DNA from: Macrostomum lignano
Taxonomy: Eukaryota
Assembly (NCBI GenBank): GCA_002269645.1
Contig: NIVC01002094.1
Location: 1 to 64,000 of the forward strand
Length of the DNA stretch: 64,000 nt
Reading direction: 5' to 3'
This document shows positions 1 to 64,000 of this stretch, piece by piece (position 1 is the first letter of the stretch; the number at the start of each line of letters is the position of its first letter). Under the pieces are notes generated by a model that saw nothing but the letters and a program-made list of their open reading frames with translations, made no database searches and was not told the DNA's origin. The translations under genes were made by a program, and so were the position numbers.

Positions 1-1048
1 CCAATACAACAGCAACTGACCCCCTTCCTATACACAGCGCCAGTTAGAAGTCGAAACCCCAACTTTATCTCTCACCTCTCGCCAAAATGAGTACAATCTT
101 TGCAGAAAGTTTAAAGTATGGAAATAGTTTTTGCAATGCAGAGCTTTTTAGTTCATATTTGAAGCAAACAATTTATATCCTGAAATCAGCTTTGCAAGTT
201 CTTTCCAGCAATATAAATTTTTTCTCTCAAAGTTAAAAACTCGAGCAACAGTTTGCGTTTGAAACTTTCTGATTTAAAGCATTGAAATATCGATTGTACG
301 TTCACTGCCTGCTAAAGAGGCCCGCAAGTTTATGCATTGAATTTCAAGGTTCAACAAAATCACAGGGCTGCCTATTGAAATTAGAACACAAATCTTTGCG
401 CAATTGTCTATACAGTCAGCCAGTGAGCCAGGGCGATTGTACACAGGCAGCCATTTAGAACGCCCCATCCCCCACTGGAGAGAAAATACACTGCAGAGAT
501 AGGGAAAAGTTGTGGCGCAATCACTTGAAATTCATGCAAATTTTCAGCTCCAAGCAGAAAGAGGGGACAATTAAGATTATCAAAGGTCAAGACCGCCGTT
601 TTCTGCTTTTTGAGGATCTTAGAAATTAAAATTTCAGAATTAAAATAGCCTATAGCCGACCTCGGATAATTTCCAATCTTCCCATATAAGTTTCAACGCT
701 GAGTTGCACTATTCAAGGAGGAGTTGTCGAAATGACACACACACACACAGACAGACAGACAAACAACGCGTCAACTTTATATATGTACGAGGCCAACTCC
801 TCCTTCGGAGAAGAAAGGGGAAGAACTCCAATCAGCGGAATTCCATTCCCTGAACTCCATCAGCGGAATCCCATTTTCCAACACCTCTCCGCCAACAGAA
901 ATCGTCTCCGTGAAACTGAACACTATCGAAATCCTCTCCGTGAAACTGAACACCATCGAAATATTCTCCGCGAAATAGAAATCCTCTCCGTGAAACTGGA
1001 CTATAATCGAAATTTCTACGTCAAACAGCCCAGCTCTCAGAATTCATT

Positions 1049-1067
1049 GGTTAGGGTTAGGGTTAGG
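1049..1067 (+). repeat. Interstitial telomere-like (TTAGGG)3 tract; equivalent tracts near 3380-3405, 6165-6192, 8613-8636, 9821-9842, 11575-11590
   Basis: ggttagggttagggttagg occupies the same position in each array unit, after the 30-bp minisatellite. Confidence 0.9.
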
Positions 1068-2169
1068 TTGACAGCTGCGTGTTGAAAGGCGCCGTAAAAA
1101 CATTGAACCAATTAAATTGCGCAACTTATTTCTCAGGCAGTCAGTATCAGCCTCAGTTAAAGTTAACAAAAAGATTGCGCAATCTAAATCAACCCTCAAA
1201 TACACAGCAACCGACCCCCCTTCCAATACGCAGTGCAGCTAGAAATTGAACCCCCCCACCAAACTATTGGGGGGTCGCGTCGAACCCCCATTGAACTCCA
1301 AAATGAGCACAATCTTTGCAGAAAGCTAAAAGTATGAAAATCTTTTCTTGAATGCTGTGAATTTAATTTTCATATTTAAAGCAAAAAACTTATATCCCCG
1401 AACTCATTGCCAGCAAGATCTTTCCAGCAATATAAGTCTCTCCTCTCTAAGTTCAAAACTCGAGCAACAGTTAGTGTTTGAAACTTTCTGATTTTAAGCA
1501 TTGAAATATCGAGTGTACGTTCACTGCCTGCTAAAGATGCTCGCAAGTTTATGCATTAAAATGCACTGAATTTCACTGTGCAAAAAATACACAGGGCTTC
1601 CTGTTAAAAAACAGAACACAAATAGTTGCGCAATTGTCTATAAAGTCAGTCAGTGAGCCAGGGTTCAAGTGTACACACGCAGCCACTGAGAACGCGACCA
1701 TCCCCCACTTGAGAGAAAATACACTGCAAGATAGAAAAATTTTATGGCGCAATCACTAAAATTGATGCAAATTTCAGCTCCAAGCAGAAAGAGGGGACAA
1801 TTAAGATTATCAAAGGTCAAGACCGCCGTTTTCTGCTTTTTGAGGATCTTAAAATTGAAATGAAAGATTAAAATAGCCTAAAGCCATCCTCGGAAAATTT
1901 GCAGTTTTCCCATATAAGTTTCAACGCTGACTTGCAAGTATTCTAGGAGGAGTTATCCAACAAACACACACACACACAGACAAACAACGCACCAGTTTTA
2001 GTATTAAGACGAGTGGAACTCCTCCTTCGGAGGAGAAAGGGGAAGAACTTCCATCACCGGAATTCCATTCCCTGAAATATCCATCAACTGAAATTCCATG
2101 TCTTGAACCCTATCTTCCAAATCGTCTCAAATTCTTTAGAAAAACTTTCAAAGACCATAGCTCAAAGAC

Positions 2170-3170
2170 CTCACGTCTCTTATATCTACTCTCTCCACTC
2201 TGTGCTATTATCGTGACTCTCTTCTCTCTCCTCTCTCTCATCTCATCTCTACCCGTACTCCCTTATTTATGTTTTCTCCCTCGTCTTTCGTCTGTACCCT
2301 CTCCTGTCTCTTGTCTCTCTCTTCTCTCATATCTCTCCTCTTCACTTCTGTCTCCTGTCTTCTCTCTTCTCTCTTATCTCTCCCTCTTCTCTCCTCTTTT
2401 ATATGTCATCCCTATTCACTTATCTAACGTCTCTCTTAACCCTCTCTCTCTTCTCTTTTCTTTCCTCTCTGCTCTCATTTCTCATATCTCATATACGCTC
2501 TCACACTCCACTTACTTGTCTCCAATCTTTCTTTCCTCCTTTCCACTTTTCCCTGTCTCTTCTCTTCTCTCTTTTCTATCCTCTCCATTCTCTCTTTTCT
2601 CCTCCCCTTGCTCCTTTTATCTTCTCCCCTCTCTTCTCTAATCTCTTCTCTCTTATGTTCTCACTCATCTCTTATCATCGCATCTCTCATCTCTCCTCTC
2701 CTCACTACTTTCCTCTCTTAACTCTCTTATCTATTTCATCTCTCTCCTCTCTCCTCTTTCTCTTCTCCTCTCGCTTCTTCTCTCGCTTCTCTCTCCTATC
2801 TCTCCTCTCATCTCTACTACCGTATTTATATCTTCTAACTGGTCCTTCGTCTCTACTCTCTCCTTTCTCCTTTCTCCCCTCTTTTCTCCTTTCTTGTCTC
2901 TCCTGTCTCCCTCCTCTCTCATCCCTCATCCCCTCATCTCACTCTTTCTTTCTTCTCTACTCTCCCTCTCTTCTATTTTCTCTGTACGCTCTTATCCCTA
3001 ATCTATTTTCTCTCCTCTCTCCTCTTTTCTTCTCTCTCCCTCTTCGTTCCCGCCTAAATCCCCTCTTCTCTCCAATCTGTCATGTCTAATATCTCCACTT
3101 ATTTCTACTCTGTTTTCTATCATCTCATCTCTCTTCTGCTTTCATTCTTCTCTTTACTCTTTTCTCTGAC
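2170..3170 (+). repeat. CT-rich low-complexity tract inside an array unit; near-identical copy at ~4945-5960, related tracts at ~7250-8250, 12610-13190, 13450-13930
   Basis: Polypyrimidine degenerate (CT/CCT/CTT)n. The overlapping Leu/Ser-rich and Arg/Glu-rich ORFs are translation artefacts. Confidence 0.9.
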
Positions 3171-6100
3171 TGATTGAAGATGCCAAATCCATCAAGATCC
3201 TCTCCGCGAAGCAGAAATCCTGTCCGTGCAACTGAAAACCATCGAAATCCTCTCCGTGAAACTGGACTCCTTCGAAATCCTTTCCGTGAAACTGAAAACC
3301 ATCGAAATTCTCTCTTTAAACTGGACTCAATCGAAATTTTCTCCGTCAAAAAAAATAAATATCAGGATTCATTGGTTAGGGTTTTTGTTAGGGTTAGGGT
3401 TAGGGTTAAAGCTACACACAGCTGCGTGTTCAAATAAAAATTGAACCAATTGAATCAATTGATTGCGCAACCGATTTCTTAGTCAGTCAGTATCAGTCTC
3501 AGTTAAAGTTAACAAAAAGATTGCGCAATCTAAATCAACCCTCCAGTACACAGAGACCGACCTCTTTTCAATACGCAGTAGCAGTTAGAAATTGAACGCC
3601 GAACTGTTGGGGGCATTGAACCAAAAAATGAGTACAATCTTTGCATAAAGCTAAAAGTATGGAAATAGTTTTTTTGATGCTGCTCTTTTAGTCTTTATAT
3701 TTATAGCAAACAATTTATATCCTCGAACTCAGCGTTGCAAGATCTTTTCAGCAGGATAAGTATCTTCTCTTAAAGTTTAGAACTCGAAGAGCAGTTAGCG
3801 TTTGAAAGTTCCCGTTTTAAGGCATTGAAATATCGAGTGTACGTTCACTGCCTGCCAAAGAGGCTCGCAAATTTATTCATTCATTACACAGGCTGGCTAT
3901 TACACAGGGCAGCCTATTGAAAGGCACAGATAATAAAACAAATTGATGGCGCAACCGATTTCACAGTCAGTCAGTATCAGTCTCAGTTAAAGTTAACAAA
4001 AACATTGCGCAATCTAAATCAACCCTCCAATACACAGCAGCAGTAAGAAGTTGAACCCTCCCCCAAACTTTATCTATTACGTCTCGCAAAACTGAGTACA
4101 ATTTTGCAGCAAGTTAAAAGTATGGAAATAGTTTTTTCAATGCTGTGCTTTTCTTTTCATATTTAAAGCAAACAATTTATATCCCTGAAATCAGCTTTGC
4201 AAGTTCTTTCCAGCAATATTAATTTTTTCTCTCAAAGTTAAAAACTCGAGCAACAGTTAGCGTTTGAAACTTTCTGATTTAAAGCATTGAAATATCGATT
4301 GTACGTTCACTGCCTGCTAAAGAGGCCCGCAAGTTTATGCATTGAATTTCAAGGTTCAACAAAATCACAGGGCTGCCTATTGAAAATTAGAACACAAATC
4401 TTTGCGCAATTGTCTATAAAGTCAGCCGGTGAGCCAGGGTCCGATTGTACACATGCAGCCATTTAGAACGCCCCATCCCCCACTGGAGAGAAAATACACT
4501 GCCAAGGTAGCAAAATTTTATGGCGCAATCACTTAAAATTCATGCAAATTTTCAGCTCCGAGCAGAAAGAGGGGACAATTAAGATTATCAAAGGTCAAGA
4601 TTCAAGTTTTCTGCTTTTTTGAGGATCTTAGAAATTAAAATTTCAGAATTAAAATAGCCTATAGCCGACCTCGGATAATTTCCAATCTTCCCATATAAGT
4701 TTCAACGCTGAGTTGCCACTATTCAAGGAGGAGTTGTCGAAATGACAGACAGACAGACAAACAACGCGTCAACTTTAGTATATACGAGTGGAACTCCTCC
4801 TTCGGAGGAGAAAGGGGAAGAACTCCCATCACCGGAATTCCATTCCCTGAAATATCCATCAACTGAAATTCCATGTCTTGAACCCTATCTTCCAAATCGT
4901 CTCCAAATTCTTTAGAAAACCTTTCAAAGACCATAGCTCAAAGACTCTCACGTCTCTCATATCTACTCTCTCCACTCTGTGCTATTATCGTGACTCTCTT
5001 CTCTCTCCTCTCTCTCATCTCATCTCTACCCGTACTCCCTTATTTATGTTTTCTCCCTCGTCTTTCGTCTGTACCCTCTCCTGTCTCTTGTCTCATCTCT
5101 TCTCTCATATCTCTCCTCTTCACTTCTGTCTCCTGTCTCCTCTCTTCTCTCTTATCTCTCCCTCTTCTCTCCTCTTTTATATGTCATCCCTATTCACTTA
5201 TCTATCGTCTCTCTTAACCCTCTCTCTCTTCTCTTTTCTTTCCTCTCTGCTCTCATTTCTCATATCTCATATACGCTCTCACACTCCACTTACTTGTCTT
5301 CAATCTTTCTTTCCTCCTTTCCACTTTTCCCTGTCTCTTCTCTTCTCTCTTTTCTATCCTCTCCATTCTCTCTTTTCTCCTCCCCTTTCTCCTTTTATCT
5401 TCTCCCCTCTCTTCTCTAATCTCTTCTCTCTTCTCTCTTATGTTCTCACTCATCTCTTATCATCGCATCTCTCATCTCTCCTCTCCTCACTACTTTCCTC
5501 TCTTAACTCTCTTATCTATTTCATCTCTCTCCTCTCTCCTCTTTCTCTTCTCCTCTCGCTTCTTCTCTCGCTTCTCTCTCCTATCTCTCCTCTCATCTCT
5601 ACTACCGTATTTATATCTTCTAACTGGTCCTTCGTCTCTACTCTCTCCTTTCTCCTTTCTCCCCTCTTTTCTCCTTTCTTGTCTCTCATGTCTCCCCTCC
5701 TCTCTCATCCCTCATCCCCTCATCTCACTCTTTCTTTCTCCTCTACTCTCCCCTCTCTTCTATTTTCTCTGTACGCTCTTATCCCTAATCTATTTTCTCT
5801 CCTCTCTCCTCTTTTCTTCTCTCTCCCTCTTCGTTCCCGCCTAAATCCCCTCTTCTCTCCAATCTGTCATGTCTAATATCTCCACTTATTTCTACTCTGT
5901 TTTCTATCATCTCATCTCTCTTCTGCTTTCATTCTTCTCTTTACTCTTTTCTCTGACTGATTGAAGATGCAAAATCCATCAAGATCCTCTCCGCGAAGCA
6001 GAAATCCTGTCCGTGCAACTGAAAACCATCGAAATCCTCTCCGTGAAACTGGACTCCTTCGAAATCCTTTCCGTGAAACTGAAAACCATCGAAATTCTCT

Positions 6101-9100
6101 CTTTTAAACTGGACTCAATCGAAATTTTCTCCGTCAAAAAAATAAATATCAGGATTCATTGGTTAGGGTTATTGTTAGGGTTAGGGTTAGGGTTAAAGCT
6201 ACACACAGCTGCGTGTTCAAATAAAAATTGAACCAATTGAATCAATTGATTGCGCAACCGATTTCTCAGTCAGTCAGTATCAGTCTCAGTTAAAGTTAAG
6301 AAAAACATTGCGCAATCTAAATCAACCCTCCAATACACAGCAGCAGTGAGAAGTTGAACTCTCCCCCCAACTTTATCTATTACGTCTCGCAAAACTGAGT
6401 ACAATTTTTGCAGAAAGTTAAAAGTATGGAAATAGTTTTTTCAATGCTGTGCTTTTTATTTTCATATTTAAAGCAAACAATTTATATCCCTGAAATCAGC
6501 TTTGCAAGTTCTTTCCAGCAATATTAATTTTTTCTCTCAAAGTTAAAAACTCGAGCAACAGTTAGCGTTTGAAACTTTCTGATTTAAAGCATTGAAATAT
6601 CAATTGTACGTTCACTGCCTGCTAAAGAGGCCCGCAAGTTTATGCATTGAATTTCAAGGTTCAACAAAATCACAGGGCTGCCTATTGAAAATTAGAACAC
6701 AAATCTTTGCGCAATTGTCTATACAGTCAGCCAGTGAGCCAGGGTCCGATTGTACACAGGCAGCCATTTAGAACGCCCCATCCCCCACTGGAGAGAAAAT
6801 ACACTGCAGAGATAGGGAAAAGTTGTGGCGCAATCACTTGAAATTCATGCAAATTTTCAGCTCCAAGCAGAAAGAGGGGACAATTAAGATTATCAAAGGT
6901 CAAGACCGCCGTTTTCTGCTGTTTTGAGGATCTTAGAAATTAAAATTTCAGAATTAAAATAGCCTATAGCCGACCTCGGATAATTTCCAATCTTCCCATA
7001 TAAGTTTCAACGCTGAGTTGCCACTATTCAAGGAGGAGTTGTCGAAATGACACACAGACAGACAAACAACGCGTCAACTTTAGTATATACGAGTGGAACT
7101 CCTCCTTCGGAGGAGAAAGGGGAAGAACTCCCATCACCGGAATTCCATTCCCTGAAATATCCATCAACTGAAATTCCATGTCTTGAACCCTATCTTCCAA
7201 ATCGTCTCCAAATTCTTTATAAAACCTTTCAAAGCCCATAGCTTAAAGACTCTCACGTCTCTCATATCTCCTCTCTCCTCTCTTCGCTATTATCGTGACT
7301 CTCTTCTCTCTCCTCTCTCTCATCTCATCTCTACCCCTACTCCCTTATTTATCTCTTCTCCCTCGTCTTTCGTTTGTACCCTCTCCTGTCTCTTGTCTCA
7401 TCTCTTCTCTCATATCTCTCCTCTTCACTTCTGTCTCCTGTCTCCTCTCTCCTCTCTTATCTCTCCCTCTTCTCTCCTCTCTCATATGTCATCTCTACTC
7501 ACTTATCTATCGTCTCCGCTCTACTTTCTCTCTTCCCTTTTCTCTCTTCTCTCTGCTCTCATTTCTCGTATCTCTTATACGCTCTCACCCTCTCCTTTCT
7601 TATCTACCATCTTTCTTCCCTCCTTTCTACTGCATCACCTGTCTCCTCTCCTCTCTTTTATCTCCTCTCCATTCTGTCTTCTCTCCTCTTATCTCCCCTC
7701 ATCTCTTCTCTAATCTCTAATCTCTCCTCTCTCATATCTCTTCTCTACTCACTTATCTATTCTCTCTCCTCTGCTCCCCTTTTACACTTTCCTATATGCT
7801 CTCACTCTCACCCTCCCCTTTCTTATCTTATGTTTTTTACACTCCTTTCTACCACCTGTCTCCTCTCGTTTCTCTCCTCTCTGCACTCTCATCTTTACCC
7901 TCTTCTTTCTCCTCACTACTTTCTTCTCTTAAATCTCTGATCTCTGATCTTTCATCTCTCTCCTCTCACCTCTCACCTCTCTCCTCTCTTTCCTCTCTTC
8001 TATTGCCTCTGTGCGCTCTTATCCCTCCTTTCTTTTCGCTCCTGTCTCCTCTCTGCTATCTCATATCTCCTCTCTCATATCCTCTCCCTTCATCTCCTCT
8101 CTCCTCTTCTCTTCTCTCTTCCTTCGTTCCCGCCTTACTACCCTCTTCTCTCCCATCTGTCATGTCTAATCTCTCCACTCATTTCTACTCTGTTTTCTAT
8201 CATCTCATCTCTCTTCTCTTTTCATTCTTCTCTTTACTCTCTTCTCTGACTGATTGAAGATGCCAAATCCATCAAGATCCTCTCCGCGAAGCAGAAATCC
8301 TGTCCGTGCAACTGAAAACCATCGAAATCCTCTCCGTGAAACTGGACTCCTTCGAAATCCTCTCATTGAAACTTAAATCCATCAAAATCATCTCCATAAA
8401 CAGAAATCAATCATAAATTATCTCCGCGAAACAGAAATCCTCTCCGTGAAGCTGAACATCATCGAAATCCTCTCCGTGAAACTGAACACCATCGAAATCC
8501 TCTCCACGAAACAGAAATCCTCTCCGTCAAAATTAAAACATTGAAATCGTCTCCACTAAACTGGACTCAATCTAATTTTTTGCCGTCAAACAACTCAACT
8601 CTCCGGATTCATTGGTTAGGGTTAGGGTTAGGGTTAGAACGCACAGCTTCGTGTAAAAAGGCACAGATAAAAATATTGAACTAATTGAATCAATTCATTG
8701 CGCAACCGATTTCACAGTCAGTCAGTATCAGCCTCAGGTAAAGTTAACAAAAACATTGCGCAATCTAAATCAACCCTCCAATACACAGCAGCAGTGAGAA
8801 GTTGAACCCTCCCCCCAACAATCTTTGCAGATTAAAGTACAATCTTTGCAGAAAGTTAAAAGTATGGAAATAGTTTTTCAAATGCTGTGCTTTTTCTTTT
8901 CATATTTAAAGCAAACAACTTATATCCCCGAACTCAGCGTGGCAAGATCTTGCCAGCAATATAAGTTTCTCCTCTCAAAGTTTGAAACTCGAGGAACAGT
9001 TAGCGTTTGAAACTGTCTGATTTATAGCATTGAAGTATCGAGTGTACGTTCACTGCCTGCTTGCAAGTTGATGCATTGAATTTCAATGTCCAACAAATAC

Positions 9101-11029
9101 ACAGGACTGCCCATTGAAAGGCAGGAAAACTTATCAGTAGCCATATCATTGCGCAATTATCTATAAAGTCAGCCAGTGAGCCAGGGTCCAAGTGTACACA
9201 CGCAGCCACTGAGAACGCTCCCACCCCCCACTGGAAAGAAAATACACTACAGAGATAGGGAAAAGTTGTGGCGCAATCACTAAAAATTCATGCATTTTTT
9301 CAGCTCCAAGCAGAAAGAGGGGACAATTAAGATTATCAAAGGTCAAGATTCAAGTTTTCTGCTTTTTTGAGGATCTTAGAAATTAAAATTTCAGAATTAA
9401 AATAGCCTATAGCCGACCTCGGATAATTTCCAATCTTCCCATATAAGTTTCAACGCTGAGTTGCCACTATTCAAGGAGGAGTTGTCGAAATGACACACAC
9501 ACACACACACACACAGACAGACAGACAAACAACACGTCAACTTTAGTATTAAGATAGATAGAAGGCCAACTCCTCCTTCGGAGAAGAAAGGGGAAGAACT
9601 CCAATCAGCGGAATTCCATTCCCTGAACTCCATCAGCGGAATCCCATTTTCCAACACCTCTCCGCGCAACAGAAATCGTCTCCGTGAAACTGAACACTAT
9701 CGAAATCCTCTCCGTGAAACTGAACACCATCGAAATATTCTCCGCGAAATAGAAATCCTCTCCGTGAAACTGGACTAAATCGAAATTTCTACGTCAAATA
9801 GCCCAGCTCTCAGAATTCATTGGTTAGGGTTAGGGTTAGGGTTGACAGCTGCGTGTTGAAAGGCGCCGTAAAAACATTGAACCAATTAAATTGCGCAACT
9901 TATTTCTCAGGCAGTCAGTATCAGCCTCAGTTAAAGTTAACAAAAAGATTGCGCAATCTAAATCAACCCTCAAATACACAGCAACCGACCCCCCTTCCAA
10001 TACGCAGTGCAGCTAGAAATTGAACTCCCCCCCACCAACTATTGGGGGTCGGTCGAACCCCCATTGAACTCCAAAATGAGCACAATCTTTGCAGAAAGCT
10101 AAAAGTATGAAAATCTTTTCTTGAATGCTGTGAATTTAATTTTCATATTTAAAGCAAAAAACTTATATCCCCGAACTCATTGCAGCAAGATCTTTCCAGC
10201 AATATAAGTCTCTCCTCTCTAAGTTCAAAACTCGAGCAACAGTTAGTGTTTGAAACTTTCTGATTTTAAGCATTGAAATATCGAGTGTACGTTCACTGCC
10301 TGCTAAAGATGCTCGCAAGTTTATGCATTAAAATGCACTGAATTTCACTGTGCAAAAAATACACAGGGCTTCCTGTTAAAAAACAGAACACAAATAGTTG
10401 CGCAATTGTCTATAAAGTCAGTCAGTGAGCCAGGGTTCAAGTGTACACACGCAGCCACTGAGAACGCGACCATTCCCCCACTTGAGAGAAAATACACTGC
10501 CAAGATAGAAAAATTTTATGGCGCAATCACTAAAATTGATGCAAATTTTCAGCTCCAAGCAGAAAGAGGGGACAATTAAGATTATCAAAGGTCAAGACCG
10601 CCATTTTCTGCTTTTTTAGGGATCTTAAAAATTGAAAATGAAAGATTAAAATAGCCTAAAGCCATCCTCGGAAAATTTGCAGTTTTCCCATATAAGTTTC
10701 AACGCTGACTTGCAAGTATTCTAGGAGGAGTTATCCAACAAACACACACACACACAGACAAACAACGCACCAACTTTAGTATTAAGAAAGATAGAGATGA
10801 GTTGCCACTATTCAAGGAGGAGTTGTCGAAATGACAGATAGACAAACAACGCGTGAACTTTAGTATATGTAGATAGAAGAGATAGAATAGAAGAGAAGAT
10901 AGATAGATAGATAGATAGAGAGACGAGGCCAACTCCTCCGTTGGAGGAGAAAGGGGAAGAACTCCCATCATCGGAATCCATCAGCTGAATCCTATGACCG
11001 GAATCCCATCATCCAAGGTCTCTCTAAAA

Positions 11030-11430
11030 TCCATTAAATTCCTCTCCATGAAACAGAAATCCATTAAAATCCTCTCTTTCAAACAGATTTTTATTCATAA
11101 AAACTCTCTCAGTCAAACAGATATTGATCAAAACTCTCCGTGAAACAGATATTCATCAAAATTCTCTCCGTGAAACAGAAATCCATTAAATCCTCTCCGT
11201 GAAACAAAAATCCATTAAAATCCTCTTCGTGAAACAGAACTCCATCAGAATCCTCTCCGTGAAACAGAACTCCACCAGAATCCTCTCCGTGAAACAGAAC
11301 TCCACCAGAATCCTCTCCGTGAAACAGAACTCCATCAAAATCCTCTCCGTGAAACTTAAATCCATCAAAATCCTCTCCATGAAACTTAAATCCATCAAAA
11401 TCCTCTCCGTGAAACCGATATTCATCAAAA
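11030..11430 (+). repeat. 30-bp minisatellite (aaaatcctctccgtgaaacagaactccatc); shorter versions in every array unit
   Basis: Visible tandem units; the overlapping ORFs have a 10-aa periodicity. Confidence 0.9.
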
Positions 11431-14400
11431 TTCACTGTTGAACGAATATCTATCAATTTTATCTCCTTTAAGTAAAAATCCATCAATTTAATCAACAGAC
11501 TCTGTTAAATTGGAGTGTATAAAAACGCTTCCTAATTGTCTGGCTTAAATATATGCAAAGAAAAGGATTCAGTGGTTAGGGTTAGGGTTAGAGCTGCACA
11601 GTGCTTCCTGTTGAAAGGCACCGATAATAAAAAAATTGAACCAATTGAACCAATTAATTGCGAAATCTATTTTTCAGTCAGTCAGTATCAGTCTTAGTTA
11701 AATTTAACAAAATGATTGCGCAATCTAAATCAACCCTCCAATACACAGCGGCAGTTAGAAGTTGAAGCCCCAAATTTATCTATTGCGTCTCGAAAAAAGG
11801 AGTACAATCTTTGCAGAAAGTTAAAAGTATGGAAATCGTTTTTTGAATGCTGTGCTTTTAGTTTTCATACTTAAAGCAAACAACTTATATCAGCATTGAA
11901 AGATCTTTCCAGCAATTTAAGTCTCTTCTCTCAAAGTTCAAAACTTGAGGAACAGTTTGTTTGAAATTTCCCAGTTTAAAGCATTGAATTTTTGAGCGTA
12001 CATTTACTGCCTGCTACAGTGAGAGGCTTGAAAGTTCATGCATTGAATTTCACTGTCCGCCAGTTAGCAAGGGTCCAAGTGTACACACGCAGCCACTTAG
12101 AACGCCCCCATCCCCCACTGGAGAGAAAATGCACTGCCCAGATAGGAAAAAAGTTGTGGCGCAATCACTCAAAATTGATGCAAATTTTCAGTTCAGAGCA
12201 GAAAAAGTGGCCAAAGAAGGTTAAGAAAACAGTTTTTTGCTTTTTTAATGGACTTGACTTTTAATTTTTCAACATTAAAATAGCCTATTTGTTGCGTAGG
12301 AAAATTCTGAATTGATATATATAAGTCTCGCATTTGAGTTGGCAGCCGTCTAGGAGGAGATACGCGTTAAACCCGGCCGGTCGATCGATCGATCGACCCA
12401 CTCAGCTTTAGATATAACGAGGCCAACTCCTCCGTTGGCGGAGTAAGGGGAAGAACTCCCATCGCCAGAATTTCATTTTCTGAAATCCATCAGCTGAATC
12501 CAATGACACGAATCCCATCGTCCAAATCCTCTCCAAATCCTCTATTAAGCTCCCAAAAACCATGTTGTTTTACCTGTTTGCAAAACTGACTGCCTGCCAT
12601 CATCCAGACTGACTCTCGCCTGTCTCCTCTCTCCTCTTTGCTCTATCATCTCTAATCTCTCCTATCTCCTCTCTGCTCTCATCTCCTCGCTTATCTATTA
12701 TTTCTCATCTCATCTCTCTCATCTCATCTCTCCCATCTCTCATCTCTACTCTCTTATCTCTCCTTTCTGCGCTCTCATATCTACTCTCTTCTTTCTCCTC
12801 ACTACTTTTTCCTCTCTCCTCTTTTATCTCTTCTCTCTCCTCTCCTTTATCTCATCTCTGCTCTCTCATCTCTCTACTTTCTCCCCTCTCCTCTCTCCCT
12901 TATCCTCTCGCTTCTCTCTCCTCTCCCTCCCCTCATCTCTACTCATTTATCTCTTCTCTCTCGTCTTTCGGCTCTACTCCCTCCTGTCTCCTCTTTCTCC
13001 TCTCGTACCCCCTCTCCTCTCTCCTCTCAATTCCCTCATCTCTTCTCTCGCCTTTATTCTCTTTTTTTTCTTTTCTCTAATCTGTCCCTTTTGATTCTCT
13101 CTTTTCATGTTCTCTTTCATCTAATCTTTTATCTACTGTTTCCTTTTCTCTTTTCTCTAATCCCTTTCATTTAGCCATTTCATCCTCTCTATGAAACAGA
13201 TATCATCAAAATCCTCTCCATTAAACTGCAATCAAGCGTGTATCATCTCCTTCAAGCTACAATCCATCAATTTAAAAAATATTATCTCTATCAAATTTCA
13301 GTCAATCAAGACTATGAAACTGGTCTATAAAAATATGCTTTTTAATTGTTTGGGTCTACGTCAAAAAATCTTCAAAATCCTCCATAAAACCTCTGAAATA
13401 TCATAGCATGTTTTCCCTGTTTGCAAAAATTGACTGCCATGGTCCAGACTGAGACTCTCCTATCTACTCTCTCCTCTTTGCTCCTTTATCTAATCTCTTC
13501 TCTCTGCTCTTATCTCCTCTCTCATCTCTACTCTTACTTTCTTATCAATAATCTCCCATCTCTCATCTCTTCTCTCTGCGCTCTCATCTCTATTTTCTCA
13601 TCTCTATTCTCTCATCTTTCCCCTCTCCTCTCTACCGTCTCCTGTCTCATCTCTCCTCTCTCTTCTCTCTCCTCTGTACTCTCTTATCCCTCCTCTCTCC
13701 TCCCCATCTTTCCTCCCTCCTTTGCTCTCTCATTTTTCCTCTCTCCCCTCCTTTTTTCCCTCTACATTCTCTTCTCTTCACTTTCCCTCTTCATCATTCC
13801 TGCCTCACTCCCCTCTTCTCTCCCCTCTGTCGTCGACTCGTCTTTAATCTCTCAGCTCTCATATCTACTGTCTTTTCTATCATCTTTCTATCCTCTATTC
13901 GTGAAATCTCTCTTCTCTCTACTCTGTTATCTGACGGACTGAAAGCGCCGATAATCAAACCAATTGAAATTTATCACCCGCCTCCTCCATTACTGAAATT
14001 ACTCAAATGATAGCTGGCTTGAATTTGTGTACGCAACCTTCCCCCCCCAACTACAATCTTGGCAGAAAGTTTAAAAGTATGGAAATCGTTTTTTCAATGC
14101 TGTGCTTTTTGCTTTCATATTTAAAACAAATAACTTATATCCCCAAACTCAGCGTTGCAAGATCTTTCCAGCAATACAAATTCTCTCCTCTCAAAGCTTA
14201 AAACTCAAGGAACAGTTAGCGTTTGAACTTCCCGCCCGCAAGTTTATTCATTGAATTTAGCTGCCCAGCTAATACACAGCCTTTTGAAAGACGCCGATAA
14301 TAAAACCAATTGAATCTCGACACAGTCCTTATCTATCTGTTTACACAGTACATTGCTATGTACACTCAGCCCAAACCAACCCCCCCCCTATTCCGGGGGA

Positions 14401-16105
14401 ATCATTAAATTTTACTGCACCCCCAACACGCGGGGGTTTTATTAGCATTGAACCCAGAACACGCGGCGTCACCCACCCCTCCAAAACACAGCGACCCGCG
14501 GGAGGAGGTTGGGTTGGTTGTTTTTACAATTATGCCACTACCCCTCCACTGGAGAGGCAATGTGGCCAAAGAAGGTTAAGAAAACAGTTTTCTGCTTTTT
14601 TAACAGACTTAATTTTGAAAATTTCAACATTAAAATAGCCTATTTGTTGCGTAGGAAAATTCTGCATTGATATATATAAGTCCCGCATTTGAGTTGCCAG
14701 CCGTTTAGGAGGAGATACGCGTTAAACCCGGCCGGTCGATCGACCCACTCAGCTTTAGATATAAGAGATATAAGATAAGAGATAGATAGATAGAGAAGAT
14801 AGAAGATAATATAGAGAGAGATATACTCTCTTATCATCCACAGTAGTTATCATGCCAATGAAATGCATGGTGCCAACCATGTTGGGGAGAAGGCTCTAAA
14901 TCTTTAGATTTTCTTATGATGTTAAGTACACTACACCCATATACTAAAATGTAAGACTAACATTGTATTTCTCAATCGTGCCATCTTTCTAGAACCCATC
15001 AAACTATAGGAATTTGTGCAAAGCAATGGCTTACTAAAATACCATTGCATAAGATGATATGCTTCTAGAAGTCGCGGTTGGCGTGATATGCTTTTGGCGC
15101 GGCTCGACTTCAGCATTGTTGCTCATCATTGCATCACTTAAGTCCAATTGTCACATTTTTGGGCTTCCAGCATCAACTGGTTCGATAGTCTCAATTGGAG
15201 GCCATGAAAAGCAATGTCAGGCATGCTGGTGCCAATCTTGGAGAGGAATTTGCAGCCCACCTGATTGCCCTGTAGGAATTGTGCCAAGGGAACTCACACC
15301 AATCATTTTTGTCCAGCAGTAGCAGCCGAGTGTTACTGATCCAAATGGAACTCGATCACTACAACTGACATAATGCAACTGCCCAATTGCACTTTGCTGG
15401 CCGTAGCAGAAACCGCGCACTGGAGAAGCATCGCCCATGTTCCTCACCCTACAATATTGAGGTTTCGATCACCTCGGTGGTCTTGACGATGTAGGATGCA
15501 TCTTCATAGACATGCCATTGAACCTGGAATGCTATGCTGAATCTCAAAAGGCTGGCTAACGTTTTTTCAAGGGTTTAGTGCGGTGAGACTCCAAGTCTGA
15601 TAGATAATCCAATGTCAGCCAGTGTACGCCAACTTGATATAAGCAAATGAGCTTCACGGTAGTTGCCAATTGGTCTTGCCTTATTTTTTTAGGTCCTTCA
15701 TTTTTAAAACATCGAACATTGCAAGAATGCATTTCAAAAACAAAGAAGGAACATTTTGTATTTTCTCTATCAGTATGTTATTTATCCATACATTGCTGTT
15801 ACATTGCCTAAATACACTATATTATAAATATTCTTTGAGAGTCAAATCAAAACAGTTTAAAAGTTCACATTTCAGATCTTTACATGAGAGGATATAAGTC
15901 TTTTCTTGTTATTTACTCAGATGAAAGTGAAGTTCTTAACTTTTCTTAACTAAAGTTAATGTGCAAATGAAAGACGATGCCTGTTAAAACAAAGGCTGTA
16001 GCGCGTCAGCCAGCAAGCAGTTGAAGAACTTCAGTCACTCATCTCGAAGGCAGTGTGCAGTAGATTAGCCCCTAGGCTGTCGGTCGATGTCATCTGGTTA
16101 GTAGC

Positions 16106-16200
16106 TACTTACTTACTTACTACTGACGGGGGGCGCAGGCGCCGCAAATAGGCCACGAGGCCCCTATCGCAACCCTAAGGTAAAAGAGCACAAGGATAGT
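16106..16200 (-). mobile_element. Possible extreme 3' remnant of an RTE-type LINE
   Basis: The minus strand has a short GC-rich segment ending in a (TAAG)3 tail, a common RTE terminus. No RT motif remains. Confidence 0.3.
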
Positions 16201-17130
16201 AGCTAGAGCACAGCCATCTTCTGTATGTTGACAACCAAACCAATTGCCACCACAAAAGCAACCAGCCTGCCAAAGCTCTAAGGGTGGCGATGGCAAGCTA
16301 GGTCTAGGTTGCACTGAGTCGCAACATAAGTGGGTATAGGACATGGAATGCCATAATGCCTGTTATTAGATTAGACAAACATGAAGCATTGTTGGCCTGT
16401 ACAGGCTCAGAATGCAGGCAGGAACCAGGCAAGTGGTAGTTCAGGCATGGTATTGGCAGCTAGAACAAAGTATGTTGAAATAAAAGGTATTGATTACTTT
16501 CATCTAAAACTTTTCATAAACAATCAATCTCAAAAGTCAATAAACAGAATGATTTCAGATTTTCCTATACATTTGTTCTTGCAATCTTTAAAGATGCCAA
16601 TAATACATTTATATAGAAGAAATTATAATATTTTTAAATAAACAATGTCAAAAATGTGTCCAATGACTTTTTAGTTTTAACTCTAGTAAAAATATTGGTA
16701 TCGGCTATCTAGCTTATTGCTCAACATAGATTTTTAGCATCAAACAAAGGTGGTGCAATACATGTACAAAGTCTTACTGCAAGCATTTTGTTTGTATAAG
16801 AACTAAATCTAAGGTGTTAGAGCTTTTGTCAGCAGTAACAGTTGTGCAACTAGTGTTATTTATGAGAGAAAAGCTAATAGCTTCTAAAAATTAAAATAAA
16901 TTTTATGATTAAAAGTAAAATGCTTTGCTTTTAGTAATAAAAAGTAAAATGCATACTTGTAATTCTAGGCCCTCATATATTTATAAAAAAACATTGAGAC
17001 AATAATAATTCTTCTATTTACTTCTCTGAGGCAGTATGCATTCAGGTCGTCAATGTCATTACATAATTTGAATGCAAAATGGTATGCAGCACTCAAGTAA
17101 AAACAGGAAACAGATGAAACAGCTGTCTAT

Positions 17131-18786
17131 CAAGGACGACTTAAGTAAAAGGACGGGAAACCTCGTTTCTTAGAAAATTTTTGAAGGCACTTTTTCCCGA
17201 AAAAATACACTACGGAGATAGGAAATTTTCATTTTTTCAGCACAAAAATTGCTATTACTTTTGATAGGAGGCAGATCCAGTGCTCATCTTTTGATATGTT
17301 TTGCCTTTTTTATTGCTTTATCGATATTCATAAAGCTTTTCGTTCAGAAAATTAGGATTCTATGTAAATTTTTTATTCTCCGTATCAAGGACGACTTAAG
17401 TAGAAGGACGGGAAACCTCGTTTCTTAGAAAAGTTTTGAAGGCACTTTTTCCCGAAAAAATACACTACGGAGATAGGAAGTTTTCATTTTTTCAGCACAA
17501 AAATTGTTATTGCGTTTGATAGGAGGCAGATCCAGTGTTCATCTTTTGATATGTTGTGCCTTTTTTATTGCTCTATCGATATTTTTAAAGCTTTTCGTTC
17601 AGAAAATTAGGATCCTATGCTAATTTTTTATTCTACGTATATTTCCTGTATCTAAAAATCACAAAAATGCATGACACAGCTCCAATATTTGGTTTTATGA
17701 ACCTATTTTATCATCTCTGTTACAAATATTTGCTACACAGTCGGGTAAGAATGATAAAAAAGACTCATGAAGCTAAAGAGCCGAGCCATGGCATTCTAAT
17801 GTATTTCAAGCACAAGACACGCGAAAATATACGTAGAATAAAAAATTAACATAGAATCCTAATTTTCTGAACGAAAAGCTTTATAAATATCGATAGAGCA
17901 ATAAAAAAGGCACAACATATCAAAAGATGAACACTGGATCTGCCTCCTATCAAACGCAATAACAATTTTTGTGCTGAAAAAATGAAAACTTCCTATCTCC
18001 GTAGTGTATTTTTTCGGGAAAAAGTGCCTTCAAAACTTTTCTAAGAAACGAGGTTTCCCGTCCTTCTACTTAAGTCGTCCTTGCTCCGTATATTTTCACG
18101 TGTCTTGTGATTGAAATACATTAGAATGCCACGGCTCGGCTCTTTGGTTTTATAAGTCTATTTTATCATTCTTAACTGACTGTTTAGCAAATATTCGTAA
18201 CAGAGATGATAAAATAGATTCATAAAAGCAAATATTGGAGCTGTGTCATGCATTTTTGTGATTTTCAGATACAGGAAATGTTCGTAGAATAAAAAATTGA
18301 CATAGAATCCTAATTTTCTGAACGAAAAGCTTTATAAATATCGATAGAGCAATAAAAAAGGCACAACATATCAAAAGATGAACACTGGATCTGCCTCCTA
18401 TCAAACGCAATAACAATTTTTGTGCTGAAAAAATGAAAACTTCCTATCTCCGTAGTGTATTTTTTCGGGAAAAAGTGCCTTCAAAACTTTTCTAAGAAAC
18501 GAGGTTTCCCGTCCTTCTACTTAAGTCGTCCTTGATACGGCGAATAAAAAATTTACATAGAATCCTAATTTTCTGAACGAAAAGCTTTATGAATATCGAT
18601 AAAGCAATAAAAAAGGCAAAACATATCAAAAGATGAGCACTGGATCTGCCTCCTATCAAAAGTAATAGCAATTTTTGTGCTGAAAAAATGAAAACTTCCT
18701 ATCTCCGTAGTGTATTTTTTCGGGAAAAAGTGCCTTCAAAAATTTTCTAAGAAACGAGGTTTCCCGTCCTACTTAAGTCGTCCTTG
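17131..18786. mobile_element. Non-autonomous foldback DNA transposon (1656 bp), P-superfamily-like, with ~700-bp modular inverted arms
   Basis: Termini are CAAGGACGACTTAAGTA ... TACTTAAGTCGTCCTTG. An 8-bp TSD CTGTCTAT lies at 17123-17130 and 18787-18794. The layout is U1-U2-spacer-[U inverted]-spacer'-U2'-U1' with ~254-bp U units, and diagnostic SNPs are mirrored across the arms. Confidence 0.85.
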
Positions 18787-20653
18787 CTGTCTATATGTTT
18801 TCAGTATATTTCAAGCAGCGCCTTCAAGTCGAAAAATTAATTTTTTTATTTTTGCACCTTGAATGTAGATGCCAATGGCAACGATGACATTACCAGTGTA
18901 CGACGGTGGACAGTGTCAAATTCGTTTAAATACTTTATGGATTTTTCAAGCATAAAATTTGTGATTTTTATTGTAATTTTTATTTACTAACCTGGTATAT
19001 TCATATCTAATGTAATCGATACTTAAGTTTGTTTTAATCGTATCTCAAAATGAATTATTTTGAAAGTAATTATTGTGTCTTTTTTTACCGTCTGGCATTC
19101 GCGGCTCTAGCATTGTCTTGTGGACCGATCAAACTCGATCTATTACGCGCTAGACTAAAGGCCCTTCATTATATACTACTGTGTTTGACCACTACAGAAG
19201 TCCACTCCTTCGTCTGTAAAGCGATCCTTTCAATTAAATAAAAATAAATTATACATTCTCAGCTAAAACTAAAAAACCCACTACGACTACTGATCGCTTC
19301 GCCTTCGTCACATTTAATGGAGGTCCCACCGATCAAACCGACTCGGGTCGACACTGCAATTCCAAGCCCCAGATCATTGTGAGAGGAAGCAATAGTGATC
19401 CACCGCTGCACTTTTCCTGAGTATGTCAGATTCAAAAGCGACGATCGACGCACCAATGACGGCCTTCAACTATGGCATCAATTCGTGTAGAACCAGGTCT
19501 ACCCAGCTGTCTGTACGAGCTGATTCTGGTTCTGGGCTACGCAATTCTTTGGAGGAGAGGTGGCGGGCCGAGAGAGCTGGCGTGCGCTGTGTACCTCTGA
19601 GTCATCACTCCACCTCAAGTCGATCGCTAGGTGTTTGCGCGCCCACCCCAACTTCAATCCAATCGCGGCCTGAATCGCGCTACCTGCTATGCCAGTGTGA
19701 CGTCGGCTTAAGCTGTTAGTTTGTACCGTCGAGTGCAGATAAGTTGCCATTTTTTATTGTGCATGCACGTATGGCTGCATTTCATGTACATTTTATTTCG
19801 CGCGTTGAAGTCTGACATAATCGTTTTCTGAATGCTGAATGCTGTGATTTTCACTTGTTTTTTATCACTTGCATAGATCTTTGCATAGACTTTTTCCACT
19901 GAGAATTTTGTACTATCCTTGGTTATTTTGCAGTTGCTGTCACCTAATAAGTTGTGCACGTATTTCAGTATTCAATAACTGTTTACAAATACTTGTGTAC
20001 TGCAATACGTTAAATTCTATTTTCATCATTCCTGCATGTATTTTTATATTTGCTGTTATAGCAGTCTGTTCCTTGTTTCGTTTTCACCTTCATTCTCTTC
20101 ACTTCTTTTTTGAGCGTGTGAAACATCCCATTTGTTGCGGTGCCGGCCCTCGAAAGTCTGACACCATAGGCGTTTTTCAGCGTTCTTTCTTTTTTATGTG
20201 CCTGTTTTTTCTGCGCCACTGTGCGCGTGTCTGGGCGGCTTCTGCGTCCCATCGGGGGCGCGCCCGTGCGGTCCACCGGGACCGGCCCAGCTGCAAGTGG
20301 ACTCACGATGGTCTTGGGGCGCACCAATTGTACGGTCGCCCCAACGTCGCGCGACTTCCGCTGGGCGACCCCATAAAATAGATTTGGACAGAGAATCCTT
20401 ACAATCTACTTGCAGTAGTAAGCTATGAATATGCAACATGAAAGGCTTTAAAGCCTTCCGTTTAGCCTTTTATCCCTTGTTCATTTTCTCGGTTTTGAAA
20501 GCAATAACGGAACATTTGTTTTCCCTTTTTCTTTCACTTCTTAATTTGAAAGTCGATTTTGCAATAAGTAATTTGTAGCTGACTAAATAGCTTAAGTTAC
20601 AATTGTATTAAAAATGAATTTTTATGGAGCATATATTTGCATTCAGGGACATA

Positions 20654-21847
20654 TCAAAGCGTGTAGAAATAAAATTCATCAAAGTCGCTGAAACTGTCAT
20701 CACCAGCATTAGGTTTCTCATTTGAAGAACTCTCAGTCTCAAGAATGTAGGCGCACCTCCTGTTTGCTATTGGTTTGCCAGCCAATGGTTCAAATGTGGC
20801 AAATGTTGTTCGTCTTTGTTGTGGACGCAGCTGCTGCTGCTGCCCCTTCGTTTGTTGCTGCTGGCGCTGCTGCTGCCCCGGCATTCGTGGCTGCTGCTGC
20901 TGTCCTGGCGTTCGCAGCTGCTGCTGCTGTCCCGGCGTTCGCGGCTGCTGCTGCTGTCCCGGCGTTCGTGGCTGCTGCTGCTGTCCCGGCGTTCGCAGCT
21001 GCTGCTGCTGTCCCGGCATTCGTGGCTGCTGCTGCTGTCCCGGCGTTCGTGGCTGCTGCTGCTGTCCCAGCGTGCGTGGGTGCTGCTGCTGTCCCGGCGT
21101 TCACAGCTGCTGCTGCTGTCCCGGCGTGTGTGGGTGCTGCTGCTGTGCCTGCTCCGGCGTGCGTGTTGCTGCTGCCACCCAGACGCTTGCTGCTGCCGGC
21201 TGTTCTCGGTTGTTGTCGGTTGTTGCTCTGCCTGCTTCTCTTGTCTCTGCTGGATGCCAATGAGATCGAGGCGGTCGGCGGCGTGCTTTAGCATATTCAA
21301 ACACGTTTTCCTCACTCTCTGGCGGTGGAACACCTGGTGGTCTCTCGGCTGGTCAGAGGGAGAACTTGAGAAGTCTCCGTAGATCGTGTTCATGGCATCT
21401 GAAATGTGTGCATAGCAGCATAGTTAGTATTTTAGTTTCCTGCTAATAGAAATACATTGTCATCAAATTTCCTAAAGATTTCTTATTTCTGTAAAGTTAC
21501 AAACTATTGCCTTTTCTTACGTGGCTACTTACAGTAGTTTTTTAAGAAGAAGTGTAGAAGTGTAGCACTAAAGTAGAATAGCTAGTATCAATCTCAATAA
21601 CAACCGGGAGCTAATATAATCTCATTCCACGTTTTAGGCCTACTCAGTAGTCAGTACTCACCTGAACGAAATATGCTGGAAACTCCTCCTCCTCGTACCG
21701 AGATTGGCAGACCCATCGCTCCGTTATGTGTCGCTGTTCTAACCATTCAGACCTAGAGAGGTCTTGTAACTCACTTGGGAGGGTTAAGCTTTCAATGGGA
21801 ATTTTGACAACTTGACAGTCATATTTAAAAACTACAATAAACTTCAT
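20654..21847 (-). pseudogene. Possible decayed or frameshifted gene with a Gln-rich repeat
   Basis: A plausible first exon at 21847-21662 (MKFIVVFKY...FPAYFVQ) ends in CAG|GTGAGT. An acceptor TTTCAG| opens at 21398. The downstream Q-rich text switches frames and has a stop at ~21101. The splice phases do not join directly. Confidence 0.3.
20830..21150. repeat. 27-bp CTG/CAG-rich minisatellite (gctgctgctgctgtcccggcgttcgtg)
   Basis: About 11 tandem units; 9-aa periodicity in all six frames. Confidence 0.9.
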
Positions 21848-22239
21848 TGCTACTGAGCAAGTGAAGTGAAGCTTAGAGGAAGTGATAAGTGAAGTTTCGA
21901 TGTAGAAGCAGAAAAGTTTAAAGAGTTTTTTGTAGCGAAGCTTCGAGTCGGGATCTGGTGAAGCTCTTTCCTATTATTTATCCTATTGGCTGAATTTGTA
22001 TGCCACCCATGTGCTCCCTACCAGCCCTCTTCCCCATTCCTTTCTATTCTCACCCCAAACAACCCGCCACCACCCGCACTCGCTCCCCTCCCCACCCCAC
22101 TCCCGAGTGTTATTCGAGTGTGCTTTTTTCCATAGAGATCTAGAACTAGAACCTAGATCTAGATCTAGATTTCCTTTTCTTTTTCCCTCACTTCCTTTCC
22201 TCCCTCCCCTCTTAAGTCTCCTGCAAGTTGGCCACAACC

Positions 22240-22585
22240 CACAGACCATATAGAATATAGACTGCAAATCTCGGGGGCCCGCCCAGGAGCGTTGTGGGAC
22301 CAAAAAGCAACACAAAAATGGTCCTTCCACCAAATCTCCACTTTGATTGACTTTTGCGAGATATTTTTTGCAAAGAAATATTTTTGCCTCCCCGGGGGTT
22401 TGAACCCTTTATAATGAGTAAATTTCAAGCACTGGCCCGCTTGAAAAAAGAGACAGCCTCATTTTTGTACAACGATCGAATGATCGAAGTGGAGCTTTAG
22501 GACCATTTTTTGTGTTGCTTTTCTGTCCCACAACGCGCCCGGGCAGGCTCCCGAGATTCACAGTCTATATTCTATATGGTCTGTG
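22240..22585. mobile_element. 346-bp MITE, P-superfamily-like
   Basis: A perfect 25-bp terminal inverted repeat CACAGACCATATAGAATATAGACTG extends imperfectly to ~100 bp. An 8-bp TSD CCACAACC lies at 22232-22239 and 22586-22593. Confidence 0.9.
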
Positions 22586-23539
22586 CCACAACCCCCCACT
22601 CAGACCCCAGTTTGTTGTGTGTGCTCGTTTTCCAGTCTAAATATTATAAAGCATTCTTCCACTTTATTTGCAAGCTTGGCTAGAGATAACATCTGTCCAA
22701 CGGCAAACAATACTATGGGACCCTAAGTAAAAAATTTATTGCAATGCCCCTTCCCTGGTTTGCCTCTTTGTTCACTCCACCCCAGGCTTTCTTCCCTGGG
22801 ACAGGGCTAGTGGTGGCAGGCAGGGACTCCTGGGCCCGCTTCGCTTAGGGGGACATGACACACATTTTGGGGCTTGACAATTGGAGGCCGATCTCTCGAA
22901 ATAGGAAGAATAAGGAGAGGCCGGGGAGAGGTGGACAAAGCGCTAGCTAAACTGCTTGTATATCTATCCCCCTATCTGTATACATGTGCATTTGGCTGTT
23001 AACAATGGGAGGCACGAAGGAGGCCGATCCCAAAGAGGGATGAAAATGCTTTGAAAGATAGGAGAGAAAATCAAGGAAGCACACCGTACAAAAAGCTCAC
23101 ACTGTACAAATGCGTGCAAAGTTTTGGATGAATGAGTCAGTCAGACTTGTAAGTTAATATTTTAAATTTTTAAGAATACGCACAGCACAGATTTCAAGTT
23201 CTACTGTCTTTCTTAACCAAACAGAATTCTGTTGTGGAAGGAATCTGTTGCAAATATTGACCACCGAAAAAAACAGTCAAAGCACTTTGCTGCGCATCGC
23301 ATCGCATCGATGTCTCAGGTGGGAGTACTTCCACGCCCTATGCAACCCAGTTACAAATTTTGCTTCTGTCAGCCGTGTGGCCTTTGCCAAGGCGCTGGAA
23401 GGAAGCGGGCCCAGGAGTCCCTGTGGCAGGCCAAGGAATCCTCTATACCAAAGCCCTTTCTCTAGAAATGCTTCAAAGAAATAGTTTAGGTAGAAATAGG
23501 TATAGAGGATTCCTTGGACAGGCCTACTCAAAGGATGGG

Positions 23540-23783
23540 GGCATCACAAACCCGAAAAATCACAACTCCGAAAAGCGCTTTTCATCATAAACCCGAAATA
23601 TCATAAACCCAAAATATCACAAACCCAAAATATCTTAAACCCGAAATATCATAAACAAGAAATATCATAAACCCGAAATATCACAAACAAGATATATCAT
23701 AACTCCGAAAATTCTAGCAATGTCCAACACTATTTTGGTTTTTGAAGTTATGATATTTTGGGTTTGTGATACTTTGGGTTTAT
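23540..23783. repeat. 16-bp subrepeats (atatcataaacccgaa) followed by a few inverted copies; probable decayed foldback/MITE arm
   Basis: About 10 direct units, then reverse-complement units (ttgggtttgtgata) at ~23740-23783. Confidence 0.65.
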
Positions 23784-24257
23784 ATATCTGGAAAGCAGAT
23801 TAAGCTAGAGGCACGATTCTTTCTGCGGGTGACACCGACTGGCTCACTCTAATGATGTGTAAAATCCCATATCTGAGTCTATTGATACAGCTTGGCAATT
23901 TCTGATTGATTTTCCTGGATTTCTACATTTAAATGTATAGGAATTTCCCGGAATCTCCGCCTGCGAATATCTGGAAAGCAGATTAAGCTAGAGGCACGAT
24001 TCTTTCTGCGGGTGACACCAACTGGCTCACTCTAATGATGTGTAAAATCCCATATCTGAGTCTATTGATACAGCTTGGCAATTTCTGATTGATTTTCCTG
24101 GATTTCTACATTTAAATTAAATGTATAGGAATTTCCCGGAATCTCTGCCTGCGAATATCTGGAAAGCAGATTAAGCTAGAGGCACGATTCTTTCTGCGGG
24201 TGACACCAACTGGCTCACTCTAATGATGTGTAAAATCCCATATCTGAGTCTATTGAT
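23784..24257. repeat. ~185-bp tandem repeat, 2.6 copies
   Basis: Units begin atatctggaaagcagattaagc at ~23784, 23967 and 24155 and are nearly identical. Confidence 0.9.
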
Positions 24258-24782
24258 GTGCGGGGATGAGGTGGGAAACAGTGGGGGGGTAATGGGGGGA
24301 CAAAAAAATTAATGAGCTATCTTAGATTGTGTTAGATTACCCGTGGGTGATCTATTAGACTGCTTGCTCTTTCCCGTGTCCCCAACTGTAGTACTTTTTA
24401 AGTAGCATTTAACGTATATTGATATTGCCCTGTGTTTGACGGCCCTGGGTTTAGGAAAAATATAAGAAGAACATAACAATTTTCTGTGAAGGCACATATT
24501 ACCCGTAGCTTTCAAAATGGAATCTCTCTATGCAATTTATACCATTTGGAACACTTCCTAGCGCATGATAATTTAAGGCTACAATAGAAATTGCGAATGC
24601 TAAATCTAAGGGTGCATGGCGTCCAGTGGGCGAACTTGGAGCGGATAACAGTAGGGACAGCAAAATCAGAATACAGTAAAATGTAGAATTATATAATTTT
24701 TCCTAAATACCTGTTATTCCAAAACACGATCGAAGACGCTTCGATGCAAAACATTTTAGCCTATATACTATTCCCGACACGA

Positions 24783-24815
24783 GGCGACTCGGGGCAACGG
24801 TCGCCCCGAGTCGCC
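24783..24815. other. Perfect GC-rich hairpin (13-bp stem, 7-nt loop)
   Basis: GGCGACTCGGGGC-AACGGTC-GCCCCGAGTCGCC in otherwise AT-rich DNA. Confidence 0.85.
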
Positions 24816-25478
24816 AGATTTTCTTTTTCCACTGGGCTAAGATTCAAGATGATATGATGAGATTTGAAATGAGATACTTCTATACTATAGATAGTCTCCT
24901 AAGGTCCGTTGCAGTCCATGGCATGACCAAGATGGCCACAGTTTATTTAAATATCTAAATAGATAATATAATGTCTATTTCCTTACTATAATAGGTCACA
25001 ATTTGTCTGAAGGTATAAATCTTCTATAAGTCCTAAAGATAGGCCTATAATATGTATATATAAACATAAACTGAGTTTATTTTTTGGGCCATATAGGGTT
25101 TTTTGGCCCCTTGAAAATCTTATTGGCAACTAGATTTTTGGCATCAGAGGCCAATCTGGCAACTTCATTTTCTAGTGCCAGTTGCCAATTTCAAAAAATG
25201 ATTTTGTAAATGTAGAGTTATATAGTTATGAATATAAGGGATGTGTATATTTATTAACTAGCTTAAATTAAATTAAGGGGGGCCCAAAAGTTTCTATTCC
25301 ATACCAGTCCAAATGCTTGCTGCTGGCTAAAGGTTTAAAGATAACTTCTTTCCATAGCTTTGAGAGTTAGGCCTAACAGTGACTAGTCAAGTTTTTGCCC
25401 TATGTAGGATGGCAAGAGAGTGGCTACTAGTCATTCAAAGTGGGTTGCCATCTTTGAACTGTTAGATCTATCCTTAAA

Positions 25479-25600
25479 TCCTAATAACTAAAAATGGTCT
25501 GTCTATGTCTATCTATCTATCTATCTATCTATGTGATCGATTAGAGAAAAAAATGGCTCAACCAATTTTGTTCAAACTTGCACCATTCAATCAGAATTTT
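25479..25600 (+). mobile_element. 5' end of a Helitron-like non-autonomous element
   Basis: A|TCCTAATAACTAAAAATGG followed by (TCTA)n and ggctcaaccaattttgttcaaactt, resembling the family at 29558. The 3' end was not located. Confidence 0.4.
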
Positions 25601-26149
25601 TTCTGTGACGGTATATGCATCGTGGCTAAGAAATTGCTCAATGCTAAAGGGATTAAATATTTGAATAACATGCTTTTTTGCAAAGGTCAAGCATTGAAAT
25701 GCATTGTAAGAATGCTAGCAGAAAAACTGACTGGTTGAATTCTGATTCTAAAATAGATTGCAATCACAATACACTTTATTTATCGTCTGTGTACTGGCTA
25801 AATTTGACACTCAATTGAATTGCGTCACAGCTTTGAGTGTGAAAGCGTAGCGCAGTACTCAATTTATATTATGTAACTATATTGTTAACTTTCATAGATA
25901 CTGGTACTGACTTGCCTAAGAAATTGATTATGTCATAACTGCTTTGTGACTTTTTACTATACCTGACTTGGCGTGAGTGTTGAATTATATAAGTGGTACA
26001 AATTCACTGATAACTTCGATGAGAGCTAGCCTAGAGCTGAACAGACCAGACTGCTAATGCAGCAACCTAGGTTCAAATCTAAGTAGTTTTAAAGTAGAAG
26101 TGTAAAATTTTTTATTAAAAGCTTTTATTAAAGGACTAAATAAAAATAC

Positions 26150-26910
26150 TTTAGATTACTGCACTTGATAAGCCAAGGATTATTGGTCTTAATAAACCAA
26201 GGATTACTGCACTTGATAAGCCAAAGATTATTGCTATTAATAAACCAAGGATTACTGCACTGCACTCAATAAGCCAAGGATTATTGCTATTAATAAACCA
26301 AGGATTAATGCACTTGATTAATCAAGGATTATTGCTATTAATAAACTAAGGAAATGCACTTGATTAATCAAGGATTATTGCTATTAATAAACCAAGGATA
26401 ACTGCACTTGATTAATCAAGGATTATTGCTATTAATAAACCAAGGATAGTTGCACGTGATTAATCAAGGATTATTGCTATTAATAAACCAAGGATTAATG
26501 CACTTGATTAATCAAAGATTATTGCTATTAATAAACCAAGGATTACTGCACTCGATAAACCAAAAACTATTGCTCTTGGCAAACCAAGTATTATTGCGCT
26601 CAAGAAGCCAAGGACTATTGCTATTAATAAACCAAGGATTACTGCACTTAGAAAACCAAGGAATACTGCACTCAATAAGCCAAGGATTACTGCATTCGAT
26701 AAGCCAAGGATTATTGGTCTTAATAAACCAAGGATTACTGCACTCAATAAGCCAAGAATTATTGCTATTAATAAACCAAGGATTACTGCACTCAATAAGC
26801 CAAGGATTATTGCTATTAATAAACCAAGGATTAATGCACTTGATTAATCAAGGATTATTGCTATTAATAAACCAAGGATTACTTCACTCAATAGCCAAGG
26901 ATTACTGCGC
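26150..26910. repeat. 24-bp minisatellite with two alternating monomer types (48-bp dimer)
   Basis: aaccaaggattattgctattaata / agccaaggattactgcactcaata units; 8- and 16-aa periodicity in the spurious ORF. Confidence 0.9.
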
Positions 26911-26949
26911 TTGATAAGCTTGGCTACATTTATAGGATTATTTCTATCC

Positions 26950-27339
26950 AGAGATGCTTGCTATTTAGGGATTCTTGCTATGTGCAGGATGCTTGCTATC
27001 TGGAAGGATGCTTCTACAATATTTGGGGAATGCTTGCTATGTGGAAGGATGCTTCTACATTATTTGGGGGATGCTTGCTATCTAGAAGGATGCTTTTATA
27101 TTATTTGGGAGATGCTTGCTATCTGGAAGGATGCTTCTACATTATTTGGGGGATGCTTGCTATCTGCAAGATGCTTGCTATCTGCAGATGCTTGCTATCT
27201 GGGTGGATGCTTGCTAGGAGTATTAGGGTATACATGCGCAACCTTGGGAATCACCCGGCCATTTCTATTGGCAACACATACATGTAAGTTGCTATTGGCT
27301 GAGAGCAGTCACGTGACTATTATTCCATCCAATAGCGAC

Positions 27340-27388
<49 letters not shown>

Positions 27389-27600
27389 GCCAATAGAAAC
27401 AGCCGAGCGAATCCCAAGGTTGCGCCCAAGCATGTATTAGGGGATGCTTGCTATCTGGGTGGATGCTTGCTAGGAGTATTAAGGGATACTTGCTATCTGG
27501 GTAGATGCTTGCTGGGAGTTTTAGGGGATGCTTGCTATCTGCGGTTGCTTACTTTTGGAGGAAGGTGCTTGCTACTGGGGGGATGCTTACTGTCTTGGGA
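26950..27600. repeat. Degenerate gatgcttgctatct-based minisatellite interrupted by a palindromic insertion
   Basis: Repeated GATGCTTGCTA cores on both sides of 27229-27433. Confidence 0.8.
27229..27433. mobile_element. ~205-bp palindromic MITE-like insertion containing (TG)~21
   Basis: Imperfect inverted arms (gcgcaaccttggg...ctattgg / ccaatag...cccaaggttgcgc) are flanked by the direct repeat GTATTAGGG at 27220-27228 and 27434-27442. The outermost bases do not pair. Confidence 0.6.
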
Positions 27601-29557
27601 ATATTTTCTATTTAGGGGTAATGACTGTGATCTTTGTAAAAGCTATATTTTCGTGTCTGTTTATTAATTTTAGAAAAAAAGAGATTCATAGCAAATATCA
27701 TTGTCCGTGACAATTTTAAATAAATAAGGTGATTTTTAAAAGTGATAAAAGACTTGGTTTTTAAGAAAATGTGCTTTTTAATTGATTTCCATAAACTATT
27801 TTTGCATTCTTATTGGGCGCCCTGAAGGGGGGGCCGCACTAGATTGCTAGTAGCTGTTCTAATAATGGTGTTTTCACTGTGGATTAAGAGATGCTTGGTA
27901 ATTTTGGTTCCACTTTATCTAGCAGACAATAGAAAGAAAACTTGATTCCACTGACTCTGAAGGGCAAGGCTATGGAGAAAACTCATCTTTAAACCTTTAG
28001 CCAAAAGCAAGCACTTAGTGTAGCATAAGCAAGCACTAGTACCACTAGATCTGATTAGCAATTTTATTGGTTTTATCCATAGAGGTTTCTATATCTTTCT
28101 GATAAATTCAAAGTTAAATTTTGCAAAAAAGATAAAAAAAGAATACTATAGACATTAAAGGTTATGTAACACTAGCCTAGTACTGACCTTTCTTTATATT
28201 TCCTTGTGTAACTCCTAACTAAAAATCTCTAGTTTGATATATAAACCATAAAAATTAATCAATGTACTAAAGAACTAAAGAAAAGTTTCTAGAAACCTTT
28301 GGGATACCTCTTGTAAGTTGCAAAAATTGATAATGTCAATAACAAATCCCAGTTAGTCTCATTCTTGCAGTCATATAGTGCATACTCGCACATGCTTAAT
28401 AAGCCTTGGAAATATACATCCTTGAAAATTTGGCTAGTTGCCAATAGGCAACCAAGAATAGCCATTGGCAACTGGATTTTGAGCGACAAAGGCTAGCTAG
28501 ATTTCCTACCTTTAAAAAACCCAGTATATAAATGGAATTAGACTAGGGGCTTAACAAAAACTACAGTCAAAAAAGATTTCAGTTTTTGTATTATAAATAT
28601 AGATAGTTAGTTTCAAATCTAATTTTATTACCAGATTAGTATCTTTGACATTAGTATATCTTTGAGATTAGTATCATTAGTATAATGATTAATTAAATAT
28701 AATATAACAAGTTAAGTTGCTATATCAAGTTGCTAAATAATAGTTGAAAGAGTACATATAATAAATATTCATGTTGTGGCCATCTTGGTCTTACATCATT
28801 TCTATAGGAGTATAGTATAAGAAATAAATAAAATGAATCAGTATATTATATTCAATATTAGGCCCCTAATTTTTTAATTAACATTATTACAATTTATTAA
28901 TATAATAAATCTATTAGGAGATACATGTTAAACCTAGCTAGTTGATTAGTCCATTTGCAGATATGAGATATATTATCAACCTGCTGAAAAATAGGGATAG
29001 ATATTTGGTTTTAAATATAGCGTATCCAAGTCCGGATAGGGGCATTTTTCTAAATGAATGGCTAGATATGTGTAGATATGAAATTTTATCCGAACTATAT
29101 CTGGACCAGTTGTATCTAGCTAAATAACTAGATTATCACCTAGATATATGACAAAACATCCAGATATGTGGCTTTAATCTAGCCTTATAGCCGGATACAT
29201 TTCCGGACTTATGTCTGGATTCAATGCATATATCTAGATGTTTCGTCTGGATACTGAACTACAATATCCAAACAAAACATCCGGATATATAAAGTTGGCA
29301 TCACTTATCCAAAGAAACAACCGGATATCCTCCCACTGAATAGATGCAGAGAATATCCAGTCAAACTAAAGAAAATCTAAACCAAAATCTTTCCCTATTT
29401 TTAAGTGAGAAAAAGTATTAATCTGGAATTATTAATGTCAAATGTGTCATTTTTCAAATTTTAGTATTATTTTAGTATTTTTAATATTTAATATTTTTAT
29501 TTTAAAAATAGTTTTAGTTTATTTATCACCAGAAAAATACTAATCTAGCAAGTATGA

Positions 29558-29890
29558 TCTCTACCTATAAAAATCAAACCTCTGTCTGTGTGTGTGTGTG
29601 TCTATGTACAAAGTTGATCACTATGGACTCCCAAACCGCTCAACCAAATTACACCAAACTTTACACCCACCCTAAACTTACTATGGAAAATGTCTTAGGC
29701 TACCTTTAAATTTCCTAGACTCGAGTCTTCCTACCTAAAAGTACAAAAAACTGCTCAAAATGCACAATTTTTTCACTAAATCCTCCATAGCACTGCTCCA
29801 CTTTTGCCAATCCTCTTCAAATTTGACACAGACAATCTTTAACTATTTTGACACAATCGTGTAAAATTTTGAGTCTCAAAGTTAATCCTG
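29558..29890 (+). mobile_element. Dispersed Helitron-like family, copy 1 (5' part)
   Basis: A|TCTCTACCTATAAAAATCAAACCTCTGTCTGTGTG start; ~330 bp shared with the copies at 36614 and 60569. Confidence 0.6.
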
Positions 29891-30809
29891 AACAGCGCTA
29901 TGCACTTTTAAAGTTAGGCTGCTTTTTTTTAGCAAAACAGCCACCCGAACCTCCACCTGCCTGCCTCTCTTTCCCAATCCCGATCTGGGCCCAGATGTGT
30001 AAAATGGGTTTCAAAATTGACTAACTTTCAGCTGCCATAAGTTTGCTCCAATTAAAGTGATTGACTTTAAACTTGACACAATTCTTCATTGACTCATTCT
30101 CTGTCTAAATGTAAAGTGTCAACTCTCTAACTCAATCAGAACAGAAACTGTAAGCATGTGAAGTTTGTCTGCTTTTTCTGTTGTTTGTGCCACTCAGTCA
30201 CTCATTCCCCCAGAGCCAGACAAAGGGTCAGGCGATAGGACTGAATGCACATAGCAAATGTATAGTGTTTTTGAATAACTTTATTTATAGCCTTCTCTGC
30301 ACCCCGAGAGTGGAAAGGCTATGTTTAGCCATAACAGTTTAGTGAGAAATTCTAACCACTGCCCTCCCCTCTGTATTGGCAAACTCTGCAGCAGTTTAAC
30401 ACTGGATGGCAATTGGCAAATTGAGGGAATCCAGCATGGTTTATAAAAGCAAAAGATTTATGAAAAGGCAATGCGATGCAATGCAATACAACCCTACTAA
30501 ATTAGGCACACCATGGAAATTTTAGGTTTCTTTTAAAGGTACTGTGTAAATTTTAAATGGCCTCCTAAGAAATGCGTATTTCCTTGGTTGTTAGACTGAT
30601 GCAGACTGCAGTGGAGCTGAAGATACACAAATTCCTTTCAGGGCTGCAAATTGGCAAGAAAGATGACCTGATCAAAGCATGAGAACAACCATGAGAGTAC
30701 TATGTCCCACAAACTGGCTTTTCAAGCAGGGATGGGCAGACTTTTACCTCAAAGGCCAGATAAAGAAACCAGCTCATAGCTGAGGGGCATATGAAAGTGG
30801 AAAGAAGAA

Positions 30810-31465
30810 GGAATAGAGGAGAGGAGATGAGAGGCGACAGAGGGGATAAAAGAAAAGATAAAAGATAATAGGAGAGATGAGGGGTGAGGACGATGAGATA
30901 GACGGGGAGAAGAGGGGAGAGAGGAAAAGCGAGAGGAGAGAGTAGAGATGAGAGAGCAGAGAGCTGCAGATGAGAGGAGAGAGGAGACAGCAGAGAGGAG
31001 AGCAGAGAGGAAACAGGTGAAAGAAGAGATGAGAGAGTAAAGAGAAGAGAGAAGGGATAAAGATAGAGATGAGAGAGGTGGAAGGAGAGATAAGAGATAA
31101 CGGAGAGAGGAGAGTGGAGTGAGAGAAGAGAGGAAGACAGAGTATAGAAAGGGGAAGAGAAGAGAAAAGAAGAAAGGAGAAAGGAAAGTGAGGAGTCAAA
31201 AGAGGGGAAAGAAAAGAGTACAGAGGAGAGAGGTGAAAGAACATATAAGACAGAGATGCCAGATTAAAGAGGGGGATGAGAGAGCAGAGACGAGAGTGAA
31301 CAGATAAAAGATGGGAGAGTAGAGAGAACAGAGGAGAGGTTACAGAGACGAGAGGAGAGAGGAGAGACAAAGGTAGAGAAGTGAGTGAGGAGAGAGGAGA
31401 GGAAAGAGGAGAATGGAGAGGGGAGAGAGTAGAGAGAGGAGGAGAGATAAGAGAGAAAGACAGAG

Positions 31466-31522
<57 letters not shown>

Positions 31523-31980
31523 GGGGGGAGCAGAGAGAAATGAGAAGAGATAAGAGATAAAAGATAAAAGAAAAGAAAGGAATGATGAGAGAGCAAAGAC
31601 GAGAGAGAAAAGAGGTGAGGGAAGAGAGGAGAGGAGAGAGAAACAAAGAGACAAGAGATGAGATAAGAGAGATGAAAGAGAAGAGAGATGAGGGAAGATA
31701 CGAGAGAAGAGGGGAGAGATGAGAGAGTAGAGGAGAGAGTTAAGAGAAGAGAGAAAAGAATAGAAAGGAGAAGGAAGATAAGAGAAAAGAGGGGGTGAGA
31801 GGAGAGGGGGAGAGAGGAGAGGGGGAGAGAGGAGAGAGGAGAGGAGAGAGAAAAGAAGAGACAAGAGATGAGATAAGAGAGATGAAAGAGAAGAGAGATG
31901 AGAGAAGATACGAGAGAAGAGGGGAGAGAGGAGAGAGGAGAGACGAAGGATGAGAGAGATGAGAGGAAACAAAGAGACGA
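30810..31980 (+). repeat. AG-rich low-complexity tract with a pure (GA)n core at ~31473-31520
   Basis: Polypurine tract; the overlapping ORFs are artefacts. Confidence 0.9.
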
Positions 31981-32340
31981 TAGAAATTTTAAAGGATCCA
32001 AGGGACGTACGGAGAGTCAGGGAGAGACCAGAGTTTAGCAATATATGTTTTAGAGTCAGACAGACATTGCCTGACATTCTGCGCAGTACCCCAGCCAACA
32101 ATGTCTCAAACCCTAATTTTACACGAGTGTGCTCCATTTTATGTCTACCTCTATCCTACTAACTGTTAACAAGTTTTTGTTTGTGTATGGCCTTAGATTT
32201 CAGAATACATGCAAAAGTAGTTCCAGGTAGGTATTGGAATTCCCCGGGTTCAAAATCCGCGAGTTTCAACAGCTTGTACATCTATAAAAATGAAAACTTG
32301 TGGAAAAACTATTTGTCAAGTCCAAGCTTTTTCTACAGGA

Positions 32341-32604
32341 AGATTTGCCCACAGTGCAATTTTCCCATGAGTGAATTGCTTGCATCTGGCAAGTGAATTG
32401 GCTGTTGAGTTTTTTCTCACTAAGGTTTGCCTATAATGCTTTTTCCTATAGCACATTTAGATTTTGTCCGTATTGCCTCCCTAATGATTAATAAGTCTTA
32501 ATAAAATGTGCTAGCCTATAGGAAAAATGCATTGCGGGCAAACCTTGGTAGGCAGATCTCCACAGGCAATTCACTTGTAAGCAAAATGCACTGTGGGCAA
32601 ATCT
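32341..32604. repeat. Imperfect inverted repeat, decayed MITE-like
   Basis: agatttgcccacagtgca...cctatagcacattt pairs with aaatgtgctagcctatagg...tgcactgtgggcaaatct. No TSD seen. Confidence 0.6.
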
Positions 32605-34339
32605 TGGCAAGAAATCTCAATGACAGTGGGCAAATCTTAGCGGGCAAATCTCCTACATGCAAATCTTAGTAGCAATTCTTATTGACCCTTTTGATTTGTT
32701 TATTTGTTTATGTATTTGTTTTGGTATTTATTTCATTATTTGTTTATTTATTTGATTTGTTTATATATATATATATATATTTATTCATTATAGACTCCCA
32801 AATTGCTCAACTCCCAAACATAGTTTGGATTATATATTTAGATTTTCTAGATTCAATATGTTTTAGGCAAAACAATACAAATTTTATCAATATTTTAAGA
32901 TATTTAATTCAAATAAGACAAAGCTAAAAGCTGAAAATAGCAGTTCTCTATATACCATTTTATATATTTTTAAAACAAAAGTAAACTTTGTGCACTTGTT
33001 AAAATTCACAACCTTTAATTTGTAAAAAACTGAAATTTTTAGGTGAATCATTTTTGGAAACCAATTGATGAGTAGGCCATCACCCTTACAGAAGATCTTG
33101 CATAGTAAAAATTAGAGATTTTGTTATTATAGTTACTGATGTGGAAGGCCTTTTAATTTCAATAATCATAAATAGTGTGGCAGTGAAGATTAAGCTACTT
33201 TGTGTGCGTATTTATATTTTTACAGATATCGCGAGATTGAGGGGCCAAGCCAAGGGAGGTGCAAAACAAATGGCGTAGTGAGATTAGCTATACCAACCCC
33301 CCCCAGCTTAGCAAGTCGGCTAGCATGGTATGCACCCACCCCACCTCAGCTAGACAGAGGTTGGAGGGGGGTTTCCAGTGCAGCTACACTGGTGTTGCTG
33401 GTCGCATAGTCTTGCTGCCACTACTTATTTTTAGTGTTTTCATATGGGAAAAATTGCTGGACATATCAGGAAAAAAACAAAGATAAGAGGAGAAAAGAGA
33501 GAAAGAAGAAAAGAAGAAATAGCAATAAATCAAAATTATTTTTTGTATTGAAATCAAAATTGAAATTTTCAGTTTTTTATAATCAAATTGAAATTGAAAT
33601 CAAAATTGAAATTGAAATTTTCTGAGCTCAACAAATTTTTATATTTTATTAATCATGCAAAATGCTTAACACCTTGCATCTGTATATACAAGCTTACATG
33701 TTTTTTTATGAAATATCCTTAGTGTTTGAACCAGAATACTTGAAGTTGTTCACTTGAAAATTATGAAATAGAAAATGCTGATATTTATATATTATATGCT
33801 CATGCTTAGAATAGAGGGTGTATTATACTTCACTGTTGTTTAAACTGGAGATCTAGATACATCAATTTCATTAAGACTTCAAAAAGTCTTTAGCCAATTA
33901 AAATCTATATGCCAATGAGTTTAGCCAGTGGGCTTCTATGGAAATTAAGATACATGGAGGTGCAGCACAAGGCTTAAAACAATGTGTATACCTTACACAA
34001 TCTTTTCTTGTAAAAAGCAATTCTCATCTCCCCATTAAGTCTTTAAACCATGTTTCCTTTTACTTTGTATATATTTTCCTACTTGTATAGCATAATCATT
34101 AGTGTCTAATTGTTAAAATATAACCAAAATTTCAAAATAATTTTTGATAAATGTCGTAGGGGTTCTGTCTTCTTTGCCTAAATCCCACTGCTGATTTACC
34201 AAAGTTGTTGTAGAGCTTACTTCTGCCTTTATTACTAATCCCACAATGTCACCAAGTTGTACTAGGCCTTTTGCCTCTACCACTAAATTGTCCTAATTCT
34301 TTCTAACTATTTCTTAGAATATTTCTAGGTAGCGTTCTT

Positions 34340-34445
34340 GTAGCATTCTTAGTAGTAGTCTGGTAGCATTCTTAGTATATTCTGGTAGCATTCTTAGTAT
34401 ATTCTGGTAGCATTCTTAGTATATTCTGGTAGCATTCTTAGTATA
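34340..34445. repeat. 22-bp tandem repeat (ggtagcattcttagtatattct), ~4.5 copies
   Basis: Directly visible. Confidence 0.9.
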
Positions 34446-35507
34446 TGGCCTGAGTGGTCAGAACTGAATTTGCTATTGAAAAATTGAACTTTGCAATTTA
34501 ACACAAGTGCACACAAAGTTAGTCTTCCTACCTCCAACTCTGCTCCTATTTATATTGCCTGATCACGTGTATTTTTAACAAATATAGAATATTTAAGAAT
34601 GTTTCGCAGATTAAAACAAAATATAGTTTTCGTGTAAAAATTTAAAACTAACCTTTCTTAGAAACAATCAACTGCTTCTATATAAATAGTGTTAAAGTTT
34701 GAAATTGAAACTGAAATTGTTTCAATACAAAATTGGGTTTGAAATTTGGAATATCAAAATTGAAATTGAGTTTTGATCCATCACTATGAAAAAAGAAGAA
34801 AGGAAAGAATCTTATCATTCACCATTAGACTTATCTGTGTAATCCTTATAACTTAAGTTAAGTAATAGTATTTTGTATAGTATCTCAAGGCAAAGAGGCC
34901 TCTAACCAGATGATGTGGCCAGCTAGTCAAAGTTATTATATGTCAATTAGGTCAAAAGGCTACATCAGGCATGCCCCAGTGTAGAGTGCAACATAGGTCT
35001 TGCTGCCTAGATTGCTATGCACACTAAATGCTACATGTACCACAGCCATAAGCACAACATTCAGCTGCCTCTCCAAGGCATCTATCAGGGTCTAGGTCTT
35101 GATATTGTATAATAGTTATAGAAAGTTTACTAGCTCTTAGTATGTATAGATATTATAGATATAGATAAGCTATAAGAAAATATTGAGATATGGCTATGCA
35201 TATGGATATGGGAAAATATGGGAAAACCATGGAACTATTGCCAAAAATTTATATTTAAAGACATCTTTCCTTTATATTTATAGTAATTGTATTTTTAGTA
35301 TATTGGAAGGTAAATGCTATTATTGCAAAATTGATAAAAACTAGAACTGCAATATTCTAAGATGAAAACAAAATTGGACTTCTTCAAGTTTATGTTGATA
35401 AAATAGTTGCAATTTTGATAAGATCATAATTTTGTCTCTATAAAGGTTTTGGATGGTGCTGATTTCAAATTTGAGCTCCATTTTTTGGTAGCTTTAACCC
35501 AATTATA

Positions 35508-35842
35508 TGTAGCTTAAAACCAACCACTGGGGCATGGGGAATGGGGGGTTTTAGGGTGGGGAGATTCTTCATGGGGATTGATTTTATCAACATAAACTTA
35601 AATAGAGGCATGGAGACCTATTCAAGATTGTGTTGATAAATTCCAATCCTAATAGGGGGGAGGAGGGGGGGTTGTAGCTTAAAACCAACGACTGGGACAT
35701 GGGGTCGGGGATTGGGGAAGGGGGGTTTAGGGTAAGGAGATTCTTCATGGGGATTGATTTTATCAACATAAACTTGAATAGAGGCATGGAGACCTATTCA
35801 AGATTCTGTTGATAAATTCCAATCCTAATAGGGGGGGGGGGG
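35508..35842. repeat. ~165-bp tandem duplication
   Basis: Two copies beginning tgtagcttaaaaccaac and ending in G runs. Confidence 0.85.
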
Positions 35843-36613
35843 TTGTCTGAATCAGACGACACAAGAAAAGAGTCAACATATTTCAGATTCAGAAGTTGGT
35901 TAAATTCTATAACTTAATCTATATGAATTTGCTTACCGAAATCAGGTGCTGTTATTGCCATAATACAATATAATTAGTAGTATAGCCTTGTACAGTAATT
36001 GGTTGAGAGGTGCGAAGTGCTTTGAAGTTGCGAACGTTGCTTTGGCTGGGTGCAGTGAAAGTGCAAGTGCACAGATCCCGAAAGCGGGTCGTGACGTGGC
36101 AATTTAAAAAAAGCGAACAGTGTCTATGCATTATAACTAAATTGAAAAACTATTATCATCGAACGTAAAAGACAATTGCATATTAATTTTTAGATATTAT
36201 TATTTATCTTTAATTGGCCCAATGAAGTTCTAGCCCATGTGCTATTATATTAAAAGTCTAGTGAATACACTTTCAAAAATGTATTCGTAGAAACTTTTGC
36301 TTACCGAACCTCATTAAGAGAATAGGGAATCGAGTAAATCGTGATTGTATCAACCGTACAGGTAACTTTCTACAGTTTTTTTGCATTTTTGAAATTTTTG
36401 GTGCCCCATAAGTGTCCACTGCAAGTTTCAGAAAAATCGGAAAATCAGAAGTATTTTATCAACATAAACTTGAAGTAGTCCACAAAATTTTCTTGTATAA
36501 ACACAATTTTTCTCTATTTCATTAAATCTTTAGATTTCTAATAGAAATTAAAATAAATATATAGATATTATTTTAGCAGTCTATGGATTTTGCCCTTTAG
36601 CAAACAAAAACTA

Positions 36614-36945
36614 TCTCTACATATAAAAATAAAAACTCTGTTTATGTGTCTGTCTGTATATATACAATTTTGATTGCTATGGAGTCCCAAACTACTCAGC
36701 CAAATTACACCAAATTTTCAACCCACACTAAATGCCCTACAGAGATTTTCTTAGGCCACCTTTAAATTTACTAAATTAGAATCTCTCTACCTAAAAGTGC
36801 AAAAATTGCTCAAAATATGCATTTTTTTCATTCAATCCTCCATAGTGCCACTCCAGTTTTACCAATCCTCTTCAATTTTCAATTTTCACAATTTTCAACT
36901 ATTTTGACACAATTGTGTAAAATTTCAAGTCTTGAAAATTTATCC
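36614..36945 (+). mobile_element. Dispersed Helitron-like family, copy 2 (5' part), followed by an AG-rich tract to ~37200
   Basis: A|TCTCTACATATAAAAATAAAAACTCTG start; colinear with 29558-29890. Confidence 0.6.
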
Positions 36946-38100
36946 TAAGAGGATAGAGGAAGAGGAGAGACAGAGGAGGGATGAGAGAAGCAATAAGAGA
37001 GGGTAGAGGTGAGAAGAGGGAGAGAAAAGAGAGATGAGATGACAGAAAAAAGTAGAGAAGAGTGAGAAGATAGTAGAGATGAGAGAGCAAAGAGATGAGA
37101 GGATCCAGGAGAGAGAGTAGGAAGGAGAGAGAAAAAAGAGATAAGAGGGATAGAAAAGAGTGAGAAGAGAGGAGATAAAGATGAGAGAGAGAGAGAGGAG
37201 GGCATCTCCAAACTCAGGCACTGACATGGTAGAAAGTTCAAAAGTTAGAAAGGACTGAAAAAAGTCAATTTTATTTGAGTTGCCAATATTTCAAAATTAT
37301 TATATTTCTTTGTCAGGGCAAGTGAAAAGTAGCGACCAGTGGCATTGTAAAGTTATTAAATAGGCAGAGTTAGAGGGGAAAGAGAATAGACAGGTAGATA
37401 GAGAGCATACAATATGTATACTTGGTGTGAATCAATAAAACACTATTAGACTTAAAATGCAAAATAATTGAATCAGTGCACAAATAAAGTGAACTGCATG
37501 TAGGCTGTATTGACCCTATATACAAAATAAATATTGGAGCAGTGCAACTGCACCAGTGTCTAAAAAGGGAAATAGTGATTCTAAGTACTTTAGAAAATGG
37601 ACCTCAATAAATAAATAAGCAGTAAATCAATAAATAAATATATAAGGTAAAAAAGCCCTCAAAAACTAAAAAAGAGCAATTGTACAATCATCAAAAGAGT
37701 AAAGAAAGTGTAATAAAAATGTACAGGGTGTCAAAAAACAATAGAAATGTAGATGCAGAATTAATGCTGAGAATATACAAAAGCTGACTATGGACTAGCA
37801 ATAAGAAGAAAAAATTCTAAGAAAGGAACAATAAAAGGCTAGATAGGTACCAGCATGGTTTGACAAAGCTAAGTAGTAGGGAAAGTAAAGTTAAAAATCA
37901 AAGGAAACAAATTCAATCAGTGGTGGACTCCAGTTGACTGGGACACAGCAGCTGCTAGAAGTTCTGCCTTTTGGTATAGGCGGGCAGCACCGGGGCCTCG
38001 CAGTGCCTAGCCACGCAGTCTTTCACTGCAGCTACGCATCCAACCTTGCACAATGAGGCAGGATCAGTGGGATGGCCGGGTTGTTTAGCATGCTAGCAAG

Positions 38101-39330
38101 CTCATTGACACCATGTGGAGCTTAAGTCTTTAACATTTCAATGAGCTTGGCCTTGTACTGTTGTTGCCACTTGTTTGCTCTGGGTCCTGTGCTATCATGT
38201 GACCAGATGCCGGTGAAGGCAAAGTCCACCAGAATGTGGCCATCACTGGTGAAATGGCAGGCCACCAGAATGTTATGGATGTGCCAGATATTGCCAATGT
38301 GCACCAGCATGTGGCCATGAATGCTGTTGGCAGTCTTGCCTACATAGAGTATGTGGTCGCACTGATGGCAGAACATGGTGTAAATGGCATTGGTGGCATT
38401 GCAGTCAATCCACTGACTAATGATGAGCTGGACTGTTGTGGCTGCTGAGCTGGGGCAGATAGAAGCAAACCTAGCGTGTGTCTGGCAGCACTTGCACAGC
38501 CAGGTTGGGTTGCACAGCAAAAAGCCAAATTCCCACTATCTCGTCAGGTAGAAGCCCAGCTCCATCAGCATCTTGTACTTATTGTGTGCAGGAACTGCCA
38601 ATTGTAGCCCTGGTGTTGCACCAAACTTGAAAACAGCCCGGTGCATGCTGCGTCAAAATCGGCTATCTAGGAACACCGCTGGGCGTATCTGAGGAGCTGG
38701 GACTTCACCACACCCTGGAAGGTTTGCTTCAAATGGAAAGAATTGTGGTGAATGAGCATTTGGCTGTTGGTCGGCTTGAAACACACCTTAGTTGCCAGGC
38801 GCTTAACATCGCCCTCGCGGTCCTAGAAGACGGTGGTATCCAGGAAGTTGACCTCTGTGCTGCTGTAGCACAGCTGCAACTTGATGTTCAGGTCAATGCC
38901 ATCCAGGAGCTTGTAGAAGTGGACCAGCTTGTCTCTCATTCCATGCCAGACGCCGAAGATGTCGTCAATGTAGTGCAGCCACAGGGCAGGCTTCTGCTGG
39001 CTGAGCTCCAGACCCCGCTGCTCCCAGTAGCCCATGTAGAGGTTGCTGTAGCTGGGTACAAATGATTTTCCCATGGCCATGCCTTTCACTTGCAGAAAAA
39101 ATTTGCCATCAAACTCGAAGTCATTGTGTTCTAGGTTCAGCTTAGGAGGCAGACTGAGGAGGCTTGTGTCCAGGCGCCAAGCATCCGGTTACTCCCTGAA
39201 GGCCCTCTGCATGCACCTAAGTCCGGCCATAGTCGGGATGTTAGTGTAAAGGCCAGCGACGTCCATGGTGAACAGGAAGGTCTCACCCGGTGCTGGGCAG
39301 GTGATGTCTCTGATGGCTGCCTTGAATGGG
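38101..39330 (-). mobile_element. Decayed Penelope-like retroelement (RT + GIY-YIG endonuclease)
   Basis: RT motifs: FTMDVAGLYTNIP, FEFDGKFFLQVKGMAMG..PSYSNLYMG, WLHYIDDIFGVW, VNFLDTTV. GIY-YIG motifs: CNATNAIYTMFCHQCDHILYVGKT and LKT*APHGVNE. Many stops and frameshifts. Confidence 0.9.
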
Positions 39331-39339
39331 ATGGAAAGG

Positions 39340-39355
39340 GGTGAGATAGGAGATT

Positions 39356-39419
<64 letters not shown>

Positions 39420-39835
39420 AGAAGGAGGAGGGAGAAAGGAGAGAGGAGAAAGGAAAGATGAGAGTAAAGGGAGGAGATGAGAGAAGAGATAAGATTGTAG
39501 AGATGAGAATGGTGAAGAGAGTCTAGAGATGAGTGATGAAGGAGTAGAGGAGAAATAAAATGAATCAGAAGAGGGGAAAGACATGAGAGAGGTGAGAGAA
39601 CAGAGGAGACGAGAGAAGAGAGGAAAGATGAGAGAGCAATAGAAAGAGAATAGAGAAGGAAGGAGAGGCGATAGAGGAGAGGGAGAGGAGGGATAAGAGA
39701 GGATAGAAGAGAGCAGAGAGTAGAGATAATTTAAAAAAGAGGAGGGATAGGAGAGAGAGAAGGCGAGATGATAGATAAGATAAGAAAACAAAGGCGAGAG
39801 AAGAGAAGTTTGATAAAATCAAAGAGACAGAGAAA
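39340..39835 (+). repeat. AG-rich low-complexity tract with a (GA)n core; the flank that follows (to ~40090) resembles the flank after the 30810-31980 tract
   Basis: Shared downstream sequence gggttcaaaatc...gtttcaacagcttgta at ~32250-32280 and ~40055-40090. Confidence 0.8.
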
Positions 39836-40875
39836 GGGGCAGAGGCCAGAGTTTGCCAACACATGCTTAGACAGATGTTTAGAGACTCATTTTGCATAGA
39901 AGCCCTGCTGATGATATCAATGCTTGCCTCAAGTTATAATTTAACACAAAATTACTCCATTTTTTAAACCTATGATAACTATTAATAAGTTTCTGTTAGA
40001 GCACAACTTCAAAAATTTGGAATTTTTGCAAAAATGGTTCTGGGATTGAAATTCTAGGGGTTCAAAATCTGCAGGTTTCAACAGCTTGTATAATTATAAT
40101 TGTAAAAAAATTCTTCAACACATGACAAAATGCATCTTGTTATTAAAATGGCAATTCATTGAATCTTGCATTTGTCCTAAAATGTATATTATCATTTAAA
40201 ACTACTTGTCACTAAAACAACGTATGTATTTATTTATATAATACATACATTCTATTAAGCACTTTTAATGTTTGCATTAATATGTAAATATTAATATGAG
40301 TTATTTTAATGAATGCTTATTCTAATTACCTAACAGTAGTATAACCAAATATTTGTTGAAATCTTGGCAAAAATTCACTTGGTCCCTTATTCTCCCTCTA
40401 ATTTTTTAGGTCTCCACCTAAGGGGGAAACTGCCACCTACCCCACTCCCTAGTTGCACCACTGTTACCCAACAATCTCCATATCTACATGTCTCATTAAG
40501 AATACTATAAATTTCTCTTTACTATTAATTTTGCTTTAGTCCTTATCAACTCTATTCACTATAGAACAAATATAAACAAAGGAAGCTATTATAAAACACT
40601 TGTATAAAATACTTGTTGTTGGGCCTTATCCCATTTTTACTTAGAAATTAGATGATAATAACTAATTTGGTTCTTTTCTTATTTCTTTTCAGCTTTTAGC
40701 ATTCAGTTTATTTAAATTATAGTTATAATCATTGATTATAACTGCCTTAAATGGCCAATCTACGTAGTAAATTCAAGTGAGAAATTGAATTCAAGTTCAA
40801 CTTCGTGTTCAATCTTAAAAAAACGTTTAAACGAGCAAAGGCCTGAGCACGACCACCTAAAAAACAACGCGGAAA

Positions 40876-41156
40876 ATGAGCGAAACGGATGGTGCTAATG
40901 CAGGTGCTACTGCAAGTACAACCGCCGACTCGAAGATTTTAGAATCCGCAGCAGCAGACGGTAAATTGGAAATGGTACAGGGCATTTTCGAATATATCAA
41001 AGAAGATAAAAGCGCGATCGAGATGTGTCTGAGAGCAGCGGAACGCGCTGGCCACAGAGGTCATCGGGGAGTGATGAATTTTTTGGTGGAGAAAGCTCAA
41101 GAGCTACGTCAGACGGATCATAGAGAAACAAATCCGGCTGGCCGCACTCGCTCGAG
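40876..41156 (+). CDS. Exon 1: ATG plus one or two degenerate ankyrin-like repeats
   Basis: AAADGKLEMVQ and AERAGH...VMNFLVEK resemble ANK helices; the ORF stop lies inside the donor AG|GTGAGT (phase 2). Confidence 0.55.
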
Positions 41157-44100
41157 GTGAGTCACTGCTTGAATATGAGGTGTAGCTGAAAGCAAAAAAT
41201 AATTTAAACTGTGAGTTTATTTAATGAACTTGAAGTTGTGAATTCCTTTGTGGTGACTGTGGCAGCATGCAAAAAACTGTATACAATATTTAGCATTGGT
41301 TTAAATTATTTTATTTTAGCGAAAAATTTTTCATCCATAAAAATATCATGTTACTGAAGTGCTTGTGGTTGTCAGATCGTTGAACGGGCAGTCTCTGGCT
41401 CCGGCCGCTGCCAACAATGTTATACAGGCTGCTCTCTTGGGATGACTCGGTAGATCTCCTGAGCCCTTGGCGGTGCCTTCTAGAGGGATCCGTTTCTTAG
41501 AAATTGTTTCTCATAGCGTTGGTAGTAGCTGCCACCAGCTTGCACGGATCTTCACCTTCGATGAAGGAGATTCCGAGCTAAGCAAAATAAACGAGACGCA
41601 GAAACTCAGCACACCGTGCAGATTTGACAGCTCGTGATGGTGCACACCTTGTCAGCAGGTCCTGCTGGTCTCAAGTGCGGGGATTAGGTACTGTGCTGCT
41701 ATCTCGTTAGCTTAGTTGCTATTATTTGCACAAACTCAGGGCCGTATGCAGAAAGCTCTGTCTAGGGTAGTCTGGTCTTGAAAAGCTAGTCTGGACCACA
41801 GATAGAATAGAATCTGTGGTCTGGACTTGGATTTGGTATGCAGAAACACAAAGTTAGACCGGGACTACCAAGGAATTGGGTCTACTATAGGCAGATTATG
41901 GTAGCTAGACCATAGACTACAGACTGAACTACCCAAGTCCGGACTAGCTAGTCTGGACCACAGATACTAAATACCATAGATGGTTCACTCGACTATATTT
42001 ATCAAAACTACTCTCTGTTCGGTAGTATGATCGTAAAAGGCTATATTTATTTACTCAACTGCATGTAGCCGTGAATAATTAGGCTAATAAAACATAGATT
42101 ATTGAAGTTGTCTACACAATCGTAAGTCAAACTCTAATGCTACATTGCTACTGGTATACTTAGTAATTATTTTTATTCATTTAGCAAGCAAGCAACATTT
42201 TTGTGCATTGCGAGTGAGAAAAAAGAACAAAACGGGGAAATATTTATAATACAGTGAAATTATAATTACCGTAGAATAAAAGGATGCGACTATAAAGTTC
42301 TTAAGTTTTACTAGTAGCATCGAGTAACGTATTATTTTTGGAGACAAATTGAGATTTTAGAAAAATTCGCCATAAAAGACGTAACACAACTGCTCTGAGG
42401 CTCTATATTGGTATTTTAGGTTTAATACCTAAATACTCTGGTGCAAGAATTGTTAACTTCCCTTACATAGAAAAATTTAATATCTATTATCTTTTTCTTT
42501 GTAATATTTGAGTTAGTTTTCCTTAAGTAATATCATCGCTCGTACAATAAAAGTCGGAAACTTTGCTTATTGCCTCAACTTGCATTCCATCAGACCCGAA
42601 GGCCCCCCGCTCCTGGAGCGCTGGGACGCCGTTCGCCTCATCGGCCGCGGTGGCTTCGCCGAAGTCCACGAAGTTCGAACTGACACGGGCGTCACGTGTG
42701 CTGCCAAGACTCTCAGACTGCCTGTGCAGCTCGGTGATGAGCTGCCCTCTGTGAGCACAGAGATCCACAGAGCTATCGAGAGCGAGAGAAACCTGTGCGG
42801 ACTGCGGCATCCCAACATCGTCAGGTTCCTGCACATCGCTCAGCCGGAGCCCGCCACAGTCGTTGTGTTCATGGAGCTGCTGGACGGCCGAAGCTTGGAG
42901 AGGTTTATCGACAACAAGCCGCTGGACGAGCTGACTATTCGAGACTTCAGCGAGCAGGTGAGCATTGTGCATCCTTGATGCTCCTGTTCCATGTTCCCAT
43001 GAATGATGACTGCTCACTGACCGACCGCTCGCAGATCTGCCGCGCGCTGCTCTACCTGCACAGCCGGCAGCCGCCCGTGATCCACAGAGACATCAACTGC
43101 TCGAACATAATTGTTTGTGCTGACAACACGCGAATCAAGCTGATCGACTTCGGCCTGTCAATCAAGCTGGAGCACTCAGTCAGCCACATGTCAGCCTCCA
43201 CTCAGGCACCCAAAGGCACTCTGAACTTCATGGCGCCGGAGCTGCTCGGAGCGGGAGAGTCGGACAGCGTGCAGTACAGCAGAGAGTCGGACATCTGGGC
43301 GTTCGGCTGCTCGGTCTTCCAGATGGCCTCCGGCGCGAGGCCCTTCAAGGGCAACCAAAGCGTCCATCAGGTCGCCTCGAAAATTGCAAACAGTGGCGCC
43401 CCAGCCCTGCCGGACGGCCGGTCCGCAGAGCTGAGGGATTTCTACAGCCGCTGCACCGCCAAGGACCGCAGGAAGAGAAAATCAGCACAGGAGCTGCTGG
43501 GGCACGAGTTCCTGACACAATCTACACAATCGTAAGTCAAACTCTAATGCTACATTGCTACTGGTATACTTAGTAATTATTTTTATTCATTTAGCAAGCA
43601 AGCAACATTTTTGTGCATTGCGAGTGAGAAAAAAGAACAAAACGGGGAAATATTTATAATACAGTGAAATTATAATTACCGTAGAATAAAAGGATGCGAC
43701 AGTATTCGGGCCTCCATCGGTGAGTCTGACCGGTTCGGCTTTCATTGCTGCATTGCGCCTTCCAACAGGCTGACAGCTTGGGGCAGAAATTGCAGCGAAA
43801 CTCAGCAGGGTTGAGCTTGGGTTGACTCTCAGCTCTCCTGCTTGAGGTGCCAGTCTGAGTGCTGCAGCAGCTGCGCTCTCAGCTTTCCATCCAACTTTGG
43901 GCAAATCACCCAAACGCATCTCGGATCATTCCAGGCTCTCAGACGACTCTCAGCAAGACAGGCACCTGAGCGAGGAGCTCCATCAACTGCTTAGCAAGGC
44001 GGGATTCACCGGGCAGAGAGCAAAGTGTCAGCAGAGACTGGCTGACTGGCTTGAAGGAGTCGCTCGAGACCTCACACAGGATGACAGGCAGATGACGGGC

Positions 44101-47100
44101 AGCTTCGCAGAGGGCTGGGGCAACAGTCTGGTGCAAGTGAACGGCAGGACAGCTGTAGACTCGGACATTGACTGGACTGTGCTGGTTGCTGGGCAGCAGT
44201 TCCATCTGGAAGGTGGCTGCGAAGGATCTAAGGACTCCTGCAGAGACGCCACTCAGCTGCAAGTCACGGAGGGCCATGCACAGGTGGCAGTGAGAGCAGG
44301 TGAGTGAGGCTGGGTTCATCATCAGAATGACATATTCTGTGGAATGCGCTGAAATCCGTCTATTTCCTACTTCTTTTTTAAATTCCTATCATCAAGCTAG
44401 TAATAGTAGTGCAAACCAAAGGCTTAATAGTGAGAAATAGTTTGCGAATTTTTTCGCTCTATTGTTTTTTCATATTCAAGCGAAACAATAAAAACCCACA
44501 TCTTTATAGACAGTGTTTTTATTATTTATTTTAATTTGTTTCCTATTTAAATACTTTTTCTGTTTTTAGTTCGTGTTAGGTACTAGACACTCAAATATTC
44601 GCTGAGAAGCCGGTAATTTTATATCCAGTGCTTTTAACTGGCCCTTAAGCGACTCAGAAGTAAAATTTATCCTATATAATCAAGAGAATATCAGCAGTTT
44701 GAAACCCATTCATCCACTCTGCAGGCAGCCAACCGGTAGTGACAGCCACGGCGTGCGGTGTGCGGCCTGCACAGGACACGTGTCATGCGATCGAGTGCTG
44801 CAGCAGTTTCTGTGAGGACAGAATCATAAAAACGTTTCCATTCAGTGGTCCTGTTCACCTCGTTCGGGCGACCAGACCGAGCTCGACCAACGAGCTCAGA
44901 GTGAGCTTCAGCTTCCAAGAGAAAGACATCATGAGACAGCTGAGCACAGTTCAGGGCCAGCTGTTCACACTCATCAAGTTTATCTTCAAGAGACACTTGC
45001 CGCTCACTCTGGACACACCTGGACTCAAGACCTACCATGCAAAGACTCTGCTCTTTAGAATGCTAAAGAAGCATGGCACAAATCCTAAACTTGAGGCTTG
45101 GCAGCCCCACAATCTGATCGCTCTGCTCAAGGAGTCTCTCGACATGATGCTGAGCTTCATCGACTCGAGCAGCTCGCCCGATGAGTGCATGCCGCACTTC
45201 TTCATGCCAGACGCTCCGCTCTACTTCAAGAACGCTGGAATCGGCGGCGACTTCGACAACACGAAGGCGAGGGTTCGAGATCGACTTCTTGAGCTGAGAA
45301 GCGACATCGGCGGAGTGGCGGAGCAGCTGAGGAGACACGTGAGACCTCTGCAGTCAGAGAAGTTCTACTTTCACCCGTTCACTCTGCTGCCTCTGACAGC
45401 GCCGCCTGCTGTCACGGAGATCAGGAAACAAAGTGAATATCCAGAATTTTATTACAATTTCGCAGACGTGTACAGTGTAGTGCATCAGTGTGTGAGCGAG
45501 CTGCAGTCGGAATCGAGCAACAAAGACACCCTGATGAGGCAGCTCAGTCTCCTGCATAAGCTGCAGTGGTGCAAGTGCGCCGCCCTGTGCATGACCGCCA
45601 TGGCGCATTTGAAGTTCGGAGAACCTGAGAAGGCTGAGAGACTCGCGATGGAGCTGCAGAGACATCAGGTTGAGTCAGGGTTGAAGCCACAGGATATCCG
45701 AGACGAGAGTAAATGGCTACGAAATAAGATAAAACTGCCTGCAGACTCAGACTGGGCGTGGAGGTTCTGCCTCCCCTGCGACTCTCCGCCTCGCTTCCCA
45801 TTCCTTCCCGAGTTCACGCAGACTCTGTTCACAGCCAGACTGTCGCAGCCTCTCTCCTCCCACCTGTACGTGAACTTCCGCTGCCTGAGCTGGAGTCTCC
45901 AAGCTGAGCTGCTCCGCAATCGCGAACTTGAAATTAAACTGGAGGATTGGAAGCGAGAGCTGAAAGAAGACCCGGACTTGGAGGAGCTGCTCACTCTGGC
46001 TCACTACAGCGACTGCCGCGAGCACGTGGAGCTCAGCCTGCAGCAGATGGAGATGATCGAGAAAGAGAGACGCGTAGCCATGGAGACGCAGGACGAGGAG
46101 AACATCGGCTGGCTCAGGCAGAAGCTGGAGAGACTTAATGATGCAGAAGTTAGAGTAGCCAAAACACAAGCTGACGTCAATCTTCAACGAAACTCTGGCG
46201 AGTCACCTCTCTACATTGCATCTGAGCAGGAGATCCTGGAAGCCGTTATGTTCGAAAATGAAGCAAAAATTTCACGATACCTGCAGACGCCTTCTAACGT
46301 TGATAGGCTCCTCAGCATCAATGAGATTACTTTCTCACCGCTTCACTTTGCGTGTGAAATTGGAAAAGAAAAAATTGTCGAAATGTTCGCTCGAGCACAA
46401 GCTGACGTCAATCTTCAAGAAGTCCATGGCTGCTCACCTCTCTTCATTGCATCAGAGTGTGGTCACCACCAAGTTGTGAGCTCACTCATCAAAGCACAAG
46501 CTGACGTCAATCTTCAACGAAACGATGGCTGCTCACCTCTCTACATTGCATCAGGGTGTGGTCACCACCAAGTTGTGAGCTCACTCATCAAAGCACAAGC
46601 TGACGTCAATCTTCAACGAAACGATGGCTGCTCACCTCTCTACATTGCATCAGAGTGTGGTCACCACCAAGTCGTGAGCTCACTCATCAAAGCACAAGCT
46701 GACGTCAATCTTCAACGAAACGATGGCTGCTCACCTCTCTACATTGCATCAGGGTGTGGTCACCACCAAGTTGTGAGCTCACTCATCAAAGCACAAGCTG
46801 ACGTCAATCTTCAAGAAGTCGATGGCTGCTCACCTCTCTACATTGCATCAGGGAAGGGTCACCACCAAGTTGTGAGCTCACTCATCAAAGCACAAGCTGA
46901 CGTCAATCTTCAAGAAGTCGATGGCTGCTCACCTCTCTACATTGCATCAGGGAAGGGTCACCACCAAGTTGTGAGCTCACTCATCATAGCACAAGCTGAC
47001 GTCAATCTTCAAGAAGTCCATGGCTGCTCACCTCTCTTCATTGCATCAGAGTGTGGTCACCACCAAGTTGTGAGCTCACTCATCAAAGCACAAGCTGACG

Positions 47101-50100
47101 TCAATCTTCAACGAAACGATGGCTGCTCACCTCTCTACATTGCATCAGGGTGTGGTCACCACCAAGTTGTGAGCTCACTCATCAAAGCACAAGCTGACGT
47201 CAATCTTCAACGAAACGATGGCTGCTCACCTCTCTACATTGCATCAGAGTGTGGTCACCACCAAGTCGTGAGCTCACTCATCAAAGCACAAGCTGACGTC
47301 AATCTTCAAGAAGTCGATGGCTGCTCACCTCTCTTCATTGCGTCAGGGTGTGGTCACCACCAAGTCGTGAGCTCACTCATCAAAGCACAAGCTGACGTCA
47401 ATCTTCAACGAAACGATGGCTGCTCACCTCTCTACATTGCATCAGGGTGTGGTCACCACCAAGTTGTGAGCTCACTCATCAAAGCACAAGCTGACGTCAA
47501 TCTTCAAGAAGTCGATGGCTGCTCACCTCTCTACATTGCATCAGGGAAGGGTCACCACCAAGTTGTGAGCTCACTCATCAAAGCACAAGCTGACGTCAAT
47601 CTTCAACGAAACGATGGCTGCTCACCTCTCTACATTGCATCAGAGTGTGGTCACCACCAAGTTGTGAGCTCACTCATCAAAGCACAAGCTGACGTCAATC
47701 TTCAACGAAACGATGGCTGCTCACCTCTCTACATTGCATCAGGGTGTGGTCACCACCAAGTTGTGAGCTCACTCATCAAAGCACAAGCTGACGTCAATCT
47801 TCAACGAAACGATGGCTGCTCACCTCTCTACATTGCATCAGGGAAGGGTCACCACCAAGTTGTGAGCTCACTCATCAAAGCACAAGCTAACGTCAATCTT
47901 CAACGAAACGATGGCTGCTCACCTCTCTTCATTGCATCATGGAATGGTCACCACCAAGTTGTGAGCTCACTCATCAAGGCAAAAGCTGACGTCAATCTTC
48001 AACGAAACGATGGCTGCTCACCTCTCTACATTGCATCACAGAGGGGTCAACACCAAGTTGTGAGCACACTAATCAAAGCACAAGCTGATGCGATTGGTGT
48101 ACATATTGATAGTCAAGAATTGGCTAAAAGTACATTCGCTGTGAAAGAGCCACCAAAACTGTTAGATTTTGGGTAAGATTCATTTTTTATTTTTTGTTCT
48201 AAATAACTTTTTCGAGTAGTTTTTTACGGGTCCGATGAAGATAAGGTAATTGTCCAAGCAAGCGGTCGTGAGAGGCAGTATTGGCAGTTGGAACCGCATG
48301 CAAACAGTGGAAAGCGAGAGCTTGCTGAATTCTGAGTCAAGATGGATTTAACATGGCTGATATCACAGGCTAGTGTATCTGCTCACAGGGTTTATCCGTG
48401 ACTCAGAAGTAAATGCAATGTGAATGTGGAGTTCAGGGCCCCATCTGCCGTCATCCCCATAATTGGCATCGTCAGCAAATCAGGTTTCTTTTTTATTTAC
48501 TCGGACCGCTCAGATCCGTTCGGCCAATAAAGTTGCCTCGTAAACATGCCACTCTACAGACACTCTACCGGACAGTAACGAAAATTGGACCATTTTTCAG
48601 AAACAAACCATGCACATATCTTCTCTGGACACTGGGCTCACCCTATGGACTCACCACCGGCCTGACTCACCCCACCTCCAGCATTCCCCACCCCACCTCC
48701 TGCCTCCTTCACTCCACACACAGGTCTCTGAATCTAAAGTATCAAATCCTCATCACTGAATTAACTCTTTTCCCACCTGCCAACCATATCACAGACACTC
48801 TGCTTGGACACTGTATGGGCAGTCATGGAAATTGCACACATTTTCTGTAAACTAAACTAAACTAAACTAAAGAACTAATTAAAGGATCAACTGCCTGCAA
48901 AATGATCAGCAAAATCAATTCATGCACTGTTCGGGAGAGCTTCCCTGTGCTACACAAATCAGTCAATTAACCCATGTAGGCCTGCAAGTTTTTCACCTAT
49001 AACTCACATTTTAGATGCAGTCCCAGCGACTCAGAGCTGAGCCATCAGCTGCACTCAGCACTGGAGCAGTCAGGCTTCACCGAATCCCGAGCCGCATTGC
49101 AGAGCGCAGCTGCCGATGTCCTGCAGCAGATTCTAAGAAGTCGACTGAACTACGATAACTTTTTTGTCATTGGCAGCTACTCAGAAGGCTGGGGAAACAG
49201 CCTGACGACACTGGATGGCAGAACTGACTCCAATTCCGACATTGATGTGATGTGTTTGATTCCCGGTCGAGAATACCACCAGAGAGGCCTGTGCGAGTGC
49301 GATGGCGCTCCGGAGCAGCACGAGTTTGTGAACGGGCACATTCAGTGCTCAGGATTCGGTGAGCTCTCTCTTGGGAGTGAGATGGTGTTAGTTCTGTTAG
49401 TGATTTCTTCTGGTAGTGCAGGCATTCCCGTTTTGTGTCCCACCTGGGTAAAGTATTACTGGGAAACTCATGGCATTGTGCGTAGCTACGAGCTCGCATA
49501 AAATCGCTAAAAATATCTACGACCCAAACAAGAACCTGACTGTTTTCTTTCAGTCTGGATTGATTTGGTACATATGCATGAGCATTTAAAAATTTATTGA
49601 ACCTGCGGGGTTCTGTGATAGGTAGCTAGCTATACCCACAGAATGGTAGTCCCGTTTTGGAAACTTGCATTTATTATATGTACCTCAGTATTTTATATAC
49701 GCTTATAGTATAGGTAACAATATTCGACTTTTCTTCTTTCACAATTAGTCCAAAACATCACTGCACAGACTCAATGCTGTATATTGCCCAATCGGGAACC
49801 GAATCGTTTTTACAGCCTCCAACCCTGCTGATGCGACAGACGGATGCACACTGAGGCCAGCACTGGACAATGTCTCCGCATGCCGTCTCTGCCGCTACCC
49901 GCCCATCGCGCCGCTGCTACCAAACCGCGTCTCGAACATCCCTCATTCGGTGCTGGAGGCTCTCCGGAAGGTTCTCACCTCCGCCTCATCGCCCTGCCAC
50001 GTGGTGCACGCAGCCTCTCCTGACCGAGGGGGCGAAGAGCTCCGCGTGAGCACCAGCTTCCTGGAGAACCGGATGCTGCGAAGTCTCTCTACCCTGCAAG

Positions 50101-51269
50101 GCCAACTGTTCGTCACACTCAAATACCTGGTCAAGAAGGTCATTTGTCACAAGAATGGCTTCAATCAGCAAGGCTTGAAGTCCTACCACGTGAAGACCAT
50201 CACCTTCCGAATGGTGGACGAGACGCCGGTCGAGCAGTGGAAGACGGAGAACCTCGTGAGTCTCACGAGACAGACGCTGCAGATGCTGCTCGACTGTGTG
50301 GAGAAGAGCCGAGAGCAGGACAGACAAACACCTGACACACCTGACCGATCTCGGGGTCGCATCATGAAGCATTTCTTTCTCAGCGATGCGGCCATCTACC
50401 TCAAGGGTGCGGACAAGGAGAGAGCGGACCAGCATTTGGACGGCATCATGAGCACACTGAGAACAGTAATCGATCGGCTGCCTCAACTGCTGCAGCAGTT
50501 CATCGGCAGTCTCAGACCTGTGAGCGACTCAGGCACATTCTACTTCCATCCGTTCCTAATCCTGCCGGATCTGAGGCCGAAACCACTCACGAAGTCCAGT
50601 GCTCTCGAGTATTATCAGATCTACGACGTGGTGAGAGAGTGTCTGGTGCGTCTCTCGCACAGTGACTGCAGCCAGCGATCTCAGGAGTCGCTCACAGAGC
50701 TGATTTCCAGACTGCCAGACTGCGTCCTCTCAGCACGGGAGGCTCTCAGAGTGCTGGCTTGCCTGAAGTTCGGCTACCGAGGAACTGCAGAGAGAATCGT
50801 GAGCTTCTGCTCAGGTCACTCGGTGAGCAGAGGTATCGCTTGGTCTCGTGAGAAGTCGGCGACTGAAGCGACTGTGGAGTTCGTGATGCGGGATCTGAGC
50901 AGCCGCGACTCAGCGTGGAAGTTTTGCTTTAAGTTCGACCAGCGACCGAAACTCGAGTTCTTGTCAGGAGCTCTGAGGGAGTGCTTTCCCCTCCGGTTGT
51001 CAAGCATAGATGACCATTTCTACATGAACTTTGATGCTCTGCTGTGGGCTCTGCGGCTCGAGCTGCGGACTGATGGAGAAGCGCGCGCTCAGGACTGGAT
51101 CCGAGATGTGGCTAAGAGAGAGGACTCGGATGAGCAGGAGCTGCTGGTTGCCGCTTTTTATTCTTCGAATCCAGAGCAGCTTCAGGAAATGATGAATAAG
51201 CTGAAGATGATGGGAGCATATTCTCTTGATTGGCTGAAGGCGGGAATTCAGGAAAAATGGTGCTTTTAA
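40876..51269 (+). CDS. Predicted 7-exon gene (~2250 aa): ANK-like / Ser-Thr kinase / Mab-21-cGAS-like NTase / 17 ANK repeats / second Mab-21-cGAS-like NTase
   Basis: Exons 40876-41156, 42594-42957, 43035-43531, 43935-44299, 44725-48172, 49015-49358 and 49816-51269 have GT-AG introns with matching phases (2,0,2,1,2,1). They total 6753 nt, an open frame of 2250 aa plus stop. The join is inferred, not shown by transcripts. Confidence 0.65.
42111..42290 (+). repeat. 180-bp direct repeat, copy 1 (copy 2 at 43521-43700), flanking the kinase exons
   Basis: tctacacaatcgtaagtcaaactc...aggatgcgac matches at both sites, offset 1410 bp. Confidence 0.95.
42594..43531 (+). CDS. Protein kinase domain (STE11/MAP3K-like), exons 42594-42957 and 43035-43531
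   Basis: Motifs GRGGFAEV, CAAK, IESE (helix C), [20 protein letters not shown] and SDIWAFGC. The 77-nt intron is GTGAGC...CAG. The exon ends TC|GTAAGT (phase 2). Confidence 0.95.
43935..46140 (+). CDS. Mab-21/cGAS-like nucleotidyltransferase module 1 (exon 43935-44299 plus the 5' part of exon 44725-48172)
   Basis: GSFAEGWG...SDID metal-binding motif, third acid in RPAQD, then LRVSFSFQEK, GLKTYHAKTLLF and MPHFFMPD, which match the Mab-21 C-terminal helical motifs. Confidence 0.9.
46395..48077 (+). CDS. Array of 17 near-identical 99-bp (33-aa) ankyrin repeats within exon 5
   Basis: Consensus AQADVNLQ(RND/EVD/EVH)GCSPL(Y/F)IAS(GC/EC/GK)GHHQVVSSLIK; 17 x 99 = 1683 bp exactly. Confidence 0.97.
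49015..51269 (+). CDS. Mab-21/cGAS-like nucleotidyltransferase module 2 (exons 49015-49358 and 49816-51269)
   Basis: GSYSEGWG...SDID, RPALD, LRVSTSFLEN, GLKSYHVKTITF and MKHFFLSD. There is no in-frame ATG ahead of the motif. The phase-2 acceptor is TTTTAG|49015 (or CAG|49021). Confidence 0.9.
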
Positions 51270-52362
51270 ATGGCTACTTGGCAGTGAAGAGCTGCAGAAA
51301 ATGTTTATGCTCCAGATAAACAGTTCATTAAAATTTATTTGCAGACCTTTTGAATTAATTCTAATATATTTAAATTTCTAGCTTCGACCACGTTTTCCCG
51401 ACGAGATTCTCTCGCCAAATATTTTTATCTACAATTAGTTTTTGCTCTATAATGATCACAAATGCATTCTAATATTAGTTGCTCATCTTCTAAGGTATAT
51501 ACTAAAATGAAAATGTCTGTGTAAATAAGTATATTTCACGTTTACGCGCTTCCGTTTCGCAAATTTGTAAATTGCGGGCATTTTTAACTTAATGGGTATT
51601 TTACTCAGTCAAACTATTTTAATGGTATATTGTTTAGCTAGTATGTAACTTAACAAAGCTAGCCTAGCCCAGCACAGATACCATTATTCCACTTATTTCA
51701 CGGCAGTACAAAGATTAGGGGTGAATAGATTAATAAATGCGAAAAAAAACTTCATCCAGGAGCTGAATTCTTTATCTGGTCCTTGAAGTGAAAAAAGTTT
51801 ACCTTTCCCTGAAACATACTCGTACGATGGTCAATAGACAGAAGAAAATATTATCGTTGAAAAATGCCTGTGTAACTTCAATTTGTAAGTTACTCGGACA
51901 ATTGATGTGCCTTATACTAGATCTTTTAAGCTACATGTACAGGTAGCTTAGTAAATTGTTTAAATGCGCTTACAGTATGATAATGATGCAACTTCTAACG
52001 TTTCCGCTTTTGAATAGATCCACCTTCAGTTATCCTGTTTGCTTTGCATCGCAGGGTAAAGTCTGCAAATTTTACTTTAAAAAAAGTACATTTTTTGTCG
52101 TTTCTCTATAATTGTCAATTCTGTAACAATAAAGTGAGCCATTGTATTCTCTAACAGTTACTGATGGTACAGTGAATTTTATGTGCATCATTTGCTGCAA
52201 ATTTGATTTGTATAATTGCTATATTTTGGTGAACTACGAGTATGAAGAAATAGACAGTATGAATAAAAATTAACTATACTAAAAGCAACAAGTTCTGTAC
52301 ATGCTTTCTCTCTCTGTGTCTTGGTGTACCAAAGTCACGAGACGTGTTGTGTGTTGCGTGTT

Positions 52363-54043
52363 GTGTGTGATTGGGGAATCTGCAGATCGACGGCTTTGGT
52401 GTGTGATTGGGCAACCTGAAAGATGTGTGATTGGGGAATCTGAAGGCTGTTGTGTGTGATTGGGGAATCTGAAGGCTGTGGTGTGCGATTGAGGAATCTG
52501 AAAGCTGTTGTGTGTGATTGGGGAATCTGAAGGCTGTTGTGTGTGATTGGGGAATCTGAAGGCTGTTGTGTGTGATTTGGGAATCTGAAGGCTGTTGTGT
52601 GTGATTTGGGAATCTGAAGGCTGTTGTGTGTGATTTGGGAATCTGAAGGCTGTTGTGTGTGATTGGGGAATCTGAAGGCTGTTGTGTGTGATTTGGGAAT
52701 CTGAAGGCTGTTGTGTGTGATTGGGGAATCTGAAGGCTGTTGTGTGTGATTTGGGAATCTGAAGGCTGTTGTGTGTGATTTGGGAATCTGAAGGCTGTTG
52801 TGTGTGATTGGGGAATCTGAAGGATGTTGTGTGTGATTTGGGAATCTGAAGGCTGTTGTGTGTGATTGGGGAATCTGAAGGCTGTTGTGTGTGATTTGGG
52901 AATCTGAAGGCTGTGGTGTGTGATTTGGGAATCTGAAGGCTGTGGTGTGTGATTTGGGAATCTGAAGGCTGTTGTGTGTGATTGGGGAATCTGAAGGCTG
53001 TTGTGTGTGATTTGGGAATCTGAAGGCTGTGGTGTGTGATTTGGGAATCTGAAGGCTGTTGTGTGTGATTTGGGAATCTGAAGGCTGTGGTGTGTGATTT
53101 GGGAATCTGAAGGCTGTTGTGTGTGATTTGGGAATCTGAAGGCTGTGGTGTGTGATTTGGGAATCTGAAGGCTGTGGTGTGTGATTTGGGAATCTGAAGG
53201 CTGTTGTGTGTGATTTGGGAATCTGAAGGCTGTGGTGTGTGATTTGGGAATCTGAAGGCTGTTGTGTGTGATTTGGGAATCTGAAGGCTGTGGTGTGTGA
53301 TTTGGGAATCTGAAGGCTGTTGTGTGTGATTTGGGAATCTGAAGGCTGTTGTGTGTGATTTGGGAATCTGAAGGCTGTTGTGTGTGATTTGGGAATCTGA
53401 AGGCTGTGGTGTGTGATTTGGGAATCTGAAGGCTGTTGTGTGTGATTTGGGAATCTGAAGGCTGTGGTGTGTGATTTGGGAATCTGAAGGCTGTGGTGTG
53501 TGATTTGGGAATCTGAAGGCTGTGGTGTGTGATTTGGGAATCTGAAGGCTGTTGTGTGTGATTTGGGAATCTGAAGGCTGTGGTGTGTGATTTGGGAATC
53601 TGAAGGCTGTGGTGTGTGATTTGGGAATCTGAAGGCTGTTGTGTGTGATTTGGGAATCTGAAGGCTGTGGTGTGTGATTTGGGAATCTGAAGGCTGTGGT
53701 GTGTGATTTGGGAATCTGAAGGCTGTGGTGTGTGATTTGGGAATCTGAAGGCTGTTGTGTGTGATTTGGGAATCTGAAGGCTGTGGTGTGTGATTTGGGA
53801 ATCTGAAGGCTGTGGTGTGTGATTTGGGAATCTGAAGGCTGTTGTGTGTGATTTGGGAATCTGAAGGCTGTGGTGTGTGATTTGGGAATCTGAAGGCTGT
53901 GGTGTGTGATTTGGGAATCTGAAGGCTGTGGTGTGTGATTTGGGAATCTGAAGGCTGTTGTGTGTGATTTGGGAATCTGAAGGCTGTGGTGTGTGATTTG
54001 GGAATCTGAAGGCTGTGGTGTGTGATTGGGGAATCTGAAGGCT
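52363..54043. repeat. 29-bp minisatellite (tgtgtgatttgggaatctgaaggctgt[t/g]g), ~58 copies
   Basis: Homogeneous tandem units with no spacers; the 638-aa minus-strand ORF is a 3 x 29-bp artefact. Confidence 0.97.
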
Positions 54044-55160
54044 CTTATTTGTGTGGCGTACATGTATAATGCTGAAAATTCAAATAAATGGTTATTATTA
54101 CTTTGTACATTCATCTCAACCCAGTTGTTTTGCAGCACAAAAACATACGAGCGTACTATGGAAGGTTGGCTTACTTGGTTATAATAATCCCGCAATCAGG
54201 ACGTTTGTTTAAAGTTGTTTTTGTTTAAACTAGAGATCTATTCAGCAAGCACAAAAGGACGAACAAATGGACCGAACAGCCAACGAGTAGCTATAGTTGG
54301 TGTCAATGCTTTATAACGTGCCAAGAGCCAAGAGAAAATATTTTAAAATCGGATTACAGCTAAGGAAACTGCTAATGCATCCCAATTTCTTTATTTGAAC
54401 AATTTTCTTCTTAATTTAATTCTGAGAATGTAGGACAAAGTATTCAATTTATAAACGATAGAGTAACGATTAGAATAAAAACTAGGGTAGCTACTCACCC
54501 CTGAGGAGCAAAGGTTAAAATTTCACTGAGCCACTGAGTACAAAGACCACGTGATCAAATAGGAATATAAGATAGCAAACGCAAGGAAGGACGAAGGCAC
54601 AACCTCACTACTCTCCCAGAGAAAAACACGGGGAGAAAACAACGGGATAAAAGATGAAGCTTTCGACAACGCAGAGAATGCAGCGCCTGCCTTACTTGGT
54701 AACTGGCAGGAGGACACTTGATGTCACAGGAGGGCCTTTGCAGCACCAGCTCAGCCCAAGCTCACTTAAGGATCCCAATCCTTAATAATAATAAGGAAGG
54801 TGCAGTTGGAGATCCTTGCCCTGAAGATACATGACCTGCAGACATTGCTGGGAATAACAACAGTCGTTGATGTTGATGTTTAAAAAGTCATCCGGAATTA
54901 TATTTGAACTGAATGCTTCAATCATATTTAAATAAGTAGGCACCGTTAGGTAGGGCTTTGGCCTTGAATGGACTAAATAGTTTCACTCGTCCAATAAAGC
55001 GATTTATGACTTTTTTCATTTAAAGGAATTACCAAAGGCTAAAATATTTTTCCCCAGGAATCGGTTGCACCAGCGACCTTTTCCCCCAGGCAGTCAACAA
55101 GCAATCGCAGTTAAATCTTCATTTCCATCGATCGCATTGAGGGTTGGAATTGTGTCATTA

Positions 55161-56500
55161 CCACTAGGCACCACTAGGCTTGAAGACCATCGAGGCATCT
55201 GCCTTCAGTCCTGTGCAGCGAAACTGTTCAACCGGATGCTGCTTCCGCGGTTGCAGCCCGTGCTGGATCCGTACCTGCGCCCAGAGCAGAACGGGTTCCG
55301 GCCCCATCGCGGCACAGTGGCACAGATCCTGGCTCTTCGCCGAGTCATCGAGGAGGCGCGGATTCGCCAGTCGATCCTGATTCTAATCTTTATTGATTTC
55401 AAGAAGGCATTCGACTCGGTTGTCAGAGCCGTGCTTCCAATGGTGCTCCGCGCGTACAACGTGCCTGAGCAGCTGATCTCCGCCATCATGGCGATGTACC
55501 GTGATACGACAGCTGCTGTGACAACACCGGACGGCCTATCGGACTCCTTTGAGACATCCTCCGGAGTGCTTCAGGGAGATACGCTGGCGCCGTTCCTGTT
55601 CGTCCTGGTGCTTGACTGGTTGCTGCGGACTGCTCTTCCTACCGACGACGACGGCTTTCTGCTGCGGCGACGCGTGGGTCGACGTCAACCGGAGAAGCGG
55701 CTCAGCGTGCTTGGCTACGCCGACGACCTCGCCTGCTATCCTCGACCGTCGATGGCGCCCAACGGCAGCTGGACAGGCTAGTTGCCGTTGCGGCGAGCGT
55801 CGGCCTGGTGGTCAACACGCAGAAGGCCGTTGTGCTCTGCGTGCCGGACGACATCGAGGCTGCAATCTTCTGCCGAGGCGCTGACGGGCAGGCGACCGCG
55901 ATGTCAGCAGTTCGTCTACCTCGACGGTCTGGTTCCAGACGCTCGCGAGGACCTGCGACGCCGCCGCGGGCTTGCCTGGGCTGCCTTTCGTTCTGTGAGG
56001 GCGGTCCTGCAGTCCGAGGCCCGACCGGACCGCCAGAGGGCGGCGCTGTTCCAGGCGGTAATCGAGACCGTCCTGCTCTACAACGCCGAGACCTGGACGC
56101 TGACGGACTCACTCGAACTGCAAGTCGATGCGGCGCACGCTGGCCTGCTGCGCGCCGCCTTCAACATCGGCGTCGAGCGAGTCAACAACGCGGCACTCTA
56201 TCGCCGCGCTGGCCTGCCACGTCCAAGCGATCTGCTGCGAGTCGGCGACTCCAGCTCGCAGGCCATCTCATCCACGCCGAGTCGTACTGCCCACAGCCGG
56301 TGCAGGAGGTGCTGCTGCTCACGCTGCAGGCACCCTACCGGCGAGGTCAAGCGCGAACTCGGCGTTACGTCGACTGTCTGCTGGCTGACGCCGGCGCCCC
56401 GGACACTGCCGGTGGCGCGGCCTTTGTTCGCGCCCAAGCCATGAAGCGCGCCCTGTGACGCTGACTTTTGCCACCCTGACAGCGTATTTTGTTGTTGTTG
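55161..56500 (+). mobile_element. 5'-truncated RTE-type non-LTR retrotransposon, frameshifted RT
   Basis: RT motifs EQNGFRPHRG, FIDFKKAFDSV, GVLQGDTLAPFLF and YADDL. It ends in a (GTT)n tail at ~56490-56500. An 11-bp TSD TTGTGTCATTA lies at 55150-55160 and 56501-56511. Confidence 0.93.
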
Positions 56501-57297
56501 TTGTGTCATTAATTAGCACTTATTATCAAGAGTAATAAAGCTGTGTATTTTTCATTTATTTTGAGCTGACGTCGGCGCCAAAATGATTTTTTCAATTTGA
56601 GTAAAGTATAAAAAGCGCTGTGCTCTAAGCAAGCCTCGTATTTATAGGTTAAAATTTGATTGACCAGTTCAGTGTCAAAAGGTTTGGGGTTATAGGTTTA
56701 GGGTCGGGTCGGGTTTTGGTACCGGGTTGAAAGTTCGGGGTTTGAAAAAATGTTTGGGTCGGGGTTCGGAGTACGTTTACCGGGTTCGAGGTGGGTTTAC
56801 CGGGGTTTGGGGTAGGTTTACCGGGCTAGGGGTAGGTTTTCCGGGATATGTTTTGTCCAAAAAACTGTCGTCCTTAACATCCCTAATACGAGAGACTGAA
56901 ATAAATTTCTTTTCTCAGTGAAGTTTTTGGGAGACAGGATTTGCTGAGTGATTTGGACAATTGAGTTTGCTTTATTTTATTAAATATGAATTAGGAAGTG
57001 TCCTGGACCAAGCCAGGCCAGCAGAGCCTTCGAATGCAGCCCCGTTGTGCATGCAGTGAGCTGAAGTCAGCTGCAAGGCCTCCCCACCGCCTCTGAGAGA
57101 GGCATTCCTTGCTGAAAGCCAGAGCTGCCTGGTTGCCATGGCGACCGCAGCTGCTGCATAATTCAGACTCGGAGCTTTTATATTGGCTCGCATCTGGGCT
57201 TGTACTGGGTGACTGCGGACTGACTTGTGAAATTCCTGAGACCACGGCAGAGTCAGCTGAACTGGTGAGTCTGTTGAGCACGGGAATGAGCTGGGAT

Positions 57298-57565
57298 TCC
57301 GCCCTCTACATCCGCCCTCTGCATCCGCCCTCTACATCCGCCCTCTACATCCGCCCTCTACATCCGCCCTCTACATCCGCCCTCTACATCCGCCCTCTAC
57401 ATCCGCCCTCTACATCCGCCCTCTACATCCGCCCTCTACATCCGCCCTCTACATCCGCCCTCTACATCCACCTTCTACATCCGCCCTCTACATCCGCCCT
57501 CTACATCCGCCCTCTACATCCACCTTCTACATCCGCCCTCTACATCCGCCCTCTACATCCGCCCT
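57298..57565. repeat. 13-bp minisatellite (ctacatccgccct), ~20 copies
   Basis: Directly visible. Confidence 0.95.
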
Positions 57566-57589
57566 CTGTCTCCGCCATCTTCCGGCGCC

Positions 57590-58095
57590 AAACCCGACAT
57601 TCCACACTCAGAGCAAATGCAGCTCCAACCCGACATTCCACACTCAGACCAAATGCAGCTCCAACCCGACATTCCACACTCAGACCAAATGCAGCTCCAA
57701 CCCGACATTCCACACTCAGACCAAATGCAGCTCCAACCCGACATTCCACACTCAGACCAAATGCAGCTCCAACCCGACATTCCACACTCAGACCAAATGC
57801 AGCTCCAACCCGACATTCCACACTCAGACCAAATGCAGCTCCAACCCGACATTCCACACTCAGACCAAATGGAGCTCCAACCCGACATTCCACACTCAGA
57901 CCAAATGCAGCTCCAACCCGACATTCCACACTCAGACCAAATGCAGCTCCAACCCGACATTCCACACTCAGACCAAATGCAGCTCCAACCCGACATTCCA
58001 CACTCAGACCAAATGCAGCTCCAACCCGACATTCCACACTCAGACCAAATGCAGCTCCAACCCGACATTCCACACTCAGACCAAATGAAGCTCCA
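57590..58095 (+). repeat. 36-bp minisatellite, ~14 copies, overlapping the start codon of the fibrinogen-domain gene
   Basis: Unit cccgacattccacactcagaccaaATGcagctccaa; an in-frame ATG occurs every 36 bp from 57617 to 58085. Confidence 0.95.
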
Positions 58096-59121
58096 AGTCG
58101 CTCGTCAAGTCGCTCTGCTGCTGCTGCTGGCTGCAGTGCTGCATCACGATCACGTGACCGAAGCCGCCGCCGACTCCGGGCAGATGTGGCAGTCGAGCCG
58201 CGAGAGCCTCTCCGACTACGAGGCCGTGAGGTCGCTGTCAGCCCGAGGCGAAGTTGAATGCGCGGTGCGTGCCAGCAGCGACTCCCCTGTGCACCTGATG
58301 TCGTTCAGCGCCAGATCCAGCCTGTGCGCTCACTTCAGGTGCCGCCTGGGCCTGAGCCACTGCAGCAAGTGCCGCAATGCGAACAAGGGAGCTCAGCGGG
58401 TGCGGGTGAGTCACTCAGTTGGACATGTCAGCGTTAACGCAGAGTAGAAGAGCTGGTGCACCTGTGCACCTGTCACCTTGCAGACAGCCGGCAGTGACTG
58501 CTGGACCACCGTGCAGCACAGGCTGTCCGGCTCAGTGGACTTTTACCGCAACTGGACTCAGTACCAGAGCGAGTTCGGCGAGGGACCCGACGGAAACTAC
58601 TGGATCGGTGAGTGCATCCCGGATGTGCTGCATGCGCTTGCTTTTCCAGTTCGGATTTCAATGACAAGCAACGCCATGACGCCTGCATCTTCCCAGGACT
58701 GAACTCTCTCCACGCTCTCACTGCTTCTGCTCCTCGGAAGCTGAGGATCCTGATGAAGGCGTGGAACGACTCTGAGCACTGGGCCGAGTACTCCAGCTTC
58801 TCCGTGGGTCCCGAGTCCGACAACTACCGGCTGAGCGTCTCCGGCTTCTCCGGCAGCGCCGGCATCGGCGACAGCCTCACCCACAGCAGCGGCATGCAGT
58901 TCAGCACGAAGGACGCCGATCACGACACCGATCCTACTGACAACTGCGCAATCCGTTTTAAAGGTGCCTGGTGGTTCAAAGACTGTTTCCACACCCACCC
59001 GAACGGAGAGTACAAAAACTCATCTGCTGCCATCGGAGGTGCTTTAAATAAGGGAGTTATTTAGCATGGCAACTTTGGCGCTTACTACTCGCTGAAGGAG
59101 ATCGAGATGCTGCTTCTGTAG
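58085..59121 (+). CDS. Secreted fibrinogen-related (FReD) protein with signal peptide and a Cys-containing N-terminal domain; in-frame TAG at 59062-59064
   Basis: Exons 58085-58405, 58484-58607 and 58697-59121 (phases 0,1). [19 protein letters not shown] is signal-like. FReD motifs: [40 protein letters not shown] and YSLKEIEM. Confidence 0.9.
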
Positions 59122-59639
59122 CAGCACCAGCGTGATGGCAGAGAAGCTGCCGCTGCTGCAACCGCGAATTCGAGCGTTCGAAGCAACTTTTTGACATTTC
59201 CTGACATTTGCGCAAACTGAAATATTTTGCTGCAGTGCGAGGACAGCCGCGAGATGAAGCGGTCGATGCTGATAATGAAAATACACAAGCTCAGAATGTC
59301 CACCTTGAGAAAAATTAAAATTTCCGGATTAAAAATCAAATTCTACATTTTTTAAATTTCTTCAAATAAATTTCACCCGATGTTGAGTCTCGCCATGGAG
59401 AGCTTAAGTACAAGGACTATATACTCTGAGATCCCGACCAGTTTCTCTGCAACATGCTGCTTTAATATTATTATTATTATGGTGAGATACATTGAGGCTG
59501 AGAATAGATTATGGTGAGATGCGATGAAGCTGAGAATAGATTGTGGTGGAATAAGCTGCCCATGATTTTATAAAGTGGAACATGTTTATTCTGATTGACT
59601 GAACTGATTTGTTTAAGCGCATTTCAATTTTCTGTTCTA

Positions 59640-60355
59640 GAGAGAGGGAGGGGAGGTGGGAGTGAGGGAGGGAAAGAATGGGGAAGAAGATGGAGAGAGG
59701 GAGGGAAAGAATGGGGAAGAAGATGGAGAGAGGGAGGGAAAGAATGGGGAAGAAGATGGAGAGAGGGAGGGAAAGAATGGGGAAGAAGATGGAGAGAGGG
59801 AGGGAAAGAATGGGGAAGATGGGAGAGAGGGAGGGAAAGAATGGGGAAGATGGGAGAGAGGGAGGGAAAGAATGGGGAAGATGGAGAGAGGGAGGGAAAG
59901 AATGGGGAAGATGGAGAGAGGGAGGGAAAGAATGGGGAAGATGGAGAGAGGGAAGGAAAGAATGGGGAAGATGGAGAGAGGGAAGGAAAGAATGGGGAAG
60001 ATGGAGAGAGGGAGGGAAAGAATGGGGAAGATGGAGAGAGGGAGGGAAAGAATGGGGAAGAAGATGGAGAGAGGGAGGGAAAGAATGGGGAAGAAGATGG
60101 AGAGAGGGAGGGAAAGAATGGGGAAGAAGATGGAGAGAGGGAGGGAAAGAATGGGGAAGAAGATGGAGAGAGGGAGGGAAAGAATGGGGAAGAAGATGGA
60201 GAGAGGGAGGGAAAGAATGGGGAAGAAGATGGAGAGAGGGAGGGAAAGAATGGGGAAGAAGATGGAGAGAGGGAGGGAAAGAATGGGGAAGAAGATGGAG
60301 AGAGAGAGAGGGAAAGAATGGGGAAGAAGATGGAGAGAGGGAGGGAAAGAATAGG
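59640..60355. repeat. Purine-rich 33/30-bp minisatellite (ggagagagggagggaaagaatggggaag[aag]at)
   Basis: Blocks of 33-bp and 30-bp units; the overlapping ORFs are artefacts. Confidence 0.95.
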
Positions 60356-60360
60356 GAAAA

Positions 60361-60569
60361 AATCGCGCATTTTGAGCAGTTTTTTTGCACTTTTAGGTAG
60401 GAAGACTTGAGTTTAGGAAATTTTAAGGTAGCCTATGACACTTTCCGTAGTGAATTTAGGGCGGGTGCAAAATTTGGTGTAATTTGGTCGAGCGGTTTGG
60501 GAGTCTATAGCGAAGTAATTTGTACACAGACACACAGACACACAGAGTTTTGATTTTTATAGGTATAGA
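60361..60569 (-). mobile_element. Dispersed Helitron-like family, copy 3 (5' part)
   Basis: Reverse complement reads A|TCTATACCTATAAAAATCAAAACTCTGTGTGTC... and is colinear with the 29558 and 36614 copies. Confidence 0.6.
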
Positions 60570-61644
60570 TTTATTTTCTGCCAAGTTGCTTTTCAGAATC
60601 AGTTGTATCAGGAATTCTTTCAGAACAATTGCTAAAATATTTACCCATACTTTTCATGGCTTACAGTTCGCCTTCTTTCAATCGCAATGCCAAAGTGGTG
60701 ACAAATCACTGACCGTGCATTATTGAATTTCAGTTCCATTGCCCGGAATACCCTAATGCTTGACGAATTGCAACTATATTAGTGAATCTGATAAGTCCCC
60801 AATTACAATTTGATGGTGGGGAATGATTCCCAGTTTTCAGCAGCTTTGCCAGGACGGCAGTGGCGCAACCAAGATTTTCAACACCGCATGGATCCCTGTC
60901 GCTGCGTGCCGGAGAAACTGCCGTCACTCTTGATGCACTGCCACTGGCTGATTAGTTTAGTAGGGCGGTACAATTAGGACATGCATTGAACATATTTTAT
61001 ATTGATTTTCTCTTAGTGTATTTTTTTACATTTCTGCTATCAGTAGAGCGTCAAATAAAAGTTTTTGTTTTTTTGTTGTACTTGTGTATTTTAATTGATT
61101 AAACTGTCAGCCTGTTAGATACGCCGGTCCAGCCAAAATCGTATAAATATGAACACTCTGGAGCGGTCAACAGCTCAATTACTTCTCCACTTAGCAAGTA
61201 CTCAATATTCACGTCTTGTACGCCAGGGCTTGTCCTTGATTGTACTAAAACTTCACTTGCTTGTTGTACATCGGTCGTGTGACTTGATTGTTCATTTGAT
61301 GACAGTGTGAATCGGATTAATTTTAGTAAATTACGAGCGTACTGCTCCTGCATCTCTCACCCCGCTGAGCAGAGCAGCTGCCGGGCCCACTGGCACCCAA
61401 CCAGGCCTCAGACACAGCCGCTGGGTCAGAGAAGAGAATCGGCCTCAGTCCATTTAAACAAATGTCTCTGCACAGGGAGAGCTCAGAGATTTCAGTCCGT
61501 GACAGCGGGACTTTTGCTGCTGCTGCTGAGCTGGCAGGCGAATTCGCTTGAAGAAGAGCAAAGCACTCAGTTTAAAGTCGTGTGGAACAGCTGCGGCAGA
61601 CAGCAGATCGGCAGAGAAGCGCTGCTAGGAGAAGCTGTGTAGCC

Positions 61645-62787
61645 ATGGCAACACAGATGGAGCGGAAGCTGAGAGCGGCGCTGGAGGCTGGAGACAGCGA
61701 GGAGCTGCAGCGACTGTGCGGTGAGGTCGGCAGCAACATCGAGCTGGAGGTGGGCGGGTTCGACACGCAAGACTTTCCCTTAGAAGAGCTTCGCATGCCG
61801 CTGGCCCATCACGTGGCCTGCAAGCCGGTGAGCTCGTCGTGCCTGGAGCTGCTGATTAACAGATTCGGACTCGACTGTCTGACACATGGAAATGATAGGG
61901 GCGAGACTCCAGTGGACTTGGCTGCCCAGCATCAGGACGAATCTTGGATGGAGCTGGTTAAAGAAAAGGGAGGCAGAGGCTGCTTGAGAATTGTCGATGG
62001 ATGGAGACAGTCAGTCGCTCACTTTGCCGCTATGAACAGAAAAAGCAACTCTTGTCTAAGGTGGCTGGTGAAGGAGCTCGGCAGCGACTGTCTCACAGCT
62101 CCTGACAAACTCGGTGACATGGCCGTCCATTTTGCCGCTAAGCATCAGGGCATCGAGTCACTGGAGTGGATCAAGAGACAGATCGGAACTGACTACTTTC
62201 GGCAGAAGGGGGGGGTTCTGGAAGAGAACAGCATTTCACTTTGCTGCTCAGAAGTCTGACAATTCAAATCTGAAGTGGCTGGTGAGGGAGCTCGGCAGCG
62301 ACTGTCTCACAGTTCCTGACAAACACGGTGACACGGCCGTCCATTTGGCCGCTCAGCATCAGGGCACCGAGTCGCTGGAGTGGATCAAGAATCAGATCGG
62401 AACTGACTGCTTTCGGCAGAAGGAAAAGCGGAAAAGAACAGCATTTCACTTTGCTGCTGAGAAGTCTGACAATTCAAATCTGAAGTGGCTGGTGAAGGAG
62501 CTCGGCAGCGACTGTCTCACAGTTCCTGACAAATACGGAAACATGGCCGTCCATTTAGCCGCTCAACATCAACCAGTCGACTCTCTTCAGTTCATTTTTG
62601 ACCAAATTGCAGCCGAAATGTTCAGCTTGAAGAACAACAGGGGCGAAACACCGACTGATGTTGTTGAGAGTAATCGGTGCCGCACAGACCAGTCAGCAAA
62701 GCGGGCCTGGATTTCCTCCACGCAGCCGCAGCTCGAAGCCTCTAGGCCTCCCGCTGGCAGCTCAGCGCCGACTGCCGCCTCAGCTGG
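61645..62787 (+). CDS. Ankyrin-repeat exon (~8 long, alternating repeats) of a second ANK-kinase gene; +1 frameshift in the G8 run at 62208-62215
   Basis: Motifs GETPVDLAA, AHFAA, AVHFAA, AFHFAA and AVHLAA. Removing one G joins the two ORFs. The exon ends GG|GTGAGT (phase 2). Confidence 0.85.
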
Positions 62788-63372
62788 GTGAGTCCTGACT
62801 GAGAACTGCTGCCTCAGCTGGGTGAGTCCTGACTGAGAGCTGCTGCCTGACACTTAAAATACTGAAAATATTGTTTGGCGAAAATTCATTGCACCTTGAT
62901 GATCGGCGCCCTGAAATTCTCAGCAGCGCCGCAGTCAAGCGAAGGCGTCATGAATCTGTCACTGCAGCTCCTCATGGGACCCCGAACCCCCACCCAAAGC
63001 TCAATCTGCAGGAATTTTTTAGCACAAAGCATCAGCGAGTTTAAGTGCCATCAAACTCTCCGATTTTAGTAGAAATGTACTTAATGTGACGTTCCAAATA
63101 TTGTCACTTAAATGACTTCAGAGCCTCCAATCTCTTCGTGGGACCGCAATCTCCCGATTGCGTCTCTAATGTCCATATAGCGCCACCCAAAGCTCAATCT
63201 GCAGTGCAGCTTCTTATTTACCACAGGGTGTGTACATGTACAAGATTTACTTCGACAAGCCTCTTGTACTGGCGTGAGTTCATTCAGCTCACACTGCTAA
63301 AGCACACAGCTACAGCACACACAGCTAGAGCATGCAAATCATCCCTAATTGCCTCAATTCGCATCCCATCAG

Positions 63373-64000
63373 ACCCGAAGGCCCCCCGCTCCTGGAGCGC
63401 TGGGACGCCGTTCGTCTCATCGGCCGCGGAGCCTTCGGCGAAGTCCACGAAGTTCGAACTGACACGGGCGTCACGTGTGCTGCCAAGACTCTCAGACTGC
63501 CTGTGCAGCTCGGTGATGAGCTGCCCTCTGTGAGCACAGAGATCCACAGAGCTATCGAGAGCGAGAGAAACCTGTGCCGACTGCGGCATCCCAACGTCGT
63601 CAGGTTCTTGCACATCGCTCAGCCGGAGCCCGCCACAGTCGTTGTATTCATGGAGCTGCTGGACGGCCGAAGCTTGGAGAGGTTTATCGACAACAAGCCG
63701 CTGGACGAGCTGACGATTCGAGACTTCAGCGAGCAGGTGAGCATTGTGCATCCTTGATGCTCCTGTTCCATGTTCCCATGAATGATGACTGCTCACTGAC
63801 CGACCGCTCGCAGATCTGCCGCGCGCTGCTCTACCTGCACAGCCGGCAGCCGCCCGTGATCCACAGAGACATCAACTGCTCGAACATAATTGTTTGTGCT
63901 GACAACACGCGAATCAAGCTGATCGACTTCGGCCTGTCAATCAAGCTGGAGCAGTCCGTCAGCCACATGTCAGCCTCCACTCAGGCACCTAAAGGCACTC
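63373..64000 (+). CDS. Kinase exons of the second ANK-kinase gene (63373-63736, 63814 to past the window edge); recent duplicate of 42594-43220
   Basis: Nearly identical to copy 1, including the 77-nt intron; motifs [16 protein letters not shown] and DFG. The phase-2 acceptor CATCAG| matches the donor at 62787. Confidence 0.93.

Follow-up and report, generated by a model that had tools for sequence, protein, structure and literature searches.

The locus at 40876-51269 on the forward strand of Macrostomum lignano contig NIVC01002094.1 is probably a mosaic put together recently from four paralogous genes, formed within a Macrostomum-specific expansion of cGAS-like receptors (cGLRs) and built around a tandem cGLR-ANK-cGLR core whose two NTases have intact motifs and would be activated by a ligand. 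The analysis covered a 64,000-nt stretch of this contig (the window), and the features on which our argument rests are collected in Table 1. Seven exons, with GT-AG introns throughout, join into a single frame of 6753 nt (2250 codons) with one terminal stop, and four of the six introns coincide with intron positions of annotated paralogues.

The first-pass annotation had assembled the same 6753-nt frame from five ORFs and read it as one protein that opens with an ankyrin domain. We could reproduce the frame and its GT-AG junctions but not the exon number; introns 42958-43034, 44300-44724 and 49359-49815 lie within those five ORFs. The 2250-codon frame is indeed open, but it is not the sole model, as at least three are ORF-valid at the locus (kinase spliced in, kinase skipped, or a separate kinase ORF). 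The N-terminal ankyrin domain was not confirmed: a Pfam search of exon 1 gave no significant Ank match (the top hit, Ank_KRIT1, had E=0.029 and scored 14.5 bits, where the cut-off is 80), and the exon encodes a segment with 93% amino acid identity to the N-terminus of the paralogue P0060. Judged from the sequence, the presence of the kinase and the tandem cGLR in the same protein is unproven, and the kinase-to-Mab21A link is the weak point of the 2250-aa model.

Table 1. Features of the locus and its surroundings (positions in the window)
Feature	Position	Strand	Remarks
Predicted exons, complete set	40876-41156, 42594-42957, 43035-43531, 43935-44299, 44725-48172, 49015-49358, 49816-51269	+	
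Exon 1	40876..41156	+	start ATG, 93 codons + 2 nt; short helical N-terminus
Repeat A, copy 1	42111..42290	+	180-nt perfect direct repeat, in intron 1
Kinase exon a	42594..42957	+	GxGxxG, VAIK-type Lys
Kinase exon b	43035..43531	+	unspliced ORF would end at TAA 43533-43535
Repeat A, copy 2	43521..43700	+	gives last 11 nt of kinase exon, donor, TAA and AATAAA 43685-43690
ATG and 17-nt remnant of A-type mini-exon	43694..43719	+	native donor GTGAGT at 43720
Mab21A (cGLR module 1), exon 1	43935..44299	+	spine helix, GS56, D77-x-D79
Mab21A, part of exon 2	44725..46127	+	third Asp D139, Mab-21_C lobe, C-terminal helical domain
ANK stretch in the exon with Mab21A	46128..48172	+	continuous with Mab21A exon 2, no stop or intron
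Degenerate ANK repeats, about 2-3	46152-46391	+	
Near-identical 99-nt ANK units, 17	46392-48088	+	linker afterwards
Mab21B (cGLR module 2), exon 1	49015..49358	+	GS54, D75-x-D77
Mab21B, exon 2	49816..51269	+	third Asp D132, Mab-21_C lobe, C-terminal helical domain, stop codon
Neighbouring paralogous ANK-kinase gene	61645..64000	+	extends beyond the window

The tandem cGLR-ANK-cGLR core

The two NTase modules are divergent (32% identity), and both are, by their predicted structures, of the cGAS/Mab-21 fold with catalytic-type motifs intact, as the first-pass annotation had proposed. The AlphaFold (AF2) models (pLDDT 87.7 for module 2 and 85.6 for module 1; pTM 0.89) had cGAS, Cv-cGLR1, MAB21L1, MB21D2 and MiD51 as their top Foldseek matches (prob 1.0, E=1e-7 to 1e-5, target TM 0.5-0.6), cGAS heading the list for module 1 at E=1e-7. 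A family profile searched against PDB sequences reached cGAS at E=1.8e-6, and the profile also reached proteins carrying both PF03281 and PF20266 at about 1e-16. The profile check that had been suggested for this protein came out mixed: Pkinase and Ank matched, Mab-21_C (PF20266) exceeded its cut-off of 24.1 bits in module 2 (25.8 bits) but not in module 1 (23.7 bits), and PF03281, the Mab-21 NTase domain, was not detected directly in the 2250-codon model.

The GS..EG, SDID and third Asp motifs that had been pointed out in both modules are present and invariant in the family alignments, as G55-S56, D77-I-D79 and D139 in module 1 and as G53-S54, D75-I-D77 and D132 in module 2. These residues, assigned by motif conservation and the secondary structure of the models rather than by 3-D superposition, are located past strand 1, at the beginning of strand 2 and in a strand further on. 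Bivalve cGLRs tabulated by Li et al. (2023) have the same GS-xx-EG...SD-x-D pattern. Synthesis of a nucleotide second messenger is putative for this family and would be ascribed to one or both modules by analogy. The C-terminal helical domain of Mab21A is family-specific and reaches '...QKLERL'.

The borders of Mab21A exon 1, acceptor and donor alike, are those of a P0036 exon at the corresponding paralogous locus (L004). Mab21A then runs into the ankyrin stretch within one exon, as a single ORF of 1145 codons, unlike other A-type paralogues, which end or splice after 'KLERL'. The 17 ankyrin repeats claimed earlier are borne out by a 99-nt unit that recurs 17.1 times at 95% identity and by many Pfam Ank matches. 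With the N-terminal ANK of the B-type paralogue P0006 the array shares 55% identity. Since the differences from unit to unit sit at canonical ANK binding positions (unit positions 10-12, 18 and 22-23), the array probably contributes to binding.

The ANK-to-Mab21B intron and architecture are conserved family-wide, and an ANK-linker-Mab21B join of the same kind occurs in P0002, P0006 and P0008. Mab21B exon 1 has no in-frame ATG ahead of its catalytic core, and the P0001 model, labelled 'partial', begins at the same acceptor. In addition, the database model P0012 has the same Mab21A-'NDAEVRVAKTQADVNL'-ANK junction, and its Mab21B part, which follows the ANK, is 97% identical to module 2. The in-exon junction on one side and the family-conserved intron on the other make the tandem core well supported: at the level of the sequence, the reading frame of Mab21A, about 19 ANK repeats and Mab21B is shown to be hard-wired.

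The kinase cassette and four proposed sources of the locus

The kinase (Pfam Pkinase, E=1.5e-49) has the motifs GRGGFAEV, CAAK, HRD, DFG and APE and aligns best to ASK1, WNK and MAP3K2. By sequence it is MAP3K/ASK1-like, but its catalytic activity is not to be assumed: the catalytic-loop Lys of ASK1 (HRDIK) is replaced by Asn (HRDIN), a substitution conserved in the paralogues. The cassette is 93% identical over 42566-43515 to an ANK-kinase locus (L002), and its part at 42566-43221 matches the kinase of the neighbouring gene (63345-64000) at 97.6% identity. That gene, which has a frameshift in a G8 run, is likely to be the source or conversion partner of the cassette. Kinase exon a uses the same acceptor as the paralogue P0069. 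Stand-alone kinase genes cease to match at about 43515, shortly before their stop codon.

Other parts of the locus have other closest relatives. The interval 34481-42120, which takes in upstream DNA, exon 1 and the greater part of intron 1, shows about 98% identity with the P0060 locus (L003), a similarity that ends at the first 10 nt of repeat A copy 1. Similarity to L004 begins at 43704, in a remnant that we matched to the exon map of P0036, and extends to 46127 at 83-89% nucleotide identity. The segment 48652-51263 is 87-93% identical to L001, with 93% nucleotide identity in Mab21B exon 2.

We propose that recent segmental rearrangements joined four pieces. An 'ex1-kinase-kinase' gene contributed its promoter, first exon and first intron, and the ANK-kinase neighbour a copy of its MAP3K-like kinase cassette; the other two pieces are an A-type cGLR body minus its native N-terminal ANK exons and a B-type ANK-cGLR gene, truncated at its 5' end and fused in frame. 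By analogy with cGAS, cGLRs and OAS2/3, a ligand bound by the resulting product would switch on either or both of its NTase modules, which would then synthesise a nucleotide second messenger. The kinase may be joined to the front by splicing (2250 aa), skipped (1963 aa) or made as a separate 381-aa product.

Competing gene models and their meaning

Is the kinase joined to the tandem cGLR by the splice 43531->43935? A single 2250-aa ex1-kinase-Mab21A-ANK-Mab21B protein, serving as a self-contained sensor and synthase with a kinase output, is doubtful in our judgement. In its favor are phase-compatible GT-AG junctions across a frame open for 6753 nt, a donor (TC/GTAAGT, GT from 43532) that fits the M. 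lignano motif GT[G/A]AG, and an acceptor (43934) native to the Mab21A exon, which would be left without a native start unless an upstream coding exon joins it; moreover, the paralogues P0036 and P0221 carry kinase and Mab21A in one polypeptide. However, that donor sits exactly at the rearrangement breakpoint, within the 180-nt repeat copied from intron 1, and overlaps the stop codon TAA 43533-43535, with an AATAAA downstream at 43685. The 43531/43935 junction is present in no paralogue, the kinase-then-Mab21A order occurs in none of the homologues found, and stand-alone ANK-kinase proteins that end directly after the kinase are the rule. Two alternative models are, in addition, equally open.

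These alternatives are two transcription units or an operon, in which a 381-aa ex1-kinase (TAA 43533) is followed by an 1878-aa Mab21A-ANK-Mab21B cGLR read from an alternative first exon (in-frame ATG 43694, donor 43720), or a transcript that skips the kinase and splices exon 1 directly to 43935. We regard such an arrangement as a tentative possibility. Every ORF concerned is valid and the A-type remnant retains its native donor. The AATAAA lies 150 nt past the kinase TAA and repeat A ends 10 nt beyond the hexamer, although AATAAA is commonplace in this DNA, with 133 copies across the 64-kb window. The gap of about 234 nt to the acceptor TTCCAG fits both the trans-splice motif [T/C]TNCAG and operon spacing in a species in which 30% of genes are reported to be SL trans-spliced and 15% to lie in operons, but inspection of the sequence places the terminal ATG of the SL out of frame at 43935, and for the ATG at 43694, which was born at a junction, neither a promoter nor an acceptor of its own is identified.

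It is also conceivable, but unlikely, that the arrangement is non-functional, either a shuffled and decaying duplicate or an assembler chimera in a highly duplicated genome. The dN/dS of 0.72-0.78 against the nearest available paralogues indicates weak constraint, and the intact ORFs could merely reflect youth; the adjoining paralogue is frameshifted, the genome is described as a hidden polyploid in which many copies are nearly identical (PMC10468722), and several multi-module database models, P0155 for example, resemble merged neighbours. Perfect 180-nt repeats, 100% identical, stand at two of the breakpoints and could alternatively mean an assembly join. Such a join, however, predicts one repeat copy per junction, and the layout seen is A-U-K-A. 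Against decay or chimerism also stand the 2250 codons drawn from four sources that run on without a stop or frameshift, the retention of all catalytic-type residues, and the independent model P0012, which shares the Mab21A-ANK junction and the closely similar Mab21B part.

What would these arrangements mean? We think it improbable that the 2250-aa protein is made with the MAP3K-like kinase as a built-in output or regulator of the tandem cGLR and the hypervariable ANK array as its ligand sensor. If the 2250-aa reading is nevertheless true, the cGLR would signal via a covalently attached kinase instead of, or besides, a diffusible nucleotide and STING, and the recurrent M. lignano cGLR fusions with kinase and caspase would be evidence of such wiring. 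If expressed, loci of this kind would show exon-scale shuffling building new innate-immune receptor architectures and would offer natural 'Rosetta-stone' fusions hinting at the partners of orphan cGLRs. If the locus is merely a young, unexpressed rearrangement, it would be the kind of by-product that a highly duplicated genome ordinarily yields.

Relatives in Macrostomum and comparison with known systems

All close homologues of the locus are from M. lignano. The Macrostomum cGLR set is very large and fast-evolving, numbering 94 representatives at 50% identity with scores below 1e-30, and its genes have been shuffled together with ankyrin arrays, MAP3K-like kinases, and caspase and RING domains. 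The locus belongs to this lineage-specific, heavily expanded and already catalogued family. The first-pass annotation did not recognise the architecture from characterised proteins and presented it as novel, which was overstated: its relatives are already classified as cGLRs, ANK-cGLR and multi-cGLR fusions have been described (Li et al., 2023), and the annotated M. lignano proteins P0036 and P0221 combine the same types of Mab21 and kinase.

Five M. lignano cGLRs, PAA68676.1 (= BOX15_Mlig016402g1 = P0043), PAA93208.1, PAA86972.1, PAA45980.1 and PAA57558.1, were cloned for a biochemical screen and are absent from the active enzymes named in the main text of that study (Li et al., 2023). P0043 is 83% identical to a 978-aa query containing module 1, and the screened proteins resemble the locus in their GS-x-x-EG...SD-I-D...RPAxD motifs, in the Mab-21_C lobe and in a long helical extension at the C-terminus. 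They have a single NTase, usually with N-terminal ANK, whereas the locus has two divergent modules connected by a 17-unit array and may carry a kinase as well. P0036 (BOX15_Mlig008650g1, 1185 aa) and the UniProt fragment P0221 pair an A-type Mab21 (81% identical) with the same type of kinase (60% identical), in P0036 within one continuous 597-codon exon. Their order is ANK-Mab21A-kinase, with the kinase C-terminal, and they have neither a second Mab21 nor an ANK array. These in-exon fusions of paralogues suggest that kinase and cGLR cooperate in the family.

The likeness to RNase L (ANK - pseudokinase - KEN RNase) that had been drawn for this protein is a loose one, consisting of ankyrin and a kinase-fold domain in an innate-immunity context, and it fails on the domains themselves. 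In the locus the ANK array comes after Mab21A, not ahead of the kinase, and Pfam found no RNase/KEN domain anywhere in the 2250-codon model. We rejected an RNase L-like effector on these grounds, namely the lack of KEN/RNase, no significant ANK before the kinase, and a kinase whose HRD, DFG and APE motifs make it MAP3K/ASK1-like rather than similar to the RNase L-type pseudokinase.

Some domains of OAS2 and OAS3 are catalytically dead; in the locus, by comparison, both modules have catalytic motifs, and they stand about 19 ANK repeats apart. OAS2 and OAS3, like the multi-cGLR fusions of Li et al. (2023), likewise place tandem NTase-fold modules in one chain. In the coral Stylophora pistillata, ANK-cGLR fusions (Li et al., 2023) similarly combine a cGLR core with ankyrin repeats that are presumed to bind ligands or partners, but they come from another phylum and have no close sequence relation to the locus, and the M. 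lignano array is made up of 99-nt units that are very recent and nearly identical.

Two NTase modules and their family

Both NTase modules of the locus, Mab21A (module 1) and Mab21B (module 2), have the cGAS/Mab-21 fold that the first-pass annotation had assigned to them. The best PDB matches of their confident AlphaFold models (pLDDT 85.6 for module 1 and 87.7 for module 2, pTM 0.89) are cGAS, oyster Cv-cGLR1, MAB21L1, MB21D2 and MiD51, and a family profile built from the two modules and eight paralogues matches PDB cGAS sequences (E=1.8e-6). The catalytic-type motifs were likewise borne out: G-S, D-I-D and the third Asp (RPAxD) are present in both modules and invariant throughout the family, and in the models they occupy the places predicted for this fold: behind strand 1, on strand 2, and on a strand further along. 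Pfam found the protein kinase and ankyrin domains, but Mab-21_C passed its cut-off (24.1 bits) in module 2 only (25.8 bits, against 23.7 for module 1) and the Mab-21 NTase domain PF03281 was not found in the 2250-aa model. The two modules share 32% identity and represent two subfamilies, here named A and B.

Among 1.84 billion representatives the profile matched 1160 proteins at E<=0.001, 94 of them below 1e-30, and all of the latter that were looked up came from M. lignano. Farther matches (~1e-16), one of them from the clam Mercenaria mercenaria, bear PF03281 and PF20266; the close homologues are all from this free-living flatworm. Stretches of the window match contigs of assembly GCA_002269645.1 at 98% identity, which places the DNA in M. 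lignano or a very close relative. P0030, a protein of 347 aa on a contig of 1065 bp, bears the label of a Kangiellaceae bacterium MAG; it shares 41% identity with module 2 and most likely entered that MAG as eukaryotic contamination. Relative to the nearest available paralogues the dN/dS values are 0.72 (Mab21A) and 0.78 (Mab21B), at dS 0.07-0.12; constraint on both is, by this measure, weak, and the youth of the locus may partly explain its intact ORFs.

Mosaic composition and gene model

Comparison with the paralogous loci indicates that the locus is a young mosaic gene (see table). From the upstream DNA through exon 1 and across most of intron 1 it is collinear with the locus of P0060, in which an exon 1 93% identical to that of the window precedes two kinases, and this homology ends at 'GTCTACACAAT'. 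Two copies of a 180-nt direct repeat, repeat A, flank the kinase cassette. The repeat opens with 10 nt of the L003-like intron, so the copy at 43521 can only have come from the first junction. Like a 3'UTR, it ends 10 nt past an AATAAA; the four fetched loci and the rest of the window contained no match to it or to the 275 nt that follow its first copy. Homology of the cassette to other kinases stops 5 bases short of the second copy, where the stand-alone kinases read 'RKNL-stop'. The A-type segment opens in the last 17 nt of a mini-exon, which retains its native donor (GTGAGT, 43720), and runs as far as 'KLERL'; from 46128 the same exon runs on into B-type ANK repeats, including a stretch homologous to the B-type N-terminal cap without its first ~30 residues.

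Features of the locus and its neighbourhood in the window
Feature	Position	Strand	Remarks
Ser/Leu/Pro-rich long pseudo-ORFs	2400-8300, 13400-13950, 30770-32140, 39189-39900		low-complexity repeat DNA
L003-like segment	34481-42120		~98% identical to P0060 locus
Exons of joined model	40876-41156, 42594-42957, 43035-43531, 43935-44299, 44725-48172, 49015-49358, 49816-51269	+	seven segments
Repeat A	42111-42290, 43521-43700		copies 100% identical
275-nt segment	42291-42565		between copies of repeat A
Kinase cassette	42566-43515		93% identical to L002, an ANK-kinase locus; alignable part 42566-43221 97.6% identical to kinase of 61645-64000 gene
L004-like segment	43704-46127		83-89% identical to A-type gene (P0036 locus)
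ANK array	46392-48088		17.1 tandem copies of a 99-nt unit, 95% identity
L001-like segment	48652-51263		87-93% identical to module-2-like P0001 locus
29-nt satellite	52424-54043		55.9 copies, 97% identity
Retroelement reverse-transcriptase ORFs	55065-56458	+	RVT_1, E=2.6e-21
Fibrinogen C-terminal domain ORF	58612-59064	+	Fibrinogen_C, E=2e-28; probable exon of a gene for a fibrinogen-related protein
Paralogous ANK-kinase gene	61645-64000	+	runs past window end; kinase exons 63345-64000

Spliced together, the segments give one frame of 6753 nt (2250 codons) with a single terminal stop, GT-AG at all introns and identical phase at the three module-boundary introns (after exon 1, the kinase and the ANK array), in a eukaryotic region with spliced genes. 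The frame and introns reported when five ORFs had been joined were thus reproduced, but the exons number seven, not five. The tandem cGLR-ANK-cGLR reading frame is, as far as sequence can tell, well supported, because Mab21A and the ANK array share one exon, the splice from ANK to Mab21B uses the intron normally found in B-type genes, module 2 lacks a start codon ahead of its catalytic core, and the introns within the modules match positions in P0036 and P0001. The annotated P0001, the closest paralogue of module 2, is itself 'partial' and begins at the module-2 acceptor. Since the 10 kb upstream of P0001 in L001 held no ORF of at least 100 aa, a conserved multi-module layout cannot be demonstrated there, and this 'partial' protein confirms only the startless module 2. 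A protein search centred on the junction gave four matches, none across the Mab21A-to-ANK join.

The 17 ANK units first counted from the sequence alone were confirmed, with many Pfam ankyrin matches. Some 300-nt stretches of the array are 100% identical, and blocks at 46394 and 46988 form a higher-order repeat of 594 nt. Within the 33-residue unit, amino-acid differences cluster at positions 10-12, 18 and 22-23, which we take to be the tip of the hairpin and the beginning of helix 2, the usual ANK/DARPin binding surface. Differences between units are nearly all non-synonymous, with only four sites varying synonymously. This pattern fits a recognition role, as judged from the repeats, and it could also have come from unequal crossing-over that shuffled a few unit types.

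Further downstream, DNA at 57008-58710, flanking the fibrinogen ORF, is 93-96% identical to the L004 sequence that follows the P0036 gene, and the 29-nt satellite recurs upstream of the same gene (1564-3276 of L004). The pseudo-ORF stretches, strongly skewed in composition (GC skew to -0.5 or +0.54), are repeats, not genes.

The kinase and its possible link to Mab21A

The kinase (Pfam, E=1.5e-49) has a Gly-rich loop, a VAIK-type Lys, HRD, DFG and APE, and its nearest solved structures are ASK1/MAP3K5, WNK1/3 and MAP3K2. In its catalytic loop (43078-43101, HRDINCSN) Asn replaces the Lys of HRDxK (HRDIK in ASK1), as it also does in the M. lignano paralogues P0036 and P0069. Exon 1, taken at first for an N-terminal ANK module, is not a significant ankyrin repeat, and the proposed analogy to RNase L is unsupported because the model has no KEN/RNase domain anywhere. 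In the ANK-kinase gene near the window's end the ANK ORF is broken by a frameshift in a G8 run (~62211-62218), which is either a genuine pseudogenising mutation or a sequence error in the homopolymer.

Does the kinase belong to the same protein as Mab21A? Three gene models are equally open: the full 2250-aa protein; a 1963-aa protein in which exon 1 is spliced straight to 43935 and the kinase is skipped; and a 381-aa exon 1-kinase protein with a separate 1878-aa protein that starts at ATG 43694 and uses the native donor at 43720. The kinase-to-Mab21A link is weak. Its proposed donor, TC|GTAAGT (43532), sits in repeat A at a breakpoint and holds an in-frame stop, TAA (43533-35), and an AATAAA (43685-90) lies downstream, 10 nt before the repeat ends, although a scan of its positions showed this hexamer to be too frequent to discriminate a terminator. 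The in-frame ATG at 43694, made where repeat A meets the 17 nt left of the A-type mini-exon (43694-43720), stands directly upstream of the native GTGAGT donor and opens the valid stand-alone 1878-aa ORF. About 30% of M. lignano genes are trans-spliced, operons have short spacers, and the acceptor TTCCAG at 43934 matches the reported trans-splice motif, which favours separate genes; against this, the spliced leader's own ATG is out of frame at 43935. Trans-splicing onto 43935 or 49015 to give independent proteins was rejected, the leader's terminal ATG being out of frame at both. The observation of one giant five-module receptor was real at the level of sequence, but a single protein is one of several open models of a young mosaic gene.

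Paralogous architectures and described cGLRs

Among paralogues, B-type proteins are ANK-Mab21B (e.g., P0006 and P0008, both with an initial Met), and A-type proteins have N-terminal ANK repeats before Mab21A and end or splice soon after '...METQDEEKIGWVRQKLERL'. P0012, ANK-Mab21A-(one ANK)-Mab21B, shares the window's 'KLERLNDAEVRVAKTQADVNL' junction. P0155, a 'double Mab21', was set aside as support; an N-terminus-like 'MRFLEWLL...' at its join makes it look like two merged neighbouring genes. A large, separate ANK-kinase group (~700 aa; P0068-P0074, including P0069) ends right after the kinase. P0036 is ANK-Mab21A-kinase, its Mab21A-to-kinase join lying within one continuous 597-codon exon, and P0221 has a similar join. 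Two other M. lignano proteins add a caspase domain (P0183, 2111 aa, PAA93319.1) or WSC and RING domains (P0163); some fusions of this type may be merged gene models.

The architecture had been put forward as a novelty, but the family, ANK fusions and tandem cGLR fusions have already been described: most cGLRs (87%) consist of a single domain, some bear repeats of the TPR or ANK type, and multi-cGLR fusions also occur (Li et al., 2023). Five M. lignano proteins were cloned for that biochemical screen (their Table S3), including PAA68676.1 (BOX15_Mlig016402g1, P0043), 83% identical to our module-1-containing query; the main text names none of these five among the active enzymes. Kinase or caspase names are absent from the part of its domain table that we consulted, and literature searches on Macrostomum with cGAS and on fusions of cGLRs to kinases turned up no specific report. 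Of all aspects of the locus, the coupling to a kinase is the least documented. Covalent joining of this type of cGLR recurs, to a MAP3K-like kinase in P0036, P0221 and possibly this locus and to a caspase in P0183, which suggests that kinase and caspase domains act in the same pathway as the cGLR. By analogy with cGAS, other cGLRs and OAS2/3, one or both NTase modules would be turned on by a ligand to make a nucleotide messenger, the ligand probably binding at the ANK surface, at the C-terminal helical domain specific to this family, or at both.

Follow-up and report, generated by a model that had tools for sequence, protein, structure and literature searches.

Phase-symmetric exon shuffling, as described by Gilbert and Patthy and exemplified by the 1-1 extracellular modules of metazoan proteins, involves modules that are flanked by introns of a single phase, that recur in varied domain contexts at the same intron borders, whose breakpoints lie in or near introns, and whose tandem duplication keeps the reading frame. 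Symmetry of exon phase is the signature of this process, and of the three intron phases, phase 2 is the least frequent in human genes, at 21% (PMC3632108). Phase-compatible shuffling is usually inferred statistically from old events, mostly among 1-1 extracellular modules. Related arrangements are seen in tandem-kinase proteins, an architecture exemplified in plants, in which two or three complete kinase domains follow one another by unit duplication, and in Dscam1-type arrays of cassette or mutually exclusive exons, whose symmetric units can be skipped without a frame shift. The cGAS-like receptors and Mab-21 proteins are the relevant comparison for one of the domains considered here; cGAS-like catalysis is marked by G[GS] and [DE]x[DE] motifs with a third acidic residue, and by production of a nucleotide second messenger.

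Here we describe a locus in a 64,000-nt stretch of Macrostomum lignano contig NIVC01002094.1 (GCA_002269645.1), hereafter the window, in which all features discussed lie on the forward (+) strand. A database search returned close protein matches from M. lignano alone, with Pkinase, Mab-21_C and Ank domains in variable order, and the locus belongs to a large M. lignano-specific family whose proteins carry ankyrin repeats, STE-like kinases and cGAS-like (Mab-21) domains; it differs from all annotated proteins, with a best identity of 85-97%. A literature search on M. lignano and Mab-21 turned up no description of such a family. The family toolkit consists of ankyrin or helical-repeat N-termini of several kinds, an STE-like Ser/Thr kinase in two exons, a cGAS-like (Mab-21) nucleotidyltransferase fold likewise in two exons, and linker mini-exons of 42 or 54 nt. 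We show that the gene at 40876-51269 (gene 1) is a recent product of module shuffling, and we consider it probable that the family was built by classical exon shuffling and module duplication, in phase 2-2 rather than the usual 1-1. The family shares with the Gilbert and Patthy cases the features listed above, and differs in that the modules are intracellular signalling domains, span several exons with internal introns of other phases, and were moved recently enough to leave legible traces, in the form of chimeric introns, an exact repeat of 180 nt and the fossil end of an exon. It is a new case of classical exon shuffling and not a new mechanism.

Gene 1 opens with exon A (40876-41156), a reading frame of 94 codons with an ATG start, which matches the opening exon of P0026 at 94% identity and has the RTRSR/ junction in common with it; the region 34481-42120 is collinear with locus L002 at 98%. 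Two exons with Pkinase matches follow, kinase exon 1 (42594-42957; phase-2 acceptor, phase-0 donor) and kinase exon 2 (43035-43531; phase-2 donor), an exon structure that is the same in all paralogs. The first Mab-21 module, Mab21-1, begins with an exon at 43935-44299 (phase-2 acceptor, phase-1 donor) that carries GSFAEGWGNS...DSDID and has homologues in P0001, P0003 and P0006, where the exon is internal. Its remainder shares a large exon (44725-48172; a 1145-aa reading frame with Mab-21_C and Ank Pfam matches, terminating in a phase-2 donor) with an ankyrin (ANK) tandem array at 46295-48178, which consists of 17 units of 99 nt, each one repeat of 33 aa and 92-100% identical to one another. 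A phase-2 intron (48173-49014), of which segment 48652-49014 is common to the window and L006, leads to the second Mab-21 module, with exon 1 at 49015-49358 (phase-2 acceptor, phase-1 donor; an alternative acceptor at 49021, six nt further on, keeps the frame) and exon 2 at 49816-51269, which ends in a true stop (TTT TAA). Joined, the seven exons form 6,753 nt with a sole, terminal stop, one open frame of 2,250 codons; use of the three junction introns would give a predicted 2,250-residue A-kinase-Mab21-ANK-Mab21 protein. The module frames are all intact, and dN/dS against paralogs is 0.2-0.8, comparable to values between paralogs.

The joined kinase exons match Pkinase over 263 of 263 profile positions (E=6e-50) and retain the catalytic motifs, including APE, with the catalytic-loop Lys replaced by Asn. 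Among solved structures, the sequence comes nearest to the kinase domains of ASK1/MAP3K5 and WNK1, and the module is predicted to be a eukaryotic STE-like Ser/Thr protein kinase. The Mab-21 module had no sequence-level match among solved structures. An AlphaFold model of P0121, which is 89% identical to Mab21-2 (pLDDT 85, pTM 0.88), found only cGAS, MB21D2 or MAB21L1 among its 50 best PDB matches (probability 1.0, target TM 0.46-0.58), which points to a bilobed cGAS/Mab-21 nucleotidyltransferase fold. Read from sequence, GS and DSDID, the putative catalytic residues, are present in both Mab-21 modules. The likeness to cGAS-like receptors and Mab-21 proteins thus comprises Mab-21_C Pfam matches at threshold, the P0121 model, and GS...DSDID at the expected N-terminal position; the modules here differ in about 200 extra C-terminal residues, in their fusion to ankyrin arrays, and in fusion to a kinase in P0001 and possibly in the window.

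Both introns that flank the kinase of gene 1 are chimeras made from introns of different genes, the outcome expected if exons are shuffled through recombination within or close to introns. The intron between exon A and the kinase (41157-42593) comprises 964 nt of the exon-A gene intron at its 5' end and 473 nt of what is probably a kinase-to-kinase intron at its 3' end: positions 41157-42120 are 99.3% identical to L002 10282-11242, and homology and collinearity both end at 42120. In a three-way alignment this junction (J1, 42111-42120) is a 10-nt microhomology, TCTACACAAT, that the intron after exon A has in common with the 3' end of a kinase exon. A 180-nt exact repeat starts here, its copy 1 (42111-42290) being 100% identical to copy 2 (43521-43700) at an offset of 1410 nt. 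Copy 2 is the end of kinase exon 2 with the first 169 nt of the next intron, and copy 1 is a fossil in which the last 11 nt of a kinase exon and the GTAAGT donor of that exon precede 169 nt of intron. The intron between the kinase and Mab21-1 begins with those 169 nt from the intron 3' of the kinase and continues with what remains of a linker exon and the linker-to-Mab21 intron. At its junction (J2, 43700/43701) a 54-nt linker exon has left a fossil of its 3' end (43700-43720), recognised by homology to L005, with an intact donor, CCATCG/GTGAGTCT, whose GT is at 43720 (the donor fossil spans 43714-43721); positions 43709-43934, the linker exon end and the linker-to-Mab21 intron, are 87% identical to L005 8325-8565. 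J2 falls just within the linker exon and is not strictly intronic.

At these breakpoints an exon-A gene like L002/P0026 (exon A-kinase-kinase) is joined at 42111-42120, through the 10-nt microhomology, to a 1,590-nt piece (42111-43700) that has a 180-nt terminal redundancy at the 1410-nt offset and is probably 1.13 units of a tandem-kinase array. At 43700/43701 the piece meets a Mab21-ANK-Mab21 gene from which the N-terminal exons and the greater part of the linker exon have been lost. The rearrangement probably arose by template switching or end joining mediated by microhomology.

The first-pass annotation had held that every module is bounded by phase-2 introns with an in-frame stop in the donor, and had read this as a plug-in grammar for exon shuffling and combinatorial isoforms. 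The phases were borne out on recomputation: the donors at 41156 (AG/GTGAGT), 43531 (TC/GTAAGT), 48172 (GG/GTAAGA) and 62787 (GG/GTGAGT) are all phase 2, and so are the acceptors at 42594, 43935, 49015/49021 and 63373, each giving the one base that completes the split codon. The word "every" does not hold, as Mab21-1 and the ANK array share exon 44725-48172, nor do the four boundaries form one gene. The pair 62787/63373 belongs to gene 2, an ANK-kinase gene that runs off the window, with an ANK exon at 61645-62787 (the reading frame shifts within a G8 run, 62208-62215; the same junction is found in paralog P0035/L001), kinase exon 1 at 63373-63736 (phase-2 acceptor, phase-0 donor) and kinase exon 2 at 63814-64000, cut by the window end. 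Because the kinase exon of gene 2 is a 97.6% copy of 42566-43221, its intron is no independent observation; the acceptors 43935 and 49015 are likewise homologous positions in two Mab-21 paralogs. The introns inside the modules of gene 1 are in phase 0 for the kinase (42957/43035) and phase 1 for Mab-21 (44299/44725 and 49358/49816).

The same pattern runs through the family. When annotated proteins were placed exactly on their loci, 51 introns could be mapped across 12 paralogous loci and the window itself. Phase 2 holds without exception for the 22 introns that border on a kinase, Mab-21 module or linker mini-exon, as against 0 of 21 intradomain introns of kinase (13/13 phase 0) and Mab-21 (8/8 phase 1), in 13 loci whose positions are partly homologous. 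With paralogs included, the phase pattern appears, in this comparison of border with intradomain introns, to be more than chance. It is largely inherited by descent from few ancestral intron positions, and 22/22 overstates the independent evidence because of this shared descent and because annotation retains in-frame genes. Since the border introns are all phase 2, the modules are 2-2 symmetric: the kinase (364+497 = 861 nt, a multiple of three), Mab21 with ANK (365+3448 = 3813 nt) and the linkers (54 and 42 nt). Tandem duplication of the kinase or linkers, or their relocation with breakpoints in the flanking introns, therefore keeps the frame, and 2-2 symmetry fits the in-frame tandem kinases and varied partners among paralogs.

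Those partners meet at the same borders in architectures that include exon A-K-K, ANK-K, ANK-K-K-K, N-linker-Mab21 and ANK-Mab21 type 2 (K, kinase). At the kinase acceptor the upstream partner is exon A (window, P0026), N2-type ANK (gene 2, P0035), a 42-nt linker (P0018, P0037) or another kinase (P0026, P0018, P0048); at the Mab-21 acceptor it is a 54-nt 2-2 linker (P0001, P0003, P0006) or an ANK array (P0126, P0128, P0122). Locus L003 holds three kinase units at a period of 1306 nt, close in kind to other tandem-kinase proteins. Here, in a different lineage, each unit has its own flanking phase-2 introns, so that duplication takes place at the level of the DNA unit. Predicted models of paralogs back the A-K and ANK-Mab21 type-2 junctions. 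The shuffling part of the first-pass proposal is thus upheld by the family-wide phase-2 borders, the varied partners and the chimeric introns, and qualified by fusions that are intronless (Mab21-kinase in P0001, K1-K2 in P0056; P0048 also bypasses introns).

A possible, though unlikely, alternative is that there is no fusion gene, and that stops at 43533 and 48174 end separate genes (exon A-kinase, Mab21-ANK and Mab21-2), whether as a tandem or operon-like cluster with spliced-leader trans-splicing, as separate units, or with 5'-truncated pseudogenes downstream. In M. lignano 30% of genes are trans-spliced and 15% lie in operons, and the spacings of 403 and 842 nt fall under the 1-kb operon distance of the same study (PMC8629364). 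The kinase is C-terminal in most ANK-kinase paralogs, with a real stop within about 10 residues of HEFL, so that its TCG TAA could simply be a stop codon; the Mab-21 unit has visibly lost its own upstream exons, and no protein with a kinase followed by Mab-21 occurs among database proteins. Against this, the homologous acceptors are internal and cis-spliced in every mapped paralog, and the ANK-to-Mab21-2 junction is annotated as spliced in the three ANK-Mab21 paralogs named above. Neither Mab-21 module has an in-frame ATG before its catalytic GS...DxD region, the first in-frame Met of each module lies 53-93 residues inside, and the ATG with which the M. lignano spliced leader ends (PMC8629364) would enter these acceptors in the wrong frame and meet a stop after 20-48 codons; the modules therefore need an upstream phase-2 exon. 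The kinase 3' flank also recurs upstream, followed by a kinase acceptor, so TC/GTAAGT was probably a working kinase-to-kinase donor in the source array, and reading frames 1,271 and 599 codons long remain intact.

The combination of phase-2 borders and stop-bearing donors might instead constitute a regulated splicing grammar, with module-skipping isoforms and clean truncations by intron retention, a reading we regard as very unlikely. The skipped combinations A-K-M2, A-MR-M2 and A-M2 are indeed all open frames, as the first-pass annotation had expected. In the paralog model P0010 the beginning of the ANK region leads straight into Mab21 type 2; in the window a possible alternative phase-2 donor, AT/GTTCGA at 46249..46250, spliced to 49015 would skip the ANK array and reproduce the EAV-I-CSPSDSEL of that predicted model. 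Of the kinase units in one three-unit array, moreover, the annotated P0018 skips one that is retained in the UniProt model P0002. However, P0010, P0018 and P0002 are predicted gene models, not transcripts, and the 62787/63373 pair sits in a different gene. Retention does read TGA, TAA, TAA and TGA at 41156, 43531, 48172 and 62787, but GT[AG]A at any phase-2 donor yields TGA or TAA, and the triplet is therefore a by-product of the GTRAGT consensus without meaning of its own. T[GA]A stands at +2..+4 in 47 of 51 family donors irrespective of phase (23/25 in phase 2, 16/18 in phase 0, 8/8 in phase 1) and is missing from two kinase-to-kinase phase-2 donors (GTACAT, GTACAA), so the stop is no selected feature. 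When a stop in a retained intron lies upstream of later junctions, the usual outcome is nonsense-mediated decay and not a stable truncated protein. Compared with Dscam1-type arrays, the units here are different whole domains and not variants of one exon.

That J1, J2 and the 180-nt repeat are an assembly chimera in a repeat-rich polyploid genome, with shared phase reflecting mere common descent, is most improbable: M. lignano is a hidden polyploid by one published account, which mentions assembly challenges (PMC10468722), the window differs from all annotated proteins, and the consensus may contain some errors, to judge from the homopolymer frame change in gene 2, but an artefact needs two misjoins 1.6 kb apart at non-repetitive points, one with only 10 nt shared, the splice sites and frame survive both joins, and partners vary at the same borders in 12 independently assembled loci, which means that some rearrangement within the family must be real. 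It is possible that the mosaic has no function, or that just one haplotype or subgenome carries it.

Module shuffling in phase 2-2, our preferred reading, reveals no new splicing code. What it offers is a set of intracellular signalling modules that can be traced through a young, expanding family, with one event whose breakpoints, microhomology and fossil exon ends are readable. It also draws attention to an apparently undescribed flatworm family in which cGAS-like folds occur together with ankyrin arrays and kinases, and supplies an annotation rule for a difficult polyploid genome, namely that the kinase and Mab-21 modules of this family must follow a phase-2 donor. It is a speculative and rather doubtful extension that M. 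lignano is actively building innate-immune-type sensors by plugging in 2-2 modules, that the mosaic is expressed and functional as a cGAS-like sensor coupled to a MAP3K-like kinase, and that the kinase piece arrived as a copy of a little over one tandem-array unit, perhaps by way of a circular DNA or template-switch intermediate. If this were true, phase-2 introns would be a reusable connector for very fast evolution of domain architecture.

The eight splice sites bordering the protein modules of the studied region, where two + strand genes of the same family lie, were read in the sequence and then recomputed, and all are phase 2, as the first-pass annotation had claimed. The donors follow positions 41156 (AG|GTGAGT), 43531 (TC|GTAAGT), 48172 (GG|GTAAGA) and 62787 (GG|GTGAGT) and give TGA, TAA, TAA and TGA, respectively, on read-through, so that the proposed stop upon intron retention is also correct; at the other end, one base of the split codon comes from the exons starting at 42594, 43935, 49015 (with an in-frame alternative at 49021) and 63373. 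Gene 1 comprises exon A (40876-41156, 94 codons with an ATG), a kinase (42594-42957 and 43035-43531), a first Mab-21 module with an ankyrin (ANK) array (Mab21-1/ANK, 43935-44299 and 44725-48172) and a second Mab-21 module (Mab21-2, 49015-49358 and 49816-51269). Its seven exons between 40876 and 51269 join into 6,753 nt with a single terminal stop: with phase 2 at all borders, the frame of the mosaic runs unbroken from the ATG of exon A to the stop of Mab21-2, and, at the level of reading frames, forms skipping the kinase, the Mab21/ANK block or both stay open as predicted. The broader statement that phase-2 introns bound every module holds for the eight sites but not for the ankyrin array (17 units with a 99-nt period), which shares an exon with Mab21-1. 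Inside the kinase lies a phase-0 intron, and inside each Mab-21 module a phase-1 intron. The 62787/63373 intron belongs to gene 2, an ANK-kinase gene running off the window end, whose kinase exon is a 97.6% copy of that in gene 1.

Annotated M. lignano proteins were mapped codon by codon, with GT/GC-AG introns, onto 12 paralogous loci from the NIVC01 assembly; for P0128 on locus L008, exact mapping broke in the ANK repeats, where model and DNA disagree, and a peptide search located the two junctions of interest. The window and the 12 loci together hold 51 introns (25 phase 2, 18 phase 0 and 8 phase 1). Phase 2, the rarest intron class in human genes at 21% (PMC3632108), is found in 22 of 22 introns flanking kinase modules, Mab-21 modules or linker mini-exons, a count that bears out the phase-2 borders sought among paralogs but exaggerates the number of independent cases, since many of the positions are homologous and annotated genes are in frame by necessity. 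Despite the homology, phase 2 is common to at least four acceptor classes and four module 3' ends. Within the kinase, the intron is phase 0 in all 13 cases, always at ...SEQ|ICxAL, and within Mab-21 it is phase 1 in 8 of 8. Flanked by phase 2 on both sides, the kinase module (861 nt) and the linker exons of 54 and 42 nt are 2-2 symmetric.

The stop within the donor has a simpler explanation than signalling. T[GA]A occupies donor positions +2 to +4 in 23 of 25 phase-2, 16 of 18 phase-0 and 8 of 8 phase-1 donors, or 47 of 51 whatever the phase, which rules out the stop as a signal, and it is absent from two kinase-to-kinase phase-2 donors (GTACAT and GTACAA). What reads as an in-frame stop is therefore the GTRAGT consensus viewed in the phase-2 frame, just as the first-pass annotation had cautioned, and phase-2 borders with donor stops are not evidence for a regulated isoform code.

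For every module the best database matches are M. lignano proteins, at 75-97% identity, and the window is thus flatworm nuclear DNA. Pfam identifies Pkinase in the kinase module (E=6e-50) and Ank in the repeat array, while Mab-21_C, with a curated cut-off of 24.1 bits, scores 23.8 in Mab21-1 and 26.1 in Mab21-2. The kinase is nearest to the ASK1/MAP3K5 and WNK kinase domains and keeps the Gly loop, the AxK Lys, HRD, DFG and APE, with the catalytic-loop Lys replaced by Asn. Both Mab-21 modules contain GS…DSDID. A sequence search of the PDB with Mab21-1 gave no meaningful match, so the fold was set through an AlphaFold model of a paralog, P0121 (89% identical to Mab21-2; pLDDT 85, pTM 0.88), for which all of the top 50 PDB matches are cGAS, cGLR MB21D2 or MAB21L1.

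These modules occur with varied partners among the annotated paralogs, as ANK-kinase, exon A-kinase-kinase (P0026), ANK-kinase-kinase(-kinase) (P0018, P0002), N-repeat-linker-Mab21 (P0003, P0005, P0006), ANK array-Mab21 type 2 (P0126, P0128, P0122) and N-Mab21-kinase (P0001), and in models with additional caspase or Ras domains reported by Pfam; locus L003 carries three kinase units with a 1306-nt period. The window's junction from exon A to the kinase is the same as in the P0026 annotation (RTRSR|), and that from ANK to Mab21-2 matches P0122 (…KEPEFE|CSLSDSEL). Fusions without an intron also occur (P0001, P0048, P0056). In P0001 (locus L004, 8165-9927), Mab-21 is fused to kinase exon 1 in one exon, near the usual kinase acceptor point, and the kinase-internal phase-0 intron is kept; this join is a DNA-level exon-exon fusion, not a retrocopy. 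P0035 was ruled out as the window's own protein, its locus (L001) being only 84-95% identical in DNA, and it is a paralog or homeolog.

Two breakpoints can be read within gene 1. Positions 34481-42120, which take in exon A plus 964 nt at the start of its intron, are collinear at ~98% with the P0026 locus (L002), and collinearity does not resume in the remaining 22 kb. At the first junction (42111-42120), TCTACACAAT is common to the L002-type intron and the 3' end of a kinase exon. From 42111 there follow the last 11 nt of a kinase exon, a GTAAGT donor, 472 nt of intron and the two kinase exons, and then the same 11 nt again with 169 intronic nt; the two copies (42111-42290 and 43521-43700) show 100% identity and lie 1410 nt apart. 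We infer that the 42111-43700 piece represents 1.13 units of a tandem-kinase array. At the second junction (43700/43701), it meets sequence 87% identical to locus L005 (8325-8565), made up of the final ~17 nt of the 54-nt linker exon, whose donor is intact (CCATCG|GTGAGTCT), and the linker-to-Mab21 intron after it. Both kinase-flanking introns are accordingly chimeric, and the Mab-21 gene lacks its own N-terminal exons. The form of the un-rearranged partner is illustrated by P0010, a related model reading N-Mab21-start of ANK-Mab21 type 2, with a type-2 part 97% identical. The kinase tail at 43505-43531 (…ACACAATCT ACACAATCG) contains a 9-nt tandem duplication (TQS TQS), whose sequence supplies the microhomology at the first junction. 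Exon A (40876-41154) differs from its 98-99% identical L002 counterpart (10001-10279) by six nonsynonymous and no synonymous changes, a small number and odd beside the near-identical flanking intron.

Exon A, kinase, Mab21/ANK and Mab21-2 are, on their sequence, a candidate single fusion gene. We consider it unlikely that they are instead separate units or dead remnants, although no database protein has a kinase followed by Mab-21, and the kinase is normally the last domain in paralogs, with a real stop a few residues past HEFL, so that TCG TAA may be a stop here as well. Against this, in every paralog the acceptors corresponding to 43935 and 49015 lie internally and are spliced in cis, the kinase and both Mab-21 modules have no in-frame Met ahead of their catalytic N-terminal motifs, and all reading frames are intact. 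The M. lignano spliced leader ends in ATG (PMC8629364); at phase-2 acceptors this ATG would be out of frame, with 20-48 codons before a stop. Independent expression of the modules, started at the leader ATG or at an ATG of their own, was rejected, the former being out of frame and the first in-frame Met lying inside the domains. An ATG exactly on the Mab21-2 acceptor (49015-49017) is in the wrong frame as well; with it begins the UniProt model P0125, whose first residues are the wrong-frame peptide (MQSQRLRAE…), indicating that gene predictors mis-start these 5'-less modules. Values of dN/dS are 0.6-0.77 among all paralog pairs and do not separate a live from a decaying gene. That the mosaic is an assembly artefact is highly improbable.

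The first 40 kb of the window are CT-rich low-complexity repeat without clear genes; within them, 1-14000 contains many segments that resemble one another at 67-93% identity and are strongly skewed towards C over G and T over A, and is a large complex satellite or segmental-repeat block without convincing coding content. A short element at 41739-41958, inside the A-to-kinase intron, contains many inverted GTCTGGACCACAGAT-like repeats and is probably a small non-autonomous transposon; a copy with 75% identity stands at another place in L002 (28102-28273). A 29-nt satellite (52279-54195, ~56 copies) recurs at 90% identity in L004 (1-950), ~5 kb upstream of the P0001 gene, and may mark or promote rearrangement in family clusters. 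The stretch separating the two genes contains a reverse-transcriptase fragment (RVT_1, 55065-55781, E=3e-21), a stand-alone Fibrinogen_C domain ORF (58612-59064, E=2e-28) and further tandem-repeat blocks (57109-58257 and 59509-60410). In the ANK exon of gene 2, the frame switches within a G8 run at 62208-62215 (…KGG|VLEENSISL* versus …GGFWKRTAFHF in a paralog), which reflects an error in the homopolymer consensus or else a true frameshift that would make gene 2 a pseudogene. A 34-nt tandem duplication at 62773-62840 (35/37 matches) copies the exon end and its GTGAGT donor, with the second donor at ~62822; L001 appears to have this segment only once, since overlapping BLAST matches fall on one stretch.

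A literature search for M. lignano and Mab-21 returned nothing relevant. The original observation is confirmed and its interpretation partly supported: phase-2 borders, varied partners and chimeric introns favor the proposed plug-in grammar of exon shuffling, but the donor stop is trivial and the pattern does not speak for a regulated isoform code. Exon shuffling and tandem duplication of phase-symmetric modules are a textbook mechanism, and it is probably by this mechanism that the family is built. Unlike in classical exon shuffling, the symmetry is of class 2-2 instead of 1-1 and concerns intracellular domains; the modules span more than one exon and are interrupted by introns of a different phase, and the events are young enough for their breakpoints to be still legible.
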